Origin: Alphaproteobacteria bacterium
GTDB taxonomy: Bacteria; Pseudomonadota; Alphaproteobacteria; UBA828
Assembly (NCBI GenBank): GCA_965214705.1
Contig: OZ243972.1
Span: 1,280,001 to 1,344,000 of the forward strand
Reading direction: 5' to 3'
DNA: 64,000 bases
In this document: positions 1-64,000 of the stretch, one piece after another
How positions within the stretch are numbered: the stretch's first letter is position 1
How the letters are laid out: each line of letters starts with the position of its first letter
The notes under the pieces: model-generated
Database searches by the model: none
Told to the model about the DNA's origin: nothing
What the model saw: only the letters and a program-made list of their open reading frames with translations
Translations under genes and position numbers: made by a program

Positions 1-375
1 CACCTCGCGCGTCAGGCTGTCGGTGTCGGCAAAGAGGCCGCGATCGATGGTCTGTGCCGACGCAGGATCGGGCGGCGGGATCGCAGCCACGGCGAGACCC
101 GCGGCAGCGAGCAGCAGGACGAGCCAGAGGAGGCCGGGACGGAACCGCCCGGTCCGTGGACCGGCCACGACGCGCGGATCTTCCGCTCCGTCACTGACGC
201 CCGCCGCCGGGCCGCCGCTAACGGCCTCTCCTTCGTCTCCGGCGTCCGTCCCGGCAGGCGACGGCCCCGGCCGGCACGCCAATTCGATCAGCGCGCGCAG
301 CACGGCCGCCGACCGCAGCACGGCCGCGAGCGGCCGGCCGAGCTCGAGGGCGAACAGGAAGCGGAGCGGGCGCAT
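1..375 (-). CDS. 5' part of a membrane protein, probably DotA/TraY (runs off left edge)
   Basis: Own translation from ATG 375: MRPLRFLFALELG...LLWLVLLLAAAGLAVAA...LFADTDSLTREV, open to the edge; follows traW-like gene. Confidence 0.45.
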   Translation of the reverse strand, partial: MRPLRFLFALELGRPLAAVLRSAAVLRALIELACRPGPSPAGTDAGDEGEAVSGGPAAGVSDGAEDPRVVAGPRTGRFRPGLLWLVLLLAAAGLAVAAIPPPDPASAQTIDRGLFADTDSLTREV

Positions 376-380
376 GGCGT

Positions 381-1574
381 TCAGTTGGCGCCCGCCGCCG
401 GGTTGGCGAGGCCGGGCAGGCGCCGCATCTCTTCCACACCCAGCGCGAGCGCGGCAGCGTCGATGGCGCCCCGCCGCTCGTCGGTGCGGTAGCGCTGCCA
501 GTCGAGCATGAGCGAAACCGCCTGGAGCGTGACCAGCTCGCGCAGCAGGTTCTCGGCCGACATCCCCTGGAGGCGCACGAACCAGTCGGGGTCCTCGAAG
601 CGGCGGCTCGCGAGCAGCTCGAGGAGCTCGTAGCGGCTCACCGGGTTCCCGGCATCGCGCCGTGATATCCCGGCAACGGCCGCAGCCCATGCGCCGAGCG
701 CGGCGCCGGGCGCCCTGAGCGAGCGGGCGCCGGCGAAGTAGTCGGCGGCCAGCGCCGTCCTTGCGTCCGCCGCGCGCGCGAGCAGCACGCGGCGGCGCTC
801 GCGCTCGGTATCGGCGGAGGCGAGCGGCGGCGGGTCGTGCACCACGGGCGCGGCGAGATTGCGCGAGAGCTCGATCGCCGAGCGCAGCTCTTCCCCGCTC
901 GCGAAGGTGCGGCGGTCGAACAGCGTGCCGGCCCTGAGATCCGCGCCGTGCATGGCGTGCACGCCCCGGCAGACACTCGTGCCGAAGAGCGCGGGGTCCT
1001 CGCCGGCGCGTGCCGCGTTGCAATAGGTCTGCGTGAGGGTCTCGAAGCGAGCGGCGTCGCCGGCCGCTGCGCCGGGACGGTCGACTACGGCCCGGTCGCC
1101 CGTGATCCGCCCGGTCTCGGTAATGGCGGCGCTCGCCCTGGCGCGGGCGCTTGCCGCGCCCGTCGCGGCGAGTCCCGCGAGTCCGGTGATCCCCTCGCAG
1201 GCGCCCCGGGCGGGGCGGCGCGCCCGCATGGCCTCGGTCTCGGCCGCCTCGCGCGCGATCTGCGCCTGCAGCCTGGTCTGCGAATCGAGCGCGCCGGTGA
1301 TCGCCCTGGCGCTCTGGGCGGTGTAGCCCGAGAGCTGTCCGGTCTGGAGGCGGAGCGCCTCGACGATGGCGCGCTCCATCTCGTCGATCTCTTGCGTGAG
1401 ATCCCGGATGACGCGGCTCGCCTCGCGGCGGTCGTCGTCGGTACGGTCGCAGGCGTGAGCCAATGCCTGTGCCGGCGCCAGGAGCGCAGCCCCCAGGAGC
1501 ACGGTCGCGGCCAGGGCGGCCCCGGCCGACCCGCTGGTGCCGAGGCCCGAGGGTGTGTAACGTCTCGCGCTCAT
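381..1574 (-). CDS. TraW-like type IVB conjugal transfer protein
   Basis: Signal peptide, coiled coil, C-terminal RRFEDPDWFVRLQGMSAENLLRE resembles IncI TraW; ATG 1574 overlaps the upstream stop. Confidence 0.6.
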   Translation of the reverse strand: MSARRYTPSGLGTSGSAGAALAATVLLGAALLAPAQALAHACDRTDDDRREASRVIRDLTQEIDEMERAIVEALRLQTGQLSGYTAQSARAITGALDSQTRLQAQIAREAAETEAMRARRPARGACEGITGLAGLAATGAASARARASAAITETGRITGDRAVVDRPGAAAGDAARFETLTQTYCNAARAGEDPALFGTSVCRGVHAMHGADLRAGTLFDRRTFASGEELRSAIELSRNLAAPVVHDPPPLASADTERERRRVLLARAADARTALAADYFAGARSLRAPGAALGAWAAAVAGISRRDAGNPVSRYELLELLASRRFEDPDWFVRLQGMSAENLLRELVTLQAVSLMLDWQRYRTDERRGAIDAAALALGVEEMRRLPGLANPAAGAN

Positions 1575-2146
1575 CGGCCGCCCTCCACCACGCCCCGGAA
1601 CAGCTCGGCATCCGCGTCGTTCGCCCGAATGTCGTCGAGGACATTGCGCCTCTCCCAGTCGAGGTCGAGGCCGGGAAGTCGGCGGGCCGGCACGGTGTAG
1701 ACCGATGCGTCGAGCCCCCTGCCCAGGTAGCGGCGGTAGGCATCGCGCGCCACCGCGCAGAGGCGCCGCCGCGCCAGATCGAGGATGTCGTCGAGCGCGC
1801 CCGCCGGATCGAACAGCACGTCGAAGGCGCGGTAGTCGAACAGGTCCCGGATGCAGGAGAAGTCGAAGATGGAATCGGGGTTGCGGATGCCCTGGTCGGG
1901 ATGGCGGATAATGGCGAGATCGGCCTCGACACCGGCCTCGGCGCTTTTCGCCAGCGCCTCGGCCACCGCCGGATCGCACGCGTCAGCCTGCGCGTCAGCG
2001 TGGCCGACGGAAGCCTGCCCGCCTGGATCGCTGCTTGCCGCCGCCCCGCCGCCTGGCGGCGCCTGCGCGGAAGACTGCGCCTCCGCCGGCGCCGCCCACA
2101 GAAGCAGAACGAGCGCCGCCACAGGCGCGCGCCTGAACTTACTCAT
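1571..2146 (-). CDS. Exported Cys-containing conjugation-associated hypothetical protein
   Basis: Signal peptide (AxA), CDPAV...FSCI motifs, coupled between ssb and traW-like. Confidence 0.55.
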   Translation of the reverse strand: MSKFRRAPVAALVLLLWAAPAEAQSSAQAPPGGGAAASSDPGGQASVGHADAQADACDPAVAEALAKSAEAGVEADLAIIRHPDQGIRNPDSIFDFSCIRDLFDYRAFDVLFDPAGALDDILDLARRRLCAVARDAYRRYLGRGLDASVYTVPARRLPGLDLDWERRNVLDDIRANDADAELFRGVVEGGR

Positions 2147-2603
2147 CGCCCGCCCCGTCATCGGCCCCCGGGTCCTCGGCCCGAGGGTCCTCGGCCCGAG
2201 GGTCTCCCGCCTCGGGTTCTCCGGCAGGCTCCCCGGCGCCGTCCGCATGGCCCGCGCCGGCCTTCGGCCTGAGCACGTTCACCACGCCCTGCGGGCCGGC
2301 GACGATGACCTCCGTCACCTTCCGCCTGATGCCCTTGCCGTCGTCGTACTCGCGGGTGGCGAGCCGGCCCTCGACCAGCACCGGGGAGCCCTTGCGCACC
2401 ATGTCCTCGACCGGCTTGACCGCGCCGCCGTAGACGACGATGCGGTGCCAGTCCGTCTTCTCGACCGCAGCCCCGCCCTCGCCCTTCCAGCGCCGCGTGG
2501 TGGCAAGCGTGAACCAGGCGGTCCTCTCGTCCTCCGACAGCTTGCGCCCCTCGGGATCGCGGCCCGCATGGCCCAGCAGCGTGACCCTGTTCATGTGCAA
2601 CAT
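2139..2603 (-). CDS. ssb: Single-stranded DNA-binding protein
   Basis: MNRVTLLGHAGRDPE...TDWHRIV...KGSPVLVEGRL OB-fold signature. Confidence 0.93.
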   Translation of the reverse strand: MLHMNRVTLLGHAGRDPEGRKLSEDERTAWFTLATTRRWKGEGGAAVEKTDWHRIVVYGGAVKPVEDMVRKGSPVLVEGRLATREYDDGKGIRRKVTEVIVAGPQGVVNVLRPKAGAGHADGAGEPAGEPEAGDPRAEDPRAEDPGADDGAGDE

Positions 2604-2621
2604 GTCCTGCCTCCTTTCGGC

Positions 2622-5600
2622 TCAGGGTTGAGATCGGGCCGGCCCGTTCGGGACCGGCCGGGGTGAATCCGATGTCTCGTGCGCGGCCGCGCGCGCGACC
2701 TCCTCCGCGAGCCGGTCGAGCACGGCCTCCTCCGACGCCGCACGTCCGGTGTCCGGCGAATCCGGACGCGCGAGCTCGCCCTCGATACGCGGCCGAGCGG
2801 TGCCCTCCGGGAACGCCCGTGCCAGCGCCGCCCGGGCGCGGGCTGGCGGCAACTGGCCGTAGAGCCGTCTCCGCAGCGCGACGTCCGCCGGGCTGGTGGT
2901 GAGCGCCCAGAGCTCGACCGGGCCCGGCGTGTTGACGACGAGCTGCTCGAAGCGCCCGCCCTGGCCGGCGGCGATCAGCAGCGCCGGCGCCCCGTCCCGT
3001 CCGGGTCCGGTGAGCCGGTAGCGGATGACGTCCGAGAGCGTGTCGCTCAGCCCGAAGGCGGCCGCGAGCGCCTCGGCTTCCTTCGCCTTGCCGCCGGAGC
3101 CCAGGATCCAGTATCGGTTGGCGAGCTCGGCGAGCGCGCCGCCGAAGTCGTCGAGCCGCTGCGAGGCGAGTGCGAGGCGCACCCGGAGCTTCCGGGCCTC
3201 GCGCACGTCGCGCTCGACCTGGGCGCGCGCGGCCGGCGCGCCGGCGGTGCGGTGGAACTCGTCGTAGCAGAGCCGCTTCGGCGATTCGCGGATGTCGCGC
3301 AGCCTGGCCGCGTGCCAATCCCGGTAAGGCTCCGGAATCGCGCCGAGCGCGTCCTCGCCGATCCACCAGTGGCGGGTCAGCGCGTGGCGCGCGAGCAGAT
3401 AGAAGGCGGCGGACTGCCGGTCGGCCTCGGCCGAGCCCTGCGGCGCGACCTCGGCGAGATCGATCGCCGCGAGCCGCGCGCCGCCGACGTCGAAGGCGGT
3501 AGGAGAAAACATCACCGGCCAGTCGCCGGAGAGAGCCGTCAGGATGCGGATGAAGGCCTGGGTGACGCTCTCGCCGCCGCTGCCGTATCTCGCATCCCCC
3601 ACCAGCCCCTGAACGGCGGGCTCGCGCGCGCTCGCCAGCAGGTCGGCGAGGACCGGCACCGCGTAGCGCTGCGCCCGCGCGGCCGCATCGATGGCGCCCG
3701 CCTCGAACAGCAAGTCCACCACCTCCCACCAGAGCGGGCTCTCGGGGAGGCGGAGGCCTGACGCCGCGATCGCGGCGTCCACGTCTGCGTCGCGGCCTTC
3801 CGTGTAAGCGTGGGGCTCGGCTCCGGCCACCTTGTCCGAGCGCATCTCGTAGGCGCCCGTCAGCGCCGGCCCCAGCAGCTCCCGCATGCCGTCCGGCACG
3901 CCGGCGGCGGAGCCTCGGGCCGGACACTCGTGCCGCAGACCCGCCGGCGTCACCATCAGGCCGAGCAGGTTCATCAGGAAGGCGCGCTCGGCAGGCAGCG
4001 GCGCGCGGCAGCCGAGCTGCGTGTCGCAGGGGTTGATCGCATGCTCGGGCGTCATGCGGAGCGGGAACCAGCCCGCCTCGTGGCGGCGGCCGGGCGGCAG
4101 GGCCTCGCGGACCAGCGAGATCAGCCCGGAGGACGACGGGCCGATGTCGATCACCGCGGCCAGCGGAAGGCTCGCCTGGCCGCCCTGCAGCGAGAACGCC
4201 AGGCCCAGGGCGTTCATCAACACCGACTTGCCCTGGCCGGGCAGGCCGTAGATCAGCTCGAAGCCATAGTCGCCGCCCTCTGCCGGGGCCAGCGGCAGAG
4301 GCTTGCCGTCGGGCGAGCGGAACAGGTGCGCGGCCTCCGCCCCGGAGGAGAGCCGCGAGAGCGGCGCGGGCCGGCTGACCGGGAAGAGGTGCAGGGCCTC
4401 GGACAGGGGGGCCAGGGCGGGTTCCGCGGTGGCGCCGCAGCAGAAGCCCGGGACCGAAGCGCAATAACTCTCCAGCGGATCGCCCGTGAGCGGCGTGAAC
4501 ACCGCCTCGCCCCAGCCCTCGGCCACCTGCTGCAGGCGGCCGAGGCGGACGGCGAGCGCCGTCTCTCCGTCTTCCGCGCCGACCCAGGTGAGGGTGCCTA
4601 AGCGCAGCCGGACGATGGCATGCGCGTCTTCGCCGAGCGCCGCGAGGTCCCGAAGCGCGTTGCGGGCGAGCAGGCTGTCCGACGACGAGAACGCGAGGAA
4701 GGAAGAGGCGACGCGGGAAACGGTCGTATCCAGGCGGTGCATGCCGCCGCCCTCGATCAGCAGCGAGAGGCGGCAGGGGAGGCCCGCGCCCGCGAGCCCC
4801 GCCATCAGCTCGGAGAACGGCCGGGCCCTGCGCGGCCCCAGCGACATGTCGAGCGCGCCGTAGAGGCGCCCGCCGATGCGGATGCCGCCGCCGGTCCGCT
4901 CGGGCTCGCGCACCAGCAGCTGCGGGGCGAGCGGCGGCGGGAAGGCGCCTGTGTCGGGCGGCTCGGTGAACCGCGCCGGCGCATCGTTGGCGCCGGTCAC
5001 CGGGCGCCAGTCGGATGCAGTCGAGGCCGCGCCGTTCACCATGCGCCGCATGAGGCGAAGCGCGTCCTCCTCCGGCAGCCTCCGGCCTTCGATCCCGGTC
5101 TCCGCGAGCACAGCCACGACCGCGTCGAGCAGCGCCTCGTGACGCGCCCACAGTCCTTCGAGCGCGAGATGAGGGCACTGCGCCTCACCGGCCTCGGGCA
5201 GCCAGTCCCTGAGCTTCCTGCGGAGCCCCTTGCGGTCCCGCTCCAGGCGGTCGCGCGGCAGCACGGAGGGCCGGGTCCAGCAGGCCAGCACCAGGGTCTC
5301 GGCCGCGATCAGCGGGGCCAAACGACGCGCCCGCTCGACCAGCAGGTCGTCGAGGTCCAGCCCGAGCCGGCGGGCCTGTCGCCGCGCGGCCTCGGCATGC
5401 GCCTCGGCGAGACCCCCGGCTTCGTCGGGCGCGCGCTCGAACACCATGTGGAGCGCATGGCCGGGATGGGCGAAGGCGGTGTTGAGCCTGAGCGCGGCGA
5501 CCTCCACGAAGCGGTCGAGCTCTTCCGCGCCCATCATCGAGCGGGTGCCGTCGAGACCGATCAGCGAGACCAGCGAGCCGTCGTGGCACACCAGCACGCC

Positions 5601-5720
5601 GCCGCCGCCTTCGAGGGGAACGGCCGCCTGCGGCGCCAGGAAACTCTCCAGCGGCTTGCGGCGCAGCGTCCAGCTCAGGCGCTGCAGGTCGTCGGCGGCG
5701 GCAGCCAGGGAGAGCGGCAT
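2622..5720 (-). CDS. icmB: IcmB/DotO/TraU VirB4-like ATPase
   Basis: ~1030 aa, Walker A GLPGQGKS, IDIGPSSSGLI, INPCDTQLGCR, YDEFHRT, ELWALTT. Confidence 0.9.
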   Translation of the reverse strand: MPLSLAAAADDLQRLSWTLRRKPLESFLAPQAAVPLEGGGGVLVCHDGSLVSLIGLDGTRSMMGAEELDRFVEVAALRLNTAFAHPGHALHMVFERAPDEAGGLAEAHAEAARRQARRLGLDLDDLLVERARRLAPLIAAETLVLACWTRPSVLPRDRLERDRKGLRRKLRDWLPEAGEAQCPHLALEGLWARHEALLDAVVAVLAETGIEGRRLPEEDALRLMRRMVNGAASTASDWRPVTGANDAPARFTEPPDTGAFPPPLAPQLLVREPERTGGGIRIGGRLYGALDMSLGPRRARPFSELMAGLAGAGLPCRLSLLIEGGGMHRLDTTVSRVASSFLAFSSSDSLLARNALRDLAALGEDAHAIVRLRLGTLTWVGAEDGETALAVRLGRLQQVAEGWGEAVFTPLTGDPLESYCASVPGFCCGATAEPALAPLSEALHLFPVSRPAPLSRLSSGAEAAHLFRSPDGKPLPLAPAEGGDYGFELIYGLPGQGKSVLMNALGLAFSLQGGQASLPLAAVIDIGPSSSGLISLVREALPPGRRHEAGWFPLRMTPEHAINPCDTQLGCRAPLPAERAFLMNLLGLMVTPAGLRHECPARGSAAGVPDGMRELLGPALTGAYEMRSDKVAGAEPHAYTEGRDADVDAAIAASGLRLPESPLWWEVVDLLFEAGAIDAAARAQRYAVPVLADLLASAREPAVQGLVGDARYGSGGESVTQAFIRILTALSGDWPVMFSPTAFDVGGARLAAIDLAEVAPQGSAEADRQSAAFYLLARHALTRHWWIGEDALGAIPEPYRDWHAARLRDIRESPKRLCYDEFHRTAGAPAARAQVERDVREARKLRVRLALASQRLDDFGGALAELANRYWILGSGGKAKEAEALAAAFGLSDTLSDVIRYRLTGPGRDGAPALLIAAGQGGRFEQLVVNTPGPVELWALTTSPADVALRRRLYGQLPPARARAALARAFPEGTARPRIEGELARPDSPDTGRAASEEAVLDRLAEEVARAAAHETSDSPRPVPNGPARSQP

Positions 5721-5728
5721 GGCTCCTC

Positions 5729-6181
5729 CTACAGCCTCGGCTTGAGGACGGTGTGGCTGCCGCCGTCGATGCCGAAGGTGTCGCCCAGCGCATTGATGAC
5801 GGCGGGTGCCGCGATCAGCGCGACGCCGATCAGGATGGCGATCAGGCCCGAACCGATGGTGGTCTGCTGGGGGTGGTCGACGTGGCGCTTCAGCTTCAGC
5901 AGTCCGAAGCCGACGATGGCGGCGCCGATGATGTAGAAGGCGATGGCGATCAGCCCCGGCACGGTCTCCAGGTCGCCCGCCGCCTCCTGGGCCATGTCCC
6001 CGAGGGAGACCGCCAGCGCCGGGCCCGTGCTCCAGACACTGGTGCCGGAGAGCCACGCCGCGCCCATCAGGGCGGCCGCGACGGGGCCGGGGGACGGAAC
6101 CGCCCCCACACTCGGTGAACGGGGACTCTTCAACTCCAGCAGGATGCGCCGGACGTTTCGCGGGAGGGCTGCGAGGCTCAT
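5729..6181 (-). CDS. IcmD/TraR-like small membrane protein
   Basis: Two TM helices flanking KLKRHVDHPQQ; position before icmB. Confidence 0.7.
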   Translation of the reverse strand: MSLAALPRNVRRILLELKSPRSPSVGAVPSPGPVAAALMGAAWLSGTSVWSTGPALAVSLGDMAQEAAGDLETVPGLIAIAFYIIGAAIVGFGLLKLKRHVDHPQQTTIGSGLIAILIGVALIAAPAVINALGDTFGIDGGSHTVLKPRL

Positions 6182-6243
6182 CGGATGTCCTTTCAGCGGA
6201 TGCCCGGCATCCTTCGATGCTTCGCATCGTTCGGTGCTCCGCA

Positions 6244-6783
6244 TCAGTCGATGCTCAGCACTTCGATGCCGAGGCTGGTCTGGACGGCGTCGATCACGGC
6301 GCCGAGGTGCCAGGCGGCGATGCCGCCGGCCATGTGGGCGAAGGCCCGGGCGCCGCCGGCGCCGGGCCTGCCGTCGGCAGCTGCGCGGAGCACGAAGGCG
6401 CCCCGGACGAAGGCGAAGAGCCCGACCAGGGCGACCAGGGCGAACACGGCCGCCAGCAGCGCGTCGTAGTCGGCGCCGCGCCCCCTGTAGCCCAGGCTCG
6501 CGGTGCCGGGCGGGTTCGCCGTGCCGAACAGGCTCTCGCTCGCCGCCCCGAGCCAGGAGGGGAGCGCCGCGAGCACGATGCAGATGACGAAGCTGAGCGC
6601 CGTGCCGCCGGCCGACGGCGCATGGAACTTGTCCTCCGAGGTCTTGAGCAGCCGCAGCAGCCCCTGGGCGAGCGCCATCAACGCGAGCAGGTAGCAGACG
6701 ACCGCGACCAGGATCAGCAGGCCTGGCTCGAGGTCGCGGACCAGCGAGATCATGGCCCGGCCAAGGTCGTTCGACTCAGCCAT
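6244..6783 (-). CDS. IcmC/DotE/TraQ-like membrane protein
   Basis: Four hydrophobic segments, FVRG...AFAHMAGG motif; between icmE and icmD-like. Confidence 0.7.
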   Translation of the reverse strand: MAESNDLGRAMISLVRDLEPGLLILVAVVCYLLALMALAQGLLRLLKTSEDKFHAPSAGGTALSFVICIVLAALPSWLGAASESLFGTANPPGTASLGYRGRGADYDALLAAVFALVALVGLFAFVRGAFVLRAAADGRPGAGGARAFAHMAGGIAAWHLGAVIDAVQTSLGIEVLSID

Positions 6784-7855
6784 CGGGGGAGTCCTTCGTA
6801 CCCGGCGGCGCGGCGAACACCACCACCAGCTCGGTGTCGCGCGCGATACGCACGGTGGGCCGGTCCGGCGCGTTCTCGAGCAGCACGTCGCCGGCGGTGC
6901 GGGCCGCCGTGGCAAGCCCGGCATGGACCGCCTCGCGGGTCGACGACTCCAGACGCTCGTATCGGACGTCGTCCCCGATCACCACGGTCTGCGACGGCCG
7001 GGAGAGGGCGGTCAGGAAGCCCTCGGCGAAGCGCACGGCCGACGGCAGCAGCACGCGCTCGAACCAGTGGCTGTCGACCTCCCCGTCCACCCCGTAGCAG
7101 GCGCAGTCCAGCCCGGCGGCCCAGGCATCGATCGCAAAGCTCCGCCCCCTGTATTCGACGCGGCCGAGCCGCAGCACCAGACGTTCGCCCACCAGCGTGA
7201 ACGCGCCGGAGGCGACGGCTCCCGCAAGCGGCGGCTCCAGTAGCTCCAGCAGCACCGGGCCGGGGTAGTCGGAGTCGACGGCATACATGGTGCGGGCGTA
7301 GAGCCCGGTCCCGGCCGCGATCCGCGGCAGACCCTCGGGCCGGAGAATGGACGCGGCCGCCGGCGGCTCCCGTCCGGCCTCCGGCAGAGGATCCCTGCCC
7401 TCGACGGCAGCGGGATCGCGGGCGGCCGCCGGATAGCGCACACGCACGATCTCGGGCGGCCGCGTCCAGGCCTCGATCAGCACGCCGACGAGACCCTCGG
7501 GCCGCGGGTCGCCGTGGCCCCGGTCCTCCCGGCCGGAAGCGGGAGCACTTTCGGGCCGGCGCCAGGCCTCGTAGGCCGGCTGCGGCGGAGTCGGCGCGCG
7601 GGCCGGCTCTCCTGCGGACCCGGAGGGCGCATCGGCACCGCGCGCCGTCGACGGCCCCTGGAAGACCGGCAGGAAGGTCTCGCCGGCCTCGCGGGCCGCA
7701 TCGAGGCGCTGCCGGTCGCGCTCGTCGAGCGTGTCGCGGTAGGCCGGCGGCACGGCGTCCTCGGGGTCGAGCCTGAGATCGCGGTTGTCGGGGACCTGCG
7801 CCAGGCCGGGACCGGCGAGGCCCGCCACCAGCCATACGGCCAGCAGGACACTCAT
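6776..7855 (-). CDS. icmE: IcmE/DotG/TraO (VirB10-like) core protein
   Basis: AGTGLYA...VDSDYPGPV...GPLAGA...VDSHWFER TrbI-like C-terminal domain. Confidence 0.8.
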   Translation of the reverse strand: MSVLLAVWLVAGLAGPGLAQVPDNRDLRLDPEDAVPPAYRDTLDERDRQRLDAAREAGETFLPVFQGPSTARGADAPSGSAGEPARAPTPPQPAYEAWRRPESAPASGREDRGHGDPRPEGLVGVLIEAWTRPPEIVRVRYPAAARDPAAVEGRDPLPEAGREPPAAASILRPEGLPRIAAGTGLYARTMYAVDSDYPGPVLLELLEPPLAGAVASGAFTLVGERLVLRLGRVEYRGRSFAIDAWAAGLDCACYGVDGEVDSHWFERVLLPSAVRFAEGFLTALSRPSQTVVIGDDVRYERLESSTREAVHAGLATAARTAGDVLLENAPDRPTVRIARDTELVVVFAAPPGTKDSPDG

Positions 7856-7909
7856 ATGTATAACGCCCGACACGCCGCGCCCCCCGCGCCGCGTCCTTGC
7901 CTTCAGTCC

Positions 7910-8926
7910 TCATTGCCGGTCTCCCACCCTGAGGGTGTCCTGCCAGTCGGCATCCGTTCCCGAGTCCGAGAGCGCCAGCCGTTTCTCGCGGCCCCCGTCG
8001 CTCACCAGGACGAGAGGCGTGTCGGCGAGGCGGTAGGCCCAGCGGCCGCCGGGTCCGCGCTCCGCCGCCAAGGGTCCCGGCGAGAGCAGGTGGGCGCGGG
8101 TCAGCAGCAGCAGGTCGCCGCCCCGGCGCCAGGCGCGGTCCCCGGCCGTGCCGCCCTCGATCGCCAGACGCTCGGCATCCGCAGGCACGGCGCCGCCGAG
8201 AAGTGCGAGCAGAACCGGATCGCCCGCATGGAAGCCGCGCGGGGCGGCGAGAACGCCCGGATCGGCGTTGGGCCCGGGAACGCCGAGGCGGATCTCCACA
8301 CGGAAGTCCGCGTCGGCGCCGGTGCCGCGCAGGCTGGCGACCACCGGCTCCGCGAGGCTCACGAGCTTCACCACCGCGTTGCCGCGCTGGTAGGCGGCGG
8401 CCGGCGCGAGATAGAGCAGATGGCTTGCCATAGGGCTGCCACCCGACACCTTCCCGCCGGTGTCGCTGTCTGCGCCCGGCGGCAGGAACCGGCGGTCGAC
8501 CAGCGCCTCCTCGATCGGCCATGGCGCGCCGGTGGAATCGGTGAACGAGAGGACGGTGACGTAGCCGCGCCTGAGCGCGATCTCCGGGACACTCGTGCCG
8601 GAGATCCCGCCGCCCTGCGCGCCGTCCAGCCGCACACGGCGGATGCGCCCCTGCGGCGCCTCCCCCGCGCCCCTTGCCGTGGCTTCCTGCGTCTCGCGCA
8701 GGATGCGCCCCAGAATCTCGATCTGCTCCTGCGTGAAGGGCAGCGCCGCCCGGCCCTGGCGGGCCGCGTCATCGTCGGTGAGCGCATGGGCGGACCAGGC
8801 GTCGACCGTCCGCTCCAGCGGCACCCCTGGGCCCCCAGGCGCCTTGTCCTGCGCCGCAGCGGGAGACGCGGCGAGCGTAGCCAACAATGCCGCAAGCGGC
8901 AGGGACGAGAGCGTTTGCATCCTCAT
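7910..8926 (-). CDS. icmK: IcmK/DotH/TraN outer-membrane core protein (in frame with upstream dotI)
   Basis: Signal peptide, GYVTVLSFTDSTGAPWPI, GPNA motif. Confidence 0.85.
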   Translation of the reverse strand: MRMQTLSSLPLAALLATLAASPAAAQDKAPGGPGVPLERTVDAWSAHALTDDDAARQGRAALPFTQEQIEILGRILRETQEATARGAGEAPQGRIRRVRLDGAQGGGISGTSVPEIALRRGYVTVLSFTDSTGAPWPIEEALVDRRFLPPGADSDTGGKVSGGSPMASHLLYLAPAAAYQRGNAVVKLVSLAEPVVASLRGTGADADFRVEIRLGVPGPNADPGVLAAPRGFHAGDPVLLALLGGAVPADAERLAIEGGTAGDRAWRRGGDLLLLTRAHLLSPGPLAAERGPGGRWAYRLADTPLVLVSDGGREKRLALSDSGTDADWQDTLRVGDRQ

Positions 8927-9610
8927 GTCCCCGCTCCGCGGCCCGAGGGTCTCTGGCCCGAGAGGTCTCTGGGCCGAGGCTCCCTTGCCGGCGATGAGCT
9001 GCTCGATGGCGATCCCGGCGGGGCGCTCGTCGAGCGGCACCCGCATCACCAGCACCTGCGCGACCAGCTCCTGGCTGACGCGGCGCGTTCCGGCCGAGAA
9101 GGTGACCAGCAGGGGGAACTCGACGGCCCAGCCGACGCGGCCCGCGAAGAAGCGCGTGTCCACGATCACAGGCGCGCCCTGGGCCACCGCCGAGGCCACC
9201 TGCAGGTTGCCGCGCAGCCGGTCGAGGAAGAGGCTCTCGTCGAGGCCCTTGAGGAACGACTCGTAGCCCGAGTCCGTAAAGTACTCGCGGATGCCCGACA
9301 GCCTGAGCCGCCAGTCGTGGTGGCCGAGGGTGAAGGCCTCGGTCACCGCCGACACGGTCCAGTTCCTGAGCGCCGCGTCCGACATGATCGGCTCGTCGAG
9401 CGGGGTGAGGCGCACCAGCCGCCCGTCCGGGGTCGCGGCAACCGCGATGTAGACCGTCGAGTGCATCCAGACGTAGCCCGCAAAGGCGCAGGCCGTCAGC
9501 ACGTTGCAGGCGAGCAGCCAGCCGGCCGCCCGGCGCCAGCCGTGGTGCTGGTCGCGGTGGAACGCGAATCTCTTGGCCGCCGCGCGCACGGCCTGCAGGC
9601 GGCTACTCAT
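8927..9610 (-). CDS. icmL: IcmL/DotI/TraM (no stop codon before icmK)
   Basis: N-terminal TM, ATPDGRLVRLTPLDEP, YFTDSGYESF, GIAIEQLI. Confidence 0.88.
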
Positions 9611-10595
9611 GGCCGTCTCCCACCCGAGGGTCTCGGGGCCGAGGCTCTCCGGCACGAGTGTCTCCCACCCTGAGGGTGTCCTTGAGCCAGGCGCCGACGT
9701 CGTCGATGTCGCCGATCCGGCGTCCGACCGTGCCGTCCCTGCCGCGCCAGGCGATGAGCGGCACGCCGCTCGCGCCCCATCGGTCGAGCAGCGCGTTGTT
9801 GCGGGCGATCCGTTCCGCGCCGGTCTCCGGCCCGAGGGTCTCCGGCACGAAAGTCTCCGGCCCGAGTGTCCGGTCGGCCGTGCCGCCGCCCTCGAACCAT
9901 GCTCGGGCCGGGTCGGGGTGTGCCGCGATCGCCACCGCGCGGCGCGCGGCGTCCGCGCCGAGTACCGCCACCGGCACGACGCGGAGCTGCAGCCGTCCTT
10001 CAAGCGCCGCCCGGCCGAGCCTCGCCGCCGCCGAGCGGGACCACGAACAAGTCGCATCGCCCAGCAGAACGACCACGGGTCCGCGTGTGCCGAGGGTGAA
10101 TCCGAAGGCCGATGCGGAGCGCTCGAACAGCCCTGACAGAGAGACTGCCGGAGAGAGGCTGCCCGAGCTCTCGATCTCGGCATGCGCGCTAAGCGCCGCC
10201 GCACCGGATCTCTCCGCCGCGCCCCTGTCGACCCTGCGCCCGGCATCGACAGCGGGGCGGGCCGCCGCGAGCTGAGCGCCGGTGATCTCCGTCCCGTCCG
10301 GTCCGTAGAGCAGGCCCGCGACCGCGTGGCCGTCCCCGGTGACGTAGAGGCCGTAGCCGGTGCCCACCGCCGGCGTGACGAAGTAGCCGTCGAGCCCGCC
10401 GCGCGAACCGAGCGCGAGAACCTCCGCGCCGTTGGCGCGCAGCGCCGAGACCAGACCCTCGGGCCGGAGACCCTCGGGCCGGAGACCCTCGGGCCGGAGA
10501 CCCTCGGCCTCGCCCCCGGCCGCGACCGCCTTTCCCGCCGCCACCGACGCGGCCAGGAAACCAGCCAACAAGATATGTCTGAGCCGGTCCTTCAT
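9603..10595 (-). CDS. DsbC/DsbG-like periplasmic thioredoxin-fold protein (CxxS)
   Basis: YVTGDGHAVAGLLYGPDG N-terminal domain, DATCSWS site, PVAVL, GVP cis-Pro loop. Confidence 0.75.
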   Translation of the reverse strand: MKDRLRHILLAGFLAASVAAGKAVAAGGEAEGLRPEGLRPEGLRPEGLVSALRANGAEVLALGSRGGLDGYFVTPAVGTGYGLYVTGDGHAVAGLLYGPDGTEITGAQLAAARPAVDAGRRVDRGAAERSGAAALSAHAEIESSGSLSPAVSLSGLFERSASAFGFTLGTRGPVVVLLGDATCSWSRSAAARLGRAALEGRLQLRVVPVAVLGADAARRAVAIAAHPDPARAWFEGGGTADRTLGPETFVPETLGPETGAERIARNNALLDRWGASGVPLIAWRGRDGTVGRRIGDIDDVGAWLKDTLRVGDTRAGEPRPRDPRVGDGHE

Positions 10596-11098
10596 GGCTT
10601 GCCTCCTCCTTCCGCCGGAGCCGGCAGCCGGTGGGTCACGACCAGCGCCGTCCCGCCCTCGGACCGTGCTGCCGCCGGCGCATGCGGCAGATGCGACAGG
10701 CCCCGGAACAACGCCTGCACCGCGTCCATGAACCCGCCCTCGAAGGCGGCCGCTCCGTCCAGGCGCCAGCCGCGGTCGGTCAGGAACAGCACCTCCACGT
10801 CGGCCCGAACGCCCCAGCGCGCCAGCACCTCGCGCAGCCTCTCTCCGGCATGCACACGCCAGACACTCGTGCCGGAGACACTCGTGCCAGAGACACTCGT
10901 GCCGGAGACATCCCGGCCGGGAACGGGGGCGGGCTCGATGTCCGCCGCGGCGGCGCCTGTGCTCCCGTCCCGTGCGTCCGCCTGGCGCGCTGGCACCTCC
11001 GCCTGCGCGGCGTCCGTCTCCGGCGGCACGTAGCGGAACCCGGCCGAGGCCGGCGCCGCCGACACCGCGAGAAGCAGAACCGTGAGTGCCGCCCCCAT
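10592..11098 (-). CDS. TcpQ/PilL-like domain protein
   Basis: WRVHAGERLREVLARW...FEGGFMDAVQALF. Confidence 0.7.
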   Translation of the reverse strand: MGAALTVLLLAVSAAPASAGFRYVPPETDAAQAEVPARQADARDGSTGAAAADIEPAPVPGRDVSGTSVSGTSVSGTSVWRVHAGERLREVLARWGVRADVEVLFLTDRGWRLDGAAAFEGGFMDAVQALFRGLSHLPHAPAAARSEGGTALVVTHRLPAPAEGGGKP

Positions 11099-11502
11099 CA
11101 CCCGAAGTCGGTGAAGCGGCGCAGGCGCGAGGCGTGGAGCGCCCGGCGGCGCCCGGCGCTCAAGCCGCGCAGCGCCCGCACGGCGGCGCGGAATCGGTAG
11201 CCCCGCGCTTCCGCCGCCCGGCAGCCCAGCATCGCCGCGACGACCGCCGCCGTCGTCCACCAGGTCGGCAGGAACAGCCACGGCACCGCCAAAACCAGCA
11301 GGCGGGCGTCGAAGACCCACGCCCTTACCGGGCGCATCGAATCCCGCCACGCCACAGGGGACCCTCGGGCCGGAGAACTCCCTGGTCCAGGGGACCCTCG
11401 GGCCGGAAAACTCCCTGGTACAGGGGACCCTCGGGCCGGAGAACTCCCTGGTACAGGGGACCCTCGGGCCGGAGAACTCCCTGGCACCTCGTTCGTCTTC
11501 AT
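11098..11502 (-). CDS. icmT: IcmT/TraK with repeat-expanded N-terminus
   Basis: WRDSMRPVRAWVFDAR...PTWWT signature. Confidence 0.8.
   Translation of the reverse strand: MKTNEVPGSSPARGSPVPGSSPARGSPVPGSFPARGSPGPGSSPARGSPVAWRDSMRPVRAWVFDARLLVLAVPWLFLPTWWTTAAVVAAMLGCRAAEARGYRFRAAVRALRGLSAGRRRALHASRLRRFTDFG
11355..11486. repeat. Four tandem 33-bp repeats CAGGGGACCCTCGGGCCGGAGAACTCCCTGGTA
   Basis: Units start at 11355, 11388, 11421, 11454. Confidence 0.95.
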
Positions 11503-11517
11503 GCCGCTCTCCCTTTC

Positions 11518-12696
11518 TCATGCCCTGCTGCTCCCTCCGGCCTTGTCTGCTGCCACCCCGGCCCTCTCGTTGCCGGCGAGGATCCGCCTGAGCCCGTCCT
11601 CCGCGATCAGCCCCCGGTCGCGCGCCTTCCTGGCGGCCGCCGCGAGATCGTTGCCGGTGGCAGCCAACGCCGTGCCGATCGTCGCGGGCCATGTGGCCTG
11701 CGGGCTCTCCAGAAGCGCCGCCTTGAGGTGGGCGTCGAAGGCGAGCCACTCGCGAACGGCCGTGCGCCCGCCTTGCGGATTGGGCAGCAGCACCTGGGTC
11801 ACCACGAGAGTCATGGCGTCGATCAGCGCCGCGCCACGTTCGGCCCGCTCGTGTGCGGGGAACTCCGCCAGCATGCGCCGCACCGTCGCCGCCACCCCGA
11901 TGGTGTGGGCGGTGGAGAACACGGCAATGCCGCAGTCGGCCGCCCGCACCACGGCCTCGACCGTCTCCCGGTCGCGCGCCTCGCCCACGATCACGGCCGC
12001 GGGGCGGCGCCTCAGGCTCGACCTGAGTCCGTCGCCGAAACTCGGGAAGTGGCGGGGGATCTCGGCCGAGGACATCAGCGCGGTGTCCGTGGCGATTCCG
12101 TCGAAGACGTACTCGATCGGCGCCTCGTAGGACTGAATGCGCCCGGCGCCCCGCTCCAGCAGACGCCGCGTGCCGGCGGCGAGCAGGGTGGACTTGCCCG
12201 ATCCCGGCACGCCGGTGACCAGGGTGAGCCCCCTGCAGAGGTCCCACGAGCGCACGATCTCGTCCTCGATGCCGAGATCGCCGAAACTGGGCGGCCTGCC
12301 GGGCAGCACGCGAAGCGTGATGTTGACCGCGAACCCGGCCGCGCCCTGGACGGGCGCGAGGTTGCAGCGGAAGCGCTGCGAGAGGCCACGCGCCAGCCGG
12401 ATCGAGTGGGAGCAGTCGATGGCGCGGCCCGAGCGCAGGATGCCCTCGCCGGTGGCGTCGTAGAGGCGGTTGCAGAGCGCCCCCATGACCACGCCGTCCA
12501 GCGGCGCGGCGGTGACGCGCGAAAGCCGTCCATCGATCTCGAGGAAGGCGGGCGAGCCGGTCTGGAAGGCGATGTCGGAGGCGCCGCGGTCCGAAGCCCA
12601 CAAGAGGAAGCTGTCCAGCCCCTCGGCCGGGAAGCCGTGCGCGGCTTCCGGCCACCAGGCCGTCCGGTCGCTCTGCGCGTCGGGCCACGGCCTCAT
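11518..12696 (-). CDS. dotB: DotB/TraJ PilT-like ATPase
   Basis: ASDI, Walker A GVPGSGKST, YEAPIEY, IVGEARDRET. Confidence 0.9.
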   Translation of the reverse strand: MRPWPDAQSDRTAWWPEAAHGFPAEGLDSFLLWASDRGASDIAFQTGSPAFLEIDGRLSRVTAAPLDGVVMGALCNRLYDATGEGILRSGRAIDCSHSIRLARGLSQRFRCNLAPVQGAAGFAVNITLRVLPGRPPSFGDLGIEDEIVRSWDLCRGLTLVTGVPGSGKSTLLAAGTRRLLERGAGRIQSYEAPIEYVFDGIATDTALMSSAEIPRHFPSFGDGLRSSLRRRPAAVIVGEARDRETVEAVVRAADCGIAVFSTAHTIGVAATVRRMLAEFPAHERAERGAALIDAMTLVVTQVLLPNPQGGRTAVREWLAFDAHLKAALLESPQATWPATIGTALAATGNDLAAAARKARDRGLIAEDGLRRILAGNERAGVAADKAGGSSRA

Positions 12697-13523
12697 CGGG
12701 CGCCTCCCGCCGGCGGCGCCCAGCGCCGGGCATCGAGTTCGAACCGCGCCGGACCGACGATGCGCACGGTCGCCGTGCCGATCCGCATCAGGCTCTCGTG
12801 GCCCGAAACCCCGGACCGCTCGATCTCGATGCCGGGCGCGGTGACCCTGGCGGCGCGGCGGAGCCGGTGCCAGAGAATGACGCCCTCGAAGGTGCGGCTG
12901 AGGCGGTCGAGATCGGCGGCGAAGATGTCGTCGGCAAGCGCGCGCCCTTGCGCCCAGCCATCGGCCAGCAGGCGGCGCCAGCGGGCGTCCTCGCCGCGAT
13001 CGCGCGGGAACAGGACTGAAGCCGGCGGCTCGGCCGGCTGCCACGCACGCCGCAGCCAGTCGCGCCAGTCGGGCGCCGCACTCACCAGCCGGGCCGGCTC
13101 GACGATCCTGAGCATCCTCTCGGCGCTCGCCGCTTTCACCCCGGCCCGTTCCAGCCGGAAGGCCCGGCGGGTCTCGGCCACGACCGGCGGCAGCACCGTG
13201 AACCCGTCCTGGCGCAGCGCCAGGTCTCCGAAGCGGTAGATGGCGCCGAGCCTCGCGGCATGCCGGTCCAGCATCGCCTCGATCTCCCAGGCGCGGCGGG
13301 CCAGCCCCGCGCGCGAGCCGAACCCCAGTGCGGCAAGCCGCACGGCGGTCGCACGCTTCTCGGCGGCGAAGGAGATCTCGGGTCCGGCCTCCGGCACGAA
13401 TTCCTGAAGCGACGCGAGGTCCATGGGCTCCGCTGTTGCTGCGCCGGCGGCCGGAACCGGGGCGGCCAGAACTGCGATGGGCACGAAGACCGCCGCGGCA
13501 ATGAGCGAAGGGCGCCCCCGCAT
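12693..13523 (-). CDS. dotC: DotC/TraI
   Basis: ALGFGSRAGLA, IYRF, VLPPVV, APDWRDWL, VLFPR. Confidence 0.88.
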   Translation of the reverse strand: MRGRPSLIAAAVFVPIAVLAAPVPAAGAATAEPMDLASLQEFVPEAGPEISFAAEKRATAVRLAALGFGSRAGLARRAWEIEAMLDRHAARLGAIYRFGDLALRQDGFTVLPPVVAETRRAFRLERAGVKAASAERMLRIVEPARLVSAAPDWRDWLRRAWQPAEPPASVLFPRDRGEDARWRRLLADGWAQGRALADDIFAADLDRLSRTFEGVILWHRLRRAARVTAPGIEIERSGVSGHESLMRIGTATVRIVGPARFELDARRWAPPAGGAR

Positions 13524-14038
13524 CACCCGTCCTCCCCGGGCGCCGGCACGGCTTCGGGTGCGGCCCAGTCGAGAAGGATCGTTTCGCGGGCAGCGTCCAC
13601 CGTGAGCGTCGCGGCTGTGCCGGCGCGGAGCCCGGCGTCCCGCAGGACGGCGATCAGCGGCTTCCCGTCCGCCTCGACGGCGACGATCAGCGGCCGCGCC
13701 GGCGGGCGCCCGGCCACGAGAAAGCGGTAGCCCGCGCGGCGCGCCAGCGCCGCCGCCAGCGTCTCGAGCGGCCCGGCCCAGTCGAGCGTCACCGGCCGGC
13801 GCAGGGCCTCCGGCACGCTGTCGAGGCCGGGCAGTGCGGCCTCCGGGTCCGGCGCGGGCAGCGTCCGGGCGAGCGAGGCCAGCGCGCGCTCCGCGCGTTC
13901 CGCCGCCTCGACGAGACGCATCTCCGCCGGATCGACCGGCAGGGCCGCCGGCGCGGGCAGGGGCGCTTCCGGCGCCCACATGCAGCCCGCGAGCGCGGCC
14001 GCGCACAACGCCGGCGGCATCGCGGCGAGCAGCCTCAC
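13523..14038 (-). CDS. dotD: DotD/TraH lipoprotein
   Basis: Lipobox LAGC, VTLDWAGPLE...GYRF...LRDAGL. Confidence 0.88.
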   Translation of the reverse strand: MRLLAAMPPALCAAALAGCMWAPEAPLPAPAALPVDPAEMRLVEAAERAERALASLARTLPAPDPEAALPGLDSVPEALRRPVTLDWAGPLETLAAALARRAGYRFLVAGRPPARPLIVAVEADGKPLIAVLRDAGLRAGTAATLTVDAARETILLDWAAPEAVPAPGEDG

Positions 14039-15348
14039 CAGCCGGCTCCGCCGGGGTCGTCCACCACCAGGTGGCGGTTCGCCGGGTAGGCTCGGGCCGA
14101 GAGCGTCCGGCGCGTCGCAGGACCGCTCAGCAGCAGGTCGGCGGCCTCCAGGAAGCCGCCCTCGAAGCGCGCCGCCGCGCCCAGGCCGTAGTCGCGCCCC
14201 GCGTTCCAGACCAGCGTCCAGCCCGCGCCGGCCGCCCAGCTTTCCAGCACGCCGCGCAGCGTCCCGTGCTTCTCCGGATCGACGGTCCAGCTCTCGCCGC
14301 CCGTGTCGGGCTCGCCGGCGGCAGGCTCATCGCCCGCGCCCTCTTGCGTGCCCGTCCTCTCGATGTCGGCACCGGCCGCCGGGCTGCGCTGCGCGAGGTC
14401 CCAGTAGCGGTGGAAGACCACGGCGCCGTCCTCAGGCACGAGTGTCTCCGGCCCCAGGGTCTCCGGCACGAGGGTCTCCCAGGACCAGTCGTAGCCGCTG
14501 AGCGAGGCGACGCGGTCCAGCAGCCCGGACAGCGGTCCCTGCCAGGCGAGGCGAAGCGGCGGGGGATCGTCGAGGACCGCGGCGCCGCCGGCGATGCGGG
14601 CCGGCCGCTCCTCGATCCGCATCTCGATGTCCGCGAGCGAAGACAGACGCCTCACCAGCGCCGGGAAGGGCAGGCTCTCGCCCCCTTCGAACGAGACCTC
14701 CCGTGCCCCGAGGGCGGGAGGCAAGGCCACCGGCACGGGCGCCAGCTCGGTCGCCCGAAGCGGTGCCGGTTCCCCGCTGCCGGGGACGGCCGGCCGGGGA
14801 ACGGCCGTCACGTCCCGCGCGTCCGCGGTCCGAGGGTCACCGGCACGAGTGTCCCCCGCCAGGGCGACCCCGAAGTTCATGCAGAGGAACACCGCGGCGG
14901 CGCCCGCGCACATGCCCGGACCGAGCGGCACCAGGCCCTTGCGGAAGGGCCGGCCGCGCTTCTTCTGCATGCAGTATCGGTGAGCGAGCGCGAAGCCGGA
15001 GCCCAGCAGCATGGACCAGGCGAGGCCCGTGACGCCGAGCAGGAAACCCATAGCCCCCAGCATCATCGCGTCGCCCGGATAGAGCGGCCAGCGCTTGCCG
15101 CACCACTGCGCCAGCGCGATCGGCACCATCGCGGCGGCCACGCCCAGCGACGCCCCGAGCACGGCGCTCACCAGTCGCGGCCAGGCGCCGCCGGACTCGG
15201 TCCCCGCGCTTCCCAGGAAGCGCCACGCGGCGGCCGCGCCGAGCAACGCCAGCACCATGCGCGGATCCACCATGGCGCGGCGCGCGTCATGGACGGCGAT
15301 TGCCGCCATCGCCGCGAGCACGGCGCCTGCGAGTATCGCGTCGGTCAT
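14035..15348 (-). CDS. Prepilin peptidase (A24, PilU-like) fused to TcpQ-like periplasmic domains
   Basis: AVHD and GD aspartates, VPLGP; C-terminal TLRGVLESWAAGAGWTLVW...DY...FEGGF. Confidence 0.75.
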   Translation of the reverse strand: MTDAILAGAVLAAMAAIAVHDARRAMVDPRMVLALLGAAAAWRFLGSAGTESGGAWPRLVSAVLGASLGVAAAMVPIALAQWCGKRWPLYPGDAMMLGAMGFLLGVTGLAWSMLLGSGFALAHRYCMQKKRGRPFRKGLVPLGPGMCAGAAAVFLCMNFGVALAGDTRAGDPRTADARDVTAVPRPAVPGSGEPAPLRATELAPVPVALPPALGAREVSFEGGESLPFPALVRRLSSLADIEMRIEERPARIAGGAAVLDDPPPLRLAWQGPLSGLLDRVASLSGYDWSWETLVPETLGPETLVPEDGAVVFHRYWDLAQRSPAAGADIERTGTQEGAGDEPAAGEPDTGGESWTVDPEKHGTLRGVLESWAAGAGWTLVWNAGRDYGLGAAARFEGGFLEAADLLLSGPATRRTLSARAYPANRHLVVDDPGGAGW

Positions 15349-15740
15349 GGCTGCACCTCTTCCGCCTGCTCGTCATCCGCCTCGGCCGCCTCCCCGAAGG
15401 TCGCGGGTAGCGCCCGGCACCAAGGCTTCACGGCCGGATCGACGCAGAGCTCCGCAGCCAGCACGGCAGGCCCGGCAGCGCCTTCGGCGCGCTCGCGGTT
15501 CCACGCCAGCAGCGCCGCCTGGGCCTGGCCGAGCCCCCGCAACAGGCGGATCTCCGCGCGCAGCCGTTCCAATTCGATGAACGCCCGCTCGCTGTCCCAG
15601 GCTTCGCCGCGACTCACCGAACTCTCGCTCTCGCCCCAGACCGGCAGCGGCCGTCCAACAACCGCCAACGCGGCAATCAGCCCGATCGCCAGAACCCGGC
15701 CCGCGACTCCCTTCACCGGCTTTTTCCGTGCCATGCTCAT
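15345..15740 (-). CDS. Small exported hypothetical protein
   Basis: TGATG-coupled start, signal peptide, LCVDPAVKPWC. Confidence 0.55.
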   Translation of the reverse strand: MSMARKKPVKGVAGRVLAIGLIAALAVVGRPLPVWGESESSVSRGEAWDSERAFIELERLRAEIRLLRGLGQAQAALLAWNRERAEGAAGPAVLAAELCVDPAVKPWCRALPATFGEAAEADDEQAEEVQP

Positions 15741-16906
15741 CACCGGCACCCCTGGCAGCGCCCGACGACGAGCCGGGAGAAGCCTGCGTTGTCGGCGTCG
15801 AGCCGCGTCCCCGCCCGGACCCGCGTGGCCGTGACGGAGGCGGCCGAGACCGAGTCCGCCGTCACCGCGGGCGCGGTCACCGACCCGGCATCGAGGCCGC
15901 CCAGCCGGGCCGTGCCGGCGGCGACGGCGCCTGCCGCCCCGATCGAGCCCGCTTCGACCGGCCCCGCCGCCTCGACCGTTTGAGCGCGCACGGCGCCCGT
16001 GACCGTCATTCCGCCGGCGGTGACCGGACCTTCGATCCGTCCGGCCCCTGCCGCGATCTCCCCGGCCGCCTCCACATTGCCGGCCACCCGCAGCGCCCGG
16101 CCCACCAGCAGGTCGCCGGTCACGGCGAGGTCGCCGCCGGCCTCCAGGTCGGTCTCGACCTCCAGCGCCGCCGCCTCGATGGTGCCGGCGCCCTCGATGG
16201 CGTTTCCCCCCATGTCGAGGTCCGCCTCCATCCGGTTGGCCTCCGCGAAGCCGGGAATGGCCACCCGGTAGAGCGCATCGCCGAAGACGCTCGAGTGGTC
16301 GAAGCGCCGCAGCGTGGCGAGAGCGCCCTCCGCCGGGGCGCCCGCGAAGGCCGCGCGGAAGGCGCCCACGTCGGCGTCCACCGCTGGACCCGAGAGCCGG
16401 GACGGGCCGGCCAGCCCCATCCGGGGACCCGCCGCCTCCAGCAGCGCCGCGGCCGGGCGCACCGTGTCTCCGGCCCCCACCGTCTCCGTGATGAGCAGGT
16501 CGAAGGCGTCGGAGCCGGCCGCGAGCACCAGCACCCGGTAGCCGCGCCCGAGCGCATCGGTCTCGGAGAATTCGGCGGTCAGCGAGCCGTCGGACTTGAG
16601 CGCCGCGAGCGTGAGTTCGGAAGGACCGCCCCGCGCCTGCGCCAGCAGGGCCGGGAAGCGGCTGTGCGCGTACGAAGACGCCGCCTCGGCGAGCACCGCG
16701 AGCTGCATCGCGGCCAGATGCCCGCGTTTCTCCAGCGCCCGGGTCTCGAAGAAGACCGAGGCCCCGAGCACCAGCATGCCCAGCAGCCCCAGCGCCAGCA
16801 GCGCCCCGAAGAGACTCAGTCCGCGACTCGGTCCGCGACCGAGCCGCAGCCGCAGTCTCCGGCTGGAAGCGCGGCGGCTGCGTATTCCTGGCAGGGTGCA
16901 TCTCAT
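15740..16906 (-). CDS. pilV: PilV-like minor pilin/adhesin, copy 2
   Basis: G|LSLFGALL N-terminus, LYRVAIPGFAEANRMEADLDMGGNAI constant-region motif. Confidence 0.75.
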   Translation of the reverse strand: MRCTLPGIRSRRASSRRLRLRLGRGPSRGLSLFGALLALGLLGMLVLGASVFFETRALEKRGHLAAMQLAVLAEAASSYAHSRFPALLAQARGGPSELTLAALKSDGSLTAEFSETDALGRGYRVLVLAAGSDAFDLLITETVGAGDTVRPAAALLEAAGPRMGLAGPSRLSGPAVDADVGAFRAAFAGAPAEGALATLRRFDHSSVFGDALYRVAIPGFAEANRMEADLDMGGNAIEGAGTIEAAALEVETDLEAGGDLAVTGDLLVGRALRVAGNVEAAGEIAAGAGRIEGPVTAGGMTVTGAVRAQTVEAAGPVEAGSIGAAGAVAAGTARLGGLDAGSVTAPAVTADSVSAASVTATRVRAGTRLDADNAGFSRLVVGRCQGCR

Positions 16907-16913
16907 GCCTGCC

Positions 16914-18119
16914 TCACTCACCTTCGCAGCCGGCGCAGGTGCCGACGGTGAGCAGTCCGGAGATCGTCGCATCGGGACCGTAGACGCCGCCCGCCGCCGT
17001 CCGCGACCCGCTCAGCGCCCCGGCGACGCTCAGCGTCTCGCCGGCCAGCCCCCGCGCCGCTGCGGCGCCCTGGACCGAGGCCGCGCCCGCGACAGACAGC
17101 GCCGCGGCGTCGAGTGACCCCGCCGTGTGCAGTGCGCCGGCCTCGAGTTTCCCCGTGGCGTTCACCCGGTCCGCTATGAGCCGTTCTGTGAGCGCCGCGC
17201 CCACCACGATCTCGGCGCTGACCGCAAGTCGCTGCGCCGCGAGCTCGCCGGCCTCGACGGTCTCGGCCGTCACGCCATGCGCCTCGGCTTCGCCTCCGAT
17301 ATCTGCCATGCCGCCGACCGCGATATCCGTCCCGATCTCCGCCGCCTCCGCGCCCACCTCGCCGGCGGCCAGCACGTGCCGCCGCGCCGGGTCGGCCGGG
17401 TCCGCCGCCCCGGGCGGAGCCATGCGGAGCGCCGTTTCCATACGGTTGAGCCAGGGCCGGCCCGGCTGGGCGCGGCGGTAGAGCGCGCGCTCCCGGTAGC
17501 GAAGCCCGAGGTCGGCGGTGACCCAGAGCGCGTCCTCGGCCATCGCGCGGCCCATGGCGGCCTCGATGGCCGGCCGGTGCGCCTCCATGAGAGGGCCGCC
17601 GCCCGGCGCGAGCGCGGCCAGCCCGCCTTCCAGGGCGCCCTCGCGGAGCGCCGTGGGCCGGGATGAAGGCGATGGTTCGAGGACGCCGAAGGCCATCGGC
17701 ACCGGGGAATGCCCCGGTACGCCGCTCCCCATACCGTCTGCGATCACGCCCAGCGTCATCGCGGCATGGCGGCCCGGCCGCTCCCGCAGGTCCGGCGGGG
17801 CAGCGCCCAGCGTGCGCAGCCGGGCCACGGTGAGCAGAACGCCCACCTGCATCTCGAGCGCCGCCTCGAACGCGTCCGCGTGGAGCTGCGTCGCCCGGTG
17901 CGCCGCATGCACCCACGCGCCGAACACCCGGCCGGCGGCGCGGTCCAGCGCCGGCAGACGTTCGGCATCGCGCGCCTCGTAGTGCGCCGCGAGCGCAGCG
18001 CCCGCCAGCGAGGCCAGCAGCAGCACGCCCAGAAGCGCGCCCGCGCCCAGCAGGCGCCTCGGCGCCGGGGTCCGCAGTCCGGTCCGGTTCGCCGGGCCGG
18101 TCATGCCGGGCGCATTCAT
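16914..18119 (-). CDS. PilV-like minor pilin/adhesin, copy 1
   Basis: Hydrophobic N-terminus, LYRRAQPGRPWLNRMETAL motif. Confidence 0.65.
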   Translation of the reverse strand: MNAPGMTGPANRTGLRTPAPRRLLGAGALLGVLLLASLAGAALAAHYEARDAERLPALDRAAGRVFGAWVHAAHRATQLHADAFEAALEMQVGVLLTVARLRTLGAAPPDLRERPGRHAAMTLGVIADGMGSGVPGHSPVPMAFGVLEPSPSSRPTALREGALEGGLAALAPGGGPLMEAHRPAIEAAMGRAMAEDALWVTADLGLRYRERALYRRAQPGRPWLNRMETALRMAPPGAADPADPARRHVLAAGEVGAEAAEIGTDIAVGGMADIGGEAEAHGVTAETVEAGELAAQRLAVSAEIVVGAALTERLIADRVNATGKLEAGALHTAGSLDAAALSVAGAASVQGAAAARGLAGETLSVAGALSGSRTAAGGVYGPDATISGLLTVGTCAGCEGE

Positions 18120-18754
18120 CCGAAGGTGAACCCGATGTCGTTGGCCGCATCGCCGTCGTCGCAGTTGGCGGTCACCTGCGCGTTGGTCACCGGCGAGGCC
18201 AGCGCGGTGCCGTTGACCGTCATCGAGATCAGGCCGGCGCGGGCGCGGCTGCGCCCGGCGAAGGCGTCGCCCAGCGCCGCGCAGATGGCGTCGTCCACGT
18301 CCTCGAAGGTGATCCGGAAGCGGTTGGTGACCCCGCCCGGCCCGCCGACCACCGTCACGGCGCCGCCGAAGGGGTGGCGGATCGCCGCGCTGTTGTTGAC
18401 CAGAACCCGCGCCCCGCCGGGGATGCCGCCGCGCCGGTCGATGGCGGGCACCAGGTCGGCGTTGTTGCCGTAGCTCGGCGCCCCGGCGAAGGCCGCCTCG
18501 ACGTTGGCGCGGAGCTGGCTCAGCAGCGTGAGCGCCGCCGAGCGGTTGGCGGACTCGCGGGCCGCGTTGTAGGTGCCGACGGCGCCGACGATCACCACGG
18601 CGGCCAATCCGAGGCCGAGCAGCACGCCGAACAGGCTGAAGCCGCGCCGATAGCGCCTCGCGGCGAGCCGCCGCATGGTTCTGCGGACGCCCTGGCGCGC
18701 CGCGCCGGAACGGGGGAGCGGGGCTGCGGGGACTGAAGCTTCGGTTCCTCTCAT
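18116..18754 (-). CDS. pilS: Type IVb major pilin PilS-like
   Basis: Long basic leader, G|FSLFGVLL, HPFGGAVTV, FRITF...C...C. Confidence 0.82.
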   Translation of the reverse strand: MRGTEASVPAAPLPRSGAARQGVRRTMRRLAARRYRRGFSLFGVLLGLGLAAVVIVGAVGTYNAARESANRSAALTLLSQLRANVEAAFAGAPSYGNNADLVPAIDRRGGIPGGARVLVNNSAAIRHPFGGAVTVVGGPGGVTNRFRITFEDVDDAICAALGDAFAGRSRARAGLISMTVNGTALASPVTNAQVTANCDDGDAANDIGFTFG

Positions 18755-18774
18755 GTCGTCTCCTGTGGCGTACG

Positions 18775-19830
18775 TCAGGCCCGGCCGGCCTGCTGGAGGA
18801 TCGAGAACATGGCGTCGATGCCGGCGGCGACGGCCAGGGTGACGAGGATCAGCAGCGCCGCGTTGAGCCCGGCGGCGCGGGTCCTGAGCAGGTCCTCCGA
18901 GCGGTCCACCCAGCGCGCCACGAAGCGCGCGAGCTTCGCCTCCCAGCCCGGCACGCCGTCGAGCGCCGCCACCACCGGCACCAGCGCCGGGTCGGGGAAG
19001 CCGTGGCCCGCGAGCGTCATGGCGCGCCCGAGGCCCGCGCCCCGCGCCATGTGGCGCTGGATGGCGCCGATGCGGTGGCGCGCGTAGGGCGCGGCGCGGC
19101 GCCTGAAGTCCTCGAAGGCGCGGTCGTTGAGATCCAGTCCGGCGCCCAGGAACTCCAGCACCACGAACAGGAAGGCCGAGCCCGTGACGGTGCGGTAGAG
19201 CGAGAAGGGCGCGACGCGGTCGAGCGCCGTCCGCCCCGGCCCGGTCCAGTGCACCATGGCGATGCCCACGGGCGCCGCCACGGCGGCGCAGAGCGCCGCG
19301 AACCCCAGCGGCCGCTCGTGGAGCCAGACGGATGCGGTGCGGAACACCGACGCCGCCGGCCCCCAGCGCTCGGGCGGCACCACGCCCTCCAGCACCGGCA
19401 CGAACCAGCCGCCCGCCGCCCACAGCATGGTGACGACGGCGACGCCCAGCAGCAGCGGCATGGCGAGGGCCTTCCTCACCGCCGCCATCTGGCGCTCGCG
19501 CAGCTCCGCCACCCGCGCGGCGGCGGCGAAGAGCCGGCCGGCGTCCACCCTGCCGTAGGCCTCGAATATCATCGCCTCGGCCGAGGGCACCGAGGCCGCC
19601 ATGGCCTCTCCGAAGCGCCCCTCCGGCAGCGCCCGGCGCCAGGACGCGATCAGGCGGGCGCGCGCGCCCCGCCCGGCGAGGGCCTGGCCGGTGACGTCGA
19701 GCGCGCGCTCCAGCTCGAAGCCGGCGTCCAGCAGATCGGCCACCGTCCGGAAGCAGTCGACGCGCGCCTTGCGCCCCATGACCAGCGCGGCATGGAGGCG
19801 GCGCAGAGCGGTGACGAACCGGGCGATCAT
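18775..19830 (-). CDS. pilR: PilR/GspF-family platform protein
   Basis: Three TM regions, FSLYR, GHGFPD motif. Confidence 0.82.
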   Translation of the reverse strand: MIARFVTALRRLHAALVMGRKARVDCFRTVADLLDAGFELERALDVTGQALAGRGARARLIASWRRALPEGRFGEAMAASVPSAEAMIFEAYGRVDAGRLFAAAARVAELRERQMAAVRKALAMPLLLGVAVVTMLWAAGGWFVPVLEGVVPPERWGPAASVFRTASVWLHERPLGFAALCAAVAAPVGIAMVHWTGPGRTALDRVAPFSLYRTVTGSAFLFVVLEFLGAGLDLNDRAFEDFRRRAAPYARHRIGAIQRHMARGAGLGRAMTLAGHGFPDPALVPVVAALDGVPGWEAKLARFVARWVDRSEDLLRTRAAGLNAALLILVTLAVAAGIDAMFSILQQAGRA

Positions 19831-21584
19831 GCGGACTCTCCGGCTTCTTCGGGCACCGGGTCGGCCTGGGCCTCGTGCTCCCCGGCGCCGCCCTTGAGCA
19901 GCGCGTCGAAGGGGTCGACGGCGCCCTGCCTCACCAGGGCGCGGATGCGCACTCCGATCGGGACGCCGCCCAGCTCGCTCCGCCACCAGGCCCACGCCCC
20001 GAGCGGGTCGCCCTTGCGCACGAAGCGCAGGTAGCCCGCGTCGGGGCGGATGGTCTCGCAGATCGCGGTCTGGCCGAGATAGCCGTTCCAGGCCCGGGCC
20101 GAGACCTCGCCGCCGTCCGCGCGCCGGCACTCGGGGCAGCCCTCGGCATTCCTGAAGCGCAATCCCTCGAGCCCGCCGAGGCGGGCAGCCAGCCCCTCGG
20201 GCACGGCGCGGCCGCCCGCCGGACGGTCCAGCGCGCAGGCGCCGCAGAGCCGCGGCAGCAGGGTCTGCTTCATCAGCAGCGCCACGTTGCCGGGCTTCGC
20301 CACCTCGGCCGCGCCCACCCCCATGTCGATCAGCCGGAAGGGGATGGCGTTGGCGTTGTGGACATGGATGGTGGTCCAGATCTGGTGCCCGGTGTCGACG
20401 CACTGCAGCACCTGCCGGGCGGCGTCGGCGTCGCGGATCTCGGAGACCATGCCCGACGCCGGATGCACCCGGCAGAAGTGCATCAGCGCCTGGCTGAAGT
20501 GCCCGGCGCGGGTCTCGCCGGCGCCGGCCGTCGGCACCGCGATCTGCAGCGCGCCGGGAATGCGGTACTCGACCGGGTCCTCCAGGGTGACCAGGTTGAG
20601 CTGGCCCGCCATCTCGGCCATCTGCAGCGCGAGGTTGACGGCGAGCGTGGTGGACTTGCCGTCGCCGGCGCGGCCGCCGATGAAGACACCGCCCTGCATC
20701 GCCATGCGGATCTCGGCGAAGAGCGCGGCCTCTTTCGCCGAGAAGCCGAGGCCCTCGAGCGTCGTGCCGGGGTCCAGGCGGTCCGTGTAGAAGAGGCGGG
20801 CGAAGAGATGGTCGGCGTCGGGGTCGTGGGGTCCGCGCTCGCAGCGCAGCGCCGAGATGCCGCCCGGCAGCGGCACCGGGCCGCCGGCGCGGATGGAGAA
20901 GCCCTGAAAGGAGGCGCGGCGGTAGCTGGTCTGGGACGAGCCCTCGTCCTTGCAGTGGAAGAGGAAGCCCATCGCCTGGCGGCCTTCCTCGGCGGTGAGC
21001 GGCGCACTCAGCGGCAGCTTGCGGTCGTTGACGATGGCGAAGACCCTGCAGGCGTCGCGGCCCTGCTCGAAGACCACGTCGCTCGCCTTCGCGGCTGCGG
21101 CGTCGGCGAGGAGCCGGCGCAGGCGGTCGGCCGCTCCGCCGCCGGCGGCCGTGTTCTCGCCTTCCTGCGCGCGCCAGAGCGCGGCGATCTCCTCCAGCGC
21201 CGCGCTCTCCTCGGCGAGCGCCGGCGGGATCGCGCCGGACTCGCGCAGCGCCACCAGGTCGAGGCGCAGCCGGTCGTCGGCCTCGTAGCCCTCGGCGATC
21301 AGGCAGCGCCCGTCGGTGAACACCGCACAGAGCCGCCGGAAGCGGGCATCCATCGCGCTGCTGCGGATCGGCAGGTCGGAGGCCCGAGGGTCTCCGGCAC
21401 GACTGTCCGCGGCACGAGTGTCTCCGGCACGAGGGTCCGTTCTCGGCGCCGGACCCGTCAGCCCGGCCAGCGCCGGCCCGCCCCGGCCCCCGCCGAGCCG
21501 GAACATCGCGGCCGCGGCCTTCGAACGCAGGCGCGTGCGCATGCGGTTGCACCGGAGGCCGAGCCAACGGCCGAGCCGCCTCAC
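19827..21584 (-). CDS. pilQ: PilQ/GspE-family assembly ATPase
   Basis: Walker A variant GRAGDGKST, TLEDPVEY, EIRD, TGH...TTIH, two CxxC. Confidence 0.88.
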   Translation of the reverse strand: MRRLGRWLGLRCNRMRTRLRSKAAAAMFRLGGGRGGPALAGLTGPAPRTDPRAGDTRAADSRAGDPRASDLPIRSSAMDARFRRLCAVFTDGRCLIAEGYEADDRLRLDLVALRESGAIPPALAEESAALEEIAALWRAQEGENTAAGGGAADRLRRLLADAAAAKASDVVFEQGRDACRVFAIVNDRKLPLSAPLTAEEGRQAMGFLFHCKDEGSSQTSYRRASFQGFSIRAGGPVPLPGGISALRCERGPHDPDADHLFARLFYTDRLDPGTTLEGLGFSAKEAALFAEIRMAMQGGVFIGGRAGDGKSTTLAVNLALQMAEMAGQLNLVTLEDPVEYRIPGALQIAVPTAGAGETRAGHFSQALMHFCRVHPASGMVSEIRDADAARQVLQCVDTGHQIWTTIHVHNANAIPFRLIDMGVGAAEVAKPGNVALLMKQTLLPRLCGACALDRPAGGRAVPEGLAARLGGLEGLRFRNAEGCPECRRADGGEVSARAWNGYLGQTAICETIRPDAGYLRFVRKGDPLGAWAWWRSELGGVPIGVRIRALVRQGAVDPFDALLKGGAGEHEAQADPVPEEAGESA

Positions 21585-22672
21585 GGACCGTCTCCCGGCC
21601 GCGCGCGGTACGGCAGCAGGGCCGCCTCGCCGCTCTTCCCGGCACCGGTCACCCGCATGCCGGGCGGGCGTCCGGCGATGGCCGCCACCGTGCCCGCGCC
21701 CGGCAGTGCGTCGCCCTCGCGCACGAACCACACACCCATCCCGTCGGTGACGCCGGCACGGAGCGCACCGGCGCTGCCGATGATCGAGAACCAGCCGTAG
21801 CGCGGGGACGGCGGCGCTTCCTGCGCCACCCCTTCCGGAGCCGTGAGCTCCGTGAGCAGCGGCGACGCCTCCATAGTCCGCATGACCGTCGGTTCGCGCA
21901 CCGGTTCCGCGGCGAGCTCGGGGACCGCGTCGAGAGAGTTCATGAGTGTCTCGGGCGCCGGCTCGCGGGTGGCCTCACGCAGCTCCCTCAGCCGCGCCTC
22001 GGTCTCGAACAGCGCGGTGACGATCTCCTGGCGCTCGCGGCAGAGAGTGAGGATCTCCAGCTCGATCGCCAGCGCAGACAGCGCGTCCGCCTCGCCGGCC
22101 GCACCGGCCAGCAACCGCTTCAGCAGCCCGCGGGGGCAGCCCTCCGCCGCGAACACCGGTGCGGACGCGGCGGGCAAACCGGGCTCTCCCGCGACGATCC
22201 CCGACAGGGCCTCCAGCAGGCGGCTGCCGGCTGCCGAGGCGTCCGGCTCCGCTCGCAATTCGTTTGTCTGCTCGGTCGGCAAGCCGGACGTCGTCGCGCC
22301 GGCCACAGTCCCGGTCGATCCGTCCAGTCCGGCGGGCACGGCTTCGGCCATCCCGGTCACGGAGGTCCCGTGCCCGACGCCCGGTTGCTCCGCCGGCGGC
22401 TCTGCCTTGATATCGTCCAGGCCCATACGGGCTGAAGCGGCCGTTTCCGGTAGAGCCGAACCTTCGTGGGCAGGCGTGGATGACGCATCCGGCGCCGCCT
22501 CCAGCGAGGACGCCCCCGCCCCGTCCGCGGCGGTCTCCTGCGAGCCATCGATCGCCGCGCCGGGGAAGGGCATGAGCATTCCGTCCTCGGCCGCCGCCCC
22601 TTCCGCAGCCGTCAGTGCGGCGGCAAGCACGAGCCCGGCGACGCAGGCCGCCCGGTGACGCCCTACCCTCAT
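21581..22672 (-). CDS. PilP-like protein
   Basis: Signal peptide, coiled coil, C-terminal SIIGSAGALRA...VREGDALPG. Confidence 0.65.
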   Translation of the reverse strand: MRVGRHRAACVAGLVLAAALTAAEGAAAEDGMLMPFPGAAIDGSQETAADGAGASSLEAAPDASSTPAHEGSALPETAASARMGLDDIKAEPPAEQPGVGHGTSVTGMAEAVPAGLDGSTGTVAGATTSGLPTEQTNELRAEPDASAAGSRLLEALSGIVAGEPGLPAASAPVFAAEGCPRGLLKRLLAGAAGEADALSALAIELEILTLCRERQEIVTALFETEARLRELREATREPAPETLMNSLDAVPELAAEPVREPTVMRTMEASPLLTELTAPEGVAQEAPPSPRYGWFSIIGSAGALRAGVTDGMGVWFVREGDALPGAGTVAAIAGRPPGMRVTGAGKSGEAALLPYRARPGDGP

Positions 22673-23886
22673 CGCGCCGGCAATCCCGCCCGGCCGGCGA
22701 GGGCCCGCCAGGGATAGCGGGCCGTTCCCTCCAGGCCCTCCAGCGCCACCACCAGCTCGCCCCGCGACCAGCGCCACGTGCCGGCAACCGTCTCCGCGCC
22801 GCCGCCTCCGGCCGTCAGCGTCCCGTCCGGACGAAGCCGAACCACGGTACCGGGGCGTTCCCCTGTCCCTGCGCGCCCCGGGAAAGGAAGCGCCAACGGC
22901 GTGCCTGCCGCCGCCAGCCGGTCGGTGATGCGCATCGCGGCGAAGCGCTCGCCGGTGGGAAGGAAGGGAAGCGCGTCGCCGATGCGGTAGCGCGGGCGGA
23001 TCGGCAGCCGCTCGTAATGGACCGCGATCTCCGTGCCGCCTGCCGCCGGCACCAGCCGGCCGGTGTCGGCCACGCCGCCGTCCTGATCCAGTAGCCAGAG
23101 CTCGTCGCCCCCGGCGCCCAGCACGAGCACGTGCCGCGCTCCGGCGGTGTCCGTCAGCACGAACCCGTCGTTCTCGGCGAGGAACCTCGCGAGGTCCGCG
23201 CCCGGCAGCCGGTCGCGGCCCTGCGCGGCCGCGACCCCGGTCGCACCGGGACCGCGCAGGTGCGAGCCGGGGGCGTTGCGCACCGGCGCCTCCGGGTCCT
23301 GCGCCATCATCGCCTCGAAGGCGGCTGCGGTCTGCTTCCCGTTGACCGGCAGCCCGGCGGGCAGGGCGAGGCCGGGACAGGCCTCCTTCATCGCCTTGGG
23401 CCAGCTCTCCTGCACCCAGCCGCGCGAGGCCACCGCCCACCGGCCGTCCCAGCGGGACGCCGCCTCGTTGTGAAGCCCTCCCGTGTCCGGATCGTAGAAG
23501 AGAGGGGTGTGGCCCCGGCGCCTGCCCGGATCCGGCTCCGCGCCCGGCTCGAGATAGTTGTAGAGCGACCTGAAGGCGCGGGACGGCACCACCCGCCAGC
23601 GCGCCCCGGCTCCCGCATGAGCGCCGCCCAGGTGGGCGCAGGCCAGCAGCGCGCCGTCGGGGCCGTGCCAGTGCGCCCATACCGTGCCCCGGTCGTCGGC
23701 CCGGGCGGCGTTGGGCCGCTCCAGCACCCAGACCCGGCCCGACAGCAGGTCCTCGAAGAACGCAGCCGAGTGGGAGCTCAGGTTGGCGCCCGGCGGGGCG
23801 GCCTGTCCCCAGGCGGCGTCCGCCGCAGCGAACAGCGCCGCAAGTCCTGCTGCCGCGGCAGCGCCCCGCATCGATGCCCGCCTCAC
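22669..23886 (-). CDS. Exported hypothetical protein
   Basis: Stop-overlapping start, signal peptide, ~400 aa, no recognised family. Confidence 0.6.
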   Translation of the reverse strand: MRRASMRGAAAAAGLAALFAAADAAWGQAAPPGANLSSHSAAFFEDLLSGRVWVLERPNAARADDRGTVWAHWHGPDGALLACAHLGGAHAGAGARWRVVPSRAFRSLYNYLEPGAEPDPGRRRGHTPLFYDPDTGGLHNEAASRWDGRWAVASRGWVQESWPKAMKEACPGLALPAGLPVNGKQTAAAFEAMMAQDPEAPVRNAPGSHLRGPGATGVAAAQGRDRLPGADLARFLAENDGFVLTDTAGARHVLVLGAGGDELWLLDQDGGVADTGRLVPAAGGTEIAVHYERLPIRPRYRIGDALPFLPTGERFAAMRITDRLAAAGTPLALPFPGRAGTGERPGTVVRLRPDGTLTAGGGGAETVAGTWRWSRGELVVALEGLEGTARYPWRALAGRAGLPAR

Positions 23887-25538
23887 GGCCGGCCCCCGGA
23901 ATGAACCGACCCACGGCCGGCCGCCGGCATCCAGCGCTCCTTCAGCCGGCGCACCATCGAGACGTAGACCCGGAAGGCGCCGTCCCCGTCCCCCGCCGCG
24001 ACCCGGGCCACGGCCTCGTCGATCCGTCCCGCGATCCATGACCACTCCGCATGGCCGGGCGGGATGGCGGCCACGATGCCGGGCGCGATGGCGTAGTACT
24101 CCGCCACCAGCGCCCGGCGCTCCGCCGTGCGCGCCATGTAGCCGTCGCGGAAGGCGCGCAGCGCCGTCAGCGTCGGCCCGTCGTCGGCCTCGCCGCGCAG
24201 CCCGGCGACCGCCGCGGTCAGGAAGCAGCCCCCGCCTCCGTCGCCGCTTCCGGGGCCGCCGCCTCCGCTGCCGTCGGTGCCGCAGGTGCCCTCGCCGGGG
24301 CCGTCGCCGCCCGGACTGGTGCCGCCGCAACCGTCGTTGCCAGGTCCGCCGTCGCCCGGCCCTCCGGCGCCGGGACCGCTGCCGCCGGGGCCGCCCCAGT
24401 CCGGCTCCTCCTCCGGCACGCAGTCGTCGCGCTCCAGCGCCCAGGCAGTGCGGATCGTCTGCGTCACCGGGGCCGCGTCCCAGGGGAACTGTGTCGAGCG
24501 CAGCGTCACCGTGCGCCGGTAGCCGAGGCTCCCCACGTGACCCGCCGGGCACGGACCCGTCCTCGCTTCCTCGTGCGACCTCTCGCTCACCACGGGTTCG
24601 GGCGGCGGGGGCAGGGCGTCGCCGGTCCAGCAGCTCGTGGACACGAACTCGGGCGGCCCCAGCGCCTCGCCTGCCGCCGTCACCGTCCTCTGCCGCCGCC
24701 ACACCTCGCGGCCTTCCATGCGCCGGTTGTGGGGAGGACCGGCATCCCAGTGGCAGGCCAGCGTGTAGTGCTCCCACTGGCTGTAGTCGGCCCGGCAGAG
24801 GTCGATCGAGACCTCCCAGGCGCCTTCCGCGGGCTCGCCCACGGCGTTGCCGCGCCCGTCGTAGGACTGCGTCACCTCGCGGATCAGGGTGCGGCCGTCG
24901 CCGTGCTCGCCGTCGCCGCAGGGCTCATCCCTGCGCTCGCGCGTCACCCGCTCCGTCGTATGCGCGAAGGGATCGCGCACCGTGCCCGCCAGCGCGGCGC
25001 GTCCGGAGGGGAGCGGACCGCCCACCGCGGCCGACGACAGGCAGGCCGGCAGCGCCACCGCCGCGCGCCCCGCGCCGCCCCGAGCGATGCCGTTCTCCAG
25101 CCAGTGCAGCGCGGGATTGCGGCCGTCGCCGTAGGCGTGGGGCGCGGCATGGACCGCGCGGTGGTCCGGACCGACACCCTTCAGCCTCTCCGGCGCCAGG
25201 TAGACCAGCAGCACGTCGTCGCAGTAGCGGGCCTCGAGCCCGCGTTCCGTCCACGAGGCCTGCCAGCCGGTCCCGGCCGGCGGCACCGCGCCCGGCCATG
25301 CCGTTGCGGCAGCCGCCTCGTCCAGGATGAAGGTCTCGAGCCGCCGCCATGCGGTCTCCACAGCGTGCGCGTGCGCCAGCGCCTCCTGTCTGTAGACCCG
25401 GTCGTCCGGCGCGACCTGTGCCTGCGCGGAACCCGCCGAGACCATGACGAATGCGCCGATGCCGCCCAGCAGCCACGCCCGGTAATCGCGGCTTCCACGC
25501 TGCCGCCGCCTGTCCGTCGCCGTGCCCTCAGCTTCCAT
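23883..25538 (-). CDS. Cys-rich exported protein with C-terminal CFI-box-CTERM domain
   Basis: Gly-rich linker then GGCFLTAAV...LRAFRD...LVAEYYAIAP. Confidence 0.75.
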   Translation of the reverse strand: MEAEGTATDRRRQRGSRDYRAWLLGGIGAFVMVSAGSAQAQVAPDDRVYRQEALAHAHAVETAWRRLETFILDEAAAATAWPGAVPPAGTGWQASWTERGLEARYCDDVLLVYLAPERLKGVGPDHRAVHAAPHAYGDGRNPALHWLENGIARGGAGRAAVALPACLSSAAVGGPLPSGRAALAGTVRDPFAHTTERVTRERRDEPCGDGEHGDGRTLIREVTQSYDGRGNAVGEPAEGAWEVSIDLCRADYSQWEHYTLACHWDAGPPHNRRMEGREVWRRQRTVTAAGEALGPPEFVSTSCWTGDALPPPPEPVVSERSHEEARTGPCPAGHVGSLGYRRTVTLRSTQFPWDAAPVTQTIRTAWALERDDCVPEEEPDWGGPGGSGPGAGGPGDGGPGNDGCGGTSPGGDGPGEGTCGTDGSGGGGPGSGDGGGGCFLTAAVAGLRGEADDGPTLTALRAFRDGYMARTAERRALVAEYYAIAPGIVAAIPPGHAEWSWIAGRIDEAVARVAAGDGDGAFRVYVSMVRRLKERWMPAAGRGSVHSGGRP

Positions 25539-26865
25539 GCCCGTTCTCCTCTCCATCCTGGAACTCCGGCCCCATGCCGGAGTCCGGACCGCCCCCGGCG
25601 GCCGGTCCGGGCGTCTGCAGCCCGGACGCGGGGATCCGCACCGGCGCCGCCGGCCGCCCGTCCAGCCGCCACGGTCCTTCGGCCCCGCGCGAGAGCGCGG
25701 TGATCTCCAGCCCGTCGATGCCGCCCACCAGCGGCGCCAGGCGCGTCAGCGGACCCGGATCCTCGATCGCGATCCGCCAGCCGCCGTCCGCGCCGCGGGC
25801 GTAACCCACGGCGCCGCCGCCGGTGCCGAGCGCGCGGTCCACGTCGCGCCGAAGCGCCAGGAACGGGGGCGCCGGTGCGTCCGCGATGCGCAGCACCGGG
25901 CCGAGCGGGACCGCCGCCCAGGCCCTTGCGCCGGCCACCGCCGCCGCGTGCCAGCCCGAGAGGTGCCTCTCCGCGAGCCGACGCTGGATCGCCTCCGCGT
26001 GGCCGTCCGCCAGCCGCCAGCGCACCAGCAGCACCGCGCGGCCCGCGAGATCGGGAACCAGCGCCGAGAGCTCCGCGTCCTCGAAGCGGGCGACGCACTC
26101 GATGCGCTCGATGCGCCAGGCCGGAAGGAAGGGCGGGTGCTCGATCAGCGCCCGCCGGCAGGCCGAGATCAGCGCGGCCCCGTCGACCGAGACCGGCAGC
26201 TCGGGGTCCGGCGGCGGCTCCGCCGGCGCGGGCGCCGTTTCGGGCGCAGCGAGCCATTCGAGAAGCGCCTCGCCTTCGAACCAGACAGCGGCGACCGCCG
26301 CCAGAACCGCGAAGCCCAGCAGGGCCGGGACGGGCCGAAATCCCGCGCGCCGCGCCGCCGCGCGCTCCAGCGCGATCGATCCACCGGCCTTCGAGGCCGT
26401 CTCGCCGAGCGCCGCCGTGTCCAGCACCGCGACGTCCGCGCCCGCGATCTCCGCCCGCAGCCCCGGCGTGGCGTACAGCGTCCAGCCCAGCGCCCGCGCC
26501 CGTTCGAACGCCTCCAGCGCCGCCGCCCGGTCCTCGAACACCTCGTCGCCGTCCGCCAGCACCGCGCCGCCCCGCGCCTTCACCAGCGCATAGCGGCGTC
26601 CGCCGCCGGACGAGTCCGCGTCGGCCTCGACCAGCGCCATCCAGAACTCGCCGTCGATGCAGTCCAGCAGCGCGAGCGCGAGCGCCGGAAGGCCCTCCGG
26701 GTTGTCGGCCGGATCGCCGGCGGCGAAGCCGGTGCGCTCCCGGTGGTGGACGTACCAGGGCCGCCCGAGACGGCGGGCCGTCCGCGCGGTCGCGCCGGGG
26801 CCGCTCCGCTCCAGCCAATAGAGGCCGGCCGCGTAGAAGCGCCCGCCCACCGCGATCGCGCTCAC
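25528..26865 (-). CDS. pilO: PilO2-like type IVb pilus accessory protein
   Basis: GRFYAAGLYW N-terminus, central TM, AWRIERIEC; follows pilN. Confidence 0.72.
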   Translation of the reverse strand: MSAIAVGGRFYAAGLYWLERSGPGATARTARRLGRPWYVHHRERTGFAAGDPADNPEGLPALALALLDCIDGEFWMALVEADADSSGGGRRYALVKARGGAVLADGDEVFEDRAAALEAFERARALGWTLYATPGLRAEIAGADVAVLDTAALGETASKAGGSIALERAAARRAGFRPVPALLGFAVLAAVAAVWFEGEALLEWLAAPETAPAPAEPPPDPELPVSVDGAALISACRRALIEHPPFLPAWRIERIECVARFEDAELSALVPDLAGRAVLLVRWRLADGHAEAIQRRLAERHLSGWHAAAVAGARAWAAVPLGPVLRIADAPAPPFLALRRDVDRALGTGGGAVGYARGADGGWRIAIEDPGPLTRLAPLVGGIDGLEITALSRGAEGPWRLDGRPAAPVRIPASGLQTPGPAAGGGPDSGMGPEFQDGEENGHGS

Positions 26866-28550
26866 AGCGGTTCTCCCGGGCTGCCGGGGCGTTCCCCTGT
26901 ACCAGGGAGCTCTCCTGTACCAGGGAGCTCCCCTGTCTCGGCGATGCCCAGAGGCGCACCGATCTCGGCTTTCACCAGCAGAACCTGCTCGGTGCGCGAC
27001 AGCGCCCCGCGCCGCGCGCCGCCGGGAAACGGCACGTCCTCGGAGAAGGTCCCGGAGCTCTCCGACTCCGCGCGGCGGGTCGAGAACCCGGTCACCAGCA
27101 GGGTCTCTCCCCGGCGTATCCGCTGGGTCACCTGCACCGCGCGGCTGGCGTAGGCCGGGAGCTGGATGGTGGTGCCGCCGCCGGAGACCTCGCGGAACGC
27201 CGGACGGTCCCGCAGGCTCGCGAAGAGCCGCACCAGCACCTCGCCCGGCCCGGTGATGCGCGGGATGTAGCTCGCGGCGAAGCCCGACGAGACCGTGCCC
27301 GGCACGATCTCGGTCTGCGCGATGCCGTCCCCGGCCGTGGTGCGCTGCTCCTTGACGTAGGCTTCCTTGTAGAGCTCGAAGAACTGCGCCGGCTTGCCGT
27401 TGAGCGAGGGGATGTCCGCCGACAGCACCCGCGACACCGTCCCTGCGCTCGACAGCGCCCGCACCGTTGCCGCGAGCGTATCGCTCACCGCGGCGGAAGG
27501 CCTGACGATCGCCACCGCTTCCGGCGTCACCGCGAGTTGAGCGGACGTGCCGAACAGCTCCTTCACCAATGCCGCCAGGCCGAGCCCGTAATCGGCTTCG
27601 CGCTCCATCCGCACCGCGTAGACGTGCACCGAGAGCGTGACCGGCCGCAGCACCTCTCGGTTGAGATACCTCAGGAAGCCCCGCACCCGGTGGATGTCGC
27701 GCGGCGTGCCCGTGACGAGCAGCGAGGCATTGGACGGCGCTGCCGTCACCGCCGCGCCCGGATCCACGAGGGCCGCTGCCTGCGCCTCGATCTCGGGCCA
27801 GGGGTCGTACTCGGTCTCGGCCGCGATCGACTGCCGGGTCAGCACGCCGCCGCCCTCCTCGCCGCCCGACGCCGCATCGTCGGTCGAGCCGGAAGCCCGG
27901 TAGCGCTGCGTGCCGGCGAGCGCATGGATGCGGAACACCACCGCCTGCCGGCGCACGATCTCGACGGCGCCGCCCTCGCCGTCGTAGCGCCAAACATAGC
28001 CGGGCGGTTCCGTCCAGGCGTCGAGCAGCGCATCGAGCGGGCCGGTCCAGACGCCGCCGTCGGGCGACAGACCGTCGACGCCGAAGCCGGCGGGAGAGTC
28101 CGCGGGGGAGGTATCGCCCCCCGCCGGAGGCGATCCGGCGAAGCGCACCGGAATCCCCGTCGCCGCCTCGATCCGCCGCGCCAGCACCGAAGCCTCGCCG
28201 ATCCCGGCCAGCGGCAGAGTGACAGCATCCGGCTGCAGGAGCTGCGCCGGCAGGGTCGTCTCAGCCGCGTGCTCCTGCGTCGAGAGCCCGAGCCAGGGGC
28301 GTTGCTCGATCACCCGGATCGCGGAGAAGCGCGGCCGCTCCGGCGCCTCCCTCAGCGCCCGGACCTCGCGCGCCGCCGCGTCGGTCTCGCTGCGCGCTTC
28401 TTCCCGGACCGCCGATCCGCAGCCCGACAGAAGGACCGCGCAAAGGATCGTCAGCACCAGCTCCCGGCCCAGGCGCCGATGGCGGCAACCGAACCCGCGG
28501 CGGCCCGTCAATGGGGTCTCGATGAGATCGGAAAACCGCGCTGCCGACAT
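26862..28550 (-). CDS. pilN: PilN-family lipoprotein secretin
   Basis: Lipobox LSGC, LVTGTP, SLNGKP, VPGTVSSGF, GETLLVTGF. Confidence 0.88.
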   Translation of the reverse strand: MSAARFSDLIETPLTGRRGFGCRHRRLGRELVLTILCAVLLSGCGSAVREEARSETDAAAREVRALREAPERPRFSAIRVIEQRPWLGLSTQEHAAETTLPAQLLQPDAVTLPLAGIGEASVLARRIEAATGIPVRFAGSPPAGGDTSPADSPAGFGVDGLSPDGGVWTGPLDALLDAWTEPPGYVWRYDGEGGAVEIVRRQAVVFRIHALAGTQRYRASGSTDDAASGGEEGGGVLTRQSIAAETEYDPWPEIEAQAAALVDPGAAVTAAPSNASLLVTGTPRDIHRVRGFLRYLNREVLRPVTLSVHVYAVRMEREADYGLGLAALVKELFGTSAQLAVTPEAVAIVRPSAAVSDTLAATVRALSSAGTVSRVLSADIPSLNGKPAQFFELYKEAYVKEQRTTAGDGIAQTEIVPGTVSSGFAASYIPRITGPGEVLVRLFASLRDRPAFREVSGGGTTIQLPAYASRAVQVTQRIRRGETLLVTGFSTRRAESESSGTFSEDVPFPGGARRGALSRTEQVLLVKAEIGAPLGIAETGELPGTGELPGTGERPGSPGEPL

Positions 28551-28650
28551 CTCCGCATCGCCTCCTTCGGGCATCGAAGGCGCGCAAGAGAACCCGGAGA
28601 ATCGCGGCTGTCAACGGATAAAAGTCAATGGAAACAATCGTCTAATCATA

Positions 28651-28700
28651 CTCCAGACCACTCGGGACTACCCGGTGACACTCCAGACTACTCAGGACCA
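28651..28700. repeat. Five 10-bp phased imperfect direct repeats upstream of the transfer operon
   Basis: ctccagacca/ctcgggacta/cccggtgaca/ctccagacta/ctcaggacca. Confidence 0.6.
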
Positions 28701-28748
28701 CGACCGAAATTTTTTTGCCCCGGTCCCAATTGCCGCCACCCCGGCGTC

Positions 28749-29012
28749 TCATTCTTCCGTTTCCTCGGGTTCTTCGGTCTCTTCGGACTCCCCGGTCGAC
28801 TCCGAATCGTCGCTCCCCTCCGGGGGCGAGCCCCGCTTGTGCCGCGCCATCCAGTCGTCGAGGTCGGCGCGGTCGTAGATCACCCGGCGGCCCCACCTGG
28901 CATAGGGCGGACCGTCGCCCGCCCAGCGCATCCGGTGCAGAGTCGTAGGACTGAGACCGACATAGGCGGCGGCCTGCCGCGTGTCGAGATAGCGGGGCGC
29001 GAGCTCGTTCAT
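28749..29012 (-). CDS. RdfS/AlpA-like HTH excisionase-regulator
   Basis: PRYLDTRQAAAYVGLS...GDGPPYARWGRRVIYDRADLDDW. Confidence 0.85.
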   Translation of the reverse strand: MNELAPRYLDTRQAAAYVGLSPTTLHRMRWAGDGPPYARWGRRVIYDRADLDDWMARHKRGSPPEGSDDSESTGESEETEEPEETEE

Positions 29013-29060
29013 GGCGTCTCTCCGGCAATGGACCGGAGCGCAATGAACCAGCCTGCGGTC

Positions 29061-29111
29061 GCCGCCGGCAGGGGAGATTCCAGAGCCTCCCCGGAATCTC
29101 CCCCCGGCGGC
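29061..29111. promoter_or_regulatory. Inverted repeat upstream of the rdfS-like gene
   Basis: GCCGCCGG-ca-GGGGAGATTCC N11 GGAATCTCCCC-CCGGCGGC. Confidence 0.55.
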
Positions 29112-29140
29112 GGTGCGGCGTGTGGCGGACCGCCGCCGGC

Positions 29141-29862
29141 CTATGCTTCCGCGAGGAGCTTCAGGTAGCCGCCGTTCATGAGCCAGAGGGACCTGGCGAC
29201 GCGCCAGCGCACGCGCGCCCGTATGGGGCTGTCCGTACGCCACTCCTTCGCCACCTTCCTCTTCCCGTAGAGATCGACGGCGATCAGACGGTGGCTCTTG
29301 CCGGCGAGCCTGGCGTCGAGGACAAGGAGCAGTTCCTCGTCCGTTACCCGCCGGCGGCCTCTTTTTTGGTCTTCGCCCTGCCGATGGGCCACAGCTCGGC
29401 GACCCGCTGCAACCGCTCCTGCAGGTCGCTCGAGGGCGGCAATCGCAGCAGGTCGACTCCGCCGGCCGGATCGAACGCTGCACCGTCGGCGATCCGAATC
29501 TGCACGGAGTCCTCGCCCTGTTCGACCTTGACGATCATCGGTCCGCTCTTGAGGCGCAGCCCCGACAGCCTCACGTCCGGCACGCCCAGCAGCTCCGCAA
29601 GCGCCGGCGCCCCCGGCATCGGCATGGCCTCCAGCGTCGGCGCCTCCGTCCAGAACGGCGACGCCGGACCCGCCTCGTCCAGCGGGTCCTCCCAGGCGAG
29701 CAAGCCCCACGAGGCCGCTTCGAGATCGCCCTCTGTCTGCCGCCGCAACGGGAAGGGTGCCGCCTCGACCCGTGCCGGCTCCGCACATGCTCGCCGCGCT
29801 TCCCTGTAGGCAGGGTTCCGTTGCAGGAACTTCCAGGCTCTGGCCGCTTCGGTGTTGCTCAT
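29141..29862 (-). CDS. FseA-like activator (DUF6499 + DUF2285) split by a -1 frameshift
   Basis: AWKFLQRNPAY in frame 0; LDARLAGKSHRLIA...NGGYLKLL in -1 frame; frames overlap at A6 (29362-29367). Confidence 0.8.
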
Positions 29863-30173
29863 GATCTTTCTTCCTTTGGTTGCCGAGGATGAACTCGGGT
29901 CGGCGCCTCCTTGCGGGGCGCGCCGATTCCAGGGAACGGCGGTACGTCCGTGCCTGCGCCTTGCCGAGCGAAAGACGTCGCGAAGAAGCCGGCGTATGTT
30001 CCGGGCCGTTCATGTCCGGTGCGGCGGTGTGCACGCCACAAGGGACGCAACGACGATCCCGCTTCGCTCGGCGCTTGCACCTTCGCCCTGCTCCCGGACC
30101 GGCGTGCGTTTCGAGTCGGACCGCAGTATATTCCGTATCGAACGAGAAAACGCTCCGAATTGGACAGAGACCC

Positions 30174-31433
30174 ATGTCCAACCAGATCGTCGACCGCAAT
30201 GCGTTCGTGGCGCGCCACGCCGAGGCGCGGGTCCGCGAAGCGCTGACCGATACCCGGATCGTGGCCATCGTCGGCCCGCGCCAGTCCGGCAAGACCACGC
30301 TCGCACGCCACATCGCCGACGGCGACGGCCGCACCTTCATCACCCTCGACGACGACCAGTTCAGGCGCTTCGCCGAAGACGATCCCATCGGCTTCATGCG
30401 CGGACAGAACTCCCTCGTCATCGACGAAATCCAGCGCGCGCCGGGACTCGTCCTCGCCCTCAAGAAGGCCGCCGACGAGGATCCGCAGCCGGGGCGCTTC
30501 CTGATCACCGGCTCGGTCGACCTGTTCAGGGGCTCGATCTCGCCCGACTCGCTGGCCGGCCGGGTGGAAACCGTCGAGCTGCTGCCGTTCTCGCAGGCCG
30601 AGATCGCAGGCGCCGGCCCCTCCCGGTTCCTCGACCGCGCCTTCGCCGGCGACTTCCCCGCCCTCGCAGCCACGGGCGTGACCGAAGGTCTGATCGACCG
30701 GGTCCTGTCCGGCGGTTTCCCGCCGGCCCTGTCCCGCCCGTCGCCGGGGCGCCGCGCGGCCTGGCTGCGCGCCTATGCCCGCTCGCTCGCCGACCGCGAC
30801 GTCTCCGACATCGCCGCCGTCGACAAGCGCGACGAAATGGCCCGCCTGATCGACCATGCGGCCGTGTCCGCAGGCCGGCTCCTCAACATGTCCTCCCTCG
30901 GATCGCACCTCGGCGTGGACAGCAAGACGGTCGACCGCTGGCTCGTCCTGCTCGAGCACATGTTCCTGGTCCGCCGCATTCGCGCCTGGCACCGCAGTGG
31001 GCTGAAGAGGCTCGTCAAGACGCCCAAGCTGCAATTCATGGACTCCGGCCTCCTCGCGGCCCTCCAGCGGGTGGGACCGGCCGACATCGCCAAGGACCGC
31101 CAGAAGCTCGGACCGCTCCTCGAATGCTTCGTCCATGCCGAGGTCGCCAAGGCCGCTGCGCTCGCCGAGGAACCGACGGCGATCGCCCACTACCGCGACA
31201 AGGACAAGGTCGAAGTCGACCTGGTCCTCGAGCGCCCGCCCGGCGCGGTCGTCGGCATCGAGGTCAAGGCGGGTGCGACGGCGCGGCCGGAGCAATTCCG
31301 GGGACTGGCGCGGCTGCAGGAAGCCACGGGCCGCCGCTTCGCCTGCGGCATCGTTCTCCACGACGGCGAGCGCGTGCAGCGGGCGGCGCCCGGATTGTTC
31401 GCCATGCCCTTCAGGATGCTCTGGCAGGCCTGA
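30174..31433 (+). CDS. AAA ATPase with DUF4143 domain
   Basis: GPRQSGKTT, IDEIQR, LITGS, DSLAGR, EVDLVLE...IEVK. Confidence 0.9.
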   Translation: MSNQIVDRNAFVARHAEARVREALTDTRIVAIVGPRQSGKTTLARHIADGDGRTFITLDDDQFRRFAEDDPIGFMRGQNSLVIDEIQRAPGLVLALKKAADEDPQPGRFLITGSVDLFRGSISPDSLAGRVETVELLPFSQAEIAGAGPSRFLDRAFAGDFPALAATGVTEGLIDRVLSGGFPPALSRPSPGRRAAWLRAYARSLADRDVSDIAAVDKRDEMARLIDHAAVSAGRLLNMSSLGSHLGVDSKTVDRWLVLLEHMFLVRRIRAWHRSGLKRLVKTPKLQFMDSGLLAALQRVGPADIAKDRQKLGPLLECFVHAEVAKAAALAEEPTAIAHYRDKDKVEVDLVLERPPGAVVGIEVKAGATARPEQFRGLARLQEATGRRFACGIVLHDGERVQRAAPGLFAMPFRMLWQA

Positions 31434-31847
31434 ACCTCGAAGCCTCGCCTCGGCGTGGCCTTGGCCGAGGGGGTTTCCCACGCGGCAGGGGAGTCCGGCT
31501 CGCGCCCGGCGGAGAGGGGCCCATCGGGCGATCAGGCGGTCTTCCAAATCGGCGAAGGAGGACGTGCGCCGGCGGCGGCGGGGAGCAGGGAAGCCGGGCA
31601 GCGGTCGAACCGCCGGCATGCGCTTCGCGGCCGGTCCGGCCCGGTGCGTGGCCGGCCCTTCCGGCGGTTCGCGTCCCGCCGAGCGCGGGAACGCGGTTGC
31701 GGCGCACCTGACCCTCCCCTCCGGCATCGGCTTGGTAACCCCGGTCCCTTCGAACTATGGTGCGGGCGTGCGGACGGTCCGACACGGGAACCCATGCCCG
31801 CCGACCGCCGCGGGCACATCGCCGGTGAATTCGACCGAGTCGTTTCG

Positions 31848-34800
31848 ATGATGAAGCTTGAGAGCATCCTTCCCGGCACCCGGCTCGCGGGCATCCTCGG
31901 CGACGGCGCGGTGGAGGTCGTCGCCACCCGCGCCTACGGACCCGGCGCCGTCGAGGTGACCTGGAAGGGGCCGGACGGGCTCGGCCAGCGGATTCTCTTC
32001 CGCGACGACGAGCCCCGGCTCGGGGAGGTCTCGCCGGGCCGCCGGTTCGCCTTCGACGGCGACGGCCGCCTGTTCCGGCTGGCCTCCGAGGCGCTGCGCA
32101 TCCGCCTCGCCCATCTCTTCGATCCCCATGTCGCCGTCAATGCCTCGCGGATCGAACCGCTCCCGCATCAGTTGACGGCCGTCTACGGCGCCATGCTCGA
32201 CCGCCAGCCGCTGCGCTTCCTGCTGGCCGACGACCCGGGCGCCGGCAAGACCGTTATGGCCGGGCTGCTGGTCAAGGAGTTGCTGATCCGGGGCAGCCTC
32301 GAGCGCTGCCTGATCGTCGCGCCCGGCAGCCTGGTCGAGCAGTGGCAGGACGAACTCATGGACAAGTTCGATCTCGCCTTCGACATCCTGAGCCGGGAGC
32401 AGGTCGAATCCTCGGCGACCGGCAACCCCTTCGCCGAACGGCCGCGCCTCATCGCCAGGCTCGACATGCTGGCCCGTAACGACGATCTCAAGGCGAAACT
32501 GGAATCCGCGCCCGAATGGGACCTCATCGTCTGCGACGAAGCGCACCGCATGTCCGCGAGCTTCTTCGGACAGGAGGTCAAGTACACCAGGCGCTTCCAG
32601 CTGGGTGTGCTGGCCGGCAGGCTCGCGCGACACTTCCTGCTGATGACGGCGACGCCGCACAACGGCAAGGAGGCCGATTTCCAGCTCTTCATGGGGCTTC
32701 TCGACGCGGACCGGTTCGAGGGGCGCTTCCGGGAAGGAGTCCACAAGGTCGATCCCTCCGACATGATGCGCCGGCTCACCAAGGAAGAGCTGTTCCGCTT
32801 CGACGGCAGCCCGCTCTTCCCCGAACGCCGGGCGTACACCGTCTCCTATGCGCTGTCGCCGCGCGAGGCCGCACTCTACGAGGCGGTCACCCACTACGTC
32901 CGCGAGGAGATGAACCGCGCCGACCGCCTGTCCGAAGACGGCTCCAGACGGCGGAACAACGTGGGCTTCGCGCTGCAGATCCTCCAGCGCCGCCTCGCGT
33001 CCTCTCCGGCCGCGATTCACGAATCGCTCAAGCGGCGCCTGTCGCGCCTCGAAGCGCGCCTGCAGGAAGAGAGGCTCGGGCAGGCGGGCGGCGGATCCGC
33101 CGGGCCGCTTTCGCGGCCGGAAGCCCCACCAGCGCTCGACGAGGACGACCTGGAAGAGGCATCAGGAGAGGAGCTGGAGGCCCACGAGGACACCCTTCTG
33201 GATCGGGCCACGGCGGCGCAGACCGTCGCCGAGCTCGAAGCGGAAATCGCCAGGCTCGGAGGTCTCGAACGCATGGCCGGCGCCCTCCGGCGCTCCGGCG
33301 AGGACACCAAGTGGCGCGAGCTCGACCGCATCCTCGACGATCCCCTGGTGCACGACCCCGCACGGGACATCGGGCGCAAGATCGTCATCTTCACCGAGGC
33401 GCGCGACACCCTGGAATACCTGGCGGGACGCATCCGCGGCCGTACCGGCGAGGCGGAGAGCGTCGCGGTCATCCACGGCGGCGTCCCGCGCGACCGGCGG
33501 CGGGCCACGATCGCCGCCTTCAACGACGATCCCGCGGTCCGCTTCCTGCTGGCGAACGACGCGGCGGGAGAGGGTGTCAACCTCCAGCGCGGCGCCCACC
33601 TCATGGTCAACTACGACCTGCCGTGGAACCCGAACCGCCTGGAGCAGCGCTTCGGGCGCATCCACCGGATCGGCCAGACCGAGGTCTGCCACCTGTGGAA
33701 CCTGGTCGCGAGCGAGACCCGCGAAGGCGCGGTCTACCGTCGGCTCCTGGAGAAGCTGGAGACGGCGCGGGAGACCCTCGGCGGCAAGGTCTACGACGTG
33801 CTGGGCGAGCTGTTCGAGGCGCGGCCCCTGCGGGAGCTGTTCATGGAGGCGATCAGGTACGGAGAGCGGCCGGAGGTGCGCGAGCGCCTGTTCCGGGCGA
33901 TCGACGGCGCGGTCGACGTCGACAACATCAACGACCTCGTCGCCCGCAACAAGCTCACGCAGGAAGGTCTCGATCCAACGACGGTGCGGAGCGTGCGGGA
34001 GGATATGGAGCGGGCGGCCGCGCGCCGGCTCCAGCCGCATCACATCCGCTCTTTCTTCGAAGCCGCCTTCGCCGAGGCGGGCGGTGTCCTGCGCCCGCGC
34101 GAGAAGGGGCGCTTCGAGGTCACGCGCGTGCCGCCGATCCTGCGCGACCGCGACCGCCTGATCGGGCGCGCCGATCCGGTGCTGCCGCGCTACCGGCGTA
34201 TCTGCTTCGACAAGGAGCACATCTCAGGCCAGCCGCAGGCCGCGCTGGTGGCGCCGGGCCATCCCTTGCTCGACTCCCTGATCGACCTCACGCTGGAACG
34301 CTACCGGGACCTGCTCGCGCGAGGCGCGGTGCTGGTGGACGCGACGGACCGGCACGAGGGCCTGCGCGTTCTGATCGCGCTGCGCCATGCCGTCCGCGAC
34401 GGCCGGACGACACGGCACGGCAGGCCGCAATCGATCTCCGAGCGGCTCCAGTTCGTCTGGCTCGACGAGGCCGGCAGGGCAATCGACGGCGGACCGGCGC
34501 CCTATCTCGATTGCCGCCCGCCGAGAGAGGAAGAGCGCGGCCGGTTGGCGGACCTGATGGAAGCACCCTGGCTCAAGGAGCCCCTGGAGGAGCGGGCGCG
34601 GACTCTCGCGGTCACCGGTCTCGTGCCGCGGCACCTGAGCGAGGTGAAGGAACGGCGCCTTGCCGAGCTTGACAAGATCGAGGCCGCGGTCAAGGAGCGA
34701 ATGCGCCGGGAGATTGCCCATCTTCAGCACCGCGCCCTCGAGATTGAAGCCGAAGAACGGGCCGGCAAGAAGCCCCGGCTCAATTCCGAGAATGTCCGGC

Positions 34801-35393
34801 GCCAGGTAGAGCCCCTGACCGACCGGCTGGAGCAGCGGCTTGCCGAGATCGCGCGGCAGCGCGACATCGCTCCGCTGCCGCCGGAGATCTGCGCCGCGGC
34901 GCTGGTGGTTCCGGCCAGGTTGCTGGCTTCGGAGAATACCGACGAAGAAGCCGCTGCCGGTGTTGCCGATGCCGCCGACCCGCTCTCCCGCGCGGAGGTC
35001 GAGGCCATGGCCATGCAGGCGGTCATGGAGCGCGAGCGGAGCCTGGGCTTCGAGCCCCGCGACGTCTCCGCCGAAAACCGGGGCTACGATATCGAGAGTA
35101 CCGATCCCGGGACCGGGCGGCTCCGCTTCATCGAGGTCAAGGGGCGGCGCGCCGACGCCCGCGCCGTCGCAATCACACGCAACGAGATGCTGGCGGCGCT
35201 CAACTCTGGCGACTCCTTCATCCTGGCCGTGGTGTTCGTCGACGGAGAGTCGGTGCATGAACCTCTCTATGTGCCCGACCCCGCTCCGGTGTTCGGCCCG
35301 GAGCCAGGCTTCAACGAGGTCCACCGCGCGATCTCCGTGGCCTCGATCGAGGCAGCGGCGCAACAGAGACGATCCGCAGGGAAGCGACCGTGA
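31848..35393 (+). CDS. SNF2-family helicase with C-terminal DUF3883 nuclease-like domain
   Basis: LADDPGAGKT, DEAH, TATPH, QRFGRIHRIG; GYDIES...FIEVKG...TRNE. Confidence 0.92.
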   Translation: MMKLESILPGTRLAGILGDGAVEVVATRAYGPGAVEVTWKGPDGLGQRILFRDDEPRLGEVSPGRRFAFDGDGRLFRLASEALRIRLAHLFDPHVAVNASRIEPLPHQLTAVYGAMLDRQPLRFLLADDPGAGKTVMAGLLVKELLIRGSLERCLIVAPGSLVEQWQDELMDKFDLAFDILSREQVESSATGNPFAERPRLIARLDMLARNDDLKAKLESAPEWDLIVCDEAHRMSASFFGQEVKYTRRFQLGVLAGRLARHFLLMTATPHNGKEADFQLFMGLLDADRFEGRFREGVHKVDPSDMMRRLTKEELFRFDGSPLFPERRAYTVSYALSPREAALYEAVTHYVREEMNRADRLSEDGSRRRNNVGFALQILQRRLASSPAAIHESLKRRLSRLEARLQEERLGQAGGGSAGPLSRPEAPPALDEDDLEEASGEELEAHEDTLLDRATAAQTVAELEAEIARLGGLERMAGALRRSGEDTKWRELDRILDDPLVHDPARDIGRKIVIFTEARDTLEYLAGRIRGRTGEAESVAVIHGGVPRDRRRATIAAFNDDPAVRFLLANDAAGEGVNLQRGAHLMVNYDLPWNPNRLEQRFGRIHRIGQTEVCHLWNLVASETREGAVYRRLLEKLETARETLGGKVYDVLGELFEARPLRELFMEAIRYGERPEVRERLFRAIDGAVDVDNINDLVARNKLTQEGLDPTTVRSVREDMERAAARRLQPHHIRSFFEAAFAEAGGVLRPREKGRFEVTRVPPILRDRDRLIGRADPVLPRYRRICFDKEHISGQPQAALVAPGHPLLDSLIDLTLERYRDLLARGAVLVDATDRHEGLRVLIALRHAVRDGRTTRHGRPQSISERLQFVWLDEAGRAIDGGPAPYLDCRPPREEERGRLADLMEAPWLKEPLEERARTLAVTGLVPRHLSEVKERRLAELDKIEAAVKERMRREIAHLQHRALEIEAEERAGKKPRLNSENVRRQVEPLTDRLEQRLAEIARQRDIAPLPPEICAAALVVPARLLASENTDEEAAAGVADAADPLSRAEVEAMAMQAVMERERSLGFEPRDVSAENRGYDIESTDPGTGRLRFIEVKGRRADARAVAITRNEMLAALNSGDSFILAVVFVDGESVHEPLYVPDPAPVFGPEPGFNEVHRAISVASIEAAAQQRRSAGKRP

Positions 35394-38287
35394 TGACCAT
35401 CCGGCGCAAGAAGCTCATCGAAGTCTCGCTGCCGCTCGAGGCCATCAACAGGGCATCGGCCAAGGAGAAGTCTATCCGGCACGGGCACCCCTCCACACTG
35501 CATCTGTGGTGGGCGAGGCGGCCGCTGGCGGCCTGCCGGGCCGTTCTGTTCGCTCAACTCGTCGACGACCCGTCCGCCTGGCCGGAGGAGTTCCCGACAG
35601 AGGATGACCAGGCGCGCGAGCGCAAGCGTCTGCACGGGATCATCGCCGAGATGATGCCGTGGGAGGCAGCCAACGACGAGCACATCCTCGCCAAGGCGCG
35701 GTACGAGATTGCCCGTTCGCTCGCTCGCGGCCAGGGCGAGCCGCCCCCGCCGCAACACGATCCGGAGGCGGTTCTGTCATATCTCGCCGAGCACGCGCCG
35801 CCGGTCTGCGACCCGTTCTGCGGCGGAGGCTCGATCCCGCTGGAAGCGCAGCGGCTCGGCCTGAAGGCGCACGGCTCGGACCTCAATCCGGTCGCTGTGC
35901 TGGTCTCCAAGGCGACCTGCGAAATCCCGCCCAAATTCGCCGGCCGCCCGCCGGTCAACCCCGACCGCGATCCTCATGTGGCGTGGAAGGGGGCGCAAGG
36001 TCTGGCAGAGGACATTCGGTATTACGGCCGATGGATGCGGGACGAGGCCGAATCCCGGATCGGGCATCTCTATCCGAAGCTCGCTTTCAACGAAGCGCTG
36101 GCGACATCAAGGCCCGACCTCGAGCCCTATACCGGCAAGGAGCTGACCGTCATCGCCTGGCTCTGGGCGCGCACCGTCGCCTCGCCAGACCCGATGATGC
36201 AGGGAGCGCATGTGCCGTTGGCGAGCTCTTTCGTCCTGTCGTCGAAGAAGGGCAAGGAGGCCATAGCGGTGCCGGAGGTGAATCGAGAGAATGGCACCTA
36301 CCAGTTCACCGTGAAATCCGGCGGTATCGGTGCGGACGAGTTGGCGAAAGCCAGATCGGGAACGAAGGCCGCGCGCGGAGCCAACTTCGTCTGCCTCGTT
36401 TCGGGCGCTCCGATCTCCGGCGATCACATCAAGGCCGAGGGCATGGCGGGCCGCATGGGTGCCCGGCTGATGGTTGTTGTAGCGGAAGGCCAGCGTGGTC
36501 GCGTCTACCTCAATCCGGCCGAGGACATGGAGAAAGCCGCGCGCGCCGCAGAGCCGGAGTGGAGGCCTGAGCAACAACTGCCGAAGAACCCTCGCTGGTT
36601 TTCCCCGCCGGACTACGGCATGCCGCGTTACGCCGATCTCTTCACCGACCGGCAGCTGGTGGCGCTGACGACGTTCTCGGACTTGGTTTCGGAAGCGCGC
36701 GAGAAGGTGCTCGCGGATACGCTGTCTTCCGGCATGGACGCCGACGCGCCCCGCCTCGCCCACGGCGGCGCCGGCGCCGAAGCCTATGCCGACGCGGTGG
36801 CGACGTATTTGGGCTTGGGAATTGGCCGCGCTCTTGACTATTGGAGCAGCAACGCGACCTGGGTTAACAGCGGCGAATTCATCCGAAACACGTTCGCTCG
36901 GCAAGCTATCCCAATGGTCTGGGATTTCGCGGAAAGCAATCCGTTCAGTGGCGCGAGCGGCAATTGGGAAGACACGGCAATAGGATGGATTGACCGTGTG
37001 GTGGAGGCGCTAGGAATTTCCCACACTCCGGCTGCCGTCGTTCAGCAAGACGCCGCCGGCGAAACCCGACTGATTCACAACGCGATCGTCGCAACCGATC
37101 CCCCCTACTACGACAACATCGGCTACGCCGATCTCTCGGACTTCTTCTATGTCTGGCATCGCCGCACGCTGCGCAATGTATGGCCCGAACTGTTCCGCCG
37201 CGTGCTGGTACCCAAGGACGAGGAACTCGTCGCCACGCCATACCGTCACGGTGGAAGAGACGCCGCCGAACGGTTCTTCATGGAAGGCATGGGCAAGGCG
37301 CTGGCCAACATGCACGCTTCGGGGAGGGACGATTTTCCGGTCACGATCTACTACGCATTCAAGCAGTCCGAGATCGCCAAGGAAGGTCTGACCTCTCCGG
37401 GCTGGGCGACATTCCTGCAAGGCGTGGTGGATGCAGGCTATCTCGTTGACGGAACCTGGCCGGTAAGGACGGAGCGGACGGCTCGCTCCATCGGCATCGG
37501 AACCAACGCCCTCGCCTCGTCCATTGTCCTTGTCTGCCGTAAACGGGCCGAAGATGCGCCCGTCACCACGCGTCGTGAGTTCGTCTCCCGGCTGCGGGCC
37601 GAGCTGCCCGATGCGCTGGACAAGATCCGCGCCGGCGGCGTCAGCCCGGTGGACATGGCGCAGGCTTCGGTCGGTCCCGGCATGGGCGTCTTCACGGCTG
37701 CCTCGAACGTGTTGGAGCCGGACGACACGCCGATGACGGTGCGCACCGCGATCGCGCTCATCAACCAGGTGCGGGATGAACTCTCCGGAGAAGAGGCGAC
37801 GGGTTACGACGCCGATTCCCGCTTTTGTATCGACTGGTTCGACATCTTCGGCATGGATGCCGGCAAGTCAGGCGATGCGATCACCATGGCTCAAGCCTAC
37901 GGCATCGGGATCGACGATCTGGAAAACGCCGGCGTGTTCAGTGCCCGCGGCGGCTCGGCACGCTTGCTCCGCCGCGACGAGTTGCCGCCCGGCTGGAATC
38001 CCGAGACCGACAAGCGCCTCACCGACTGGGAATGCGCACAGCATCTGGCGCGGGTGCTGGACTCGCCCGCCGGCGGCCTCGACGCCGCAGCGAAGCTCTA
38101 TTCGAAGATGCCGCCTGAACGGGGCGACTCCGCGCGCATGCTCGCCTACCGCCTCTACGACATCTGCGAGCGCAAGGACCGCGCCTCCGAGGCGCAGGTC
38201 TGGAACATGCTCGCCCAGGAGTGGCCGGCGCTGGAAGCAACCGCGTTGCGCCTCGAGACCGAGGCTCCGGCACCGACGCTGTTGTGA
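35390..38287 (+). CDS. DUF1156 adenine DNA methyltransferase
   Basis: TLHLWWARRP, DPFCGGGSIPLEA, TDPPYYDNI. Confidence 0.93.
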   Translation: MMTIRRKKLIEVSLPLEAINRASAKEKSIRHGHPSTLHLWWARRPLAACRAVLFAQLVDDPSAWPEEFPTEDDQARERKRLHGIIAEMMPWEAANDEHILAKARYEIARSLARGQGEPPPPQHDPEAVLSYLAEHAPPVCDPFCGGGSIPLEAQRLGLKAHGSDLNPVAVLVSKATCEIPPKFAGRPPVNPDRDPHVAWKGAQGLAEDIRYYGRWMRDEAESRIGHLYPKLAFNEALATSRPDLEPYTGKELTVIAWLWARTVASPDPMMQGAHVPLASSFVLSSKKGKEAIAVPEVNRENGTYQFTVKSGGIGADELAKARSGTKAARGANFVCLVSGAPISGDHIKAEGMAGRMGARLMVVVAEGQRGRVYLNPAEDMEKAARAAEPEWRPEQQLPKNPRWFSPPDYGMPRYADLFTDRQLVALTTFSDLVSEAREKVLADTLSSGMDADAPRLAHGGAGAEAYADAVATYLGLGIGRALDYWSSNATWVNSGEFIRNTFARQAIPMVWDFAESNPFSGASGNWEDTAIGWIDRVVEALGISHTPAAVVQQDAAGETRLIHNAIVATDPPYYDNIGYADLSDFFYVWHRRTLRNVWPELFRRVLVPKDEELVATPYRHGGRDAAERFFMEGMGKALANMHASGRDDFPVTIYYAFKQSEIAKEGLTSPGWATFLQGVVDAGYLVDGTWPVRTERTARSIGIGTNALASSIVLVCRKRAEDAPVTTRREFVSRLRAELPDALDKIRAGGVSPVDMAQASVGPGMGVFTAASNVLEPDDTPMTVRTAIALINQVRDELSGEEATGYDADSRFCIDWFDIFGMDAGKSGDAITMAQAYGIGIDDLENAGVFSARGGSARLLRRDELPPGWNPETDKRLTDWECAQHLARVLDSPAGGLDAAAKLYSKMPPERGDSARMLAYRLYDICERKDRASEAQVWNMLAQEWPALEATALRLETEAPAPTLL

Positions 38288-38324
38288 GCGCAGGGATCGA
38301 GAATTCGGTGAAGTCCGCCGGATC

Positions 38325-38573
38325 ATGAAGACGACGCGATATTTCCGGGAGCAGGTTCTGCGCAAACGTCCCTATATCGACCCGGCATGGTGCGCGGTCG
38401 TCGCCGAGCCTCTGCGGCGCGAGGAGCAATCCGACGGCCGCATACGGTTCTGGGGAGAAGTCAGACGGGCCGGCGAGGACGCGCCTCGCATCCTTCGCGT
38501 CGTTACGCTGGACGACGGGGAAACGGTCCACAAAGCATTCCTCGACCGGGGTTTCGGAAGGGGAGAACGATGA
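38325..38573 (+). CDS. Small putative TA toxin (DUF4258/BrnT-like fold)
   Basis: 82 aa, DGRIRFWG...ILRVVTLDDGETVHKAFLDR; coupled to DUF2283. Confidence 0.65.
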   Translation: MKTTRYFREQVLRKRPYIDPAWCAVVAEPLRREEQSDGRIRFWGEVRRAGEDAPRILRVVTLDDGETVHKAFLDRGFGRGER

Positions 38574-38819
38574 AGCTGCACTACTATTGAAGCTGCACTA
38601 CTATTGAAGCTGCACTACTATAAGGAGACCGACAGCCTGTACATCGAATTCCGGCCCGGACCGGGGGCCGAGTCGCGGGAGGTTTCGGACGGGCTGAACG
38701 TCGATCTCGACAGCGAGGGCGGCGTGGTCGGATTCGATATCGACCATGCCTCGCGGCGGCTCGATCTATCCACGCTGGAGACCGAGTCGCTGCCGCTGCA
38801 TTCGATCAAAGTGGGATGA
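38570..38819 (+). CDS. DUF2283 putative antitoxin; ATG frame broken by a 17-bp triplication, TTG 38604 in frame
   Basis: YYKETDSLYIEF...DLDSEGGVVGFDI. Confidence 0.8.
38571..38621 (+). repeat. Three tandem copies of TGAAGCTGCACTACTAT
   Basis: Perfect 17-bp units at 38571, 38588, 38605. Confidence 0.95.
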
Positions 38820-38963
38820 CTGCCTGACGGCGATGCCCGAACCTGGCAGTTGGGGTGGGCGCCAATGCCCCGATTGCGGTAGCGGCAGCCTTTGACAGGC
38901 GCTTGCCCGCGGCACATATACAGGCAAGTCAGTATTACCGCGAATGTCGGGGAGGAGCGGGCC

Positions 38964-39434
38964 ATGGCCGCGAACAGGGATCGGTTGGTCCGGGAAGCCG
39001 CCTCGCGCGGCAAGTACGCCCCGCTCTATCGCCATCTGGCCGCGAAGACCGGGCCCGACTGGCGCGTCTCTTTCGAGGAGATCGAAGCTCTACTCGGCTT
39101 CGGCCTGCCGGTCTCAGCGCGACTCTATCGGGCCTGGTGGGCGAACCAGAAGCGGGGCGCCGGGCACAGCCATGCGCTGTCCTGGTGCGCGGCGGGATGG
39201 AAGACGCGGGCCGTGGACCTCGAAGCGGAAACCCTGGTGTTCGAACGCACGGTAGCCTCGCCCGACATGGCCGGGCCAGCGCCCGGGAAAAGGAGATTCA
39301 ACCTCGACACGATCTGGCCCGCGATCCCCGGCGGTTCCTGGCCCCCCGGCTTCACGGTCAGCCGCGAGCAGATCTACGACGAGGCCGGGCGTCTGACAGG
39401 CGGGCCGCAGGACGAGGCCGAACACGGCCGCTGA
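38964..39434 (+). CDS. DUF7662-like domain with antitoxin-like tail
   Basis: KYAPLYRHL...SFEEIEALLG...WWAN; tail SREQIYDE; precedes PIN gene. Confidence 0.65.
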   Translation: MAANRDRLVREAASRGKYAPLYRHLAAKTGPDWRVSFEEIEALLGFGLPVSARLYRAWWANQKRGAGHSHALSWCAAGWKTRAVDLEAETLVFERTVASPDMAGPAPGKRRFNLDTIWPAIPGGSWPPGFTVSREQIYDEAGRLTGGPQDEAEHGR

Positions 39435-39444
39435 AGCATCGCGC

Positions 39445-39879
39445 ATGTTCGTTGACACCAACGTCCTGGTCCGGGCGCGTTTCGAGGCGGCCCCGAGCCA
39501 CTCCCTCGCCCGGCGGCGGATGCAGGAGGCCGGGGAGAGCGGCGAAGCGCTGCGCATCAGCCGGCAGGTCCTGCGGGAGTACCTGGCCACGGTGACCCGC
39601 CCGCAATCCTGGTCTCCGCCGGTCGCCATGGACGCGGCCTTGGCACACATTGCTTCGCTGGAGGGCGCGTTCGAGATCCTGGAGGACGGCCCGAGGGTGA
39701 CGCAGACGCTCACGGGTCTGTGTCGTGAGGTTCCCGTCGCGGGGCGGCAGATCCACGACGCCAATATCGCGGCGACCATGCTGGCCCACGGCGAGCGGAG
39801 GTTGCTGACGTTCAACGCCGGCGATTTCCGCCGCTATGGCGAGCGCATCGAACTGATCGACATGGAGGGAGCGCCATGA
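39445..39879 (+). CDS. vapC: PIN-domain VapC-family toxin
   Basis: FVDTNVL, QVLRE, IHDANIAA, LLTFN. Confidence 0.9.
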   Translation: MFVDTNVLVRARFEAAPSHSLARRRMQEAGESGEALRISRQVLREYLATVTRPQSWSPPVAMDAALAHIASLEGAFEILEDGPRVTQTLTGLCREVPVAGRQIHDANIAATMLAHGERRLLTFNAGDFRRYGERIELIDMEGAP

Positions 39880-42800
39880 GCGGCACGGACACGCGGGACG
39901 CGGCGCCCGCGGCCAAGCAGAGGGTCGAAAGGAGCCTGGAAGCGCTCCGGACCGGGCTCGGTCCCTATGTCGCCAGGCACATGCGCGACCGCCACGGCAA
40001 CCACTGGCGCCACCACGCGAGCCGCGCGCAAGGTGACGAGGCCGGCGGGGAGCTCGACGTCTATGCGCTCCTGAAGACGGTGCTCGACAACTGGAACGAC
40101 CTGTTCCGGCACGACGCCAAGCTCAGGAAGGCGCGGAGCTTCATTTCCCTTGCCATGGACGCGCGCAACAGTGCGGCACATTTCACCGGGGCGATGACCT
40201 CTCGCGAGGCGCTGCGATATCTCGACGCCATGCGGGAGCTGGCGGTCGCGGTGGCAGCCGAGCGGCAGGCGAAGATCGTCGAGAAACTCTACGACGAACA
40301 GCGGGCAGCGAACGGCGCCGGGCGCTCTCCGGAAACCCCGGCGCTGGCCCTCGACGAGCCTCCGGCACCGGAAGCGCTGCGCCCGTGGCGCGAGGTCTGC
40401 GAGCCCCACCCGGATGTGCTCGAAGCGCGCTTCTCCGATGCCGAGTTCACCGCAAATCTCGCACTGGTCGACCAGGGCGAGGGCAGCGAGGAGTACGTCG
40501 ACCCGGCGGCGTTCTTCCGCATCACCTACGCGACCGAGGGCCTGCGGCGCGTGTTGACGGCAACGATCCTGCGTCTGGCTGGCAGGGGCGGCGATCCGGT
40601 GATCGGGCTTCAGACCAATTTCGGCGGCGGCAAGACCCACACCATGCTGGCGCTTCACCATCTGGCCGGCGCCGCCGACGCTGGTTACGAGGCGCACAGG
40701 CTCGCCGGCATGGCGCCGATCTTCGAGGCTGCGGGCATCGACACGCTCGACCCGGTCAAACGAGCCGTGTTCGTCGGCACTCACAAGGGCGCGGCCGAGG
40801 CGATGCATTCGGAGGAAGGCCGCGAGATCCGTACCTTGTGGGGCTACCTCGCCTGGCGCCTCGGCGGCTGGGAGGCGGTCGAGACCATCTCCGCTTCCGA
40901 GGCCGCCGGCACCAATCCGGGATCGGAACGGCTGATCCCGATCCTGCGCAACGCCGCGCCGTGCCTGATCCTGATGGACGAGGTCGTTGCCTTCGCGCGG
41001 CAGTTGCGCGGCCTCGAGTACGACGCCTTCCACGCCTTCATCCAGTCTCTGACGGAGGCCGCGGCGGCGGCCGAGGGGGTCGTCGTCGTGGGCTCGCTGC
41101 CGGAGTCCGGCGCCGAGGTCGGCGACGAGCAGGGCCGCGACGCGCTCCGGCGGCTGGAAAAGATCTTCGGCCGCGTGCAATCGGCGTGGACGCCGGCGAG
41201 CGGCATCGAGACCTTCGAGATTGTCCGCCGGCGCCTGTTCCAGCCTCTGGACGAGGCAGGAGAAGAATCCCGCGATGAGACCGTCCGGGCGTTTCGCAGG
41301 CTCTACCGCGACAACCGGGCGGACTTTCCGGCGGGGATGCACGACGCTGCCTACGAGGAGCAGATGCGCCGGGCCTATCCCCTCCATCCCGAGCTGCTGC
41401 GGAGGTTCTCCGGCGACTGGTCGGTGCTCGACAAGTTCCAGCGCACCCGAGGCATCCTCAAGATCATGGCGAATGCCGTCTATGCGCTGTGGAGCGGGGA
41501 GAGCAACGCGCCGCTGATCACGCCGGCGCTGCTGCCGTTCCGCGACGACAAGGTGCGCACCGCGCTGCTGGAGCCGCTTGACCGTGCGTTCGGGCCGATC
41601 CTGCAATCGGAGGTCGACGGCGATCAGTCGCTGACGGCCCGGATCGAGGCGCAGCGTCCGCGCCTTTCCAGATCGAAGGCGGCGACGCTGGCGGCACGGT
41701 CGGTGTTCTTCGCCACCGCGCCGCATGGCGGGGCCGCTCGAGGCGGCATGACGGGCGCCGAGCTTCGGCTTGCCTGCGCCCAGCCCGGCGACCAGATCGC
41801 CATATTCGGCGAAGCGCTGCAGGAGATCGCGGCGCGCTCGGCCCATCTCTACCGCGACGGCGAGAGCTACTGGTTCTCGCCCCAGCCGACGCTGAACAAG
41901 CTGGCCGCCGACCGTGCCCGGGACGTGAGCGAGGAACGGGCCGACCGGCGCATCGTCGAAATCCTGCGCGAGGAACAGCGCGGCCGCGCCGGGTTCCCCC
42001 GGGTGCATGCCGCGCCCGACAACCTGGCCGATATCGAGGACCGGCGCTCCACCGCGCTGATCATGCTGCCGCCGTCGGCGCCGCACGATGCCGGCGCAGG
42101 CCCCGGATCCGAGGCCGCCGCCTTGGCGCGGGAGGCGCTTGAGCGAAGGGCCGGCGGTCAGCGCCAATACTGCAACGCCCTGGTGTTCGTTGCCGCGGAC
42201 GCGTCGAACGTCGGGGCGGCCCGCGAGAACGCTCGCCGCGAGCGCGCCTGGGATTCGATCGTGAACGACGCCGATCTGAGACAGAACCTGACACAGGCGC
42301 AATCGACCGACGCCCAGACGCAAGCGGGGCGCAGCCGCGAGGCCCTGCGGCAGAGCATTCGGGGAGCCTGGGTCCATGTGCTCTACCCGGCACCGCTCGG
42401 CGAGGGTGGCGGCACCCCGGCTGGGAACGCCCGTTACCTCATACGCTCGACGCGGCTGGTGAACCGCGGCGCAGCCAAGGGCATCCCCCAAGCGGTCTGG
42501 GATAAGGCCGGCACGGACGGCACCGTGATCGGAGAGATCGGGCCCGGCAACCTGATGAGAAGCCTCGATCCCATCTGGCCACCTGATCGACCGCACATTT
42601 CGGTCGATGAAATCCGGAAGTGGTTCGCGTCCTACGTCTACCTGCCGCGGCTGCGTGACGAGGCCACCCTTGATGGCGCGCTGCAGCGGCTGGTCGAGGA
42701 CATGGCCAGCCCCTATGCCTACGCGTCGGCCTTCGATGAAGACACCGGCGCCTATGAGGGCGTGATCGACGGCAAGGCCCAGTTGCCTGGCGGTCTTGGC

Positions 42801-43190
42801 GACGGACTTCTGGTGCGCCGTGAAGCAATCCCAACGGAAGAGCGCGAGCCCGCTTCCGATGAAGGAGACGGCGCGCTCGGGCATCCTGAGGGTTCCGGGC
42901 CGAGCCCGGAGCAGCCCGGAGCGGAACCGATACCGGCCGAGCCGCTTCCGGGACGTTTCTTCGCGAGCATCCCGCTCGAGCCCGAGCGCGCCGGTCTCGA
43001 AGTCGCGCGCATCATGGACGGGCTCCTGGTTGAGCTCACCGGATCGCCAGGGGCGAACATTCGGCTCACACTCGAAATCGAGGGAACGTCAGCCGACCCG
43101 GGTTATCCCAAGGATGTCGTCGAGACGGTCAAGGCCAATGCCCTCGACCTGAAGCTGGATCCGGACTCGTTCGGCTTCGAGGAGAACTGA
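39876..43190 (+). CDS. Swt1-like HEPN + DUF499 AAA ATPase
   Basis: RNSAAH HEPN motif, LRPWREV..PHPDV, TNFGGGKTH, LMDE, YPLHPE, FQRTRG. Confidence 0.9.
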   Translation: MSGTDTRDAAPAAKQRVERSLEALRTGLGPYVARHMRDRHGNHWRHHASRAQGDEAGGELDVYALLKTVLDNWNDLFRHDAKLRKARSFISLAMDARNSAAHFTGAMTSREALRYLDAMRELAVAVAAERQAKIVEKLYDEQRAANGAGRSPETPALALDEPPAPEALRPWREVCEPHPDVLEARFSDAEFTANLALVDQGEGSEEYVDPAAFFRITYATEGLRRVLTATILRLAGRGGDPVIGLQTNFGGGKTHTMLALHHLAGAADAGYEAHRLAGMAPIFEAAGIDTLDPVKRAVFVGTHKGAAEAMHSEEGREIRTLWGYLAWRLGGWEAVETISASEAAGTNPGSERLIPILRNAAPCLILMDEVVAFARQLRGLEYDAFHAFIQSLTEAAAAAEGVVVVGSLPESGAEVGDEQGRDALRRLEKIFGRVQSAWTPASGIETFEIVRRRLFQPLDEAGEESRDETVRAFRRLYRDNRADFPAGMHDAAYEEQMRRAYPLHPELLRRFSGDWSVLDKFQRTRGILKIMANAVYALWSGESNAPLITPALLPFRDDKVRTALLEPLDRAFGPILQSEVDGDQSLTARIEAQRPRLSRSKAATLAARSVFFATAPHGGAARGGMTGAELRLACAQPGDQIAIFGEALQEIAARSAHLYRDGESYWFSPQPTLNKLAADRARDVSEERADRRIVEILREEQRGRAGFPRVHAAPDNLADIEDRRSTALIMLPPSAPHDAGAGPGSEAAALAREALERRAGGQRQYCNALVFVAADASNVGAARENARRERAWDSIVNDADLRQNLTQAQSTDAQTQAGRSREALRQSIRGAWVHVLYPAPLGEGGGTPAGNARYLIRSTRLVNRGAAKGIPQAVWDKAGTDGTVIGEIGPGNLMRSLDPIWPPDRPHISVDEIRKWFASYVYLPRLRDEATLDGALQRLVEDMASPYAYASAFDEDTGAYEGVIDGKAQLPGGLGDGLLVRREAIPTEEREPASDEGDGALGHPEGSGPSPEQPGAEPIPAEPLPGRFFASIPLEPERAGLEVARIMDGLLVELTGSPGANIRLTLEIEGTSADPGYPKDVVETVKANALDLKLDPDSFGFEEN

Positions 43191-43640
43191 TACAGATCGC
43201 AGGATGCCCACTGCACGCCCCGGGATCGCGATCCTGCGGCCTCCTCGGTCTCGACCGCACCGGATGCCGGGTCTCTCGACGGCCGCAGACCGGTGCGCTT
43301 GTTTGCCGCACGGAGCGCGCGCCGGTGACGACCAGCCATGCGGCGAACCCGTGACGCCGATTGCCGCGGTCTGCCAGCACCCGTCGGGCACTGCGTGACC
43401 TCGTCGCCATCGACGGGCGAAGCCGCCTCCGTCCAGGTTTACGTCGCGCGATGACGGCGTCGAGGCTTTCCGCCGCCGCCGTCGACCGACATGCATCCCG
43501 CCGTCTCCCGTCTCTCATGCCACCGCCAGGGCCGCACGCTGCCGAGAGCGAGAGTCTGGCCGGGAGTGGGCGCGGCGGGTCGCGTCCGGCGAGAGGGCGC
43601 GGCCGCCGTTTCTACCCACCAGCCAGCGGGAGGCGGCACA

Positions 43641-43958
43641 ATGCGGACATCCGGCACTGTCCATCGAAGCGCCAGGACCTTTCTCACTCACTTCTTCGGC
43701 CGCGGCCTCGACGACGAGCGCTATGTCGTCGAGAGGTTCCAGTCCGATTACGAGGGCCAGATCCGGTCCTGGCGTCCCAGCAAGGAGTCGAACGGCGGGC
43801 GGAAGGAGGCACGAAAGGTGATGAGCCTGCGCGCCGTTCAGCGCCTGCGGCCCGAGCGCAACGAAATCATCGTGGCGACCGGGATCGAGCTCGCCGGCGG
43901 GGTACAGCTCTATGGCAACCTCGCCTGCGGTTTGTTCGCCGGCGGCAGGCATCGGTGA
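43641..43958 (+). CDS. Hypothetical protein
   Basis: GGAGG upstream of ATG, plausible composition, no family recognised. Confidence 0.35.
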   Translation: MRTSGTVHRSARTFLTHFFGRGLDDERYVVERFQSDYEGQIRSWRPSKESNGGRKEARKVMSLRAVQRLRPERNEIIVATGIELAGGVQLYGNLACGLFAGGRHR

Positions 43959-43993
43959 TGCGTGCCGGGGGCGTCCACATAACGTGAATCTTC

Positions 43994-44185
43994 GCGGGAT
44001 TGGGGGACGGACTGGTGCACCGCCGCCGGAAACCGCCCGGATAAGAGTTGGGTAGGTGCACAGGTGCGCGACCGATGCGAAAAGCGTTCCGACCTGGCAG
44101 GAGCCGGCGCCGAATCCACCATCTGAGGGAGGGCAGGAGATGCGGACAGGAACAGGGTAGATTTCTCGACGGAAACGGCCTCGTC
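43994..44185 (+). ncRNA. Orphan copy of an IS1111-type non-coding end (bridge-RNA donor loop)
   Basis: Aligns by eye to reverse complement of 46850-46989, sharing AACCGCCCGGATAAGAGTTGGGTA and AAGCGTTCCGACCTGGCA. Confidence 0.7.
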
Positions 44186-44302
44186 CCGTGCAGGAATTAC
44201 CAGGAAGGATTGAATGCTGCGAGACGGCGACGAAAATCAGAACGAACTAGCCGCGCCACCGGTGCCCCCACTCCATCAACGGCCTGATTTCCAGCCATAG
44301 CG

Positions 44303-45019
44303 TTACCGGAAGTCCCGGGAGTTGGGAATCACGCGCTGATTGCGCGGGTGACGGGCGGGTGCCCCGGCGAGCCGCCTGCCGCCCTGCGGCGCGGCGCCTT
44401 GGTCCGGCGTCAGCAGGTCGAGCCAGTAGGTCAAATCTTCCAGGTGGGCCGCGACCAGATGGACGATCTCGCCGGCGCGCTGCACCCGGCCCCGCACCAG
44501 CGCGAGGCGCCCGCCCAGCACCGCCCGGCGGTACCGCTCCAGGATGTTGGGCCAGACCACGACGTTCACGGTCCCGCTCTCGTCCTCCAGCGTCATGAAG
44601 ATCACGCCCTTGGCGCTGCCCGGCCGCTGGCGCACCAGCACGAGCCCGGCCGTCGCCGCCCGATCTCCGTCCCGCGCGCGCGCCATCGCCTCGGCCGCAA
44701 GCGCGCCCTGGGCCGCGAGCCGCTCACGCAGGAAGGAGAGCGGATGGGCTCTCAGCGAGAGGCGGAGGGTGCGGTAGTCCTCGACCACCTGCTCGCCGTC
44801 GGCCATGGCCGGCAGCGCCACCGCCGGCTCCGGCTCCTCCCCGCACCGGTCCGCGGCCTCGAAGAGCGGCAGCGGCGGCGCCTTGGCCAGCGCGCGGGCC
44901 TGCCACAACGCCTGGCGGCGCACGAGACCCATGGAACGGAAGGCATCCGCCCCCGCCAGGGTCTCGATGACGGAGGCCGAGATCCCCGCGCGGCGGGCGA
45001 GCGTGCCGATATCGGGATA
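44303..45019 (-). pseudogene. dnaE2: dnaE2 C-terminal fragment (OB fold)
   Basis: AGLVLVRQRPGSAKGVIFMTLEDE, terminal SRDFR; joins the 5' part as HAPYPDIG. Confidence 0.93.
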
Positions 45020-46849
45020 CCCAAGTTGGCACTTTTTCCGGTTGCTCAATGCCGGTCTGCCCATATTTTGCGGACCGAAGTACCACATATTGGGGTGGCT
45101 CCGAGATGATGCCACTATATATGTAATTGAGACGCTGGAAGCGCGTTGTAGTGCCAGGAGTTGTTAGGTATTGACGATTTTCCCTTGACCCCAGACCCCA
45201 AGCCGACAAATCTTGGCCCCTCGCAACAATCTCGCGACGGGCGACATGTTCATCAGGGCAACCAAGACCCACACCACCGACGGCAAGCCCGTCCGAAGCC
45301 ATCGCCTCGTACTCTCCCAGCGCATCGGCGACAAGGTCAGGCAGCGCACGCTCCTCAACCTCGGCACCGACTATCCGGTGCCGAAGGAGAAATGGCGCGA
45401 AGTGGCCGAACTCGCCGAGGCGCTGCTGCACGGCCGCCCGCCGCTGCTCCAAGCCGTCCCGGACGTGCAGGCCGCAGCCGAGGATATCGTCGCCAAGCTC
45501 AGGGCCAGGGGGTTCCGCGTCGAGGCGATGCAGGAAGAGGCGCGCAAGCCCGACATCGCCACCGTCGACCTCGATACCCTGGAGCACGAGAACCCGCGCA
45601 CGGTCGGCTGCGAGCGCCTGTGCCTCAAGGCCCTCGACGCCCTCGGCTTCGCCGAAATCCTCCACGGCCTCGACATCAAGGGCCGCGACGGGCGCATCGC
45701 CAGCGCGCTGATCGTCGCCAGGATGGTCCATCCCGCCAGCGAGCGTGAGACCAGATGCCGTAATGGGGCGCGGCATCAACCGGCACCGTTGGAGCCTGTA
45801 CCGATGACGGCGAATCGGGGTGTCGTTGCCCTTACACGCTGAGCGTGTCCACGGGGTCTTGCCGGAAGGCGCGCCCCAATTCCTCGAAAGAAAAGGGCAA
45901 CGACATGGATGTCTATATCGGGCTGGATGTATCGCTGGCAAGCACGACAATCTGCGTGATCGGCGAGAAGGGCAAGATCGTGACCGAGGCGCAGGTCGCC
46001 AGCACGCCTGAAGCGCTGGTCGTGTTCATGGGCAAGCTGGAGCACGAGATCGCGGCGATCGGTCTCGAGGCCGGTCCCCTGTCCCACTGGCTGCACAAGG
46101 GGCTGACCGACGCCGGCTTCGAGGCCGTGCTGATGGAGACCCGGCGGGTGAAGGCGGCGCTGAAGGCGATGCCGATCAAGACGGATCGGCGGGATGCCGA
46201 GGGCATCGCGCGTCTTCTGCAGATGGGCTGGTTCAGGCCGGTGCACTGCAAGTCGGTATCGTCGCAGGAGATGCGCGCACTTCTGACCTCGCGCAGGTCC
46301 GTGAAGGACGCGCTCACCGATATGGAACTCTCGGCGCGCGGCGTGTTGCGCAACTTTGGCCTGAAGCTGGGCCAGGTCTCGAAGGGCCGCTGGGAGGCCC
46401 GCGTCCGGGAGTTGATCGCGGGCAACGCGATGCTGGAAGCCGCGGCTGAACCGATCCTGAGAGCACGGGTGGCCCTGCGCCGCGAGCTGGCCGGCCTGGA
46501 AAAGCTGGTCCGCGACCTGGCCAGGGAGGATCCGGTGTGCCGGCTCCTGATGACCATGCCCGGCGTGGGCCCGGTCGTGGCCCTGACGTTCACGTCCGCG
46601 ATCGACGATCCCGAGCGGTTCCGGAGATCGAAGGATGTCGGCCCCTGGGTGGGACTGACGCCGGGCCGGGACCAATCCGGCGAGCGAGATATTGTCGGCG
46701 GCATCACGAAGTGCGGCGACGCAGGTCTGCGGGCCGCGCTGTATCAGGCGGCCACGGTGATGCTGAACTGCACCGCCGGGCCGAACTGGCTCTTATGGGG
46801 CTGTAGAATGTCAAACAAGAAATTCAGAACCAGCTACCACATGTGTCGG

Positions 46850-47100
46850 CCTCCCTGGGTTCGCAGGATCGGCGGCTACTCTTGCCAGGTCGGAACGCTT
46901 GTTGCACCGGTCACACGGCTTTGCGCGTACCCAACTCTTATCCGGGCGGTTGCCAGCGGCGAGACGCTGGCTCCATCCCACAATCCCGCTTGCTGCGGGC
47001 ACAGCGTTCCGGAGGCGGGGCCCATCTGAAGGTCGGCGTCTTTCAGCCCGCCAGTTCTCCGGCCACACGCCACCCGGCCCAGCGCCGGCCGCGTCCGGCT
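46850..47100 (-). ncRNA. Bridge/seek RNA of IS110-B (approximate bounds)
   Basis: Target guides GAACTGG and CCTTCAG; donor guides GGAT and ATAAGAG. Confidence 0.8.
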
Positions 47101-47127
47101 GACGCAAGAACGGAACGGTCTCACGAT

Positions 47128-48324
47128 TCAGGCGATCCTGGCGCCCGTCGGCACGAGACCGGTTTCAGAGAACCGCCACAAGGCGATGAGCAGCTTCCGG
47201 GCAAGTGCTACAACCATCACTCGACGGATGCGCCCGCGCCCGCCAGCAGTGCGCTTTTCGAACCACTCGCTAAGTGCACTATCGGGCTGATGGCGCAGCC
47301 AGCGCCACGCCATTTCGATGAGTTGAGATCGGACCCAGCCAGGGCCATCTCGGCCGATCCCTTGGTCTCGGTGCGTGTCACCGCTCGCCCACGGGGTTGG
47401 CGCCAGGCCGACCCAGCTCGCGAGTTCGCGGCGGTTTCGGAAGTCGCGATAGAAAATCTCATTGGTGAGCAGGGTCGCATCGTTTTTGCCGATCCCCTTG
47501 AGCCGGGCCAGCGTTGCGATCTTCGCCGCCGCCTGTTTATCGCTCCCCTCCGAGACATCCGTGATCGGGAGGTCGGCTCCCGACCGTGCGACCGCGTCGC
47601 GCTCGGCCTCGACATCTGCGAGCTGTCGTTCCACCAAGGACAACCTCTCCTTGAGCCGCTCGATCTCCATACGCGCCCGCGGCGGGAACGGTGAGCCGTA
47701 CGCGGTCACCACTTCCGCGAACTCCTCCTCGAACTCCTTGGCTCGGGGGGCCAGGTCGAAGACCCCTTGCAGCTTGAGCAGCCCTTTGATCGAGTTCGTC
47801 AGTGAGGTCCGCTCTTTCACCAGCCGCCGACGCTCACGAAGCAGGCGCTTGCGGTCCTCTTCCTCCACGCTCGGCACCCGCACCCGGCTCAGCACTGCAG
47901 CGTCGCCTCGGTCGTGCGCCAGTAGCGCGCGCACCATCTTCTTCGCATCGATCCGATCCGTCTTGCGCTGCTTCGCTTTTCGGTTCACCAGCAGACTCGC
48001 CGGATCGAGCACCACTGTCTCAATGGACATCTCCTGATCTAACCAGCGCACAAGCCAGAAGCCCTGGTAGCCCGCCTCGTAGCAACACAGAACACGCACC
48101 TCTCGGCCGAGAGCCTGTTCAGCCTTGGCTCGCTGCTTCTCGATCAATTCCTTGAGCCCTTCGACCGTCGCCGCGTCCACTGGCCCCAGTGAATGCAGCC
48201 CGATCCGATCACTGGCAGGGCTCTTCACTCCCACCACCCAGCTCTTTCCGCTGATCTCGATGGCAACGTACAGCGTGCTATGCTCTGCGTTGACCGGCGC
48301 GGCGGTCTCGTTCGTTGGGGACAT
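47128..48324 (-). CDS. IS110-family transposase (B)
   Basis: YVAIEIS, CYEAG, KTDRIDA, GLAPTPWASG, VALARKLL. Confidence 0.93.
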   Translation of the reverse strand: MSPTNETAAPVNAEHSTLYVAIEISGKSWVVGVKSPASDRIGLHSLGPVDAATVEGLKELIEKQRAKAEQALGREVRVLCCYEAGYQGFWLVRWLDQEMSIETVVLDPASLLVNRKAKQRKTDRIDAKKMVRALLAHDRGDAAVLSRVRVPSVEEEDRKRLLRERRRLVKERTSLTNSIKGLLKLQGVFDLAPRAKEFEEEFAEVVTAYGSPFPPRARMEIERLKERLSLVERQLADVEAERDAVARSGADLPITDVSEGSDKQAAAKIATLARLKGIGKNDATLLTNEIFYRDFRNRRELASWVGLAPTPWASGDTHRDQGIGRDGPGWVRSQLIEMAWRWLRHQPDSALSEWFEKRTAGGRGRIRRVMVVALARKLLIALWRFSETGLVPTGARIA

Positions 48325-48599
48325 CTCTTGTCTCCTGATGAGGTCTGGCGAGAACGGCACCGTAGTGCCGGTCTCCGAGTCGGCCCCATAGGATCTGAAG
48401 GCCTGGACGCTGCGTCTGGCGAAGCTCCGTGGCAAGAAGCGTGCGACCGTCGCCTTGGCCCGGCGCATCGGCGTGGTACTTCACCGGATGTGGCGGGACG
48501 GTACCGAGTTCCGCTTCACGCGCGAGGAGGCGATGGCGCTCCAGATGGCATAGGCGCGGCTGCATCCCACCGGCAATCAGCAGCGAGAGGAGGAAAGAG

Positions 48600-48900
48600 C
48601 CGCGCCTGAAGGTGGCGATCCACCGCTATCCCCTCGCCGGGACGCGGTTCCCGATGATGCACGTGCTAGCGGCTGTTGCCGAATCGCCTCTTGGCGTTCG
48701 AGCACGCAGACCAGATCGGCACTCGGGAATCGTCTTGGACCAGGCATGAAGTTGGCAGCCGCTCTGCGCTGACCACGGACGGAAGCGAGAGCCTGGCGAC
48801 GGGGACATATCCGGGGGTCCCGCTTCCTTCACCGTGCCGTGTCGACGAGCCCGTTAGCCGCCAAGGCAACCACCTGTGTCGATCATGTTGACCATGCCTG
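48600..48900 (+). ncRNA. Bridge/seek RNA of IS110-A (approximate bounds)
   Basis: Target guides AGCGGCT (48668) and AGACCAG (48708); donor guides GGCAT (48743) and ACGGAAG (48779). Confidence 0.8.
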
Positions 48901-50417
48901 CGAGAGGTCCAACCGCAGGCGACGGTGCCCCATGTTCGAATGGCCGTGCCAGGCCGGAACGTTGTGAAGATCGGTGCTTGACATCAACCGCCCCATTACG
49001 GAAGCCGCTGGCTCCGCCACGACAGCGCGGCCGCCGAGCTCCTGGGGCTGGAGGGCGACCGCAAGGCGCTGCGGCGCAAGACGCTCTACCGCATCGGCGA
49101 CCTGCTCTGGCGCCACCGGGCCGCCATCCAGAGGGAACTGTTCAACCGTGAGCGCGCGCTGCTCGACCTGCCCGAGACGATCGCCTTCTACGATCTCACC
49201 AACGTCCACTACCACGGCCACGCGGGCGGCGAGCTTCCCAGGTTCGGGCGCTCCAAGCAGAAGCGCGACGACTGTCCCCTCATCACGCTGGCGCTGGCGC
49301 TCGACGGCGCGGGCTTCCCGCGCAGTTGCGAGATCCTGCCCGGCAACGTGAGCGAGCCGGGCACGCTGCACGACGCGCTGGCGCGGCTCGAGGCGGTGTG
49401 CGGCGGCACGGCGGCGAAGCCCACGGTGGTCATGGACGCGGGCATCGCCACCGAGGAAAACATCGTCTGGCTGGGCGAGCAGGGCTACGACTGGATCGCG
49501 GTCAGCCGCGGCGCCAGGCCTGCGCCGCCCGAGGGCGGACCCGAGGCCCTGCTGATCACCAGCGCGCGCCACGAGGTGCGGGCCTGGCGGCTTGCCAGCG
49601 AGGACGGCGAGGCGCGGCTCTACGTCGTCAGCGAGGGCAAGAAGAAGGCCGAGAACGCGATCCTCGGCCTGCGGAGGAACCGCTTCGAGGCGGCGCTGCA
49701 AAGGCTCCACGGCGGCCTTGCGGTCAAGGGCCGCCTCAAGCGCTACGACAAGGTGCTGGAGAGCATAGGCCGCCTCAAGCAGCGCTTCTCCGCCGTCGCC
49801 AGGCACTACGAGATCACGGTCGAGAAGGCGGACACCGGCCCCAATGCCACCGCCGTGCGCTTCAAGCGCAGGCCGCGATACGACGAGGCCGATGAGGGCG
49901 CGGGCGCCTATGTGCTGCGCACCAGCCACGTCGACTGGGATATCGAGACGGTCCTGCGGACGTACTGGCGGATCACGGATATCGAGGCGACATTCCGAAG
50001 CCTGAAATCCGAACTCGGCCTTCGCCCGATCTGGCACCAGCTCGACCGGCGCATCGCGGCCCACCTGCTGATCGCCGTGCTGGCCTACCACGCCGTGCAT
50101 CTGATCCGTACCCGGCTGGCCGCGCGGGACATCCACAAGTGCTGGGCATCGATCCGCGAGAGCATGCGGACCTGGGTGCGGATCACCACGCGCCTGCGCC
50201 AGACCGACGGCACCTTGATCGTCAATCGACAGGACACGCGCCCGGCCGCCGAGGTTGCCGCAATCTCCTCGGCGGCGGGCGTGGAACCCGCCATCCACCG
50301 CACGAGGACCCGCCTGCCGAACTGACAGAATCCAACAAAATGTAGTGCCATGTTGGAATCGGCCGAGAGAAATATCGCGTTACATCAACACGATAAAGGA
50401 CATGGGTAGGACAAAAG

Positions 50418-51309
50418 GTAGAGTCGAGGACTGGCGCGCCTGCTGTAGGGTCCGGTGGCAATTCCGCCGCTTTCGCTGCGGGCCTCAATCCGGCTCCCTT
50501 GGCCGCGTTTCCGGTCCCCGCTCTCCGAACCCGGCGTGCCCATTTCGAGCACCGAGCTCTCCAGTGGGATCATGCATCTCGCACACAGGCAAAGCTCGCG
50601 ACGATGGCGCACGTGATCGGAACCTCCGATCCGGTCGCAAGGGTGCGCTCCCCTCAACCATCGCGGTCCATTCGTCGTCCGCCTTGACCGCCGGGCCTGT
50701 CGATGCCCCGGCGGTGCCGCGCAGATTTGCTCCGGGCGGCCCCTTCGCTTCCATTTGCATGTGATGCCGCCGGGATCTCCGGCCATTCTCGGGGTTACAG
50801 GCTTAGCCACTCCCTGGCCCTTCTCCCTTCAAGGCACCCCTCCACGCCTGAGGCCCCTTTCCTCGGCCGGCATTACCCGGCGTCCTCAGTCTTACGGGCC
50901 TCTCCGCCACCCTGACGGCCCGGCCTGTCCCTCGCGGGCTTCCGGTTGATGTGCGCGCACCACCGTCAGGGCTTCCCGTGTTGCTGCTCTCTTCCTCTTC
51001 CGTGCGTGCCGGCGCCACTACCCCGGCGAGCCGCGATCGGTGCGCATGTCGCTCTCTTCCCGATCAGCGACGGTCTTCCCCTTTTGGCAGGAGGGTCGAC
51101 ACTCGCATTACCCGTTTCGAGGCCTGCTCAGCGTTCACTCACGTTCCGGCCCGCACGGTCGCTGAGCCACCCAACGGTGGCCCTTTTCCACCAAGGTGCT
51201 TCAGCCCATGTCGTCACCTCCATGAACCGCCCTGGCTGCTACCAACCGGAGCGACAGTTGTTGGGCGGGATTCGCACCCGCTGAAAGAGAGCGCCTTTCC
51301 ACGGCGCAC
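50418..51309 (-). ncRNA. ORF-less group II intron (892 nt)
   Basis: 5' GTGCG, domain V GAGCTCGGTGCTCGAAATGGGCACGCCGGGTTC (50527-50559), 3' end CTCGACTCTAC; removal restores the IS IR. Confidence 0.9.
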
Positions 51310-51321
51310 TGCCAACTTGGG

Positions 51322-53896
51322 GATAGGGCGCGTGCCGCCCGTCCACGATGCGCGCGTCCACGATGCGCACCGCGTCCTCCTGGCGCAGGCCGCCGACCTG
51401 GCGAAGGCCGAGACGGAGCGCGCAGCACCCCGCACGGCACCCCGCGCCCTCCTCCGCATCTTCTAGGCTGTTGTCCCACCCGCTCGCGTTGACATCCACC
51501 GGGCGCACCTCGACGCCGTGCTCGCGGGCGTCGCGCACGATCTGAGCGGGGGCGTAGAAGCCCATGGGTTGGGCGTTCAGAAGGGCACACGCGAACGCGT
51601 CCGGGTGGTGGCACTTGAGCCACGAGGAGACGTAGGCCAGCAGCGCAAAGCTCGCGGCGTGGGATTCGGGAAAGCCGTAGTCCCCGAACCCCTCGATCTG
51701 GCGGAAGCAGCGCTCCGCAAGCGCGGGCTCGTAGCCGCGCGCCACCATGCGCCCGACCATCCTCTCCTTCAGCAGGCTGAGCGTGCCGCGCCGGCGGAAG
51801 GTGGCCATGGCGCGGCGCAGCGCGTCCGCCTTGTCCGGCGTGAACCTGGCCGCCTCCATGGCGAGGCGCATCGCCTGCTCCTGGAACAGCGGCACGCCGA
51901 GGGTCTTTTCGAGCACTCGGCGCAGCTCGTCGGGCGGCCCGTGCTCGGGCGCGGGCGCGGGGTAGATCACCTCCTCCAGCCCGTCGCGGCGGCGCAGGTA
52001 GGGGTGCACCATGTCGCCCTGGATTGGGCCGGGGCGCACGATCGCGACCTCGATCACCAGGTCGTAGAAGCGGCGGGGCCTGAGCCTCGGCAACATGTTC
52101 ATCTGCGCCCGGCTCTCGATCTGGAAGACGCCGACCGTGTCGGCCCGGCACAGCATGTCGTAGACCGCCGGATCGTCCTGCGGCACCAAGGAGAGCGTCA
52201 GGTGCAGGCCCTTGTGCCGGGCCAGCAGCGCGAAGGCCTTGCGGATGCAGGTCAGCATACCAAGCCCCAGCACGTCGACCTTCATCAGGCCGAGCGCTTC
52301 GAGGTCGTCCTTGTCCCATTCGACGAAGGTGCGGTCCTTCATCGCCCCGTTGCCGATGGGCACGATCTCCTCCAGGGGCCCGCGGGTCAGCACGAAGCCG
52401 CCGACATGCTGAGAGAGGTGTCGGGGAAAGCCGATCAGCTCGCCCGCCAGCGCCACGGTCTGGCGCAGCAGGGGATCGGCGGGGTCGAGGCCGGCCTCGC
52501 CGAGCCGCCGCGCGACGGCGACGGCTCCGTCGTGGTGCAGGTCCCGGATCGCGCCGGCGAGCGCTGCGGCGGTGTCCTCGGAGAGCCCCATGGCCTTGCC
52601 CACGTCCCGCGCCGCGCTCCGCCCCCGGTAGCCGATGACGGTGGCGGCGAGGCCTGCGCGGTCACGGCCGTAGCGGCCGTAGATGTACTGGATCACCTCC
52701 TCGCGCCGCTCGTGCTCGAAGTCGACGTCGATGTCGGGGGGCTCGCGCCGCTCGCGCGAGACGAAACGTTCGAACAGGAGGTCGATCCGGGCCGGGTCGA
52801 CGGCGGTGATGCCGAGGCAGTAGCAGACGGCGGAGTTGGCGGCCGAGCCCCGCCCCTGGCAGAGGATGTCCTTCTCCCTGGCGAAGCGCACGATGTCGTA
52901 CACGGTGAGGAAGTAGGGCGCGTAGCCGAGCTCGTCGATGAGCCCGAGCTCGTGCATCAGCGTGCGGCGCACCTTGGCCGGGATGCCCTCGGGATAGCAC
53001 TGCCCGGCGCCGGCCCAGGTCAGCGCCTCCAGGTGCTGCTGCGGCGTTGTGCCGGCGGGCACCGGCTCGTCGGGATATTCGTAGGCCAACTCGTCGAGGC
53101 TGAAGCTGCAGAGGCGCACGATCTCCAGGGTGCGGGCGACGGCGTCCTCATGGCCCCGGAAGAGCCGCGCCATCTCGGCCCCGCTCTTGAGATGGCGCTC
53201 GGCGTTGGCGGCGAGGCGCCAGCCGGCCTGCGCCACCGTAACGCGCTCACGGATCGCGGTCAGCACGTCCTGCAGGGGCCGGCGCTCGCGCGTGTGATAG
53301 TGGACGGCGTTGGTGGCGATGAGGGGTACCTCGTGGCGTTCGGCCAGCGCCGCCAGCCGGTTGAGGCGGCTGCGGTCATCGCCCCGGTAGAGCATGTGGG
53401 CGGCGAGGTAGAGGGGGCCCGCATGGCGCCGGCGGAGTGCGGCCAGCGCCGCCGTGAACGGCTCGCCAGCCCCGCCCTTGCCACCCTCCTCATCCAGGCG
53501 ATCCGGCGGCAGCGCGATCAGAACCTGGCCCTCGGCGTGCGCCATCGCATCGTCCAGGTGGAGCACGCAGCCGCCCTTGGGCGCGCGCCGCTGGCCCAGG
53601 GTGAGCAGGCGGCAGAGGCGGCCGTAGGCGGCGCGGTCGCGGGGATAGCAGAGAAGCGAGAACCCGCAGGCGAGGTCGAGCCGCGCGCCGGTCAGGAGCC
53701 GCAGGCCCGCCGCCTTCGCTGCGACGTGGGCACGTACCGCACCGGCGAGGGTGTTGCGGTCGGCGATGCCGATGGCGGCAAGCCCCAGCGCCGCCGCGCG
53801 CTCCACCAGCTCGTCCGCGTCGGAGGCGCCGCGCAGGAAGCTGAAGTTGCTCACCGCCTGCAGCTCGGCGTAGGCCGTGGATCGGCCGTCAACCAT
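51322..53896 (-). pseudogene. dnaE2: Error-prone polymerase DnaE2, 5' fragment
   Basis: SNFSFLRGAS, GRGSAANS, PDIDVDFEH, YGFPESHA. Confidence 0.95.
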
Positions 53897-55559
53897 AGAG
53901 CCCGTGCACGTACCAGCGGGGCGAGTCCCCGGTGCCGGCATTGCCATAGAGGCCGGCACGGTAGAGCCAGTAGCGCCGGCCGTCTGCATCCTCGATGCGG
54001 TAGTAGTCGCGCACCGCCTCGTCGCGGTCGCCAGCGCCGGCCCACCATTCCGGCTCGATGCGCTCGGGCCCGGCAGCGCGGGCGACGCGGCGGCGCACCC
54101 GCCGCCAAGTGAAGAGCAGCGGCGGGCCGTCCGGCACCTCGGCCATCACGTTCACCGGCTCGGGCCGGTCGAACAGGCGGAAGGGCCGTTGCGGCCGTTT
54201 GGGTGTTTCGGTCGCCTCGGGTGCTTCGCGCCAGGGCACGGGCTCCCGGCCGGGCGTCACCGGTCGCTCGGCCTTCTCCGGCCTGTGGCGTGCGACCGGC
54301 TCCAGGCGGCAGACGGCACCGGTGCCGAGGCGGGCCAGCAGGCGGTCGACCAGCAGGTCCAGATCGCCCCGCCTCTGCCCGCCGTCGGTGAGGGAGAGCT
54401 GCCTGGGCGCCAGGGGCTCGACGCGCTCGGCATGGAGCGCCGCGAGATCGATGCCCAAGCCGGGGTCGACGGTCTCAAGCGTCTCCCGGAACAGACGCAG
54501 CAAGTGATCGCCGTCCCGTGTCGCGCGCGCCGTGGCGACCCCGCGCCGCACCACACCGCCGTCGACCCGGTAGCACCAGAGCGCGAGCCGCCGCACGCCG
54601 AGTTCGTCCCGCTCCAGGGACGCGGCCAGTTCGGGCATGAGCCGGGCCAGCACGGCATCCAGCCCCGCCCGGTCGAATAGGGGGTCCGACAGGGCCAGGC
54701 GCTCCAGGCAGGCGGGCGGCGGGGTCATGGGCACGATCGGCTCGGCCTGCCGGCCCAGCGCCCGGTCGAGGCGTGCGAGCACCGCGCTGGCCCGCTCGCG
54801 GCTGGGGAAGCGCCGGGCGAGCGACGCGCGCGGCAGGTTTTCTATCGCGCCGATGGTGACCAGCCCCAGGCGACGCAGCAGGCGGGCGTCCTCGGCCGCG
54901 AGCCTGAGCGCCTCCACCGGGAGACCCGTGATCGACGGGCGTGTCTCACCGGGCGCGGCGATGCGTGCGTCCGGACGACCGTTCGTCGCCGGGCCGAAGC
55001 GGGCGAGCGCCCAGGCGGCGCCCGGGGTATCGGCAAGCCCGAGGCGGTTCTCGAGGCCCAGGCCCGCAAGCCGCGCCGCGATCTCGTCCATCAGCGCCGC
55101 CTCGTCGCCGAAGAGGTGGGCGCAGCCAGTGATGTCGAGGAGCAGCCCACCGTCACCGTCATCGCAATCGCAATCGTCGCCGTTGTCCACAGCGCACCAG
55201 GGCGTGAAGCGGTTGCACCAGAGGGCGAGCCGTTCGAGCCCCCGCCGGTCCGCCGCCGGGTCGGCGCGCTCCGTGGCGAGGCCGGCGAGCAGGGCGCGGG
55301 CATCGGCGAGGCGCATGCCGGGCCTCAGTCCCTTCGCGCCGGCCTCGCGGTTGACCGCCCACAGCACCGGCCCGCGCCGGCCGGGCGCGACCAGCACGAA
55401 GGGGACCGGCGCAGACGGCGCGGTCGCCTTCGCCGCCTCAGCCGCCGGCGTGTGCGCGGCCTCGGGCCCGGCGCGGGGCCTCGACCTCGCTCGCGCCCGC
55501 TCGCGGCGCAGCCGGTCGATCGGCCAGCGCGGTAGCCATACGGAAATCACCCGTCTCAC
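53889..55559 (-). CDS. imuB: ImuB Y-family polymerase-like protein
   Basis: LPRWPIDRL, LLLDITGCAHLF, GPERIEPEWW, RDYYRIED. Confidence 0.93.
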   Translation of the reverse strand: MRRVISVWLPRWPIDRLRRERARARSRPRAGPEAAHTPAAEAAKATAPSAPVPFVLVAPGRRGPVLWAVNREAGAKGLRPGMRLADARALLAGLATERADPAADRRGLERLALWCNRFTPWCAVDNGDDCDCDDGDGGLLLDITGCAHLFGDEAALMDEIAARLAGLGLENRLGLADTPGAAWALARFGPATNGRPDARIAAPGETRPSITGLPVEALRLAAEDARLLRRLGLVTIGAIENLPRASLARRFPSRERASAVLARLDRALGRQAEPIVPMTPPPACLERLALSDPLFDRAGLDAVLARLMPELAASLERDELGVRRLALWCYRVDGGVVRRGVATARATRDGDHLLRLFRETLETVDPGLGIDLAALHAERVEPLAPRQLSLTDGGQRRGDLDLLVDRLLARLGTGAVCRLEPVARHRPEKAERPVTPGREPVPWREAPEATETPKRPQRPFRLFDRPEPVNVMAEVPDGPPLLFTWRRVRRRVARAAGPERIEPEWWAGAGDRDEAVRDYYRIEDADGRRYWLYRAGLYGNAGTGDSPRWYVHGLYG

Positions 55560-56319
55560 GGTTCCACTCCACCTCACAGGTCGCAGGCCGCCCGCCGCGT
55601 GCGCGCACGAGGGCGAGGCGCCAGCGGGGCAGGCCGGGCGCGCCCGCGTCGAACGGGTCGGCACCGCCCGGCAGCGCCGCCACCCGCCAGCGCGTGAGCG
55701 CCGCGCTCGCTGGACCGAGCTCGTCGTGGCGCAGCAGCAGCGCAGGTGTCGCGCCCTCGGCAGCGGCGAGCGCGAGGCGCCGGCTGGCGATGAATTCGAT
55801 GCTCTCGGCCTCGGCCAGCACCGCCGCGAGCGCACCGCAGCGCAGCCCCTCCTCCATCGCCCAGGGCACGTCCTTCTCGCAGCGGGCGCGGAGAATCAGC
55901 AGGTCCGCCGGCTCAAGGCCGAGATCGCACCAGCCCGGACCATGGAGGCGGCCGAAGCGGGCGGCCCCGCCAAGGCTCTGGCAGACCAGCACCGGGCCGC
56001 GCTCGGCGGCGCGCGCATGCCGCGCCAGGAGCGCGGCGAGAAAGGCGGTCGCCGCCGGCCCATCCGCCGCGCTCGCACCCGCGGCCTCGTGCAGGCCGTC
56101 CGGCGCAAGGCCGCCCTCGGGCAGGGCACCGTCCAGAGCATCGATGCCGAGCGGCCAGGGCCGCCTCGTCCGGCTTTCGGCGGTGGCGTCCTCCAGCTCG
56201 GCCGGACGGCGTTCGAGCGCCGCGATGTGCCGCCGCAGCGCCGCCAGATCGGCGTGGGCGACCGCTTCGGCGCGCTCGCGCGAGACTCGCGTCGGGGGTA
56301 TGGGGCGAGAGGCGCTCAT
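55438..56319 (-). CDS. imuA: ImuA RecA-like protein
   Basis: LGIDALD..LP.GGL, WAMEEGLR, SRRLALAA, TRWRV. Confidence 0.9.
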   Translation of the reverse strand: MSASRPIPPTRVSRERAEAVAHADLAALRRHIAALERRPAELEDATAESRTRRPWPLGIDALDGALPEGGLAPDGLHEAAGASAADGPAATAFLAALLARHARAAERGPVLVCQSLGGAARFGRLHGPGWCDLGLEPADLLILRARCEKDVPWAMEEGLRCGALAAVLAEAESIEFIASRRLALAAAEGATPALLLRHDELGPASAALTRWRVAALPGGADPFDAGAPGLPRWRLALVRARGGRPATCEVEWNRETGDFRMATALADRPAAPRAGASEVEAPRRARGRAHAGG

Positions 56320-56322
56320 ATT

Positions 56323-56337
56323 GTTCACTATTTGTTC
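56323..56337. promoter_or_regulatory. Alphaproteobacterial LexA box GTTC-N7-GTTC
   Basis: GTTCactatttGTTC just upstream of the imuA start. Confidence 0.85.
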
Positions 56338-56365
56338 GATTATCGAGCTTGTCAAGACGCGAGGC

Positions 56366-56944
56366 ATGTGCGCTTCCGTAATGGGGCGGAAGGCTTGCCC
56401 GTTCCGCTTCACGAGCGCCAGGTGGGGCGCGTTCAGCGAACTCCAGCCGCTCGCCGTGCCCATCCTGGCCGGCCCCTGGAGCTGCCCCACGTCCGAAAAT
56501 CTTTACCAGGCCTGCAAGTTCCCGGCCCACCCCGACGTCCAGCAACACATCGCCGAGGCCCCGACGGCGAGGCAAGCCGCCGCCATCGGCCGCACCCCCG
56601 GTCTCGGCATCGACCCCGGCTGGAACGCGCAGCGTGTCGACGTCATGCGCCGGGTCCTGCGCATGAAGCGCGAGGCGAACGCGGCCGGGATCGACGCGGT
56701 GCTCGCCGAAACCGGCGTGCGCCCCATCGTCGAGATCTCGACCCGCGACCCCTGGTGGGGCGCGCGCCCCGTCTCGGACCGCTACGAGGGCCACAACGTC
56801 CTCGGCCGGCTCTGGATGGAATTGAGACAGCAGCTCCGCGAAGCCGATCCGGCCGCGTGCTCCGGCACCTGGACCGGCCGCATCCGCGTCGGCGGCCTCG
56901 CCGGCGGCACCCCTCTTGCGCATGCCGCGCCGGAGAGCGCCTGA
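56366..56944 (+). CDS. NADAR (YbiA-like) protein, possibly 5'-truncated
   Basis: TSENLYQACKF, IVEISTRDPWWG, GHNVLGRLWMELR. Confidence 0.85.
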   Translation: MCASVMGRKACPFRFTSARWGAFSELQPLAVPILAGPWSCPTSENLYQACKFPAHPDVQQHIAEAPTARQAAAIGRTPGLGIDPGWNAQRVDVMRRVLRMKREANAAGIDAVLAETGVRPIVEISTRDPWWGARPVSDRYEGHNVLGRLWMELRQQLREADPAACSGTWTGRIRVGGLAGGTPLAHAAPESA

Positions 56945-57081
56945 CCGTCTGTCCGCCACCTACGCCTCATCCATCACGCCGATTGCGTCCAAGCACCCGG
57001 AGGACGTGGCGCCCGGGCCTGGGGCGAGTCCGCAGACGTTCAGAGACGTCCGCGCCGTCTCCCCGCATTCAGGAGCCGCCC

Positions 57082-57681
57082 ATGACCGACCCCGACACAA
57101 TCTCCGCCGACTACACGCTGCGCCCCAGCGAACTGGCCGCCACCCTCAAGGTCCTTGTCGAAGCCAGGCAGCCCGTGATGGTCAGGGGATCTCCAGGCTG
57201 CGGCAAAAGCGAGCTCGCGCAGCAGGTCGCCGCCGAAGGCAGCCGCGGCTACTGCGACGTCCGGGCGCTGCTGCTCGATCCTGTCGACGTGCGCGGCATC
57301 CCCTGGCGCGACGCCGACAACCGCACCCGCTGGGCGCCCCCCGACTTTCTGCCGCCCACGGACAGCACCGACCTGTGGCTCGTCAACCTGGAGGAGCTCC
57401 CCTCCGCCGTACCCATGGTGCAGGCCGCGCTCTTCCAGCTCGTCCGCGACCGCAAGTGCGGGGAGTACGAGCTCCCGGAAGGCGCCTCGATCATGGCCTG
57501 CGGCAACCGCGAGGGCGACCGCGGCGTCACCCACCGCATGCCGACCCCGCTGGCCTCGCGCTTCGTCCACCTCGAGATCAAGGTCGATGCCTCCGACTGG
57601 TGCGCGTGGGGAGCCGCCAACGGAATCGCGCCCGAGACCCTGTTCTTCATCCAGCTCAGGCCGGAGCTTCTGAATGTGTGA
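57082..57681 (+). pseudogene. MoxR-like AAA ATPase, 3'-truncated
   Basis: GSPGCGKS, NLEEL, ACGN, LASRF; stops at an abrupt switch to AT-rich DNA. Confidence 0.8.
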
Positions 57682-58090
57682 CAAACTACAAGCGAGGATT
57701 ACCAAGTTGGTAGTTCTCTTTAGCGTTGCGAGCTCCTCCTTATACTGGTTATACTACAGTGGGTTGGAGGCGGCGTCAACGGAATTTTCGTGATGGGGTG
57801 GGGTCCATAAGGCAGACTCCTCGATAGCTCGATAGTTGCATTCGGGGACTTAACGTATTTCATTCGAATGTCGCGGGCGCAGTTTGGTATCTCTCTAGTA
57901 GAAGCCAGTGATTGGCTTGAGTATGGAAGCCATAACATATGTGTAATAGTGTCTTTGGACGCTATGGTGCCTGTAGGCGAGTCGTTGGCAGATGTCACGC
58001 GAATATCGCAGCGTGCTTCGCGCGACATTCGCTCATCTTGTGGCGTCGCTGGGCACGGGCGGAGCGATCGTACCACCGGATGCGGACGGC

Positions 58091-58417
58091 ATGAACGAGG
58101 CAGCAGAGGGGCGCAAACGACAGCGCGCAGTGATGGCCACGGACAGCGACTGGCAGGCGCTCAAGGAGCGCGCGGACGCTGTGGGAATGGACGTGTCGCG
58201 CTTCATCATGGAGCGGCTGACGGCGCCCGTTGCGGTGCAGGATGATGTGGACTTGAGGCGCGATCTCGCGGGCGCGGTGGCGCGCATCGAGCGCATGGTC
58301 AGGGTGCTCTACGAGGTCGAGAAAGAGCGCGTCGAGGGTTCCGCAGGGGCGGAGACCTGGCAGGCTCTGGTGCGCCGTGCCGGCACACGGAGCGATGCAG
58401 AGGAGGCACTCGGGTGA
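58091..58417 (+). CDS. RHH/MobC-like protein 1
   Basis: RAVMATDSDWQALKERADAVGMDVSRFIME. Confidence 0.7.
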   Translation: MNEAAEGRKRQRAVMATDSDWQALKERADAVGMDVSRFIMERLTAPVAVQDDVDLRRDLAGAVARIERMVRVLYEVEKERVEGSAGAETWQALVRRAGTRSDAEEALG

Positions 58418-58776
58418 CGGCAATCGAGGGTGGCGGGAAGCGGGAGATTGCGCGCATTCGCAGCGTCTACTGTTCGCCGGAGAACCGCGCATTGATCGGA
58501 CGGCGGGCCAAGGAAGCAGGGATGAGTTTCTCGCGCTTCATGATCGCCTGCGCGCTTCATGGGGTAGACGCCGAAGACGGCGAGGAAGGTCCTAGCCTGA
58601 TTCTGTCCGAGGATGAGCAGAGGCAGCTGTATGAGCGCGTGGCGCTTCTTGATCGGTGCAACGAGGCGCTGTTTTCGCGTCTGCCGGGGACGGAGATATC
58701 GGCGCTCGGCGCACTCGCCTTCCTTGCGCGGGAAGCGCGCGTCAGGTCCGGCGGCGAGGACGGGGACGGTTCATGA
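58414..58776 (+). CDS. RHH/MobC-like protein 2
   Basis: RSVYCS...RAKEAGMSFSRFMIACAL. Confidence 0.7.
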   Translation: MTAIEGGGKREIARIRSVYCSPENRALIGRRAKEAGMSFSRFMIACALHGVDAEDGEEGPSLILSEDEQRQLYERVALLDRCNEALFSRLPGTEISALGALAFLAREARVRSGGEDGDGS

Positions 58777-59219
58777 GGAGGCGTGACCGGACCCGGCCGA
58801 GGGCGTATTCGCTCTCATGCACCGACACCGACTGGGGACGCGTGCGGGTGCTGGCCGAGCGGAAAGGACTCTCCATCTCGCGCTACATGGTCGAGCGCGG
58901 CCTCACCGTGAACCCGGAGACCGAACCTGAACCGCCGCCTCGCCTCGTGCTGGACGAGGCAGAGCAGCGCACCCTTCTGGACCGTGTGGCCGCCATTGCG
59001 GAGCGCACGGTGAAGGCAGAGACGGACGATGCAGTGATGACGCGCATCCGCAACTCCCTCGCCTTCCTGGCCGAGGAGACGATGCGAACCATGATGCGCG
59101 AGGGCCGCGGGGATGAGCTGCGGGAGATGCTGACGGACCTCTTCGGCGAGCGGGTTGCGGCGGCAACCGTCGACCGGCTCCGCGCCCGCACGAGCGCCGA
59201 GAGTTCCGACTCGCCATGA
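58773..59219 (+). CDS. RHH/MobC-like protein 3
   Basis: YSLSCTDTDW...AERKGLSISRYMVE. Confidence 0.7.
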   Translation: MRRRDRTRPRAYSLSCTDTDWGRVRVLAERKGLSISRYMVERGLTVNPETEPEPPPRLVLDEAEQRTLLDRVAAIAERTVKAETDDAVMTRIRNSLAFLAEETMRTMMREGRGDELREMLTDLFGERVAAATVDRLRARTSAESSDSP

Positions 59220-59310
59220 TCGGAAGGCGGCCCGCCGCCGGTTGCGGGGGCCGGCCGCCGTGCCGGAAGACTGGACCGGGGGCGATCGAAGGGCGGGCCG
59301 GCGGGGCGAG

Positions 59311-62300
59311 TCACAGCTCGAGGCCCATGTCGATGTCGCGCTCCTTCGCCTTGCTGGCTTCGAGCTCCTGCCGGCGGCGTTCGATCTCGGCCTTGTCCGA
59401 TGCCAGGGTGGATTCGATCTTCGCCGAAAGGCGCCTGATCTCGTCATCCGCGCCCGGACGGCGCGAAAAATGCCTGCCGTAGGTCTCGGGGTCGTCGAAG
59501 ATGCGGCGGCAGCCATCTAGGGCGCGGAGGGCGCCATCGCGCCATTCGCCGTAGGCGGGATCCTCGGTGACATGGGCGCTGTTACTGGCAGCAATCGTCG
59601 CGTGCTCTTCGCGCTGCCGGATCGAGGCGGCGGCCGCTGACAGAGCCTGGTCCAGGAAGCGTTCCGCCGTCTTGCGGTTCTCCCGCGTCGCCTCGTCCAG
59701 GACCGCTTCCCTCTCTGGAGGCGGGTGCCGGGGAACATTCTCCGGCGAGGTCGAGACCGAGACCGAGGTCTCGAACTGCTCGCCGATGGCCCTGAGCGCC
59801 GACATCTGCTCTGCAGGCGAAGTCTCCAGGACTTCGATCAGCGCCTCCCGGTCGTCGGTCAGCAGCACCACGTTGTCGCGGGCGCGGGTGAGTTCCACAT
59901 AGAAGGTCGCCTGGTCGGCCACTCCCCCGCGCTCGGTATCCAGGACGGCGATGGCCCGGTCGCATGTGATGCCCTGGGCGGCGTGCACGGTGGACGAGTA
60001 GGCGTGGTCCAGGTGGTGAAGCTGAGGATCGTCGCGGGCCATGACGATCTCGCGGCCGTCCACTGTGCGTATCGTGACGTTCACCCGGCGGATGGACAGC
60101 ACTTCGGCATTCTCACCGTTGATCAGGCCGCGCGTGGAATCGTTGCGGGTCCAGCGCACCCGGTCGCCCGCCTTGAGCACCATCGGCCGGGTCTCGAAGA
60201 GGTCGAGGCGGTAGCGGATATAGCCGGAGGGATCGATGGCGCGCTCCTTGCCGCCGGGCATGGTGAGCACGACGCGCTCGTCTCCGACTTCGGTCACGCA
60301 GCAGGCGTCGCCGGCCTTCGCGCGGACGCCGTAGACGTCATGGTGAAAGACGGCGACATCGCCTTCCCCGTAGTTGGCGATGTCGCCCTTCTGGGAGCGG
60401 GTCAGGTGGAGGTTGACGTAGCGCTCGATCTCCAGCACGGGGCCGTGCAGCACCCCTTCGTCCTCCAGGCCGTGGCGGACGGCTGCGTTGATCTCGGCCC
60501 TGAGCTCGTGCGTGGGCGCCAGAATCGCCGTTCCGGGCCGCAGGTCCGGGTCGAGGTCGAGCCAGAGTTGCGCCGCCTTCCTGCCGAGCTCGTCACCCGC
60601 CGTCTCCAGGACGCCGTTGCCGAGTTCCTCGACCGCCAGGCGCGGCTCGTCCGCCACCATGTGCAGCACGGCCTGGCGCAGGTCCGCGTCGCGCTGGCGC
60701 ACCACCTCGTCCATCCTGGCGGTGGGCATCCCTGCGTCCTGCAGCAGGGCGAAGGGCTGGCCCGCCTCGACCGCGCGCAGCTGCCTCCTGTCGCCGATCA
60801 GCGCGAGGCGCTCGACGCCGGTCTCGGCAGCAATCCGCGTCAACGCCCGCATCTGGGTCGTGCCGACCATCGATGCTTCGTCGAGGATCAGCACCGAGCC
60901 GCCGAGCGCCTTGCGGGCTTCCTCCGTCCTCTCGGGCGAGGCGATGCCGTCGCCCACGTCGCGGTAGCGCGTGAGGAACCATTGCAGCGTGCGGGCCGGG
61001 ATGTCGGCTTCGCCTTCGAGCACGCGCGCGGCGCTCGCCGAAGGGGCGAGGCCGACGATCTGCCGCTCGCCTGCCAACTGCGCGACAGCGCGCAGCATGG
61101 TGGTCTTGCCGGAGCCCGCGTGCCCCTGCACCCCCACCGTCCGGTGAGGCGAGAGCAGGATCGCGCGCACCGCATCGCGCTGGCCGGGGTTCAACCCGGC
61201 CGCGTCGAGCTTAGCCTCAACCGCCCCTGCCGGCGCCAGGCTCCGCCCTGCGTCCAGGCCTACGCGCATGCCGGCGATAATGTCGCGCTCGGCGTTGCGC
61301 GCCCTGTCGGTGACGAAGGCCAGGTCCGCCCTCCGCGCCGTCGCTTCGATCAGGTGTCCGTCGCGCCGGAGCCGGGCGATACCGGCGTCCAGCGCGTCGA
61401 GCGAGTGCCGGCCGCCCCCGTGCGCCAGCGCCCAGGCGCGTAAGTCGTTGGCCGGGATCACGGTGCGCCGTTCCTCCAGGTGCTCCACGGCCTGCCGCAC
61501 CACCGCAAGCGCGGACGGCTGCGCCCGCGGCTCTGGCACGGGGGTTGCCGATGCGCCGATCCCGTTGCGGCCCCTTGCGATGTCCCGGTCGCGCGCCGGG
61601 CCGAGTTCTTGGGCCCGTTCCTGCCAAGTCTCGCGCAGGACCTGCCGGTCAGGCTCGGCCTTGCGCTGCCGTGTGTAAAGCGCCGCCTGCTGTGCTCTCG
61701 CCGGCGTGTTCTCCCAGCCACGCTCCTGCATGTAGTCCAACAACTCGCGGCGGCGGGTCGAGAAGGCGTCCAGCATCGGCTTCTGGTAGCCCGCGATCTC
61801 GAACCCCGGCATCCGCCCCACAAGCGTCGGCACCGTGGCGTAGCCGATCTTCTCGAGCCCCATGCGCAGCTCGTTGCGGTAGTAGGCGCCGATAAGCAGC
61901 TTCGAGCGCTCGACTGCGGTGAACTCGGCGCTCCGCCACTCCCCGTTCCGGCCGCGGGTCATGTTGGCGACCACCGCGTGCGTGTGCAGCTGAGGGTCCA
62001 GATTGCGGCTTGCGAGATGCCGGAAGGTCGCCGCCGCCATGCCATCCGCCTCTACCCTCGGCCTGCGCCCGGTCGCCGGGTCGTAGGTCCGTGTCTGGAA
62101 AAGCTCGGTCTCGATGAAGCCCAACGTTGCGCGCACCGCCTCGTCGTGTGCCTTCACCACACGAGCCCCCGTCTTCGGCGCTGCGTAGACCAGCGCCTCC
62201 AGCGAGACCGACTTGGGCGCCGAGAAGGTCACGTCCACGCCGGGCCTGTGCTGGTGCTCGCCGTCGCGCAGGCGGCCGAGGCGAAGGTCGGTGCCGGGAA

Positions 62301-62490
62301 CATAGCCCGCAAGCAGGTCCTCGAAGCGCTTCGGCTTGACCGGCCCCTTCAGGCCCATCAACGCCGCCGCCTCGCCGCACCAACCGCTCGCCTTGCGGTG
62401 CTCCGGGTCTCCCTTCGCGTAGTAGCCGTCCGCCTCGAAGTAGTGCACCGTCGTGGCGGCGGCCTTCAGGCGGGTGACGGTCGCGACCAT
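59311..62490 (-). CDS. MOBF (TrwC/TraI-like) relaxase-helicase
   Basis: YFEADGYY, DVTFSAPKSVS, H...DPQLHTH, QGHAGSGKTT, DEAS, HAYSSTVHAAQG. Confidence 0.95.
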   Translation of the reverse strand: MVATVTRLKAAATTVHYFEADGYYAKGDPEHRKASGWCGEAAALMGLKGPVKPKRFEDLLAGYVPGTDLRLGRLRDGEHQHRPGVDVTFSAPKSVSLEALVYAAPKTGARVVKAHDEAVRATLGFIETELFQTRTYDPATGRRPRVEADGMAAATFRHLASRNLDPQLHTHAVVANMTRGRNGEWRSAEFTAVERSKLLIGAYYRNELRMGLEKIGYATVPTLVGRMPGFEIAGYQKPMLDAFSTRRRELLDYMQERGWENTPARAQQAALYTRQRKAEPDRQVLRETWQERAQELGPARDRDIARGRNGIGASATPVPEPRAQPSALAVVRQAVEHLEERRTVIPANDLRAWALAHGGGRHSLDALDAGIARLRRDGHLIEATARRADLAFVTDRARNAERDIIAGMRVGLDAGRSLAPAGAVEAKLDAAGLNPGQRDAVRAILLSPHRTVGVQGHAGSGKTTMLRAVAQLAGERQIVGLAPSASAARVLEGEADIPARTLQWFLTRYRDVGDGIASPERTEEARKALGGSVLILDEASMVGTTQMRALTRIAAETGVERLALIGDRRQLRAVEAGQPFALLQDAGMPTARMDEVVRQRDADLRQAVLHMVADEPRLAVEELGNGVLETAGDELGRKAAQLWLDLDPDLRPGTAILAPTHELRAEINAAVRHGLEDEGVLHGPVLEIERYVNLHLTRSQKGDIANYGEGDVAVFHHDVYGVRAKAGDACCVTEVGDERVVLTMPGGKERAIDPSGYIRYRLDLFETRPMVLKAGDRVRWTRNDSTRGLINGENAEVLSIRRVNVTIRTVDGREIVMARDDPQLHHLDHAYSSTVHAAQGITCDRAIAVLDTERGGVADQATFYVELTRARDNVVLLTDDREALIEVLETSPAEQMSALRAIGEQFETSVSVSTSPENVPRHPPPEREAVLDEATRENRKTAERFLDQALSAAAASIRQREEHATIAASNSAHVTEDPAYGEWRDGALRALDGCRRIFDDPETYGRHFSRRPGADDEIRRLSAKIESTLASDKAEIERRRQELEASKAKERDIDMGLEL

Positions 62491-62496
62491 GGTCGG

Positions 62497-62889
62497 CTAG
62501 CCCTCCGCTTCGGGACCGGCATGCTCATCGGGCGGTGCGGGACTCAGGCTCGCCTCTGGGTAGACGGGGATCGTCACCTTCCGCGTTGAACGGATGTTCA
62601 GCCGGCACTCGATGGGCCTGTCCTTCATGCGTGCCAACGATGCGCAGGGGGCAAGCCGAGGCGCGAAGTGCTCCACGACGTGCCGGTTCCACTCGTGGCG
62701 GGGATCGCCGAAGGAGACCACGTCAGTTTCGCGTTGCAGCACCGCGCCGAGTGCGAAGAAGACGAATGCCGCGCCCGCCACGGCGAGACGGAAGCGCCAG
62801 TGCCGCCAACGCAGACTGTGGGAGATGCGGAGCAAGTCGTCGCCGAGGGCGCGGAGCTGTTGGTTGAGCTCCATCGCCGACTGGTTCAT
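62497..62889 (-). CDS. Membrane/coiled-coil protein upstream of the relaxase (frame open to ~63135, start uncertain)
   Basis: Coiled coil plus one TM; co-oriented with relaxase. Confidence 0.5.
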   Translation of the reverse strand: MNQSAMELNQQLRALGDDLLRISHSLRWRHWRFRLAVAGAAFVFFALGAVLQRETDVVSFGDPRHEWNRHVVEHFAPRLAPCASLARMKDRPIECRLNIRSTRKVTIPVYPEASLSPAPPDEHAGPEAEG

Positions 62890-63272
62890 GTCCTCCAGGC
62901 TGTGGGCGGCGATCGCCGACTGCCGGTCCGTGGCGTGGATGCGCTGGTCCAGGGCCTCGCCCTGCGTTTTCAGCGCGGCAGCGGCCCCGGCCAGGGCGCG
63001 CGCTGCCTCGGCCGTCTCGCGGGCCGGTTCTGGCTCGCACTGGAGCGCGTCGATACGGGAAGCGGTAGCCCGAACCGTCGCGAGGATCTCCGCGATGGCG
63101 TCGTCGTGCGCAGTGGGCCGGCCTTTCGGAACGTCTCAAAGGCCCAGCCACTCCTCGGAGAGAAACCAACTCCCCCTACTTGCGTGCTGCCCAAACCGAA
63201 CACATCATATGGTAGCACAACCTTCCGACACTTCCTATTGCGCCCTCCGCCGTGCATGGGTTAGATTCGCAT

Positions 63273-63450
63273 GTCCTCCTAGCTGGGCAGACTTCTGTAC
63301 GCAACATGGGAGTTTTGCTCTATGCCGGGTGTATAGCCAGGCTGAAGTGAATTGCGCGACATTCTTCGCCGGATAACCGGGAGACCCCGGACCGGCGAGC
63401 TAGCCGGTCCGGGGTCTCCCGGTTATCCGGCTCGCTCCAGGTAAGAGGGC
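63273..63450 (+). ncRNA. Probable retron msr-msd ncRNA
   Basis: Imperfect a2/a1 GTCCTCCTA-G / TAAGAGGGC, two msr-like stems, perfect 29-bp hairpin 63368-63431. Confidence 0.7.
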
Positions 63451-63453
63451 TCA

Positions 63454-64000
63454 GTGAGCCATCCGCTTAAGCATCCCAAAGGGGTAAACTTGCTAAAGCG
63501 GGTGGCCCACTCTTTCCGCTCAGATTCTACATACATCCTACCGTCCAGCGCGATCATATTTGTTTGCGGTGGTCCGTTGAATGAAGATTCTATGCGTCGC
63601 CGCTTTTCCGATTACGCCAGTTCGCATCTTCCTGAGCTGCGTCTGTTTCATGCTGAAGATGTAATGGAAGATTATAGCAGCCATGACGAGTCTGACTTTC
63701 AGAATGTTGCAGAGTTCGAAGACATCATGGCTTCGATTTCCAATTGCGTAATTCTTTTCCCAGAAAGCCCCGGCTCGCACGCTGAGTTAGGATATTTTTC
63801 TAGACATGAAGAACTACGCAAGAAGCTTCTCGTAGTGAACAATGCGAGTCTACAAAGCGCAGACAGCTTCATTTCTTTGGGACCAGTAGCGTTAATCGAT
63901 CAGAATTCTGACTTTCGACCGTCTATTCAACTGTCTCCCGACGATCCCGCATTTGACCTTGTGAAGCAGCGTCTGCAGAAGCGGGCGATTGTGAAAAGAA
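63454..64000 (+). CDS. Retron St85/Ec86-type NDT-like effector (partial; absent from ORF track)
   Basis: Own translation from GTG: IFVCGG, FHAED, VILFPESPGSHAELGYF, SFISLGP. Confidence 0.85.
   Translation, partial: MSHPLKHPKGVNLLKRVAHSFRSDSTYILPSSAIIFVCGGPLNEDSMRRRFSDYASSHLPELRLFHAEDVMEDYSSHDESDFQNVAEFEDIMASISNCVILFPESPGSHAELGYFSRHEELRKKLLVVNNASLQSADSFISLGPVALIDQNSDFRPSIQLSPDDPAFDLVKQRLQKRAIVKR

Follow-up and report, generated by a model that had tools for sequence, protein, structure and literature searches.

A 15-base dyad-symmetric micro-repeat inside the transfer genes of conjugative elements in one alphaproteobacterial genus

The transfer genes of conjugative elements in one alphaproteobacterial genus contain a 15-base unit, GAGACMCTCGKGCCG, which occurs singly and in tandem within coding sequences and which we analysed starting from a 64,000-nucleotide stretch of one genome (the window). 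The unit is a feature of the DNA rather than of any protein: it is inserted as whole units at lineage-specific sites flanked by microhomology, it is confined to conjugative modules and its positions 6 and 11 covary. We propose with moderate confidence that it is a non-autonomous micro-repeat of coding DNA that spreads by template switching or ectopic conversion and persists where proteins tolerate it. With the same middling assurance, we regard its copies as a family of dispersed coding minisatellites that inhabits the transfer modules of this genus's conjugative elements. Both how the copies arise and the lack of a function for the element are our inferences from these observations. Most short dispersed repeats have been described as intergenic or chromosome-wide; in this genus, a single 15-base unit is a hallmark of transfer modules belonging to two unrelated conjugation types, where it lies within genes and in most frames.

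The window contains 10 exact matches to the unit, against 0.01 expected from 100 shuffles, and 36 matches with up to two mismatches, against 2.3 expected and a largest shuffle value of 7. Thirty-four of these 36 lie within 970-21439. Both strands are represented (16 plus, 20 minus), as an earlier note on this DNA had described, and its statement that 28-63 kb holds no good copy also stands, since only two two-mismatch matches, the chance level, occur in the 28-64 kb part. Of the roughly 17 loci listed in that note, 16 were recovered at two mismatches or fewer, while the copy at 1544 proved degenerate, with three mismatches. The tandem arrays have a period of 15, with a single exception of period 33 (11354-11484). 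Matches at 5286 and 7667 were rejected as chance look-alikes, because their peptide stretches are common to all relatives, motif-free ones included.

The block that hosts the repeats (Table 1) encodes an MPF-I gene set identified with Pfam and NCBIfam, comprising DotA/TraY (DotA_TraY match of 255.9 bits, cut-off 100), DotH/IcmK, DotI/IcmL, a TraI-type lipoprotein, TraQ and TraW, where the TraQ and TraW matches, like that of TrbI, score below their curated cut-offs. Thin-pilus PilS/PilV/PilQ and a secretin are also present. Every verified copy lies within coding frames or overlapping gene ends and, one DotH loop excepted, outside Pfam domain matches, in linkers, tails and post-signal regions of cytoplasmic (SSB, ATPase) and periplasmic proteins. 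The window scan at up to two mismatches found intergenic DNA, the promoter-proximal end and the gap separating the transfer block from the regulator gene upstream of it all to be free of copies.

Table 1. Repeat copies and their host block in the window (positions numbered from its first nucleotide)
Positions	Strand	Feature	Basis or comparison
1..28610	-	Host block: 74% G+C IncI/Dot-Icm-type (MPF-I) transfer and thin-pilus genes	Pfam, NCBIfam, composition
970..984	+	Unit with 1 mismatch in TraW-like gene, read GTSVC; insertion only in E1	Codon alignment: site empty and uninterrupted in 5 clade members and 2 outgroup elements
1543..1557	-	Degenerate unit (3 mismatches), TPSGL, presumed N-terminus of TraW-like gene	Sequence; alignment (G003a has RPSGP at the site)
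2162..2206	-	About 3 units, C-terminal tail of the element's SSB (DPRAE DPRAE)	OB domain ends at residue 101; array missing in 5/7 relatives
3909..3938	+	30-base insertion, 2 units with irregular junction, 1201-residue gene (RHECPARGS)	E4 contiguous across site; 9 elements empty; G008 one unit
6033..6047	+	Lone unit (2 mismatches) near 5' end of 1201-residue gene, possibly coding	Motif scan, alignment
7328..7342	+	Lone unit, TrbI/TraO-like gene (RPEGL), common only to E1 and G003a	N-terminal to TrbI domain (residues 230-354)
7490..7504	+	Lone exact unit, TrbI/TraO-like gene (RPEGL); older site, common to several clade members	Exact match, alignments
8586..8600	+	Lone unit, loop of DotH/IcmK-like protein (SGTSV)	E2 2 units, G020 3, G008 1, others 0
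8939..8980	-	About 2.6 units, one 16 bases long, C-terminus of DotI/IcmL-like gene	Stop codon removed, frame fused to DotH
9620..9664	-	3 units directly before stop codon of DsbG-like gene (GDTRAGEPRPRDPRV)	E2, E3 and E4 empty there
9828..9872	-	3 units within DsbG-like gene (RTLGPETFVPETLGP)	G010 5 units; 10 elements empty
10452..10507	+	3.7 units near N-terminus of DsbG-like gene (RPEGL x3-4)	Array scan, alignments
10860..10910	+	3.3 units upstream of TcpQ-type domain of small gene (SGTSV x3)	Array scan, alignments
11354..11486	+	Four 33-base composites, 15-mer nested in 18-base hairpin repeat, PGSSPARGSPV	None in E2
14434..14478	-	3 units, TcpQ-like pilus protein (ETLVP ETLGP ETLVP)	Relatives: 0 to 7 units
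14826..14855	-	2 units, same TcpQ-like pilus gene, other frame (GDTRAGDPRT)	Alignments
21380..21439	-	4 units, one degenerate, N-terminal to ATPase domain of PilQ-type ATPase	T2SSE domain from residue 207
26893..26936	-	2.4 copies of second repeat family, 18-base hairpin unit, CAGGGGAACKCCCTGG core	Folds, z -3.05

Scanning the whole genome showed that the density is far from uniform. Five conjugative modules (two I-type, three F-type) carry 5-10 copies per 10 kb, against 0-0.36 for a reversed control pattern in the same modules, whereas the chromosome, at 0.16-0.25 per 10 kb, does not differ from the reversed control and the remainder of the 7.9 Mb genome is at chance level. Two I-type paralogues in the same cell that are homologous and G+C-matched (E3 and E4) are also at chance level. 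A purely host-driven mutational process should seed the 7.7 Mb chromosome and these paralogues too, and their chance-level counts therefore argue against it. Of 20 further genomes of the genus, 13 contain the motif; it was not found in four other genera of the family. At the dimer-bearing loci of MAGs and metagenomes, Pfam matched 15 ORFs, 13 of them conjugation or pilus genes. The motif is a sharp marker for finding these elements and tracing exchange between them.

The 74% G+C of the block, together with short-read contigs that end within arrays, might suggest chance matches in G+C-rich DNA or mis-assembled repeats. We consider such an artefact practically negligible: it is refuted by the excess of exact matches, by the contrast with the reversed control, by the chance-level paralogues and by arrays in 13 other assemblies. 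Short-read Logan contigs from 3 runs of a single study, which may have sequenced the source sample, match the arrays at 7328/7490, 9615-9870 and 14431-14855 exactly.

A matrix of 230 copies from 16 element regions defines the unit more closely. Its dyad core is C-M-C-T-C-G-K-G, in which positions 6 and 11 are complementary in 203 copies (A-T 128, C-G 62, G-C 9, T-A 4) and non-complementary in 27, whereas column frequencies predict about 47% complementary pairs. The covariation noticed earlier in the window is thus confirmed and extended. Positions 1 and 2 are the least conserved of the fixed ones (0.74 and 0.68; the others at least 0.85); by manual count among the copies in the window, GA occupies them in 12/15 internal units versus 5/16 first units.

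Codon alignments of 13 related elements, a check that the earlier note had proposed, revealed clean gaps of 5n residues in orthologues at more than 15 sites, with whole 15-base units inserted in both orientations. Relative to empty sites, the insertions measure 15 bases at 970, 7328 and 8586, 30 at 3909, and 45 at 14431, 9615 and 9823. Occupied sites and copy numbers vary between lineages, and at least eight sites are filled in one element only: in E1, the element of the window, these are ADTRA in DotA/TraY, GTSVC in the TraW-like gene and ETLGP at the DotI end; others are RTLGPETLGP in G001 and several in G008, G010 and G003a. Copy number ranges from 0 to 7 at the TcpQ-like site, 0 to 3 at the DotH site and 0 to 5 in the DsbG-like gene, and at a hot spot at the small gene N-terminus the units have opposite orientations in E1 and G008.

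The sequence itself shows the unit to be free of stop codons in all six frames. Five are verified in E1 by flanking homology (ETLGP/ETLVP, DPRAG/DTRAG, RPEGL/RHECP, GTSVS/GTSVP and ARGSP). The earlier claim that all six are used stands for these five; the sixth (xPSGx) is only plausible, its sole candidate being the degenerate copy at 1543-1557, and otherwise appears in wrong-frame ORF extensions. Annotators should bear in mind that, where G+C content is very high, such arrays give rise to spurious long ORFs and leave the frame ambiguous. The view of the earlier note that this is a DNA-level, frame-neutral micro-element and not a protein repeat is borne out by the use of at least five frames, both orientations, the absence from distant orthologues and a density 20-60 times that of homologous G+C-matched DNA.

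Protein-level selection could nonetheless favour flexible linkers of varying length, for which a cassette open in all frames would be handy material; fixation would then be adaptive, with DNA copying as the source. Although the six open frames, the placement in linkers, tails and post-signal regions, and the varying copy number at the same sites among relatives (0-7 units in the TcpQ-like protein) fit this reading, we judge it improbable. The encoded peptides are wholly different between frames, and cytoplasmic and periplasmic proteins are hit alike. In the ETLGP frame, variable position 11 changes a residue (Gly/Val) while four third-codon positions are 0.90-0.96 conserved, the reverse of a protein-level constraint. 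The complementarity of positions 6 and 11 is also left unexplained.

The junctions bear on how the unit spreads. Inserted blocks are flanked by 2-3 nt microhomology and, at nine sites followed codon by codon, the block fits (GACMCTCGKGCCGGA)n beside a GA or GAC already present at the empty site. Array boundaries have a preferred phase, yet are not sharply at one fixed phase. In our proposed explanation, a growing DNA strand or repair intermediate would detach from the template where 2-3 nt match, mostly GA or GAC, use an array located elsewhere on that element, or on another element in the same cell, to copy at least one whole unit, and go back via the same short match. Seeded arrays would then grow or shrink by slippage, with ectopic conversion keeping them alike. 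Since the unit, open in six frames, encodes Pro/Gly/Ser/Thr/charged pentapeptides, insertions would survive where five extra flexible residues are tolerated, namely in linkers, in tails and just after signal peptides, a placement in part observed and in part presumed. The complementarity of positions 6 and 11 would probably arise through palindrome-templated copying that corrects one arm from the other, a step against which the three-base arms and two-base centre count, being very short for it. If the unit did spread by templated copying, it would constitute a natural record of microhomology-primed template switching in bacteria, and would also illustrate a route by which mobile elements acquire and diversify the linkers of their proteins, with a gene fusion (DotI-DotH) among the outcomes.

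Several observations weigh against this explanation, among them the chance-level counts in the chromosome and the paralogues and the lack of one sharp boundary phase. Between F1 and F2, which are 94.7-99.96% identical over about 25 kb, no 15n-base indel was found, so the arrays are not hypervariable. Orthologous arrays of E1 and E2 differ at about 27 of 180 bases (manual count), against 23-24% for the elements overall, and two main unit types (A/T and C/G at positions 6 and 11) dominate in elements only 75-86% identical; together, these observations call for ongoing homogenisation or constraint. In favour of the explanation is a case in which the 15-mer was inserted into another repeat and the resulting 33-base composite was then amplified four times.

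Whole units, a preferred phase and the short GA/GAC repeat at the junctions of the nine sites could alternatively reflect an enzyme. A conjugation nuclease-ligase acting on single strands, for example an HUH relaxase, would cut a nic-like site in each unit and move 15-base pieces to similar sites, much as the movement of REP elements is ascribed to their tyrosine transposases. The restriction of the motif to DNA with a single-stranded transfer intermediate and the more than 30 TrwC-type genes in the genome are consistent with this, and part of the unit may resemble the core of MOBF nic sites. We find it very improbable, however. The motif-free E3 and E4 adjoin equally similar TrwC genes (about 42%), searches with Pfam and NCBIfam identified no relaxase for E1/E2, and the cargo parts of the element, though they would also be transferred, lack the motif. 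The boundaries are not at one fixed phase either, and whole units also result from template switching through one microhomology.

Another reading, possible though unlikely, is that the unit is a cis-acting DNA signal under selection on the element, with the dyad either serving as the target of a genus-specific factor encoded by the host or acting on the transferred strand (e.g. in priming, protection or defence evasion), and with elements gathering as many copies as their proteins tolerate, in the manner of uptake sequences in competent bacteria. Several findings speak for it: the confinement to modules of two unrelated types (I and F), with the chromosome and the G+C-matched paralogues free of the motif; its occurrence in 13 of the 20 further genomes of the genus and not in the four other genera; the 13 of 15 conjugation or pilus ORFs at dimer loci; a consensus kept between elements 75% identical; and the 203 complementary copies, in which all four Watson-Crick pairs appear. 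A different palindromic repeat of the sister clade, an 18-bp hairpin unit lying in like places and showing compensatory stem variants, could be an analogous signal. On the other hand, the unbiased orientation (16 plus, 20 minus) makes a polar signal on the transferred strand unlikely, no copies are promoter-proximal or intergenic, and orthologous arrays decay in some elements, such as the E2 array opposite 10860. An unbiased comparison also gave no excess conservation: E1 array codons versus 10 relatives are 0.73/0.75/0.63 identical by codon position, against 0.84/0.86/0.66 for other columns. A symmetric binder alone, moreover, leaves the rarity of mixed half-sites unexplained.

Nor did two specific functions suggested in the earlier note find support. 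The arrays are poor hairpins, folding no better than shuffles (z -0.14 to +2.05), which speaks against an ssDNA hairpin. An operator or spreading site is disfavoured by the lack of a copy between the block and the regulator gene upstream, and of an element-encoded protein limited to motif carriers: E1 and the F-type elements have in common only SSB and the TrwC relaxase, and both are present in the motif-free E3/E4, so no element-encoded reader is a candidate. Were the unit a signal all the same, it would add a new cis element to those of conjugation.

The 18-bp hairpin repeat of the sister clade behaves much as the 15-mer does. A tentative and rather unlikely generalisation is that the 15-mer and this 18-base repeat represent a new class of coding-embedded cis elements specific to conjugative DNA, either as a relaxase-mobilised 15-base single-stranded piece without a gene of its own, or accumulated via a genus-specific host factor acting in transfer or establishment. 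In either version, the linkers of transfer proteins would house a counterpart, proper to conjugative elements, of uptake sequences or REPs.

Among known systems, Rickettsia palindromic elements (RPEs) are also dispersed palindromic DNA repeats, lying in frame within genes for unrelated proteins, which tolerate the additional peptide. RPEs measure about 100-150 bases, form long hairpins, are not tandem and spread across a chromosome; the present unit shares their in-frame insertion and absence from orthologues, but has 15 bases, is tandem, folds poorly and is confined to conjugative modules. Plasmid operators, iterons and parS-type sites are likewise short and dyad-symmetric, at times tandem or within genes. 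They are few, located at promoters, origins or centromeres and served by a cognate element-encoded protein, whereas here there are 36 copies, none at the regulatory end of the block, and the comparison of E1 with the F-type elements yielded no common candidate protein. DNA uptake sequences (USS/DUS) of competent bacteria are short motifs over-represented by a DNA-level bias, within genes, in several frames and mostly where the peptide is tolerated. They fill the whole chromosome and are depleted in foreign elements; the present motif has the opposite distribution, with the chromosome at control density, and forms tandem arrays. Coding minisatellites, the in-frame VNTRs of bacterial surface proteins, have a unit that is a multiple of three, tandem copies and copy numbers that vary among relatives, as they do here, yet F1 and F2 are unchanged. 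An ordinary VNTR occupies one locus in one frame; the present unit, by contrast, is found at about 17 loci, in either orientation and in five or more frames, with new loci in each lineage.

REP/BIME sequences (PMC3733652) are also a many-copy family of short palindromes in both orientations and in clusters, with complementary changes that keep the dyad. They are 20-40 bases long, extragenic, chromosome-wide and associated with RAYT transposases, and bear a GTAG or CGTC end tag, while the present unit is intragenic, lies on mobile elements and has neither tag visible in its consensus. PARCELs (PMC2996958) are also coding repeats in tandem that show dyad symmetry, have links to mobile elements and spread horizontally. 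They are conserved amphipathic motifs of 25 residues, detectable with protein HMMs in dedicated ORFs, whereas the present unit encodes five residues that differ by frame, conserves no peptide and sits in ordinary transfer genes.

The first 28.6 kb of the window has a G+C content of 74%, within a genome of 7.92 Mb, 67% G+C and three contigs. The genes of this stretch all lie on the minus strand and specify a thin-pilus conjugation system of the IncI/Dot-Icm type (MPF-I; module E1; Table). The TraQ, TraW and TrbI matches score under the curated cut-offs. Past 28.6 kb, the window contains regulators and defence-like genes, together with IS elements, an imuB-dnaE2 pair and a TrwC relaxase. Stop-free false ORFs are plentiful in positions 1-28600 (85 ORFs of 150 residues or more over 30 kb), and cross-frame similarity between paralogues was also seen there; gene calls in this stretch require homology-anchored frames. 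The genome is rich in conjugative elements, with four paralogous I-type transfer modules (E1 to E4), at least three F-type modules (F1 to F3) and over 30 genes or gene fragments for TrwC-type relaxases.

The transfer genes of E1 contain a partly palindromic 15-base repeat, present singly or in tandem arrays. The pattern GAGACMCTCGKGCCG has 10 exact matches in the window, against 0.01 expected, and 36 matches at up to two mismatches, against 2.3 expected. Nearly all of the latter (34 out of 36) fall within 970-21439, with 16 on the plus and 20 on the minus strand. The earlier note had listed 17 loci, 16 of which were found again at this threshold; the remaining one, at 1544, is a copy with three mismatches. 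Matches at 5286 and 7667 were discarded as chance look-alikes, given that they encode peptide stretches common to all relatives. Tandem Repeats Finder assigned a period of 15 to the arrays and a period of 33 at 11354-11484. The copies are also supported by reads: contigs of three runs from one study, possibly that of the source sample, matched 7303-7667, 9540-10391 and 14398-15088 with zero differences. A second contig form in the same study omits 9615-9683, corresponding to an empty site of the type found in the close paralogue E2. Good contigs came from this study only, and no RNA runs containing the stretch were listed among the sequencing runs.

We calculated the density of the motif as matches per 10 kb at up to two mismatches, using the reversed pattern as a control. 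The comparison with a GC-matched background, proposed in the earlier note, placed E1 well above other windows of high G+C, and the remaining genome has the same density of motif and control (Table). The more distant paralogues E3 and E4 have 71-73% G+C and 50-65% protein identity to E1. The motif is, thus, not a by-product of G+C content. The other dense modules include F1, F2 and F3, which are F-type by Pfam (TraC, TraH, TraU, TraN, TraG, TraW, a TrwB-type coupling protein and a TrwC relaxase).

Table. Transfer genes of the window, 15-mer copies by reading frame, motif density by region and locations of the 18-base repeat
Feature	Location	Strand	Matches per 10 kb	Basis
DotA/TraY	extends past window start	-		Pfam/NCBIfam
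TraW-like and TraQ-like genes	first 28.6 kb	-		Pfam/NCBIfam
SSB	first 28.6 kb	-		Pfam/NCBIfam
TrbI/TraO-like gene	first 28.6 kb	-		Pfam/NCBIfam
DotH/IcmK, DotI/IcmL, DsbG-like gene	first 28.6 kb	-		Pfam/NCBIfam
T2SSE-type ATPases (two)	first 28.6 kb	-		Pfam/NCBIfam
T4SS_TraI lipoprotein, TcpQ-type proteins	first 28.6 kb	-		Pfam/NCBIfam
PilV (shufflon N-terminus), PilS, secretin	first 28.6 kb	-		Pfam/NCBIfam
15-mer, ETLGP/ETLVP frame	8939, 9828, 14434			flanking homology
15-mer, DPRAG/DTRAG frame	2162, 9620, 14826, 21380			flanking homology
15-mer, RPEGL/RHECP frame	3909, 7328, 7490, 10452			flanking homology
15-mer, GTSVS frame	970, 8586, 10860			flanking homology
15-mer, ARGSP frame	11354			flanking homology
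E1, window module			10.0	
E2, close I-type paralogue	C1:3.44-3.48 Mb		6.0	
F1, F-type module	C1:1.953-1.979 Mb		7.1	
F2, F-type module	C1:3.020-3.049 Mb		5.6	
F3, F-type module			5.0	
E3, more distant I-type paralogue			0.5	
E4, more distant I-type paralogue			0.31	
Other windows with G+C of at least 72%			0.53	
Rest of genome			0.16-0.25	
18-base repeat, window	11370-11484; 22850; 26884-26935			
18-base repeat, same genome	C3:340521-367716; C1:1630119-1649774			

Among other genomes of the genus, 13 out of 20 contain the exact motif, every time as clusters of 10-30 kb. It was absent from genomes of four other genera of the family, and 16 more distant genomes yielded one single match; the reversed control gave one match overall. 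The exact dimer was retrieved at seven loci in a species-representative genome collection, all in MAGs titled Rhodospirillales or Alphaproteobacteria, and at 21 metagenome loci, with no matches in viral contigs. Thirty ORFs picked from these 28 loci were scanned with Pfam and 15 had matches, 13 of them to I- or F-type genes for conjugation or pili (TcpQ, 8; DotI, 2; coupling protein, TraW_N and TraF, 1 each). The two others are a hydantoinase/oxoprolinase gene in 67% G+C DNA (metagenome locus L057, dimer at 601-630) and a zf-HC2/TPR gene (locus L066), indicating that the unit also occurs outside conjugation genes. Within one genus, the repeat has been repeatedly seeded in the transfer modules of conjugative elements.

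To compare orthologues, 13 related I-type elements were assembled, namely E1 to E4 and nine elements of congeneric genomes. The motif-bearing clade shares 75-86% nucleotide identity with E1, while elements of the E3/E4-like clade share 66-72% and lack the motif. In protein-guided codon alignments, the check suggested in the earlier note, relatives show clean gaps of 5n residues opposite the arrays, which are therefore inserted DNA whose peptide is not conserved. Seven elements have 3, 3, about 5, 2, 7, 7 and 5 units in the TcpQ-like protein and six have none, the occupied site reading W-[ETLVP]n-(E/D)G versus W-(E/A)-(D/G)G when empty. In the DotH loop, four elements have 1, 2, 3 and 1 units and seven are empty; the row of element G001 stops short of this site. 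The DsbG-like gene has three units in E1, five in element G010 and an empty site in ten elements. In at least eight cases, a site is occupied in one element only and uninterrupted in five or more others, outgroups included. These comprise ADTRA in DotA/TraY, GTSVC at 970 and ETLGP at the end of DotI, all exclusive to E1, RTLGPETLGP in G001, and further sites in G008, G010 and G003a. Gains were deduced from such singleton sites with many empty orthologues, rather than from a rooted tree. At the N-terminus of a small gene at about 11100-11500, E1, G003a and G020 carry ARGSP-type units and G008 carries ETLVP-type units, that is, the opposite orientation. A tblastx comparison with E4 found the subject contiguous across 3909-3938.

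The DotI/IcmL-like gene of E1 (8821-9000, minus strand) lacks a stop codon. Its array includes a variant unit of 16 bases, and the resulting frameshift carries DotI into the DotH/IcmK signal peptide (MRMQTL...) as one ORF of 778 residues; in all 11 relatives, DotI terminates a few codons past LIAGK.

The use of all six reading frames had been proposed. With frames in E1 fixed through flanking homology, five are used (Table), whereas the sixth occurs only at the degenerate copy at 1543-1557, which stands downstream of a putative start codon, and in wrong-frame ORF extensions. The TcpQ-like gene contains two arrays, each in a different frame, and copies fall outside Pfam domain matches, except for the DotH loop. 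The same set of pentapeptides recurs in F-type elements, where frame calls are GC3-based and noisy and serve for recurrence only. In the ETLGP frame, variable position 11 swaps Gly for Val and conservation at third-codon positions 3, 9, 12 and 15 is 0.90-0.96, which is opposite to what protein-level constraint would give, albeit among recognised copies preselected for consensus likeness. The 5n-residue gaps, the five frames and both orientations bear out the view that this is not a protein repeat: it is real, DNA-level and frame-neutral.

Dyad symmetry was assessed in 230 copies with at most one mismatch over the 13 fixed positions. Positions 6 and 11 are A-T in 128, C-G in 62, G-C in 9, T-A in 4 and non-complementary in 27. 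Complementarity thus reaches 88%, compared to about 47% expected from column frequencies, a contrast that is not a probability, as the copies share descent. Four different Watson-Crick pairs at one and the same pair of positions are difficult to obtain by chance, and the covariation previously noted at the variable positions holds. Pairing between units was rejected, with 13 out of 57 complementary in mixed neighbours versus 83 out of 114 within units. In one variant from F3, among the commonest 12-mers, the core is a perfect 8-base palindrome. The maintained complementary core, together with strict restriction to conjugative modules of two unrelated types, keeps two alternatives alive, a cis-acting signal and enzyme-driven movement; we regard the former as unlikely. 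The suggestion of a single-stranded DNA hairpin does not hold for the arrays, five of which fold no better than dinucleotide shuffles (z 0.27, 1.78, 0.33, 2.05 and -0.14). A single strong fold, at 8580-8606 (z -4.98), is due to a flank palindrome.

At nine sites read at the codon level, the inserted block fits (GACMCTCGKGCCGGA)n beside a GA or GAC present in the empty site. Unit positions 1-2 are GA in 12 out of 15 internal units of the window versus 5 out of 16 first units, and, overall, conservation among the fixed positions is lowest there (0.74 and 0.68). A fixed cut site was considered from the boundaries of 135 arrays, whose phases are non-uniform and insufficiently sharp as proof, the method being anchored on full units and biased by array seeding. 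Template exit and re-entry through one short match yields whole units, so whole units alone need no enzyme. A comparison of E1 (82 kb, including the window) with the F-type regions revealed no protein common to motif-bearing elements only; they share just SSB and TrwC, both also carried by E3 and E4. Neither Pfam nor NCBIfam assigned a relaxase to E1 or E2. Enzyme-driven movement seems to us very improbable. We favour, at even odds, a non-autonomous micro-repeat whose spread would occur through microhomology-primed template switching or through ectopic conversion, with protein tolerance acting as a filter. Literature searches, with subscription journals outside their coverage, returned no account of the motif, nor of conjugation genes carrying repeats of this kind. 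Among known concepts, RPEs, REPs, coding VNTRs, uptake sequences and PARCELs come nearest, and the 15-mer departs from each in a defining feature.

F1 and F2, inverted relative to each other, are mosaic copies over about 25 kb, in which a 7963-base stretch of 99.96% identity lies between stretches of 94.7% and 95.2%. This suggests a recent conversion event between them. No 15n-base indel separates them over this distance, indicating that arrays are not hypervariable at that scale. F2 has an extra IS-like insertion (DruA/DDE domains). Orthologous arrays of E1 and E2 differ at about 27 of 180 bases, the elements differing by 23-24% overall. In an unbiased comparison, E1 array codons showed no excess identity to whatever sequence aligned with them in ten relatives (0.73/0.75/0.63 by codon position, versus 0.84/0.86/0.66 elsewhere), a comparison diluted by columns in which relatives lack the array and whose reach stops short of the question of constraint.

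In the E3/E4 clade there is a further family of in-frame repeats, whose hairpin unit of 18 bases has the core CAGGGGAACKCCCTGG (copies: E4, 20; E3, 10; E1, 7; Table). This unit occurs in both orientations, singly or with period 18, and its variants have both stem sides altered together (CGGGGG..CCCCGG, CAAGGG..CCTTGG and CAGCGG..CGCTGG). Arrays of this unit do fold (z -3.05 and -1.99). At 11354-11486, the 15-mer is nested in the 18-base unit and the 33-base composite is amplified four times; E2 has neither repeat opposite this stretch.

Adjoining the transfer block, 29865-43190 holds defence-like cargo: a DUF4143 ATPase, DUF7662, a 1319-residue SNF2/ResIII helicase with a NOV_C domain and a HEPN(Swt1)-DUF499 protein of 1153 residues. 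Outside the block, 51139-57681 encodes an error-prone polymerase pair, a DnaE2-type Pol III alpha and an ImuB-like Y-family protein. An Rfam scan gave no match in the repeat region, its sole match being a group II intron domain (RF02003, 80 bits) at 51139-51283, which abuts the 3' end of this pair. Two unrelated 17-base tandem repeats were also observed, one of 4.3 copies at 6199-6269, where a 1201-residue gene meets the TraQ-like gene, and one of three perfect copies at 38571-38621.

Follow-up and report, generated by a model that had tools for sequence, protein, structure and literature searches.

The DNA at positions 50418-51309 (minus strand) of the window, the whole 64,000-nucleotide stretch that was analysed, is an ORF-less group II intron of 892 nt, that is, one without coding capacity for a reverse transcriptase (RT) or maturase. 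It lies within the terminal inverted repeat (IR) of an IS1634-family insertion sequence (IS). The intron is probably a non-autonomous, IIB-like element that lives in the IRs of IS1634-family elements and retrohomes with an RT supplied in trans. This reading is built on the exact position of the intron in the IS end, on three base pairings between intron and target, on further copies in the same genome, and on related introns found at the ends of two further IS1634-family elements.

The intron and its insertion point

The intron is read from the minus strand, starting with GTGCG at 51309-51305 and finishing with CTCTAC at 50418 (CUAC at 50421-50418), so that its RNA, GUGCG...CUAC, has the GUGYG 5' end and AY 3' end of group II introns. 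It is supported by matches to Rfam models and by its exact insertion relative to empty IS ends. Model RF02003 (group-II-D1D4-4) matches at 51283-51139 with 80.2 bits (gathering score 49), and RF00029 (domains V/VI) matches at 50561-50418 with 36.9 bits, slightly below its gathering score of 40; relatives of the intron reach 42.5-45.9 bits with the latter. A consensus fold of 14 relatives (RNAalifold) comprises 114 pairs, of which 50 show compensatory changes, and contains the domain I-III structure of a group II intron. Domain I occupies 50976-51304 (intron nt 6-334), domain II 50906-50975 (nt 335-404) and domain III 50852-50900 (nt 410-458), all on the minus strand, and the similarity of RT-bearing relatives stops at the end of domain III. 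Domain V (50526-50559, minus strand; nt 751-784), placed by the RF00029 alignment and the fold, has an AGC triad, a 2-nt bulge and a 5-nt loop. Domain VI (50420-50523, minus strand; nt 787-890) is unusually long, a form common to all relatives examined, and a lone unpaired A, bulged 7 nt from the intron 3' end in both the MFE and the centroid fold, is the predicted branch point. The element is an intact-looking group II ribozyme, and its architecture is IIB-like, with both 5' exon pairings and an EBS3-IBS3 pairing. Metagenomic contigs from an RNA run (X17) match parts of the intron, among them the domain IV filler, at 90-95% similarity and are of a kind that cannot reveal a splice.

The host IS extends over 45020-51321, with its transposase on the plus strand, and is 2160 bp long when intact. 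Its own DNA lies at 45020-45754, 49003-50417 and in the 12-bp tip beyond the intron, and is 98-99% identical to an intact copy (L039). The transposase matches NF033559 with 254.2 bits (cut-off 100) and has a DDE_Tnp_1 domain, which assigns the element to the IS1634 family, and the ends show the perfect 17-bp IR and 4-bp target duplications of an IS (TCGA and ACAA at other copies; here GATA, at 45016-45019 and 51322-51325). The transposase gene is itself interrupted at 45755-49002 by two nested IS110-family elements, the outer at 45755-46791 and 48395-49002 and the inner at approximately 46792-48394. The IS in turn splits a gene for an error-prone DNA polymerase (DnaE2 type), of which the N-terminal part lies at 51322-53989 (minus strand; NF004225, 1245.8 bits, model positions 4-838 of 1047) and the C-terminal part at 44303-45019 (minus strand; model positions 838-1047). 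This host gene is on the same strand as the intron.

The order of sequences at the insertion is CCCAAGTTGGCA, intron, CTTTTGTCC... The 5' exon consists of the outer 12 bp of the right IR (51310-51321, minus strand), with IBS1 at 51315-51310 and the CCC of IBS2 at 51321-51319. The 3' exon, beginning with CTTTT, is the inner right IR (50401-50417, minus strand) and runs on into the IS body. The left IR of the same IS (45020-45036, plus strand) is identical to the right IR over 17 bp and free of an intron. The outer 12-mer occurs twice in the window (45020-45031, plus strand; 51310-51321, minus strand; 0.10 expected), and its left occurrence continues directly into CTTTT, which makes it an empty site. 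The preliminary description of this DNA had placed the intron 12 bp inside the IS end and had considered the left IR empty, and both statements proved exact.

Recognition of the IS end by three base pairings

Computation shows three base pairings of the intron (EBS1, EBS2 and EBS3) with the IS end. EBS1 is UGCCAA at 51084-51089 (minus strand; nt 221-226), which forms the terminal loop of a hairpin in the consensus fold and pairs with IBS1 UUGGCA. It covaries with IBS1 in all 11 relatives compared, which form a mean of 5.91 pairs with their own exons and 1.73 (sd 0.87) with those of other introns. The TGCCAA loop had been proposed as EBS1 from its complementarity, and the fold and the covariation bear this out.

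EBS2 is CGGGU at 51110-51114 (minus strand; nt 196-200), which the consensus fold leaves unpaired within an internal loop of 11 nt and which pairs with (A)CCC at -13 to -10. In the window copy, position -13 is C and just three pairs form, with CCC at -12 to -10. Covariation with the exon is seen in six relatives (G012, G004a, G005b, G004b, G004c and G009), in which the EBS2/exon pairs are CGGGU/ACCCG, CGGGC/GCCCG, CGGGC/GCCUG, GCGU/ACGC, CGCUC/GAGCG and CGUAU/AUACG. The pairing is clear in 7 of 11 relatives and weak, with two or three pairs, in the other four; the mean of 4.09 pairs with own exons against 3.07 (sd 0.92) with others is weaker support than that for EBS1.

A different EBS2 had been put forward in the preliminary description, namely CUUGG (51195-51191; nt 115-119), pairing with CCAAG at -11 to -7. 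The motif is present and its five pairs with the exon are real in the window copy, with partial matches in G012, G013 and L029. However, it is part of CCUUGG (51191-51196, minus strand; nt 114-119), which forms the 3' side of a helix whose other strand is nt 75-80 (51235-51230). In this helix 98.5% of cells are paired across 11 sequences, against 29-47% in slid controls, and three of the six pairs have changed on both sides. The same segment is a stem in the RF02003 model. Across the 11 relatives, moreover, the scheme gives 3.86 pairs with own exons, hardly above the 3.57 (sd 0.66) with others. It is thus very improbable that CUUGG acts as EBS2, and IBS2 is (A)CCC and not CCAAG.

EBS3 is G292 (51018, minus strand), located in the gap of the invariant GGGGUA_UGG, and pairs with C+1 of the 3' exon. 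A strict column scan of the first 235 nt of the intron contained no EBS3; position 292 was first spotted by eye and then checked against 11 introns with a known +1 base, in all of which it pairs. The pairs are G/C in the window intron, G004b, G009 and four distant relatives, A/U in G005, U/A in L029 from the same genome, and G/U in two distant relatives, so that three pair types are Watson-Crick.

Copies, relatives and the candidate source of reverse transcriptase

The genome holds three full and three truncated copies of the intron, and all six follow CCCAAGTTGGCA while their outside flanks are six different sequences. The 12-mer occurs 124 times in the genome, followed by CTTTT in 117 cases, by the intron in 6 and by unrelated sequence in 1. 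All three full copies have CTTTT next, and their junctions are exact by comparison with the 117 empty ends; the three truncated copies no longer have IS sequence downstream. Copies at unrelated sites had been named beforehand as the outcome that speaks against IS-end targeting, and none of the six is at such a site. The full copies are probably independent insertions, located at the right IR (IRR) of IS type A and at both the IRR and the left IR (IRL) of a type-B-like variant. The intron is aimed at the terminal IR, as had been supposed, and uses both ends. They differ from each other at 0-4 of 892 positions, and the intron copies are recent. Near-identical copies, one conserved target, varied distal flanks and exact junctions together form the signature of retrohoming, and all six copies conform to it. 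Local GC skew was used as a weak check on strand bias, since the cumulative skew of this rearranged genome has too much noise for replication origins to be located; it is clear at four of the six copies, all co-directional with the fork, and ambiguous at two. In addition, contigs of DNA type from three sequenced organisms carry both the intron and empty IS ends, although these may come from one strain or close ones and do not count as independent evidence.

The same distribution could stem from a single entry into an IS end, with the other copies carried along by transposition of the intron-bearing IS, by recombination or by gene conversion. The genome is heavily rearranged and rich in near-identical IS copies (about 60), the two C3 copies of the intron show no difference and occupy complementary parts of what was probably a single IS, and only 6 of 123 IS ends are occupied, a low figure which also counts against retrohoming. 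However, the IRL and IRR copies are inverted, and beyond the intron the ends share only the 17-bp IR, which is too short for ordinary gene conversion, whereas transposition would have to work from an end with 892 bp inserted in its IR. Copies are found in three IS variants, and the copy in another species (G012) occupies a variant tip, CCCGAG. Furthermore, EBS1, EBS2 and EBS3 all fit the site, as expected of a target chosen by RNA. Taking both sides together, passive carriage after one entry is distinctly improbable as the origin of the copies.

The copy in G012 is also ORF-less, 95% identical and at the same site. Its divergence from the window copy is 3.1% in the core (domains I-III) and 8.0% in the domain IV filler, and all six differences that fall in paired columns preserve pairing. 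A further relative in the same genome (L029) occupies a second IS1634-family element, one with a 27% identical transposase; it is inserted 12 bp into the IR of this element, at the target site CCCGACTTCCGC|A. The relative in G047 adjoins a remnant of an IS1634-type transposase. The relatives at IS1634 ends form one clade (support 89/89). The target of the G013 relative is the end of a 21-copy repeat whose two ORFs match no NCBIfam model, and the targets of the G004a and G005b relatives are unique in their genomes. One further locus, L037, is a composite, its two pieces coming from different introns.

The domain IV filler (50562-50851, minus strand; nt 459-748) contains neither RT nor maturase. 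None of the six ORFs overlapping the intron has a Pfam match at E<=1, and none of the 43 matches to the maturase domain (GIIM) in the genome lies within the intron. The preliminary description was right about a short domain IV without RT, at about 290 nt in place of the approximately 270 nt it gave. Between nt 459 and 770 no nucleotide similarity to RT-bearing relatives was found, nor any sign of a domain IVa protein-binding site in common with them. With tblastn, domain IV gave a weak in-frame match in two segments (Expect(2) 0.001) that was not obtained with the protein from contig C2; on this basis the filler may possibly be what decay has left of the N-terminal portion of an ORF.

Since the intron encodes no protein, its RT/maturase must come from elsewhere, and a related RT/maturase in the genome could act in trans. 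The best candidate is a 432-aa RT/maturase encoded at L040:742-2040 in a 5'-truncated sister intron on contig C2. It matches TIGR04416 with 336 bits (cut-off 300), has RVT_1 and GIIM domains but lacks an endonuclease domain, and shares 80% identity with the IEP of the full intron in G005, an intron itself 80%-related to that of the window. An IEP without endonuclease is compatible with classes C-F (PMC4424553).

A closer RT-bearing twin was sought in several collections. The 61 related genomes gave only relatives at about 80% and the single 95% ORF-less copy. On plasmids, none of 76 matching records covers at least 80% of the query. An 18-mer around EBS1 hit 11 loci in species-representative genomes, one of them real (the G012 copy again) and ten by chance, with no twin among them, and all five contigs from a metagenome scan were decayed fragments. 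Among the 40 best of 121 plasmid matches to the RT of this lineage, the closest are from Planctomyces, Microvirga, Sphingobium and Paraburkholderia (51-55% identity), and no Sinorhizobium record is among these 40.

These searches bear on the alternative that the intron is a fossil, which retrohomed into IS ends in the past and can now neither splice nor move for want of a working RT/maturase partner. The genome itself has no intact full-length RT-bearing sibling, its sister introns being truncated and one copy broken by an IS; the shared domain IVa is not detectable, half of the copies (three of six) are truncated, and those in the metagenome are all decayed. Against this stand the near identity of the three full copies, the better conservation of core than of filler between two species, with pairing preserved, and the presence in the genome of an RT/maturase ORF above a curated cut-off. 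The fossil state is therefore unlikely, somewhat less so than carriage after a single entry, and retrohoming with an RT supplied in trans is preferred.

Proposed mechanism and comparison with known systems

Under the preferred reading of mobility in trans, the intron RNA would read the IS end through EBS2, by pairing of (C)GGGU with (A)CCC at -13 to -10, and recognition would be completed by EBS1 UGCCAA with UUGGCA at -6 to -1 and by the EBS3 G with C at +1. As almost all of the target falls within 13 bp of the IR tip, each IS copy offers two targets, one per strand. The spliced intron, presumably assisted by the endonuclease-less protein of the C2 sister intron, would enter by reverse splicing followed by reverse transcription (retrohoming), for which we infer priming by the lagging strand. 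Insertion splits the IR by placing 892 bp between its outer 12 bp and the remainder, which probably cripples that end of the IS. More tentatively, and with rather less than even confidence, the clade as a whole may have specialised in IS1634-family tips, with EBS2 anchored on CCC, EBS1 re-tuned to IR positions 7-12 and insertion 11-12 bp inside the end. Its ORF-less member might then be a two-level parasite, resident in the recognition sequence of a DNA transposon and dependent for its RT on a sister retroelement, and might perhaps act as a brake on expansion of the IS, of which this genome has about 60 copies.

Group II introns borne by ISs share with the window intron the exploitation of an abundant IS, which offers a safe homing site many times over. 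RmInt1 reportedly targets the transposase gene of ISRm2011-2, at one site per IS, whereas the window intron occupies the IR tip, at two sites per IS. MITE-like elements offer an analogy only: they are deletion derivatives that retain cis-acting parts and need the enzyme of a relative, which is putatively the situation of the window intron, but they are DNA transposons and not retroelement ribozymes.

The preliminary description had regarded targeting of IRs as undescribed. However, RmInt2 of Sinorhizobium meliloti GR4 has been reported to target the IRs at both ends of ISRm17 by retrohoming (Martinez-Rodriguez et al., 2014, PMC4615759; PMC5894124), and its authors make the same argument of two targets per IS and suggest that the intron limits IS spread (PMC4615759). 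According to these accounts, every natural copy of RmInt2 is found in either the left or the right IR of an IS, the two being on opposite strands, and the likeness extends to an IEP without endonuclease, relaxed EBS2 pairing and head-to-tail copies. RmInt2 differs in encoding its own RT/maturase (class D), while the window intron has none; its host ISRm17 belongs to the ISNCY family and not to IS1634, and its EBS/IBS sequences are not those of the window intron. The window intron is therefore a new example of a known targeting strategy, for which one other intron is known, and not a new principle. A literature search, mainly by titles, found no description of an ORF-less IR-targeting intron, nor of a group II intron in IS1634. 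The window intron extends the strategy known from an ISNCY-family IS to the IS1634 family.

ORF-less bacterial group II introns served in trans by the protein of a related intron have been reviewed (PMC4424553), and the introns of Trichodesmium dnaN are an example (as cited in PMC12584367). As presented in these sources, such introns resemble that of the window in having no ORF and in sharing a genome with related introns whose IEP could act in trans. They are, however, described as splicing-only and reside in host genes, whereas the window intron is multi-copy, and its near-identical copies at a repeated target in mobile DNA argue for mobility in trans. An intron that is ORF-less, multi-copy, near-identical and strictly site-specific would be a natural non-autonomous retroelement mobilised in trans. 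Its relatives appear to have tracked different IS1634 elements by change of EBS1 only, and the corrected map of EBS1, EBS2 and EBS3 defines the positions for mutation. If a split IR blocks transposition, such introns would act as an inherent restraint on bursts of ISs in genomes rich in them.

Insertion of the intron in IS1634-family inverted repeats

The intron occupies the minus strand from 51309 to 50418 (892 nt, starting GTGCG and ending CTCTAC) and stands between CCCAAGTTGGCA (5′) and CTTTTGTCC... (3′). The same 17 bases run on uninterrupted, in inverted orientation, at 45020, so that the left inverted repeat (IR) is empty, as the preliminary description had stated. Between both IRs lies a copy of a 2160-bp element, recognised against intact copies in the same genome, the 620-aa transposase of which matches the IS1634-family model NF033559 (254 bits, cut-off 100). 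This copy interrupts a DnaE2-type error-prone DNA polymerase gene at model position 838, is flanked by the 4-bp duplication GATA and is disrupted by two nested IS110-family elements (45755-49002). The intron lies in the right repeat (IRR), the transposase-distal end, antisense to the transposase; because it shares a strand with the polymerase gene, read-through from that gene could transcribe it. Nesting reaches four levels between 44303 and 53989: the polymerase gene is split by the IS1634-family element, an IS110-family element interrupts the transposase gene of the latter, and the gene of this IS110-family element is itself interrupted, close to its 3′ end, by the second one. A 1104-aa ORF beside the disrupted polymerase gene (39876-43190, plus strand) weakly matches the anti-phage-associated DUF499 family (147 bits, cut-off 1200).

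A blastn search of the source genome (7.92 Mb, three contigs) with the intron gave 11 hits, comprising three full copies (100%, 99.55% and 99.55% identity), three 5′-fragments (524, 179 and 106 nt) and five relatives (81-84% identity). The outer 12 bp of the IR (the tip) precede all six copies, with different sequence further upstream in each; CTTTT directly follows all three full copies, and none of the three truncated copies is still followed by IS sequence. No copy was thus found at an unrelated site, in keeping with the preliminary proposal. The tip occurs 124 times in the genome, followed by CTTTT in 117 cases (empty IS ends), by the intron in six and by unrelated sequence in one. Occupied and empty IS ends differ by exactly 892 nt without duplication, as expected for retrohoming. 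Both IS ends serve as targets, as had been anticipated: the full copies lie in the IRR of IS type A and in the IRR and left repeat (IRL) of a type-B-like variant. The two copies on contig C3 are identical to each other and sit on complementary IS pieces, which are probably one IS once occupied at both ends. Local GC skew is clear at four copies, all co-directional with the inferred fork, and ambiguous at two; this is weakly indicative of the orientation expected for endonuclease-less introns. The 892-nt element is almost certainly a group II intron without an ORF, inserted specifically in the IS1634 IR. It probably also moves, or did so recently, through retrohoming that relies on a protein provided in trans.

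All three contigs carry a very high mobile-element load, and their cumulative GC skew is scrambled. The 2160-bp element is present in about 60 copies of two subtypes (94% identical). The 43 maturase-domain matches in the genome include a 439-aa open-frame family of ~19 matches, 16 with identical scores. Introns are also nested in introns, a member of the 439-aa family having cut L029, a broken relative of the window intron.

Ribozyme domains and exon recognition

The Rfam model group-II-D1D4-4 matches 51283-51139 (80.2 bits, gathering score 49), and RF00029 (domain V/VI) matches 50561-50418 with 36.9 bits, slightly below its gathering score of 40; values of 42.5-45.9 bits are reached by RT-bearing relatives, in which domain VI is likewise unusually long. 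These sub-threshold or marginal scores result from a domain VI of ~105 nt, in which an inserted arm is conserved, and from a 5-nt domain V loop; both are common to the whole lineage. The long domain VI (for example window 50420-50523, L031 and L043-L048) is also found in distant plasmid-borne members from Xenorhabdus, Microvirga, Paraburkholderia, Planctomyces, Bradyrhizobium and Sinorhizobium fredii. A consensus fold of 14 relatives, with compensatory changes in 50 of 114 predicted pairs, delimits domains I (nt 6-334 of the intron RNA), II (nt 335-404) and III (nt 410-458). Domain V (nt 751-784) carries both the AGC triad and a bulge of 2 nt, and domain VI (nt 787-890) is predicted to have one bulged A, 7 nt before the end. 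Domain IV (nt 459-748) has no RT or maturase coding capacity: none of the six ORFs overlapping the intron has a Pfam match at E≤1 and none of the 43 maturase-domain matches falls here, which agrees with the earlier reading of an intron lacking an RT.

Exon recognition was studied by aligning 11 introns that share 77-95% identity in domain I: the window copy, L029 and relatives from genomes G012, G004 (three), G005 (two), G047, G009 and G013. The terminal loop at nt 219-227 covaries with the 4-7 bases that end each 5′ exon, giving for example the EBS1/IBS1 pairs UGCCAA/UUGGCA (window copy), GCGGAA/UUCCGC (L029), UAGUACC/GGUACUA and GAGAAAU/AUUUCUC. Scored as contiguous pairs ending at -1, EBS1 forms a mean of 5.91 pairs with its own exon versus 1.73 with the exons of other introns (sd 0.87, n=106), and the TGCCAA loop was therefore correctly named as EBS1. 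The CTTGG first proposed as EBS2 was rejected: CCUUGG (nt 114-119) pairs with CCAGGG (nt 75-80) in a covarying helix, also drawn in the Rfam model, that is paired in 98.5% of cells across the 11 sequences and changed on both sides in three of its six pairs, and sliding the partner by 1-3 columns as a control lowers pairing to 29-47%.

The segment covarying with the exon at about -14 to -9 is an 11-nt internal loop directly upstream of the EBS1 hairpin, and this loop holds the true EBS2. EBS2/IBS2 pairs are CGGGU/ACCCG in G012, CGGGC/GCCCG, GCGU/ACGC and CGCUC/GAGCG in the G004 introns a, b and c, CGGGC/GCCUG in G005b and CGUAU/AUACG in G009. The statistics are weaker than for EBS1 (self 4.09 versus non-self 3.07, sd 0.92), partly because several targets share a CCC(G/A) motif, and only 2-3 pairs form in four of the 11 introns. 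The intron's EBS2, CGGGU (nt 196-200, window 51114-51110), pairs with ACCC at -13 to -10 in five of the six copies; the window copy has C at -13, which leaves three pairs, with CCC at -12 to -10. EBS3 is G292 (window 51018), the sole variable base within an otherwise invariant GGGGUA_UGG. Position 292 is G opposite +1 C in this intron, G004b, G009 and four distant relatives, A opposite +1 T in G005, U opposite +1 A in L029 (+1 base read from empty sites of its IS), and G opposite +1 T in two distant relatives. From these three pairings, the target is (A)CCC, a 3-nt linker (AAG here) and TTGGCA, with C across the insertion point; all its bases except -13 lie inside the IR.

Relatives, conservation and a candidate helper protein

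L029 lies 12 bp inside the IR of a second IS, between CCCGACTTCCGC and AACTCGG; the transposase of this IS is also of the IS1634 family (303.8 bits) and only 27% identical to that of the first. Directly next to the G047 relative, which comes from another bacterial family and follows CCCAAGTTTAA, lies a remnant of a transposase C-terminus of the IS1634 type (42% identity across 81 aa). Upstream of the G013 relative stands CCCGGATTTCTC, where a 21-copy repeat ends. Five introns, these three and the window copy among them, form a clade (89/89 support) in a tree built from the first 235 nt, outside which fall four relatives with unrelated targets. Judging from these sequences, the IS-end habit appears to be older than the window intron. 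More distant plasmid relatives (about 72% identical) occupy intergenic sites, not IS ends. Four from different genera (L044, L045, L047 and L048) have similar 5′ exons, ...CCGC(T/A)C(A/C)GGGT or close variants, which suggests that this branch has a conserved homing site other than an IS.

One other species of the genus, G012, has an ORF-less copy after ACCCGAGTTGGCA (95% identical, 892/893 nt), met again as L066 in a scan of species-representative genomes. Its 44 differences from the window copy comprise 14 in nt 1-458 (3.1%), 25 in nt 459-770 (8.0%) and five in nt 771-892 (4.1%), and all six in paired columns of the consensus fold keep a standard pair; selection on the ribozyme core would give such a pattern, although a pair of sequences is a small sample. 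The same IS is found in this species and in G005, with about 15 ends each. Directly 3′ of the G012 copy, head to tail, are nt 1-37 of another copy (L002 1464-1500, contig C8; likewise in L066), consistent with a second insertion into an occupied site, given that IBS1 and IBS2 are contained entirely in the 5′ exon. Searching metagenomes for the tip-intron junction yielded five contigs, all decayed: three join intron nt 1-269 to IS position 172 and two retain nt 1-28 only.

RT-bearing relatives, such as the 1983-nt G005 intron, are ~80% identical over nt 1-458 and 86% over nt 771-892, with no similarity to the intron between nt 458 and 771. A weak two-segment, in-frame tblastn match in the domain IV filler (Expect(2) 0.001), which a second protein did not reproduce, hints that a trace of the ORF's N-terminal part survives there in decayed form. 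The source genome holds no intact RT-bearing sibling. Its sister copies are a 5′-truncated one on C2 (beginning at G005-intron position 562), one of the same kind on C1 broken by the IS1634-family element, and, on C3, a 3′ fragment and a 5′ portion that an unrelated intron interrupts. The reverse relation is seen at C1 24607-28191, where an IS1634-family copy (25479-27638) lies inside a sister intron's RT gene. The C2 copy retains an open 432-aa RT/maturase (TIGR04416, 336 bits, cut-off 300) with RVT_1 and GIIM domains and without an endonuclease domain. This enzyme shares 80% identity with its G005 counterpart and about 28-35% with the genome's other intron RTs, roughly 40 in number. It is the best candidate helper in trans and may bind the intron RNA, although nucleotide similarity to the RT-bearing relatives stops at the end of domain III.

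Comparison with known systems

ORF-less bacterial introns are described as rare and as nearly always accompanied by related introns, which may provide them with a protein in trans (PMC4424553). In its genome, RmInt2 occurs exclusively in the IRs of ISRm17 (PMC4615759), an ISNCY-family element (PMC10194956). The preliminary interpretation stands in outline, with the exception of its EBS2 and of its suggestion that IR targeting had not been described, which this published case contradicts. Literature searches found no paper on an ORF-less IR-targeting group II intron, or on a group II intron in IS1634. Since IR targeting itself is published, the window intron is a known targeting strategy in a new combination (ORF-less and IS1634) and no new principle. 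Both introns target IS inverted repeats; however, RmInt2 carries its own RT and resides in an ISNCY-family element, whereas the window intron is ORF-less and its host IS belongs to the IS1634 family. Furthermore, in the G012 tandem EBS3 (G) would face G, whereas a U-G pair has been invoked for RmInt2 tandems.
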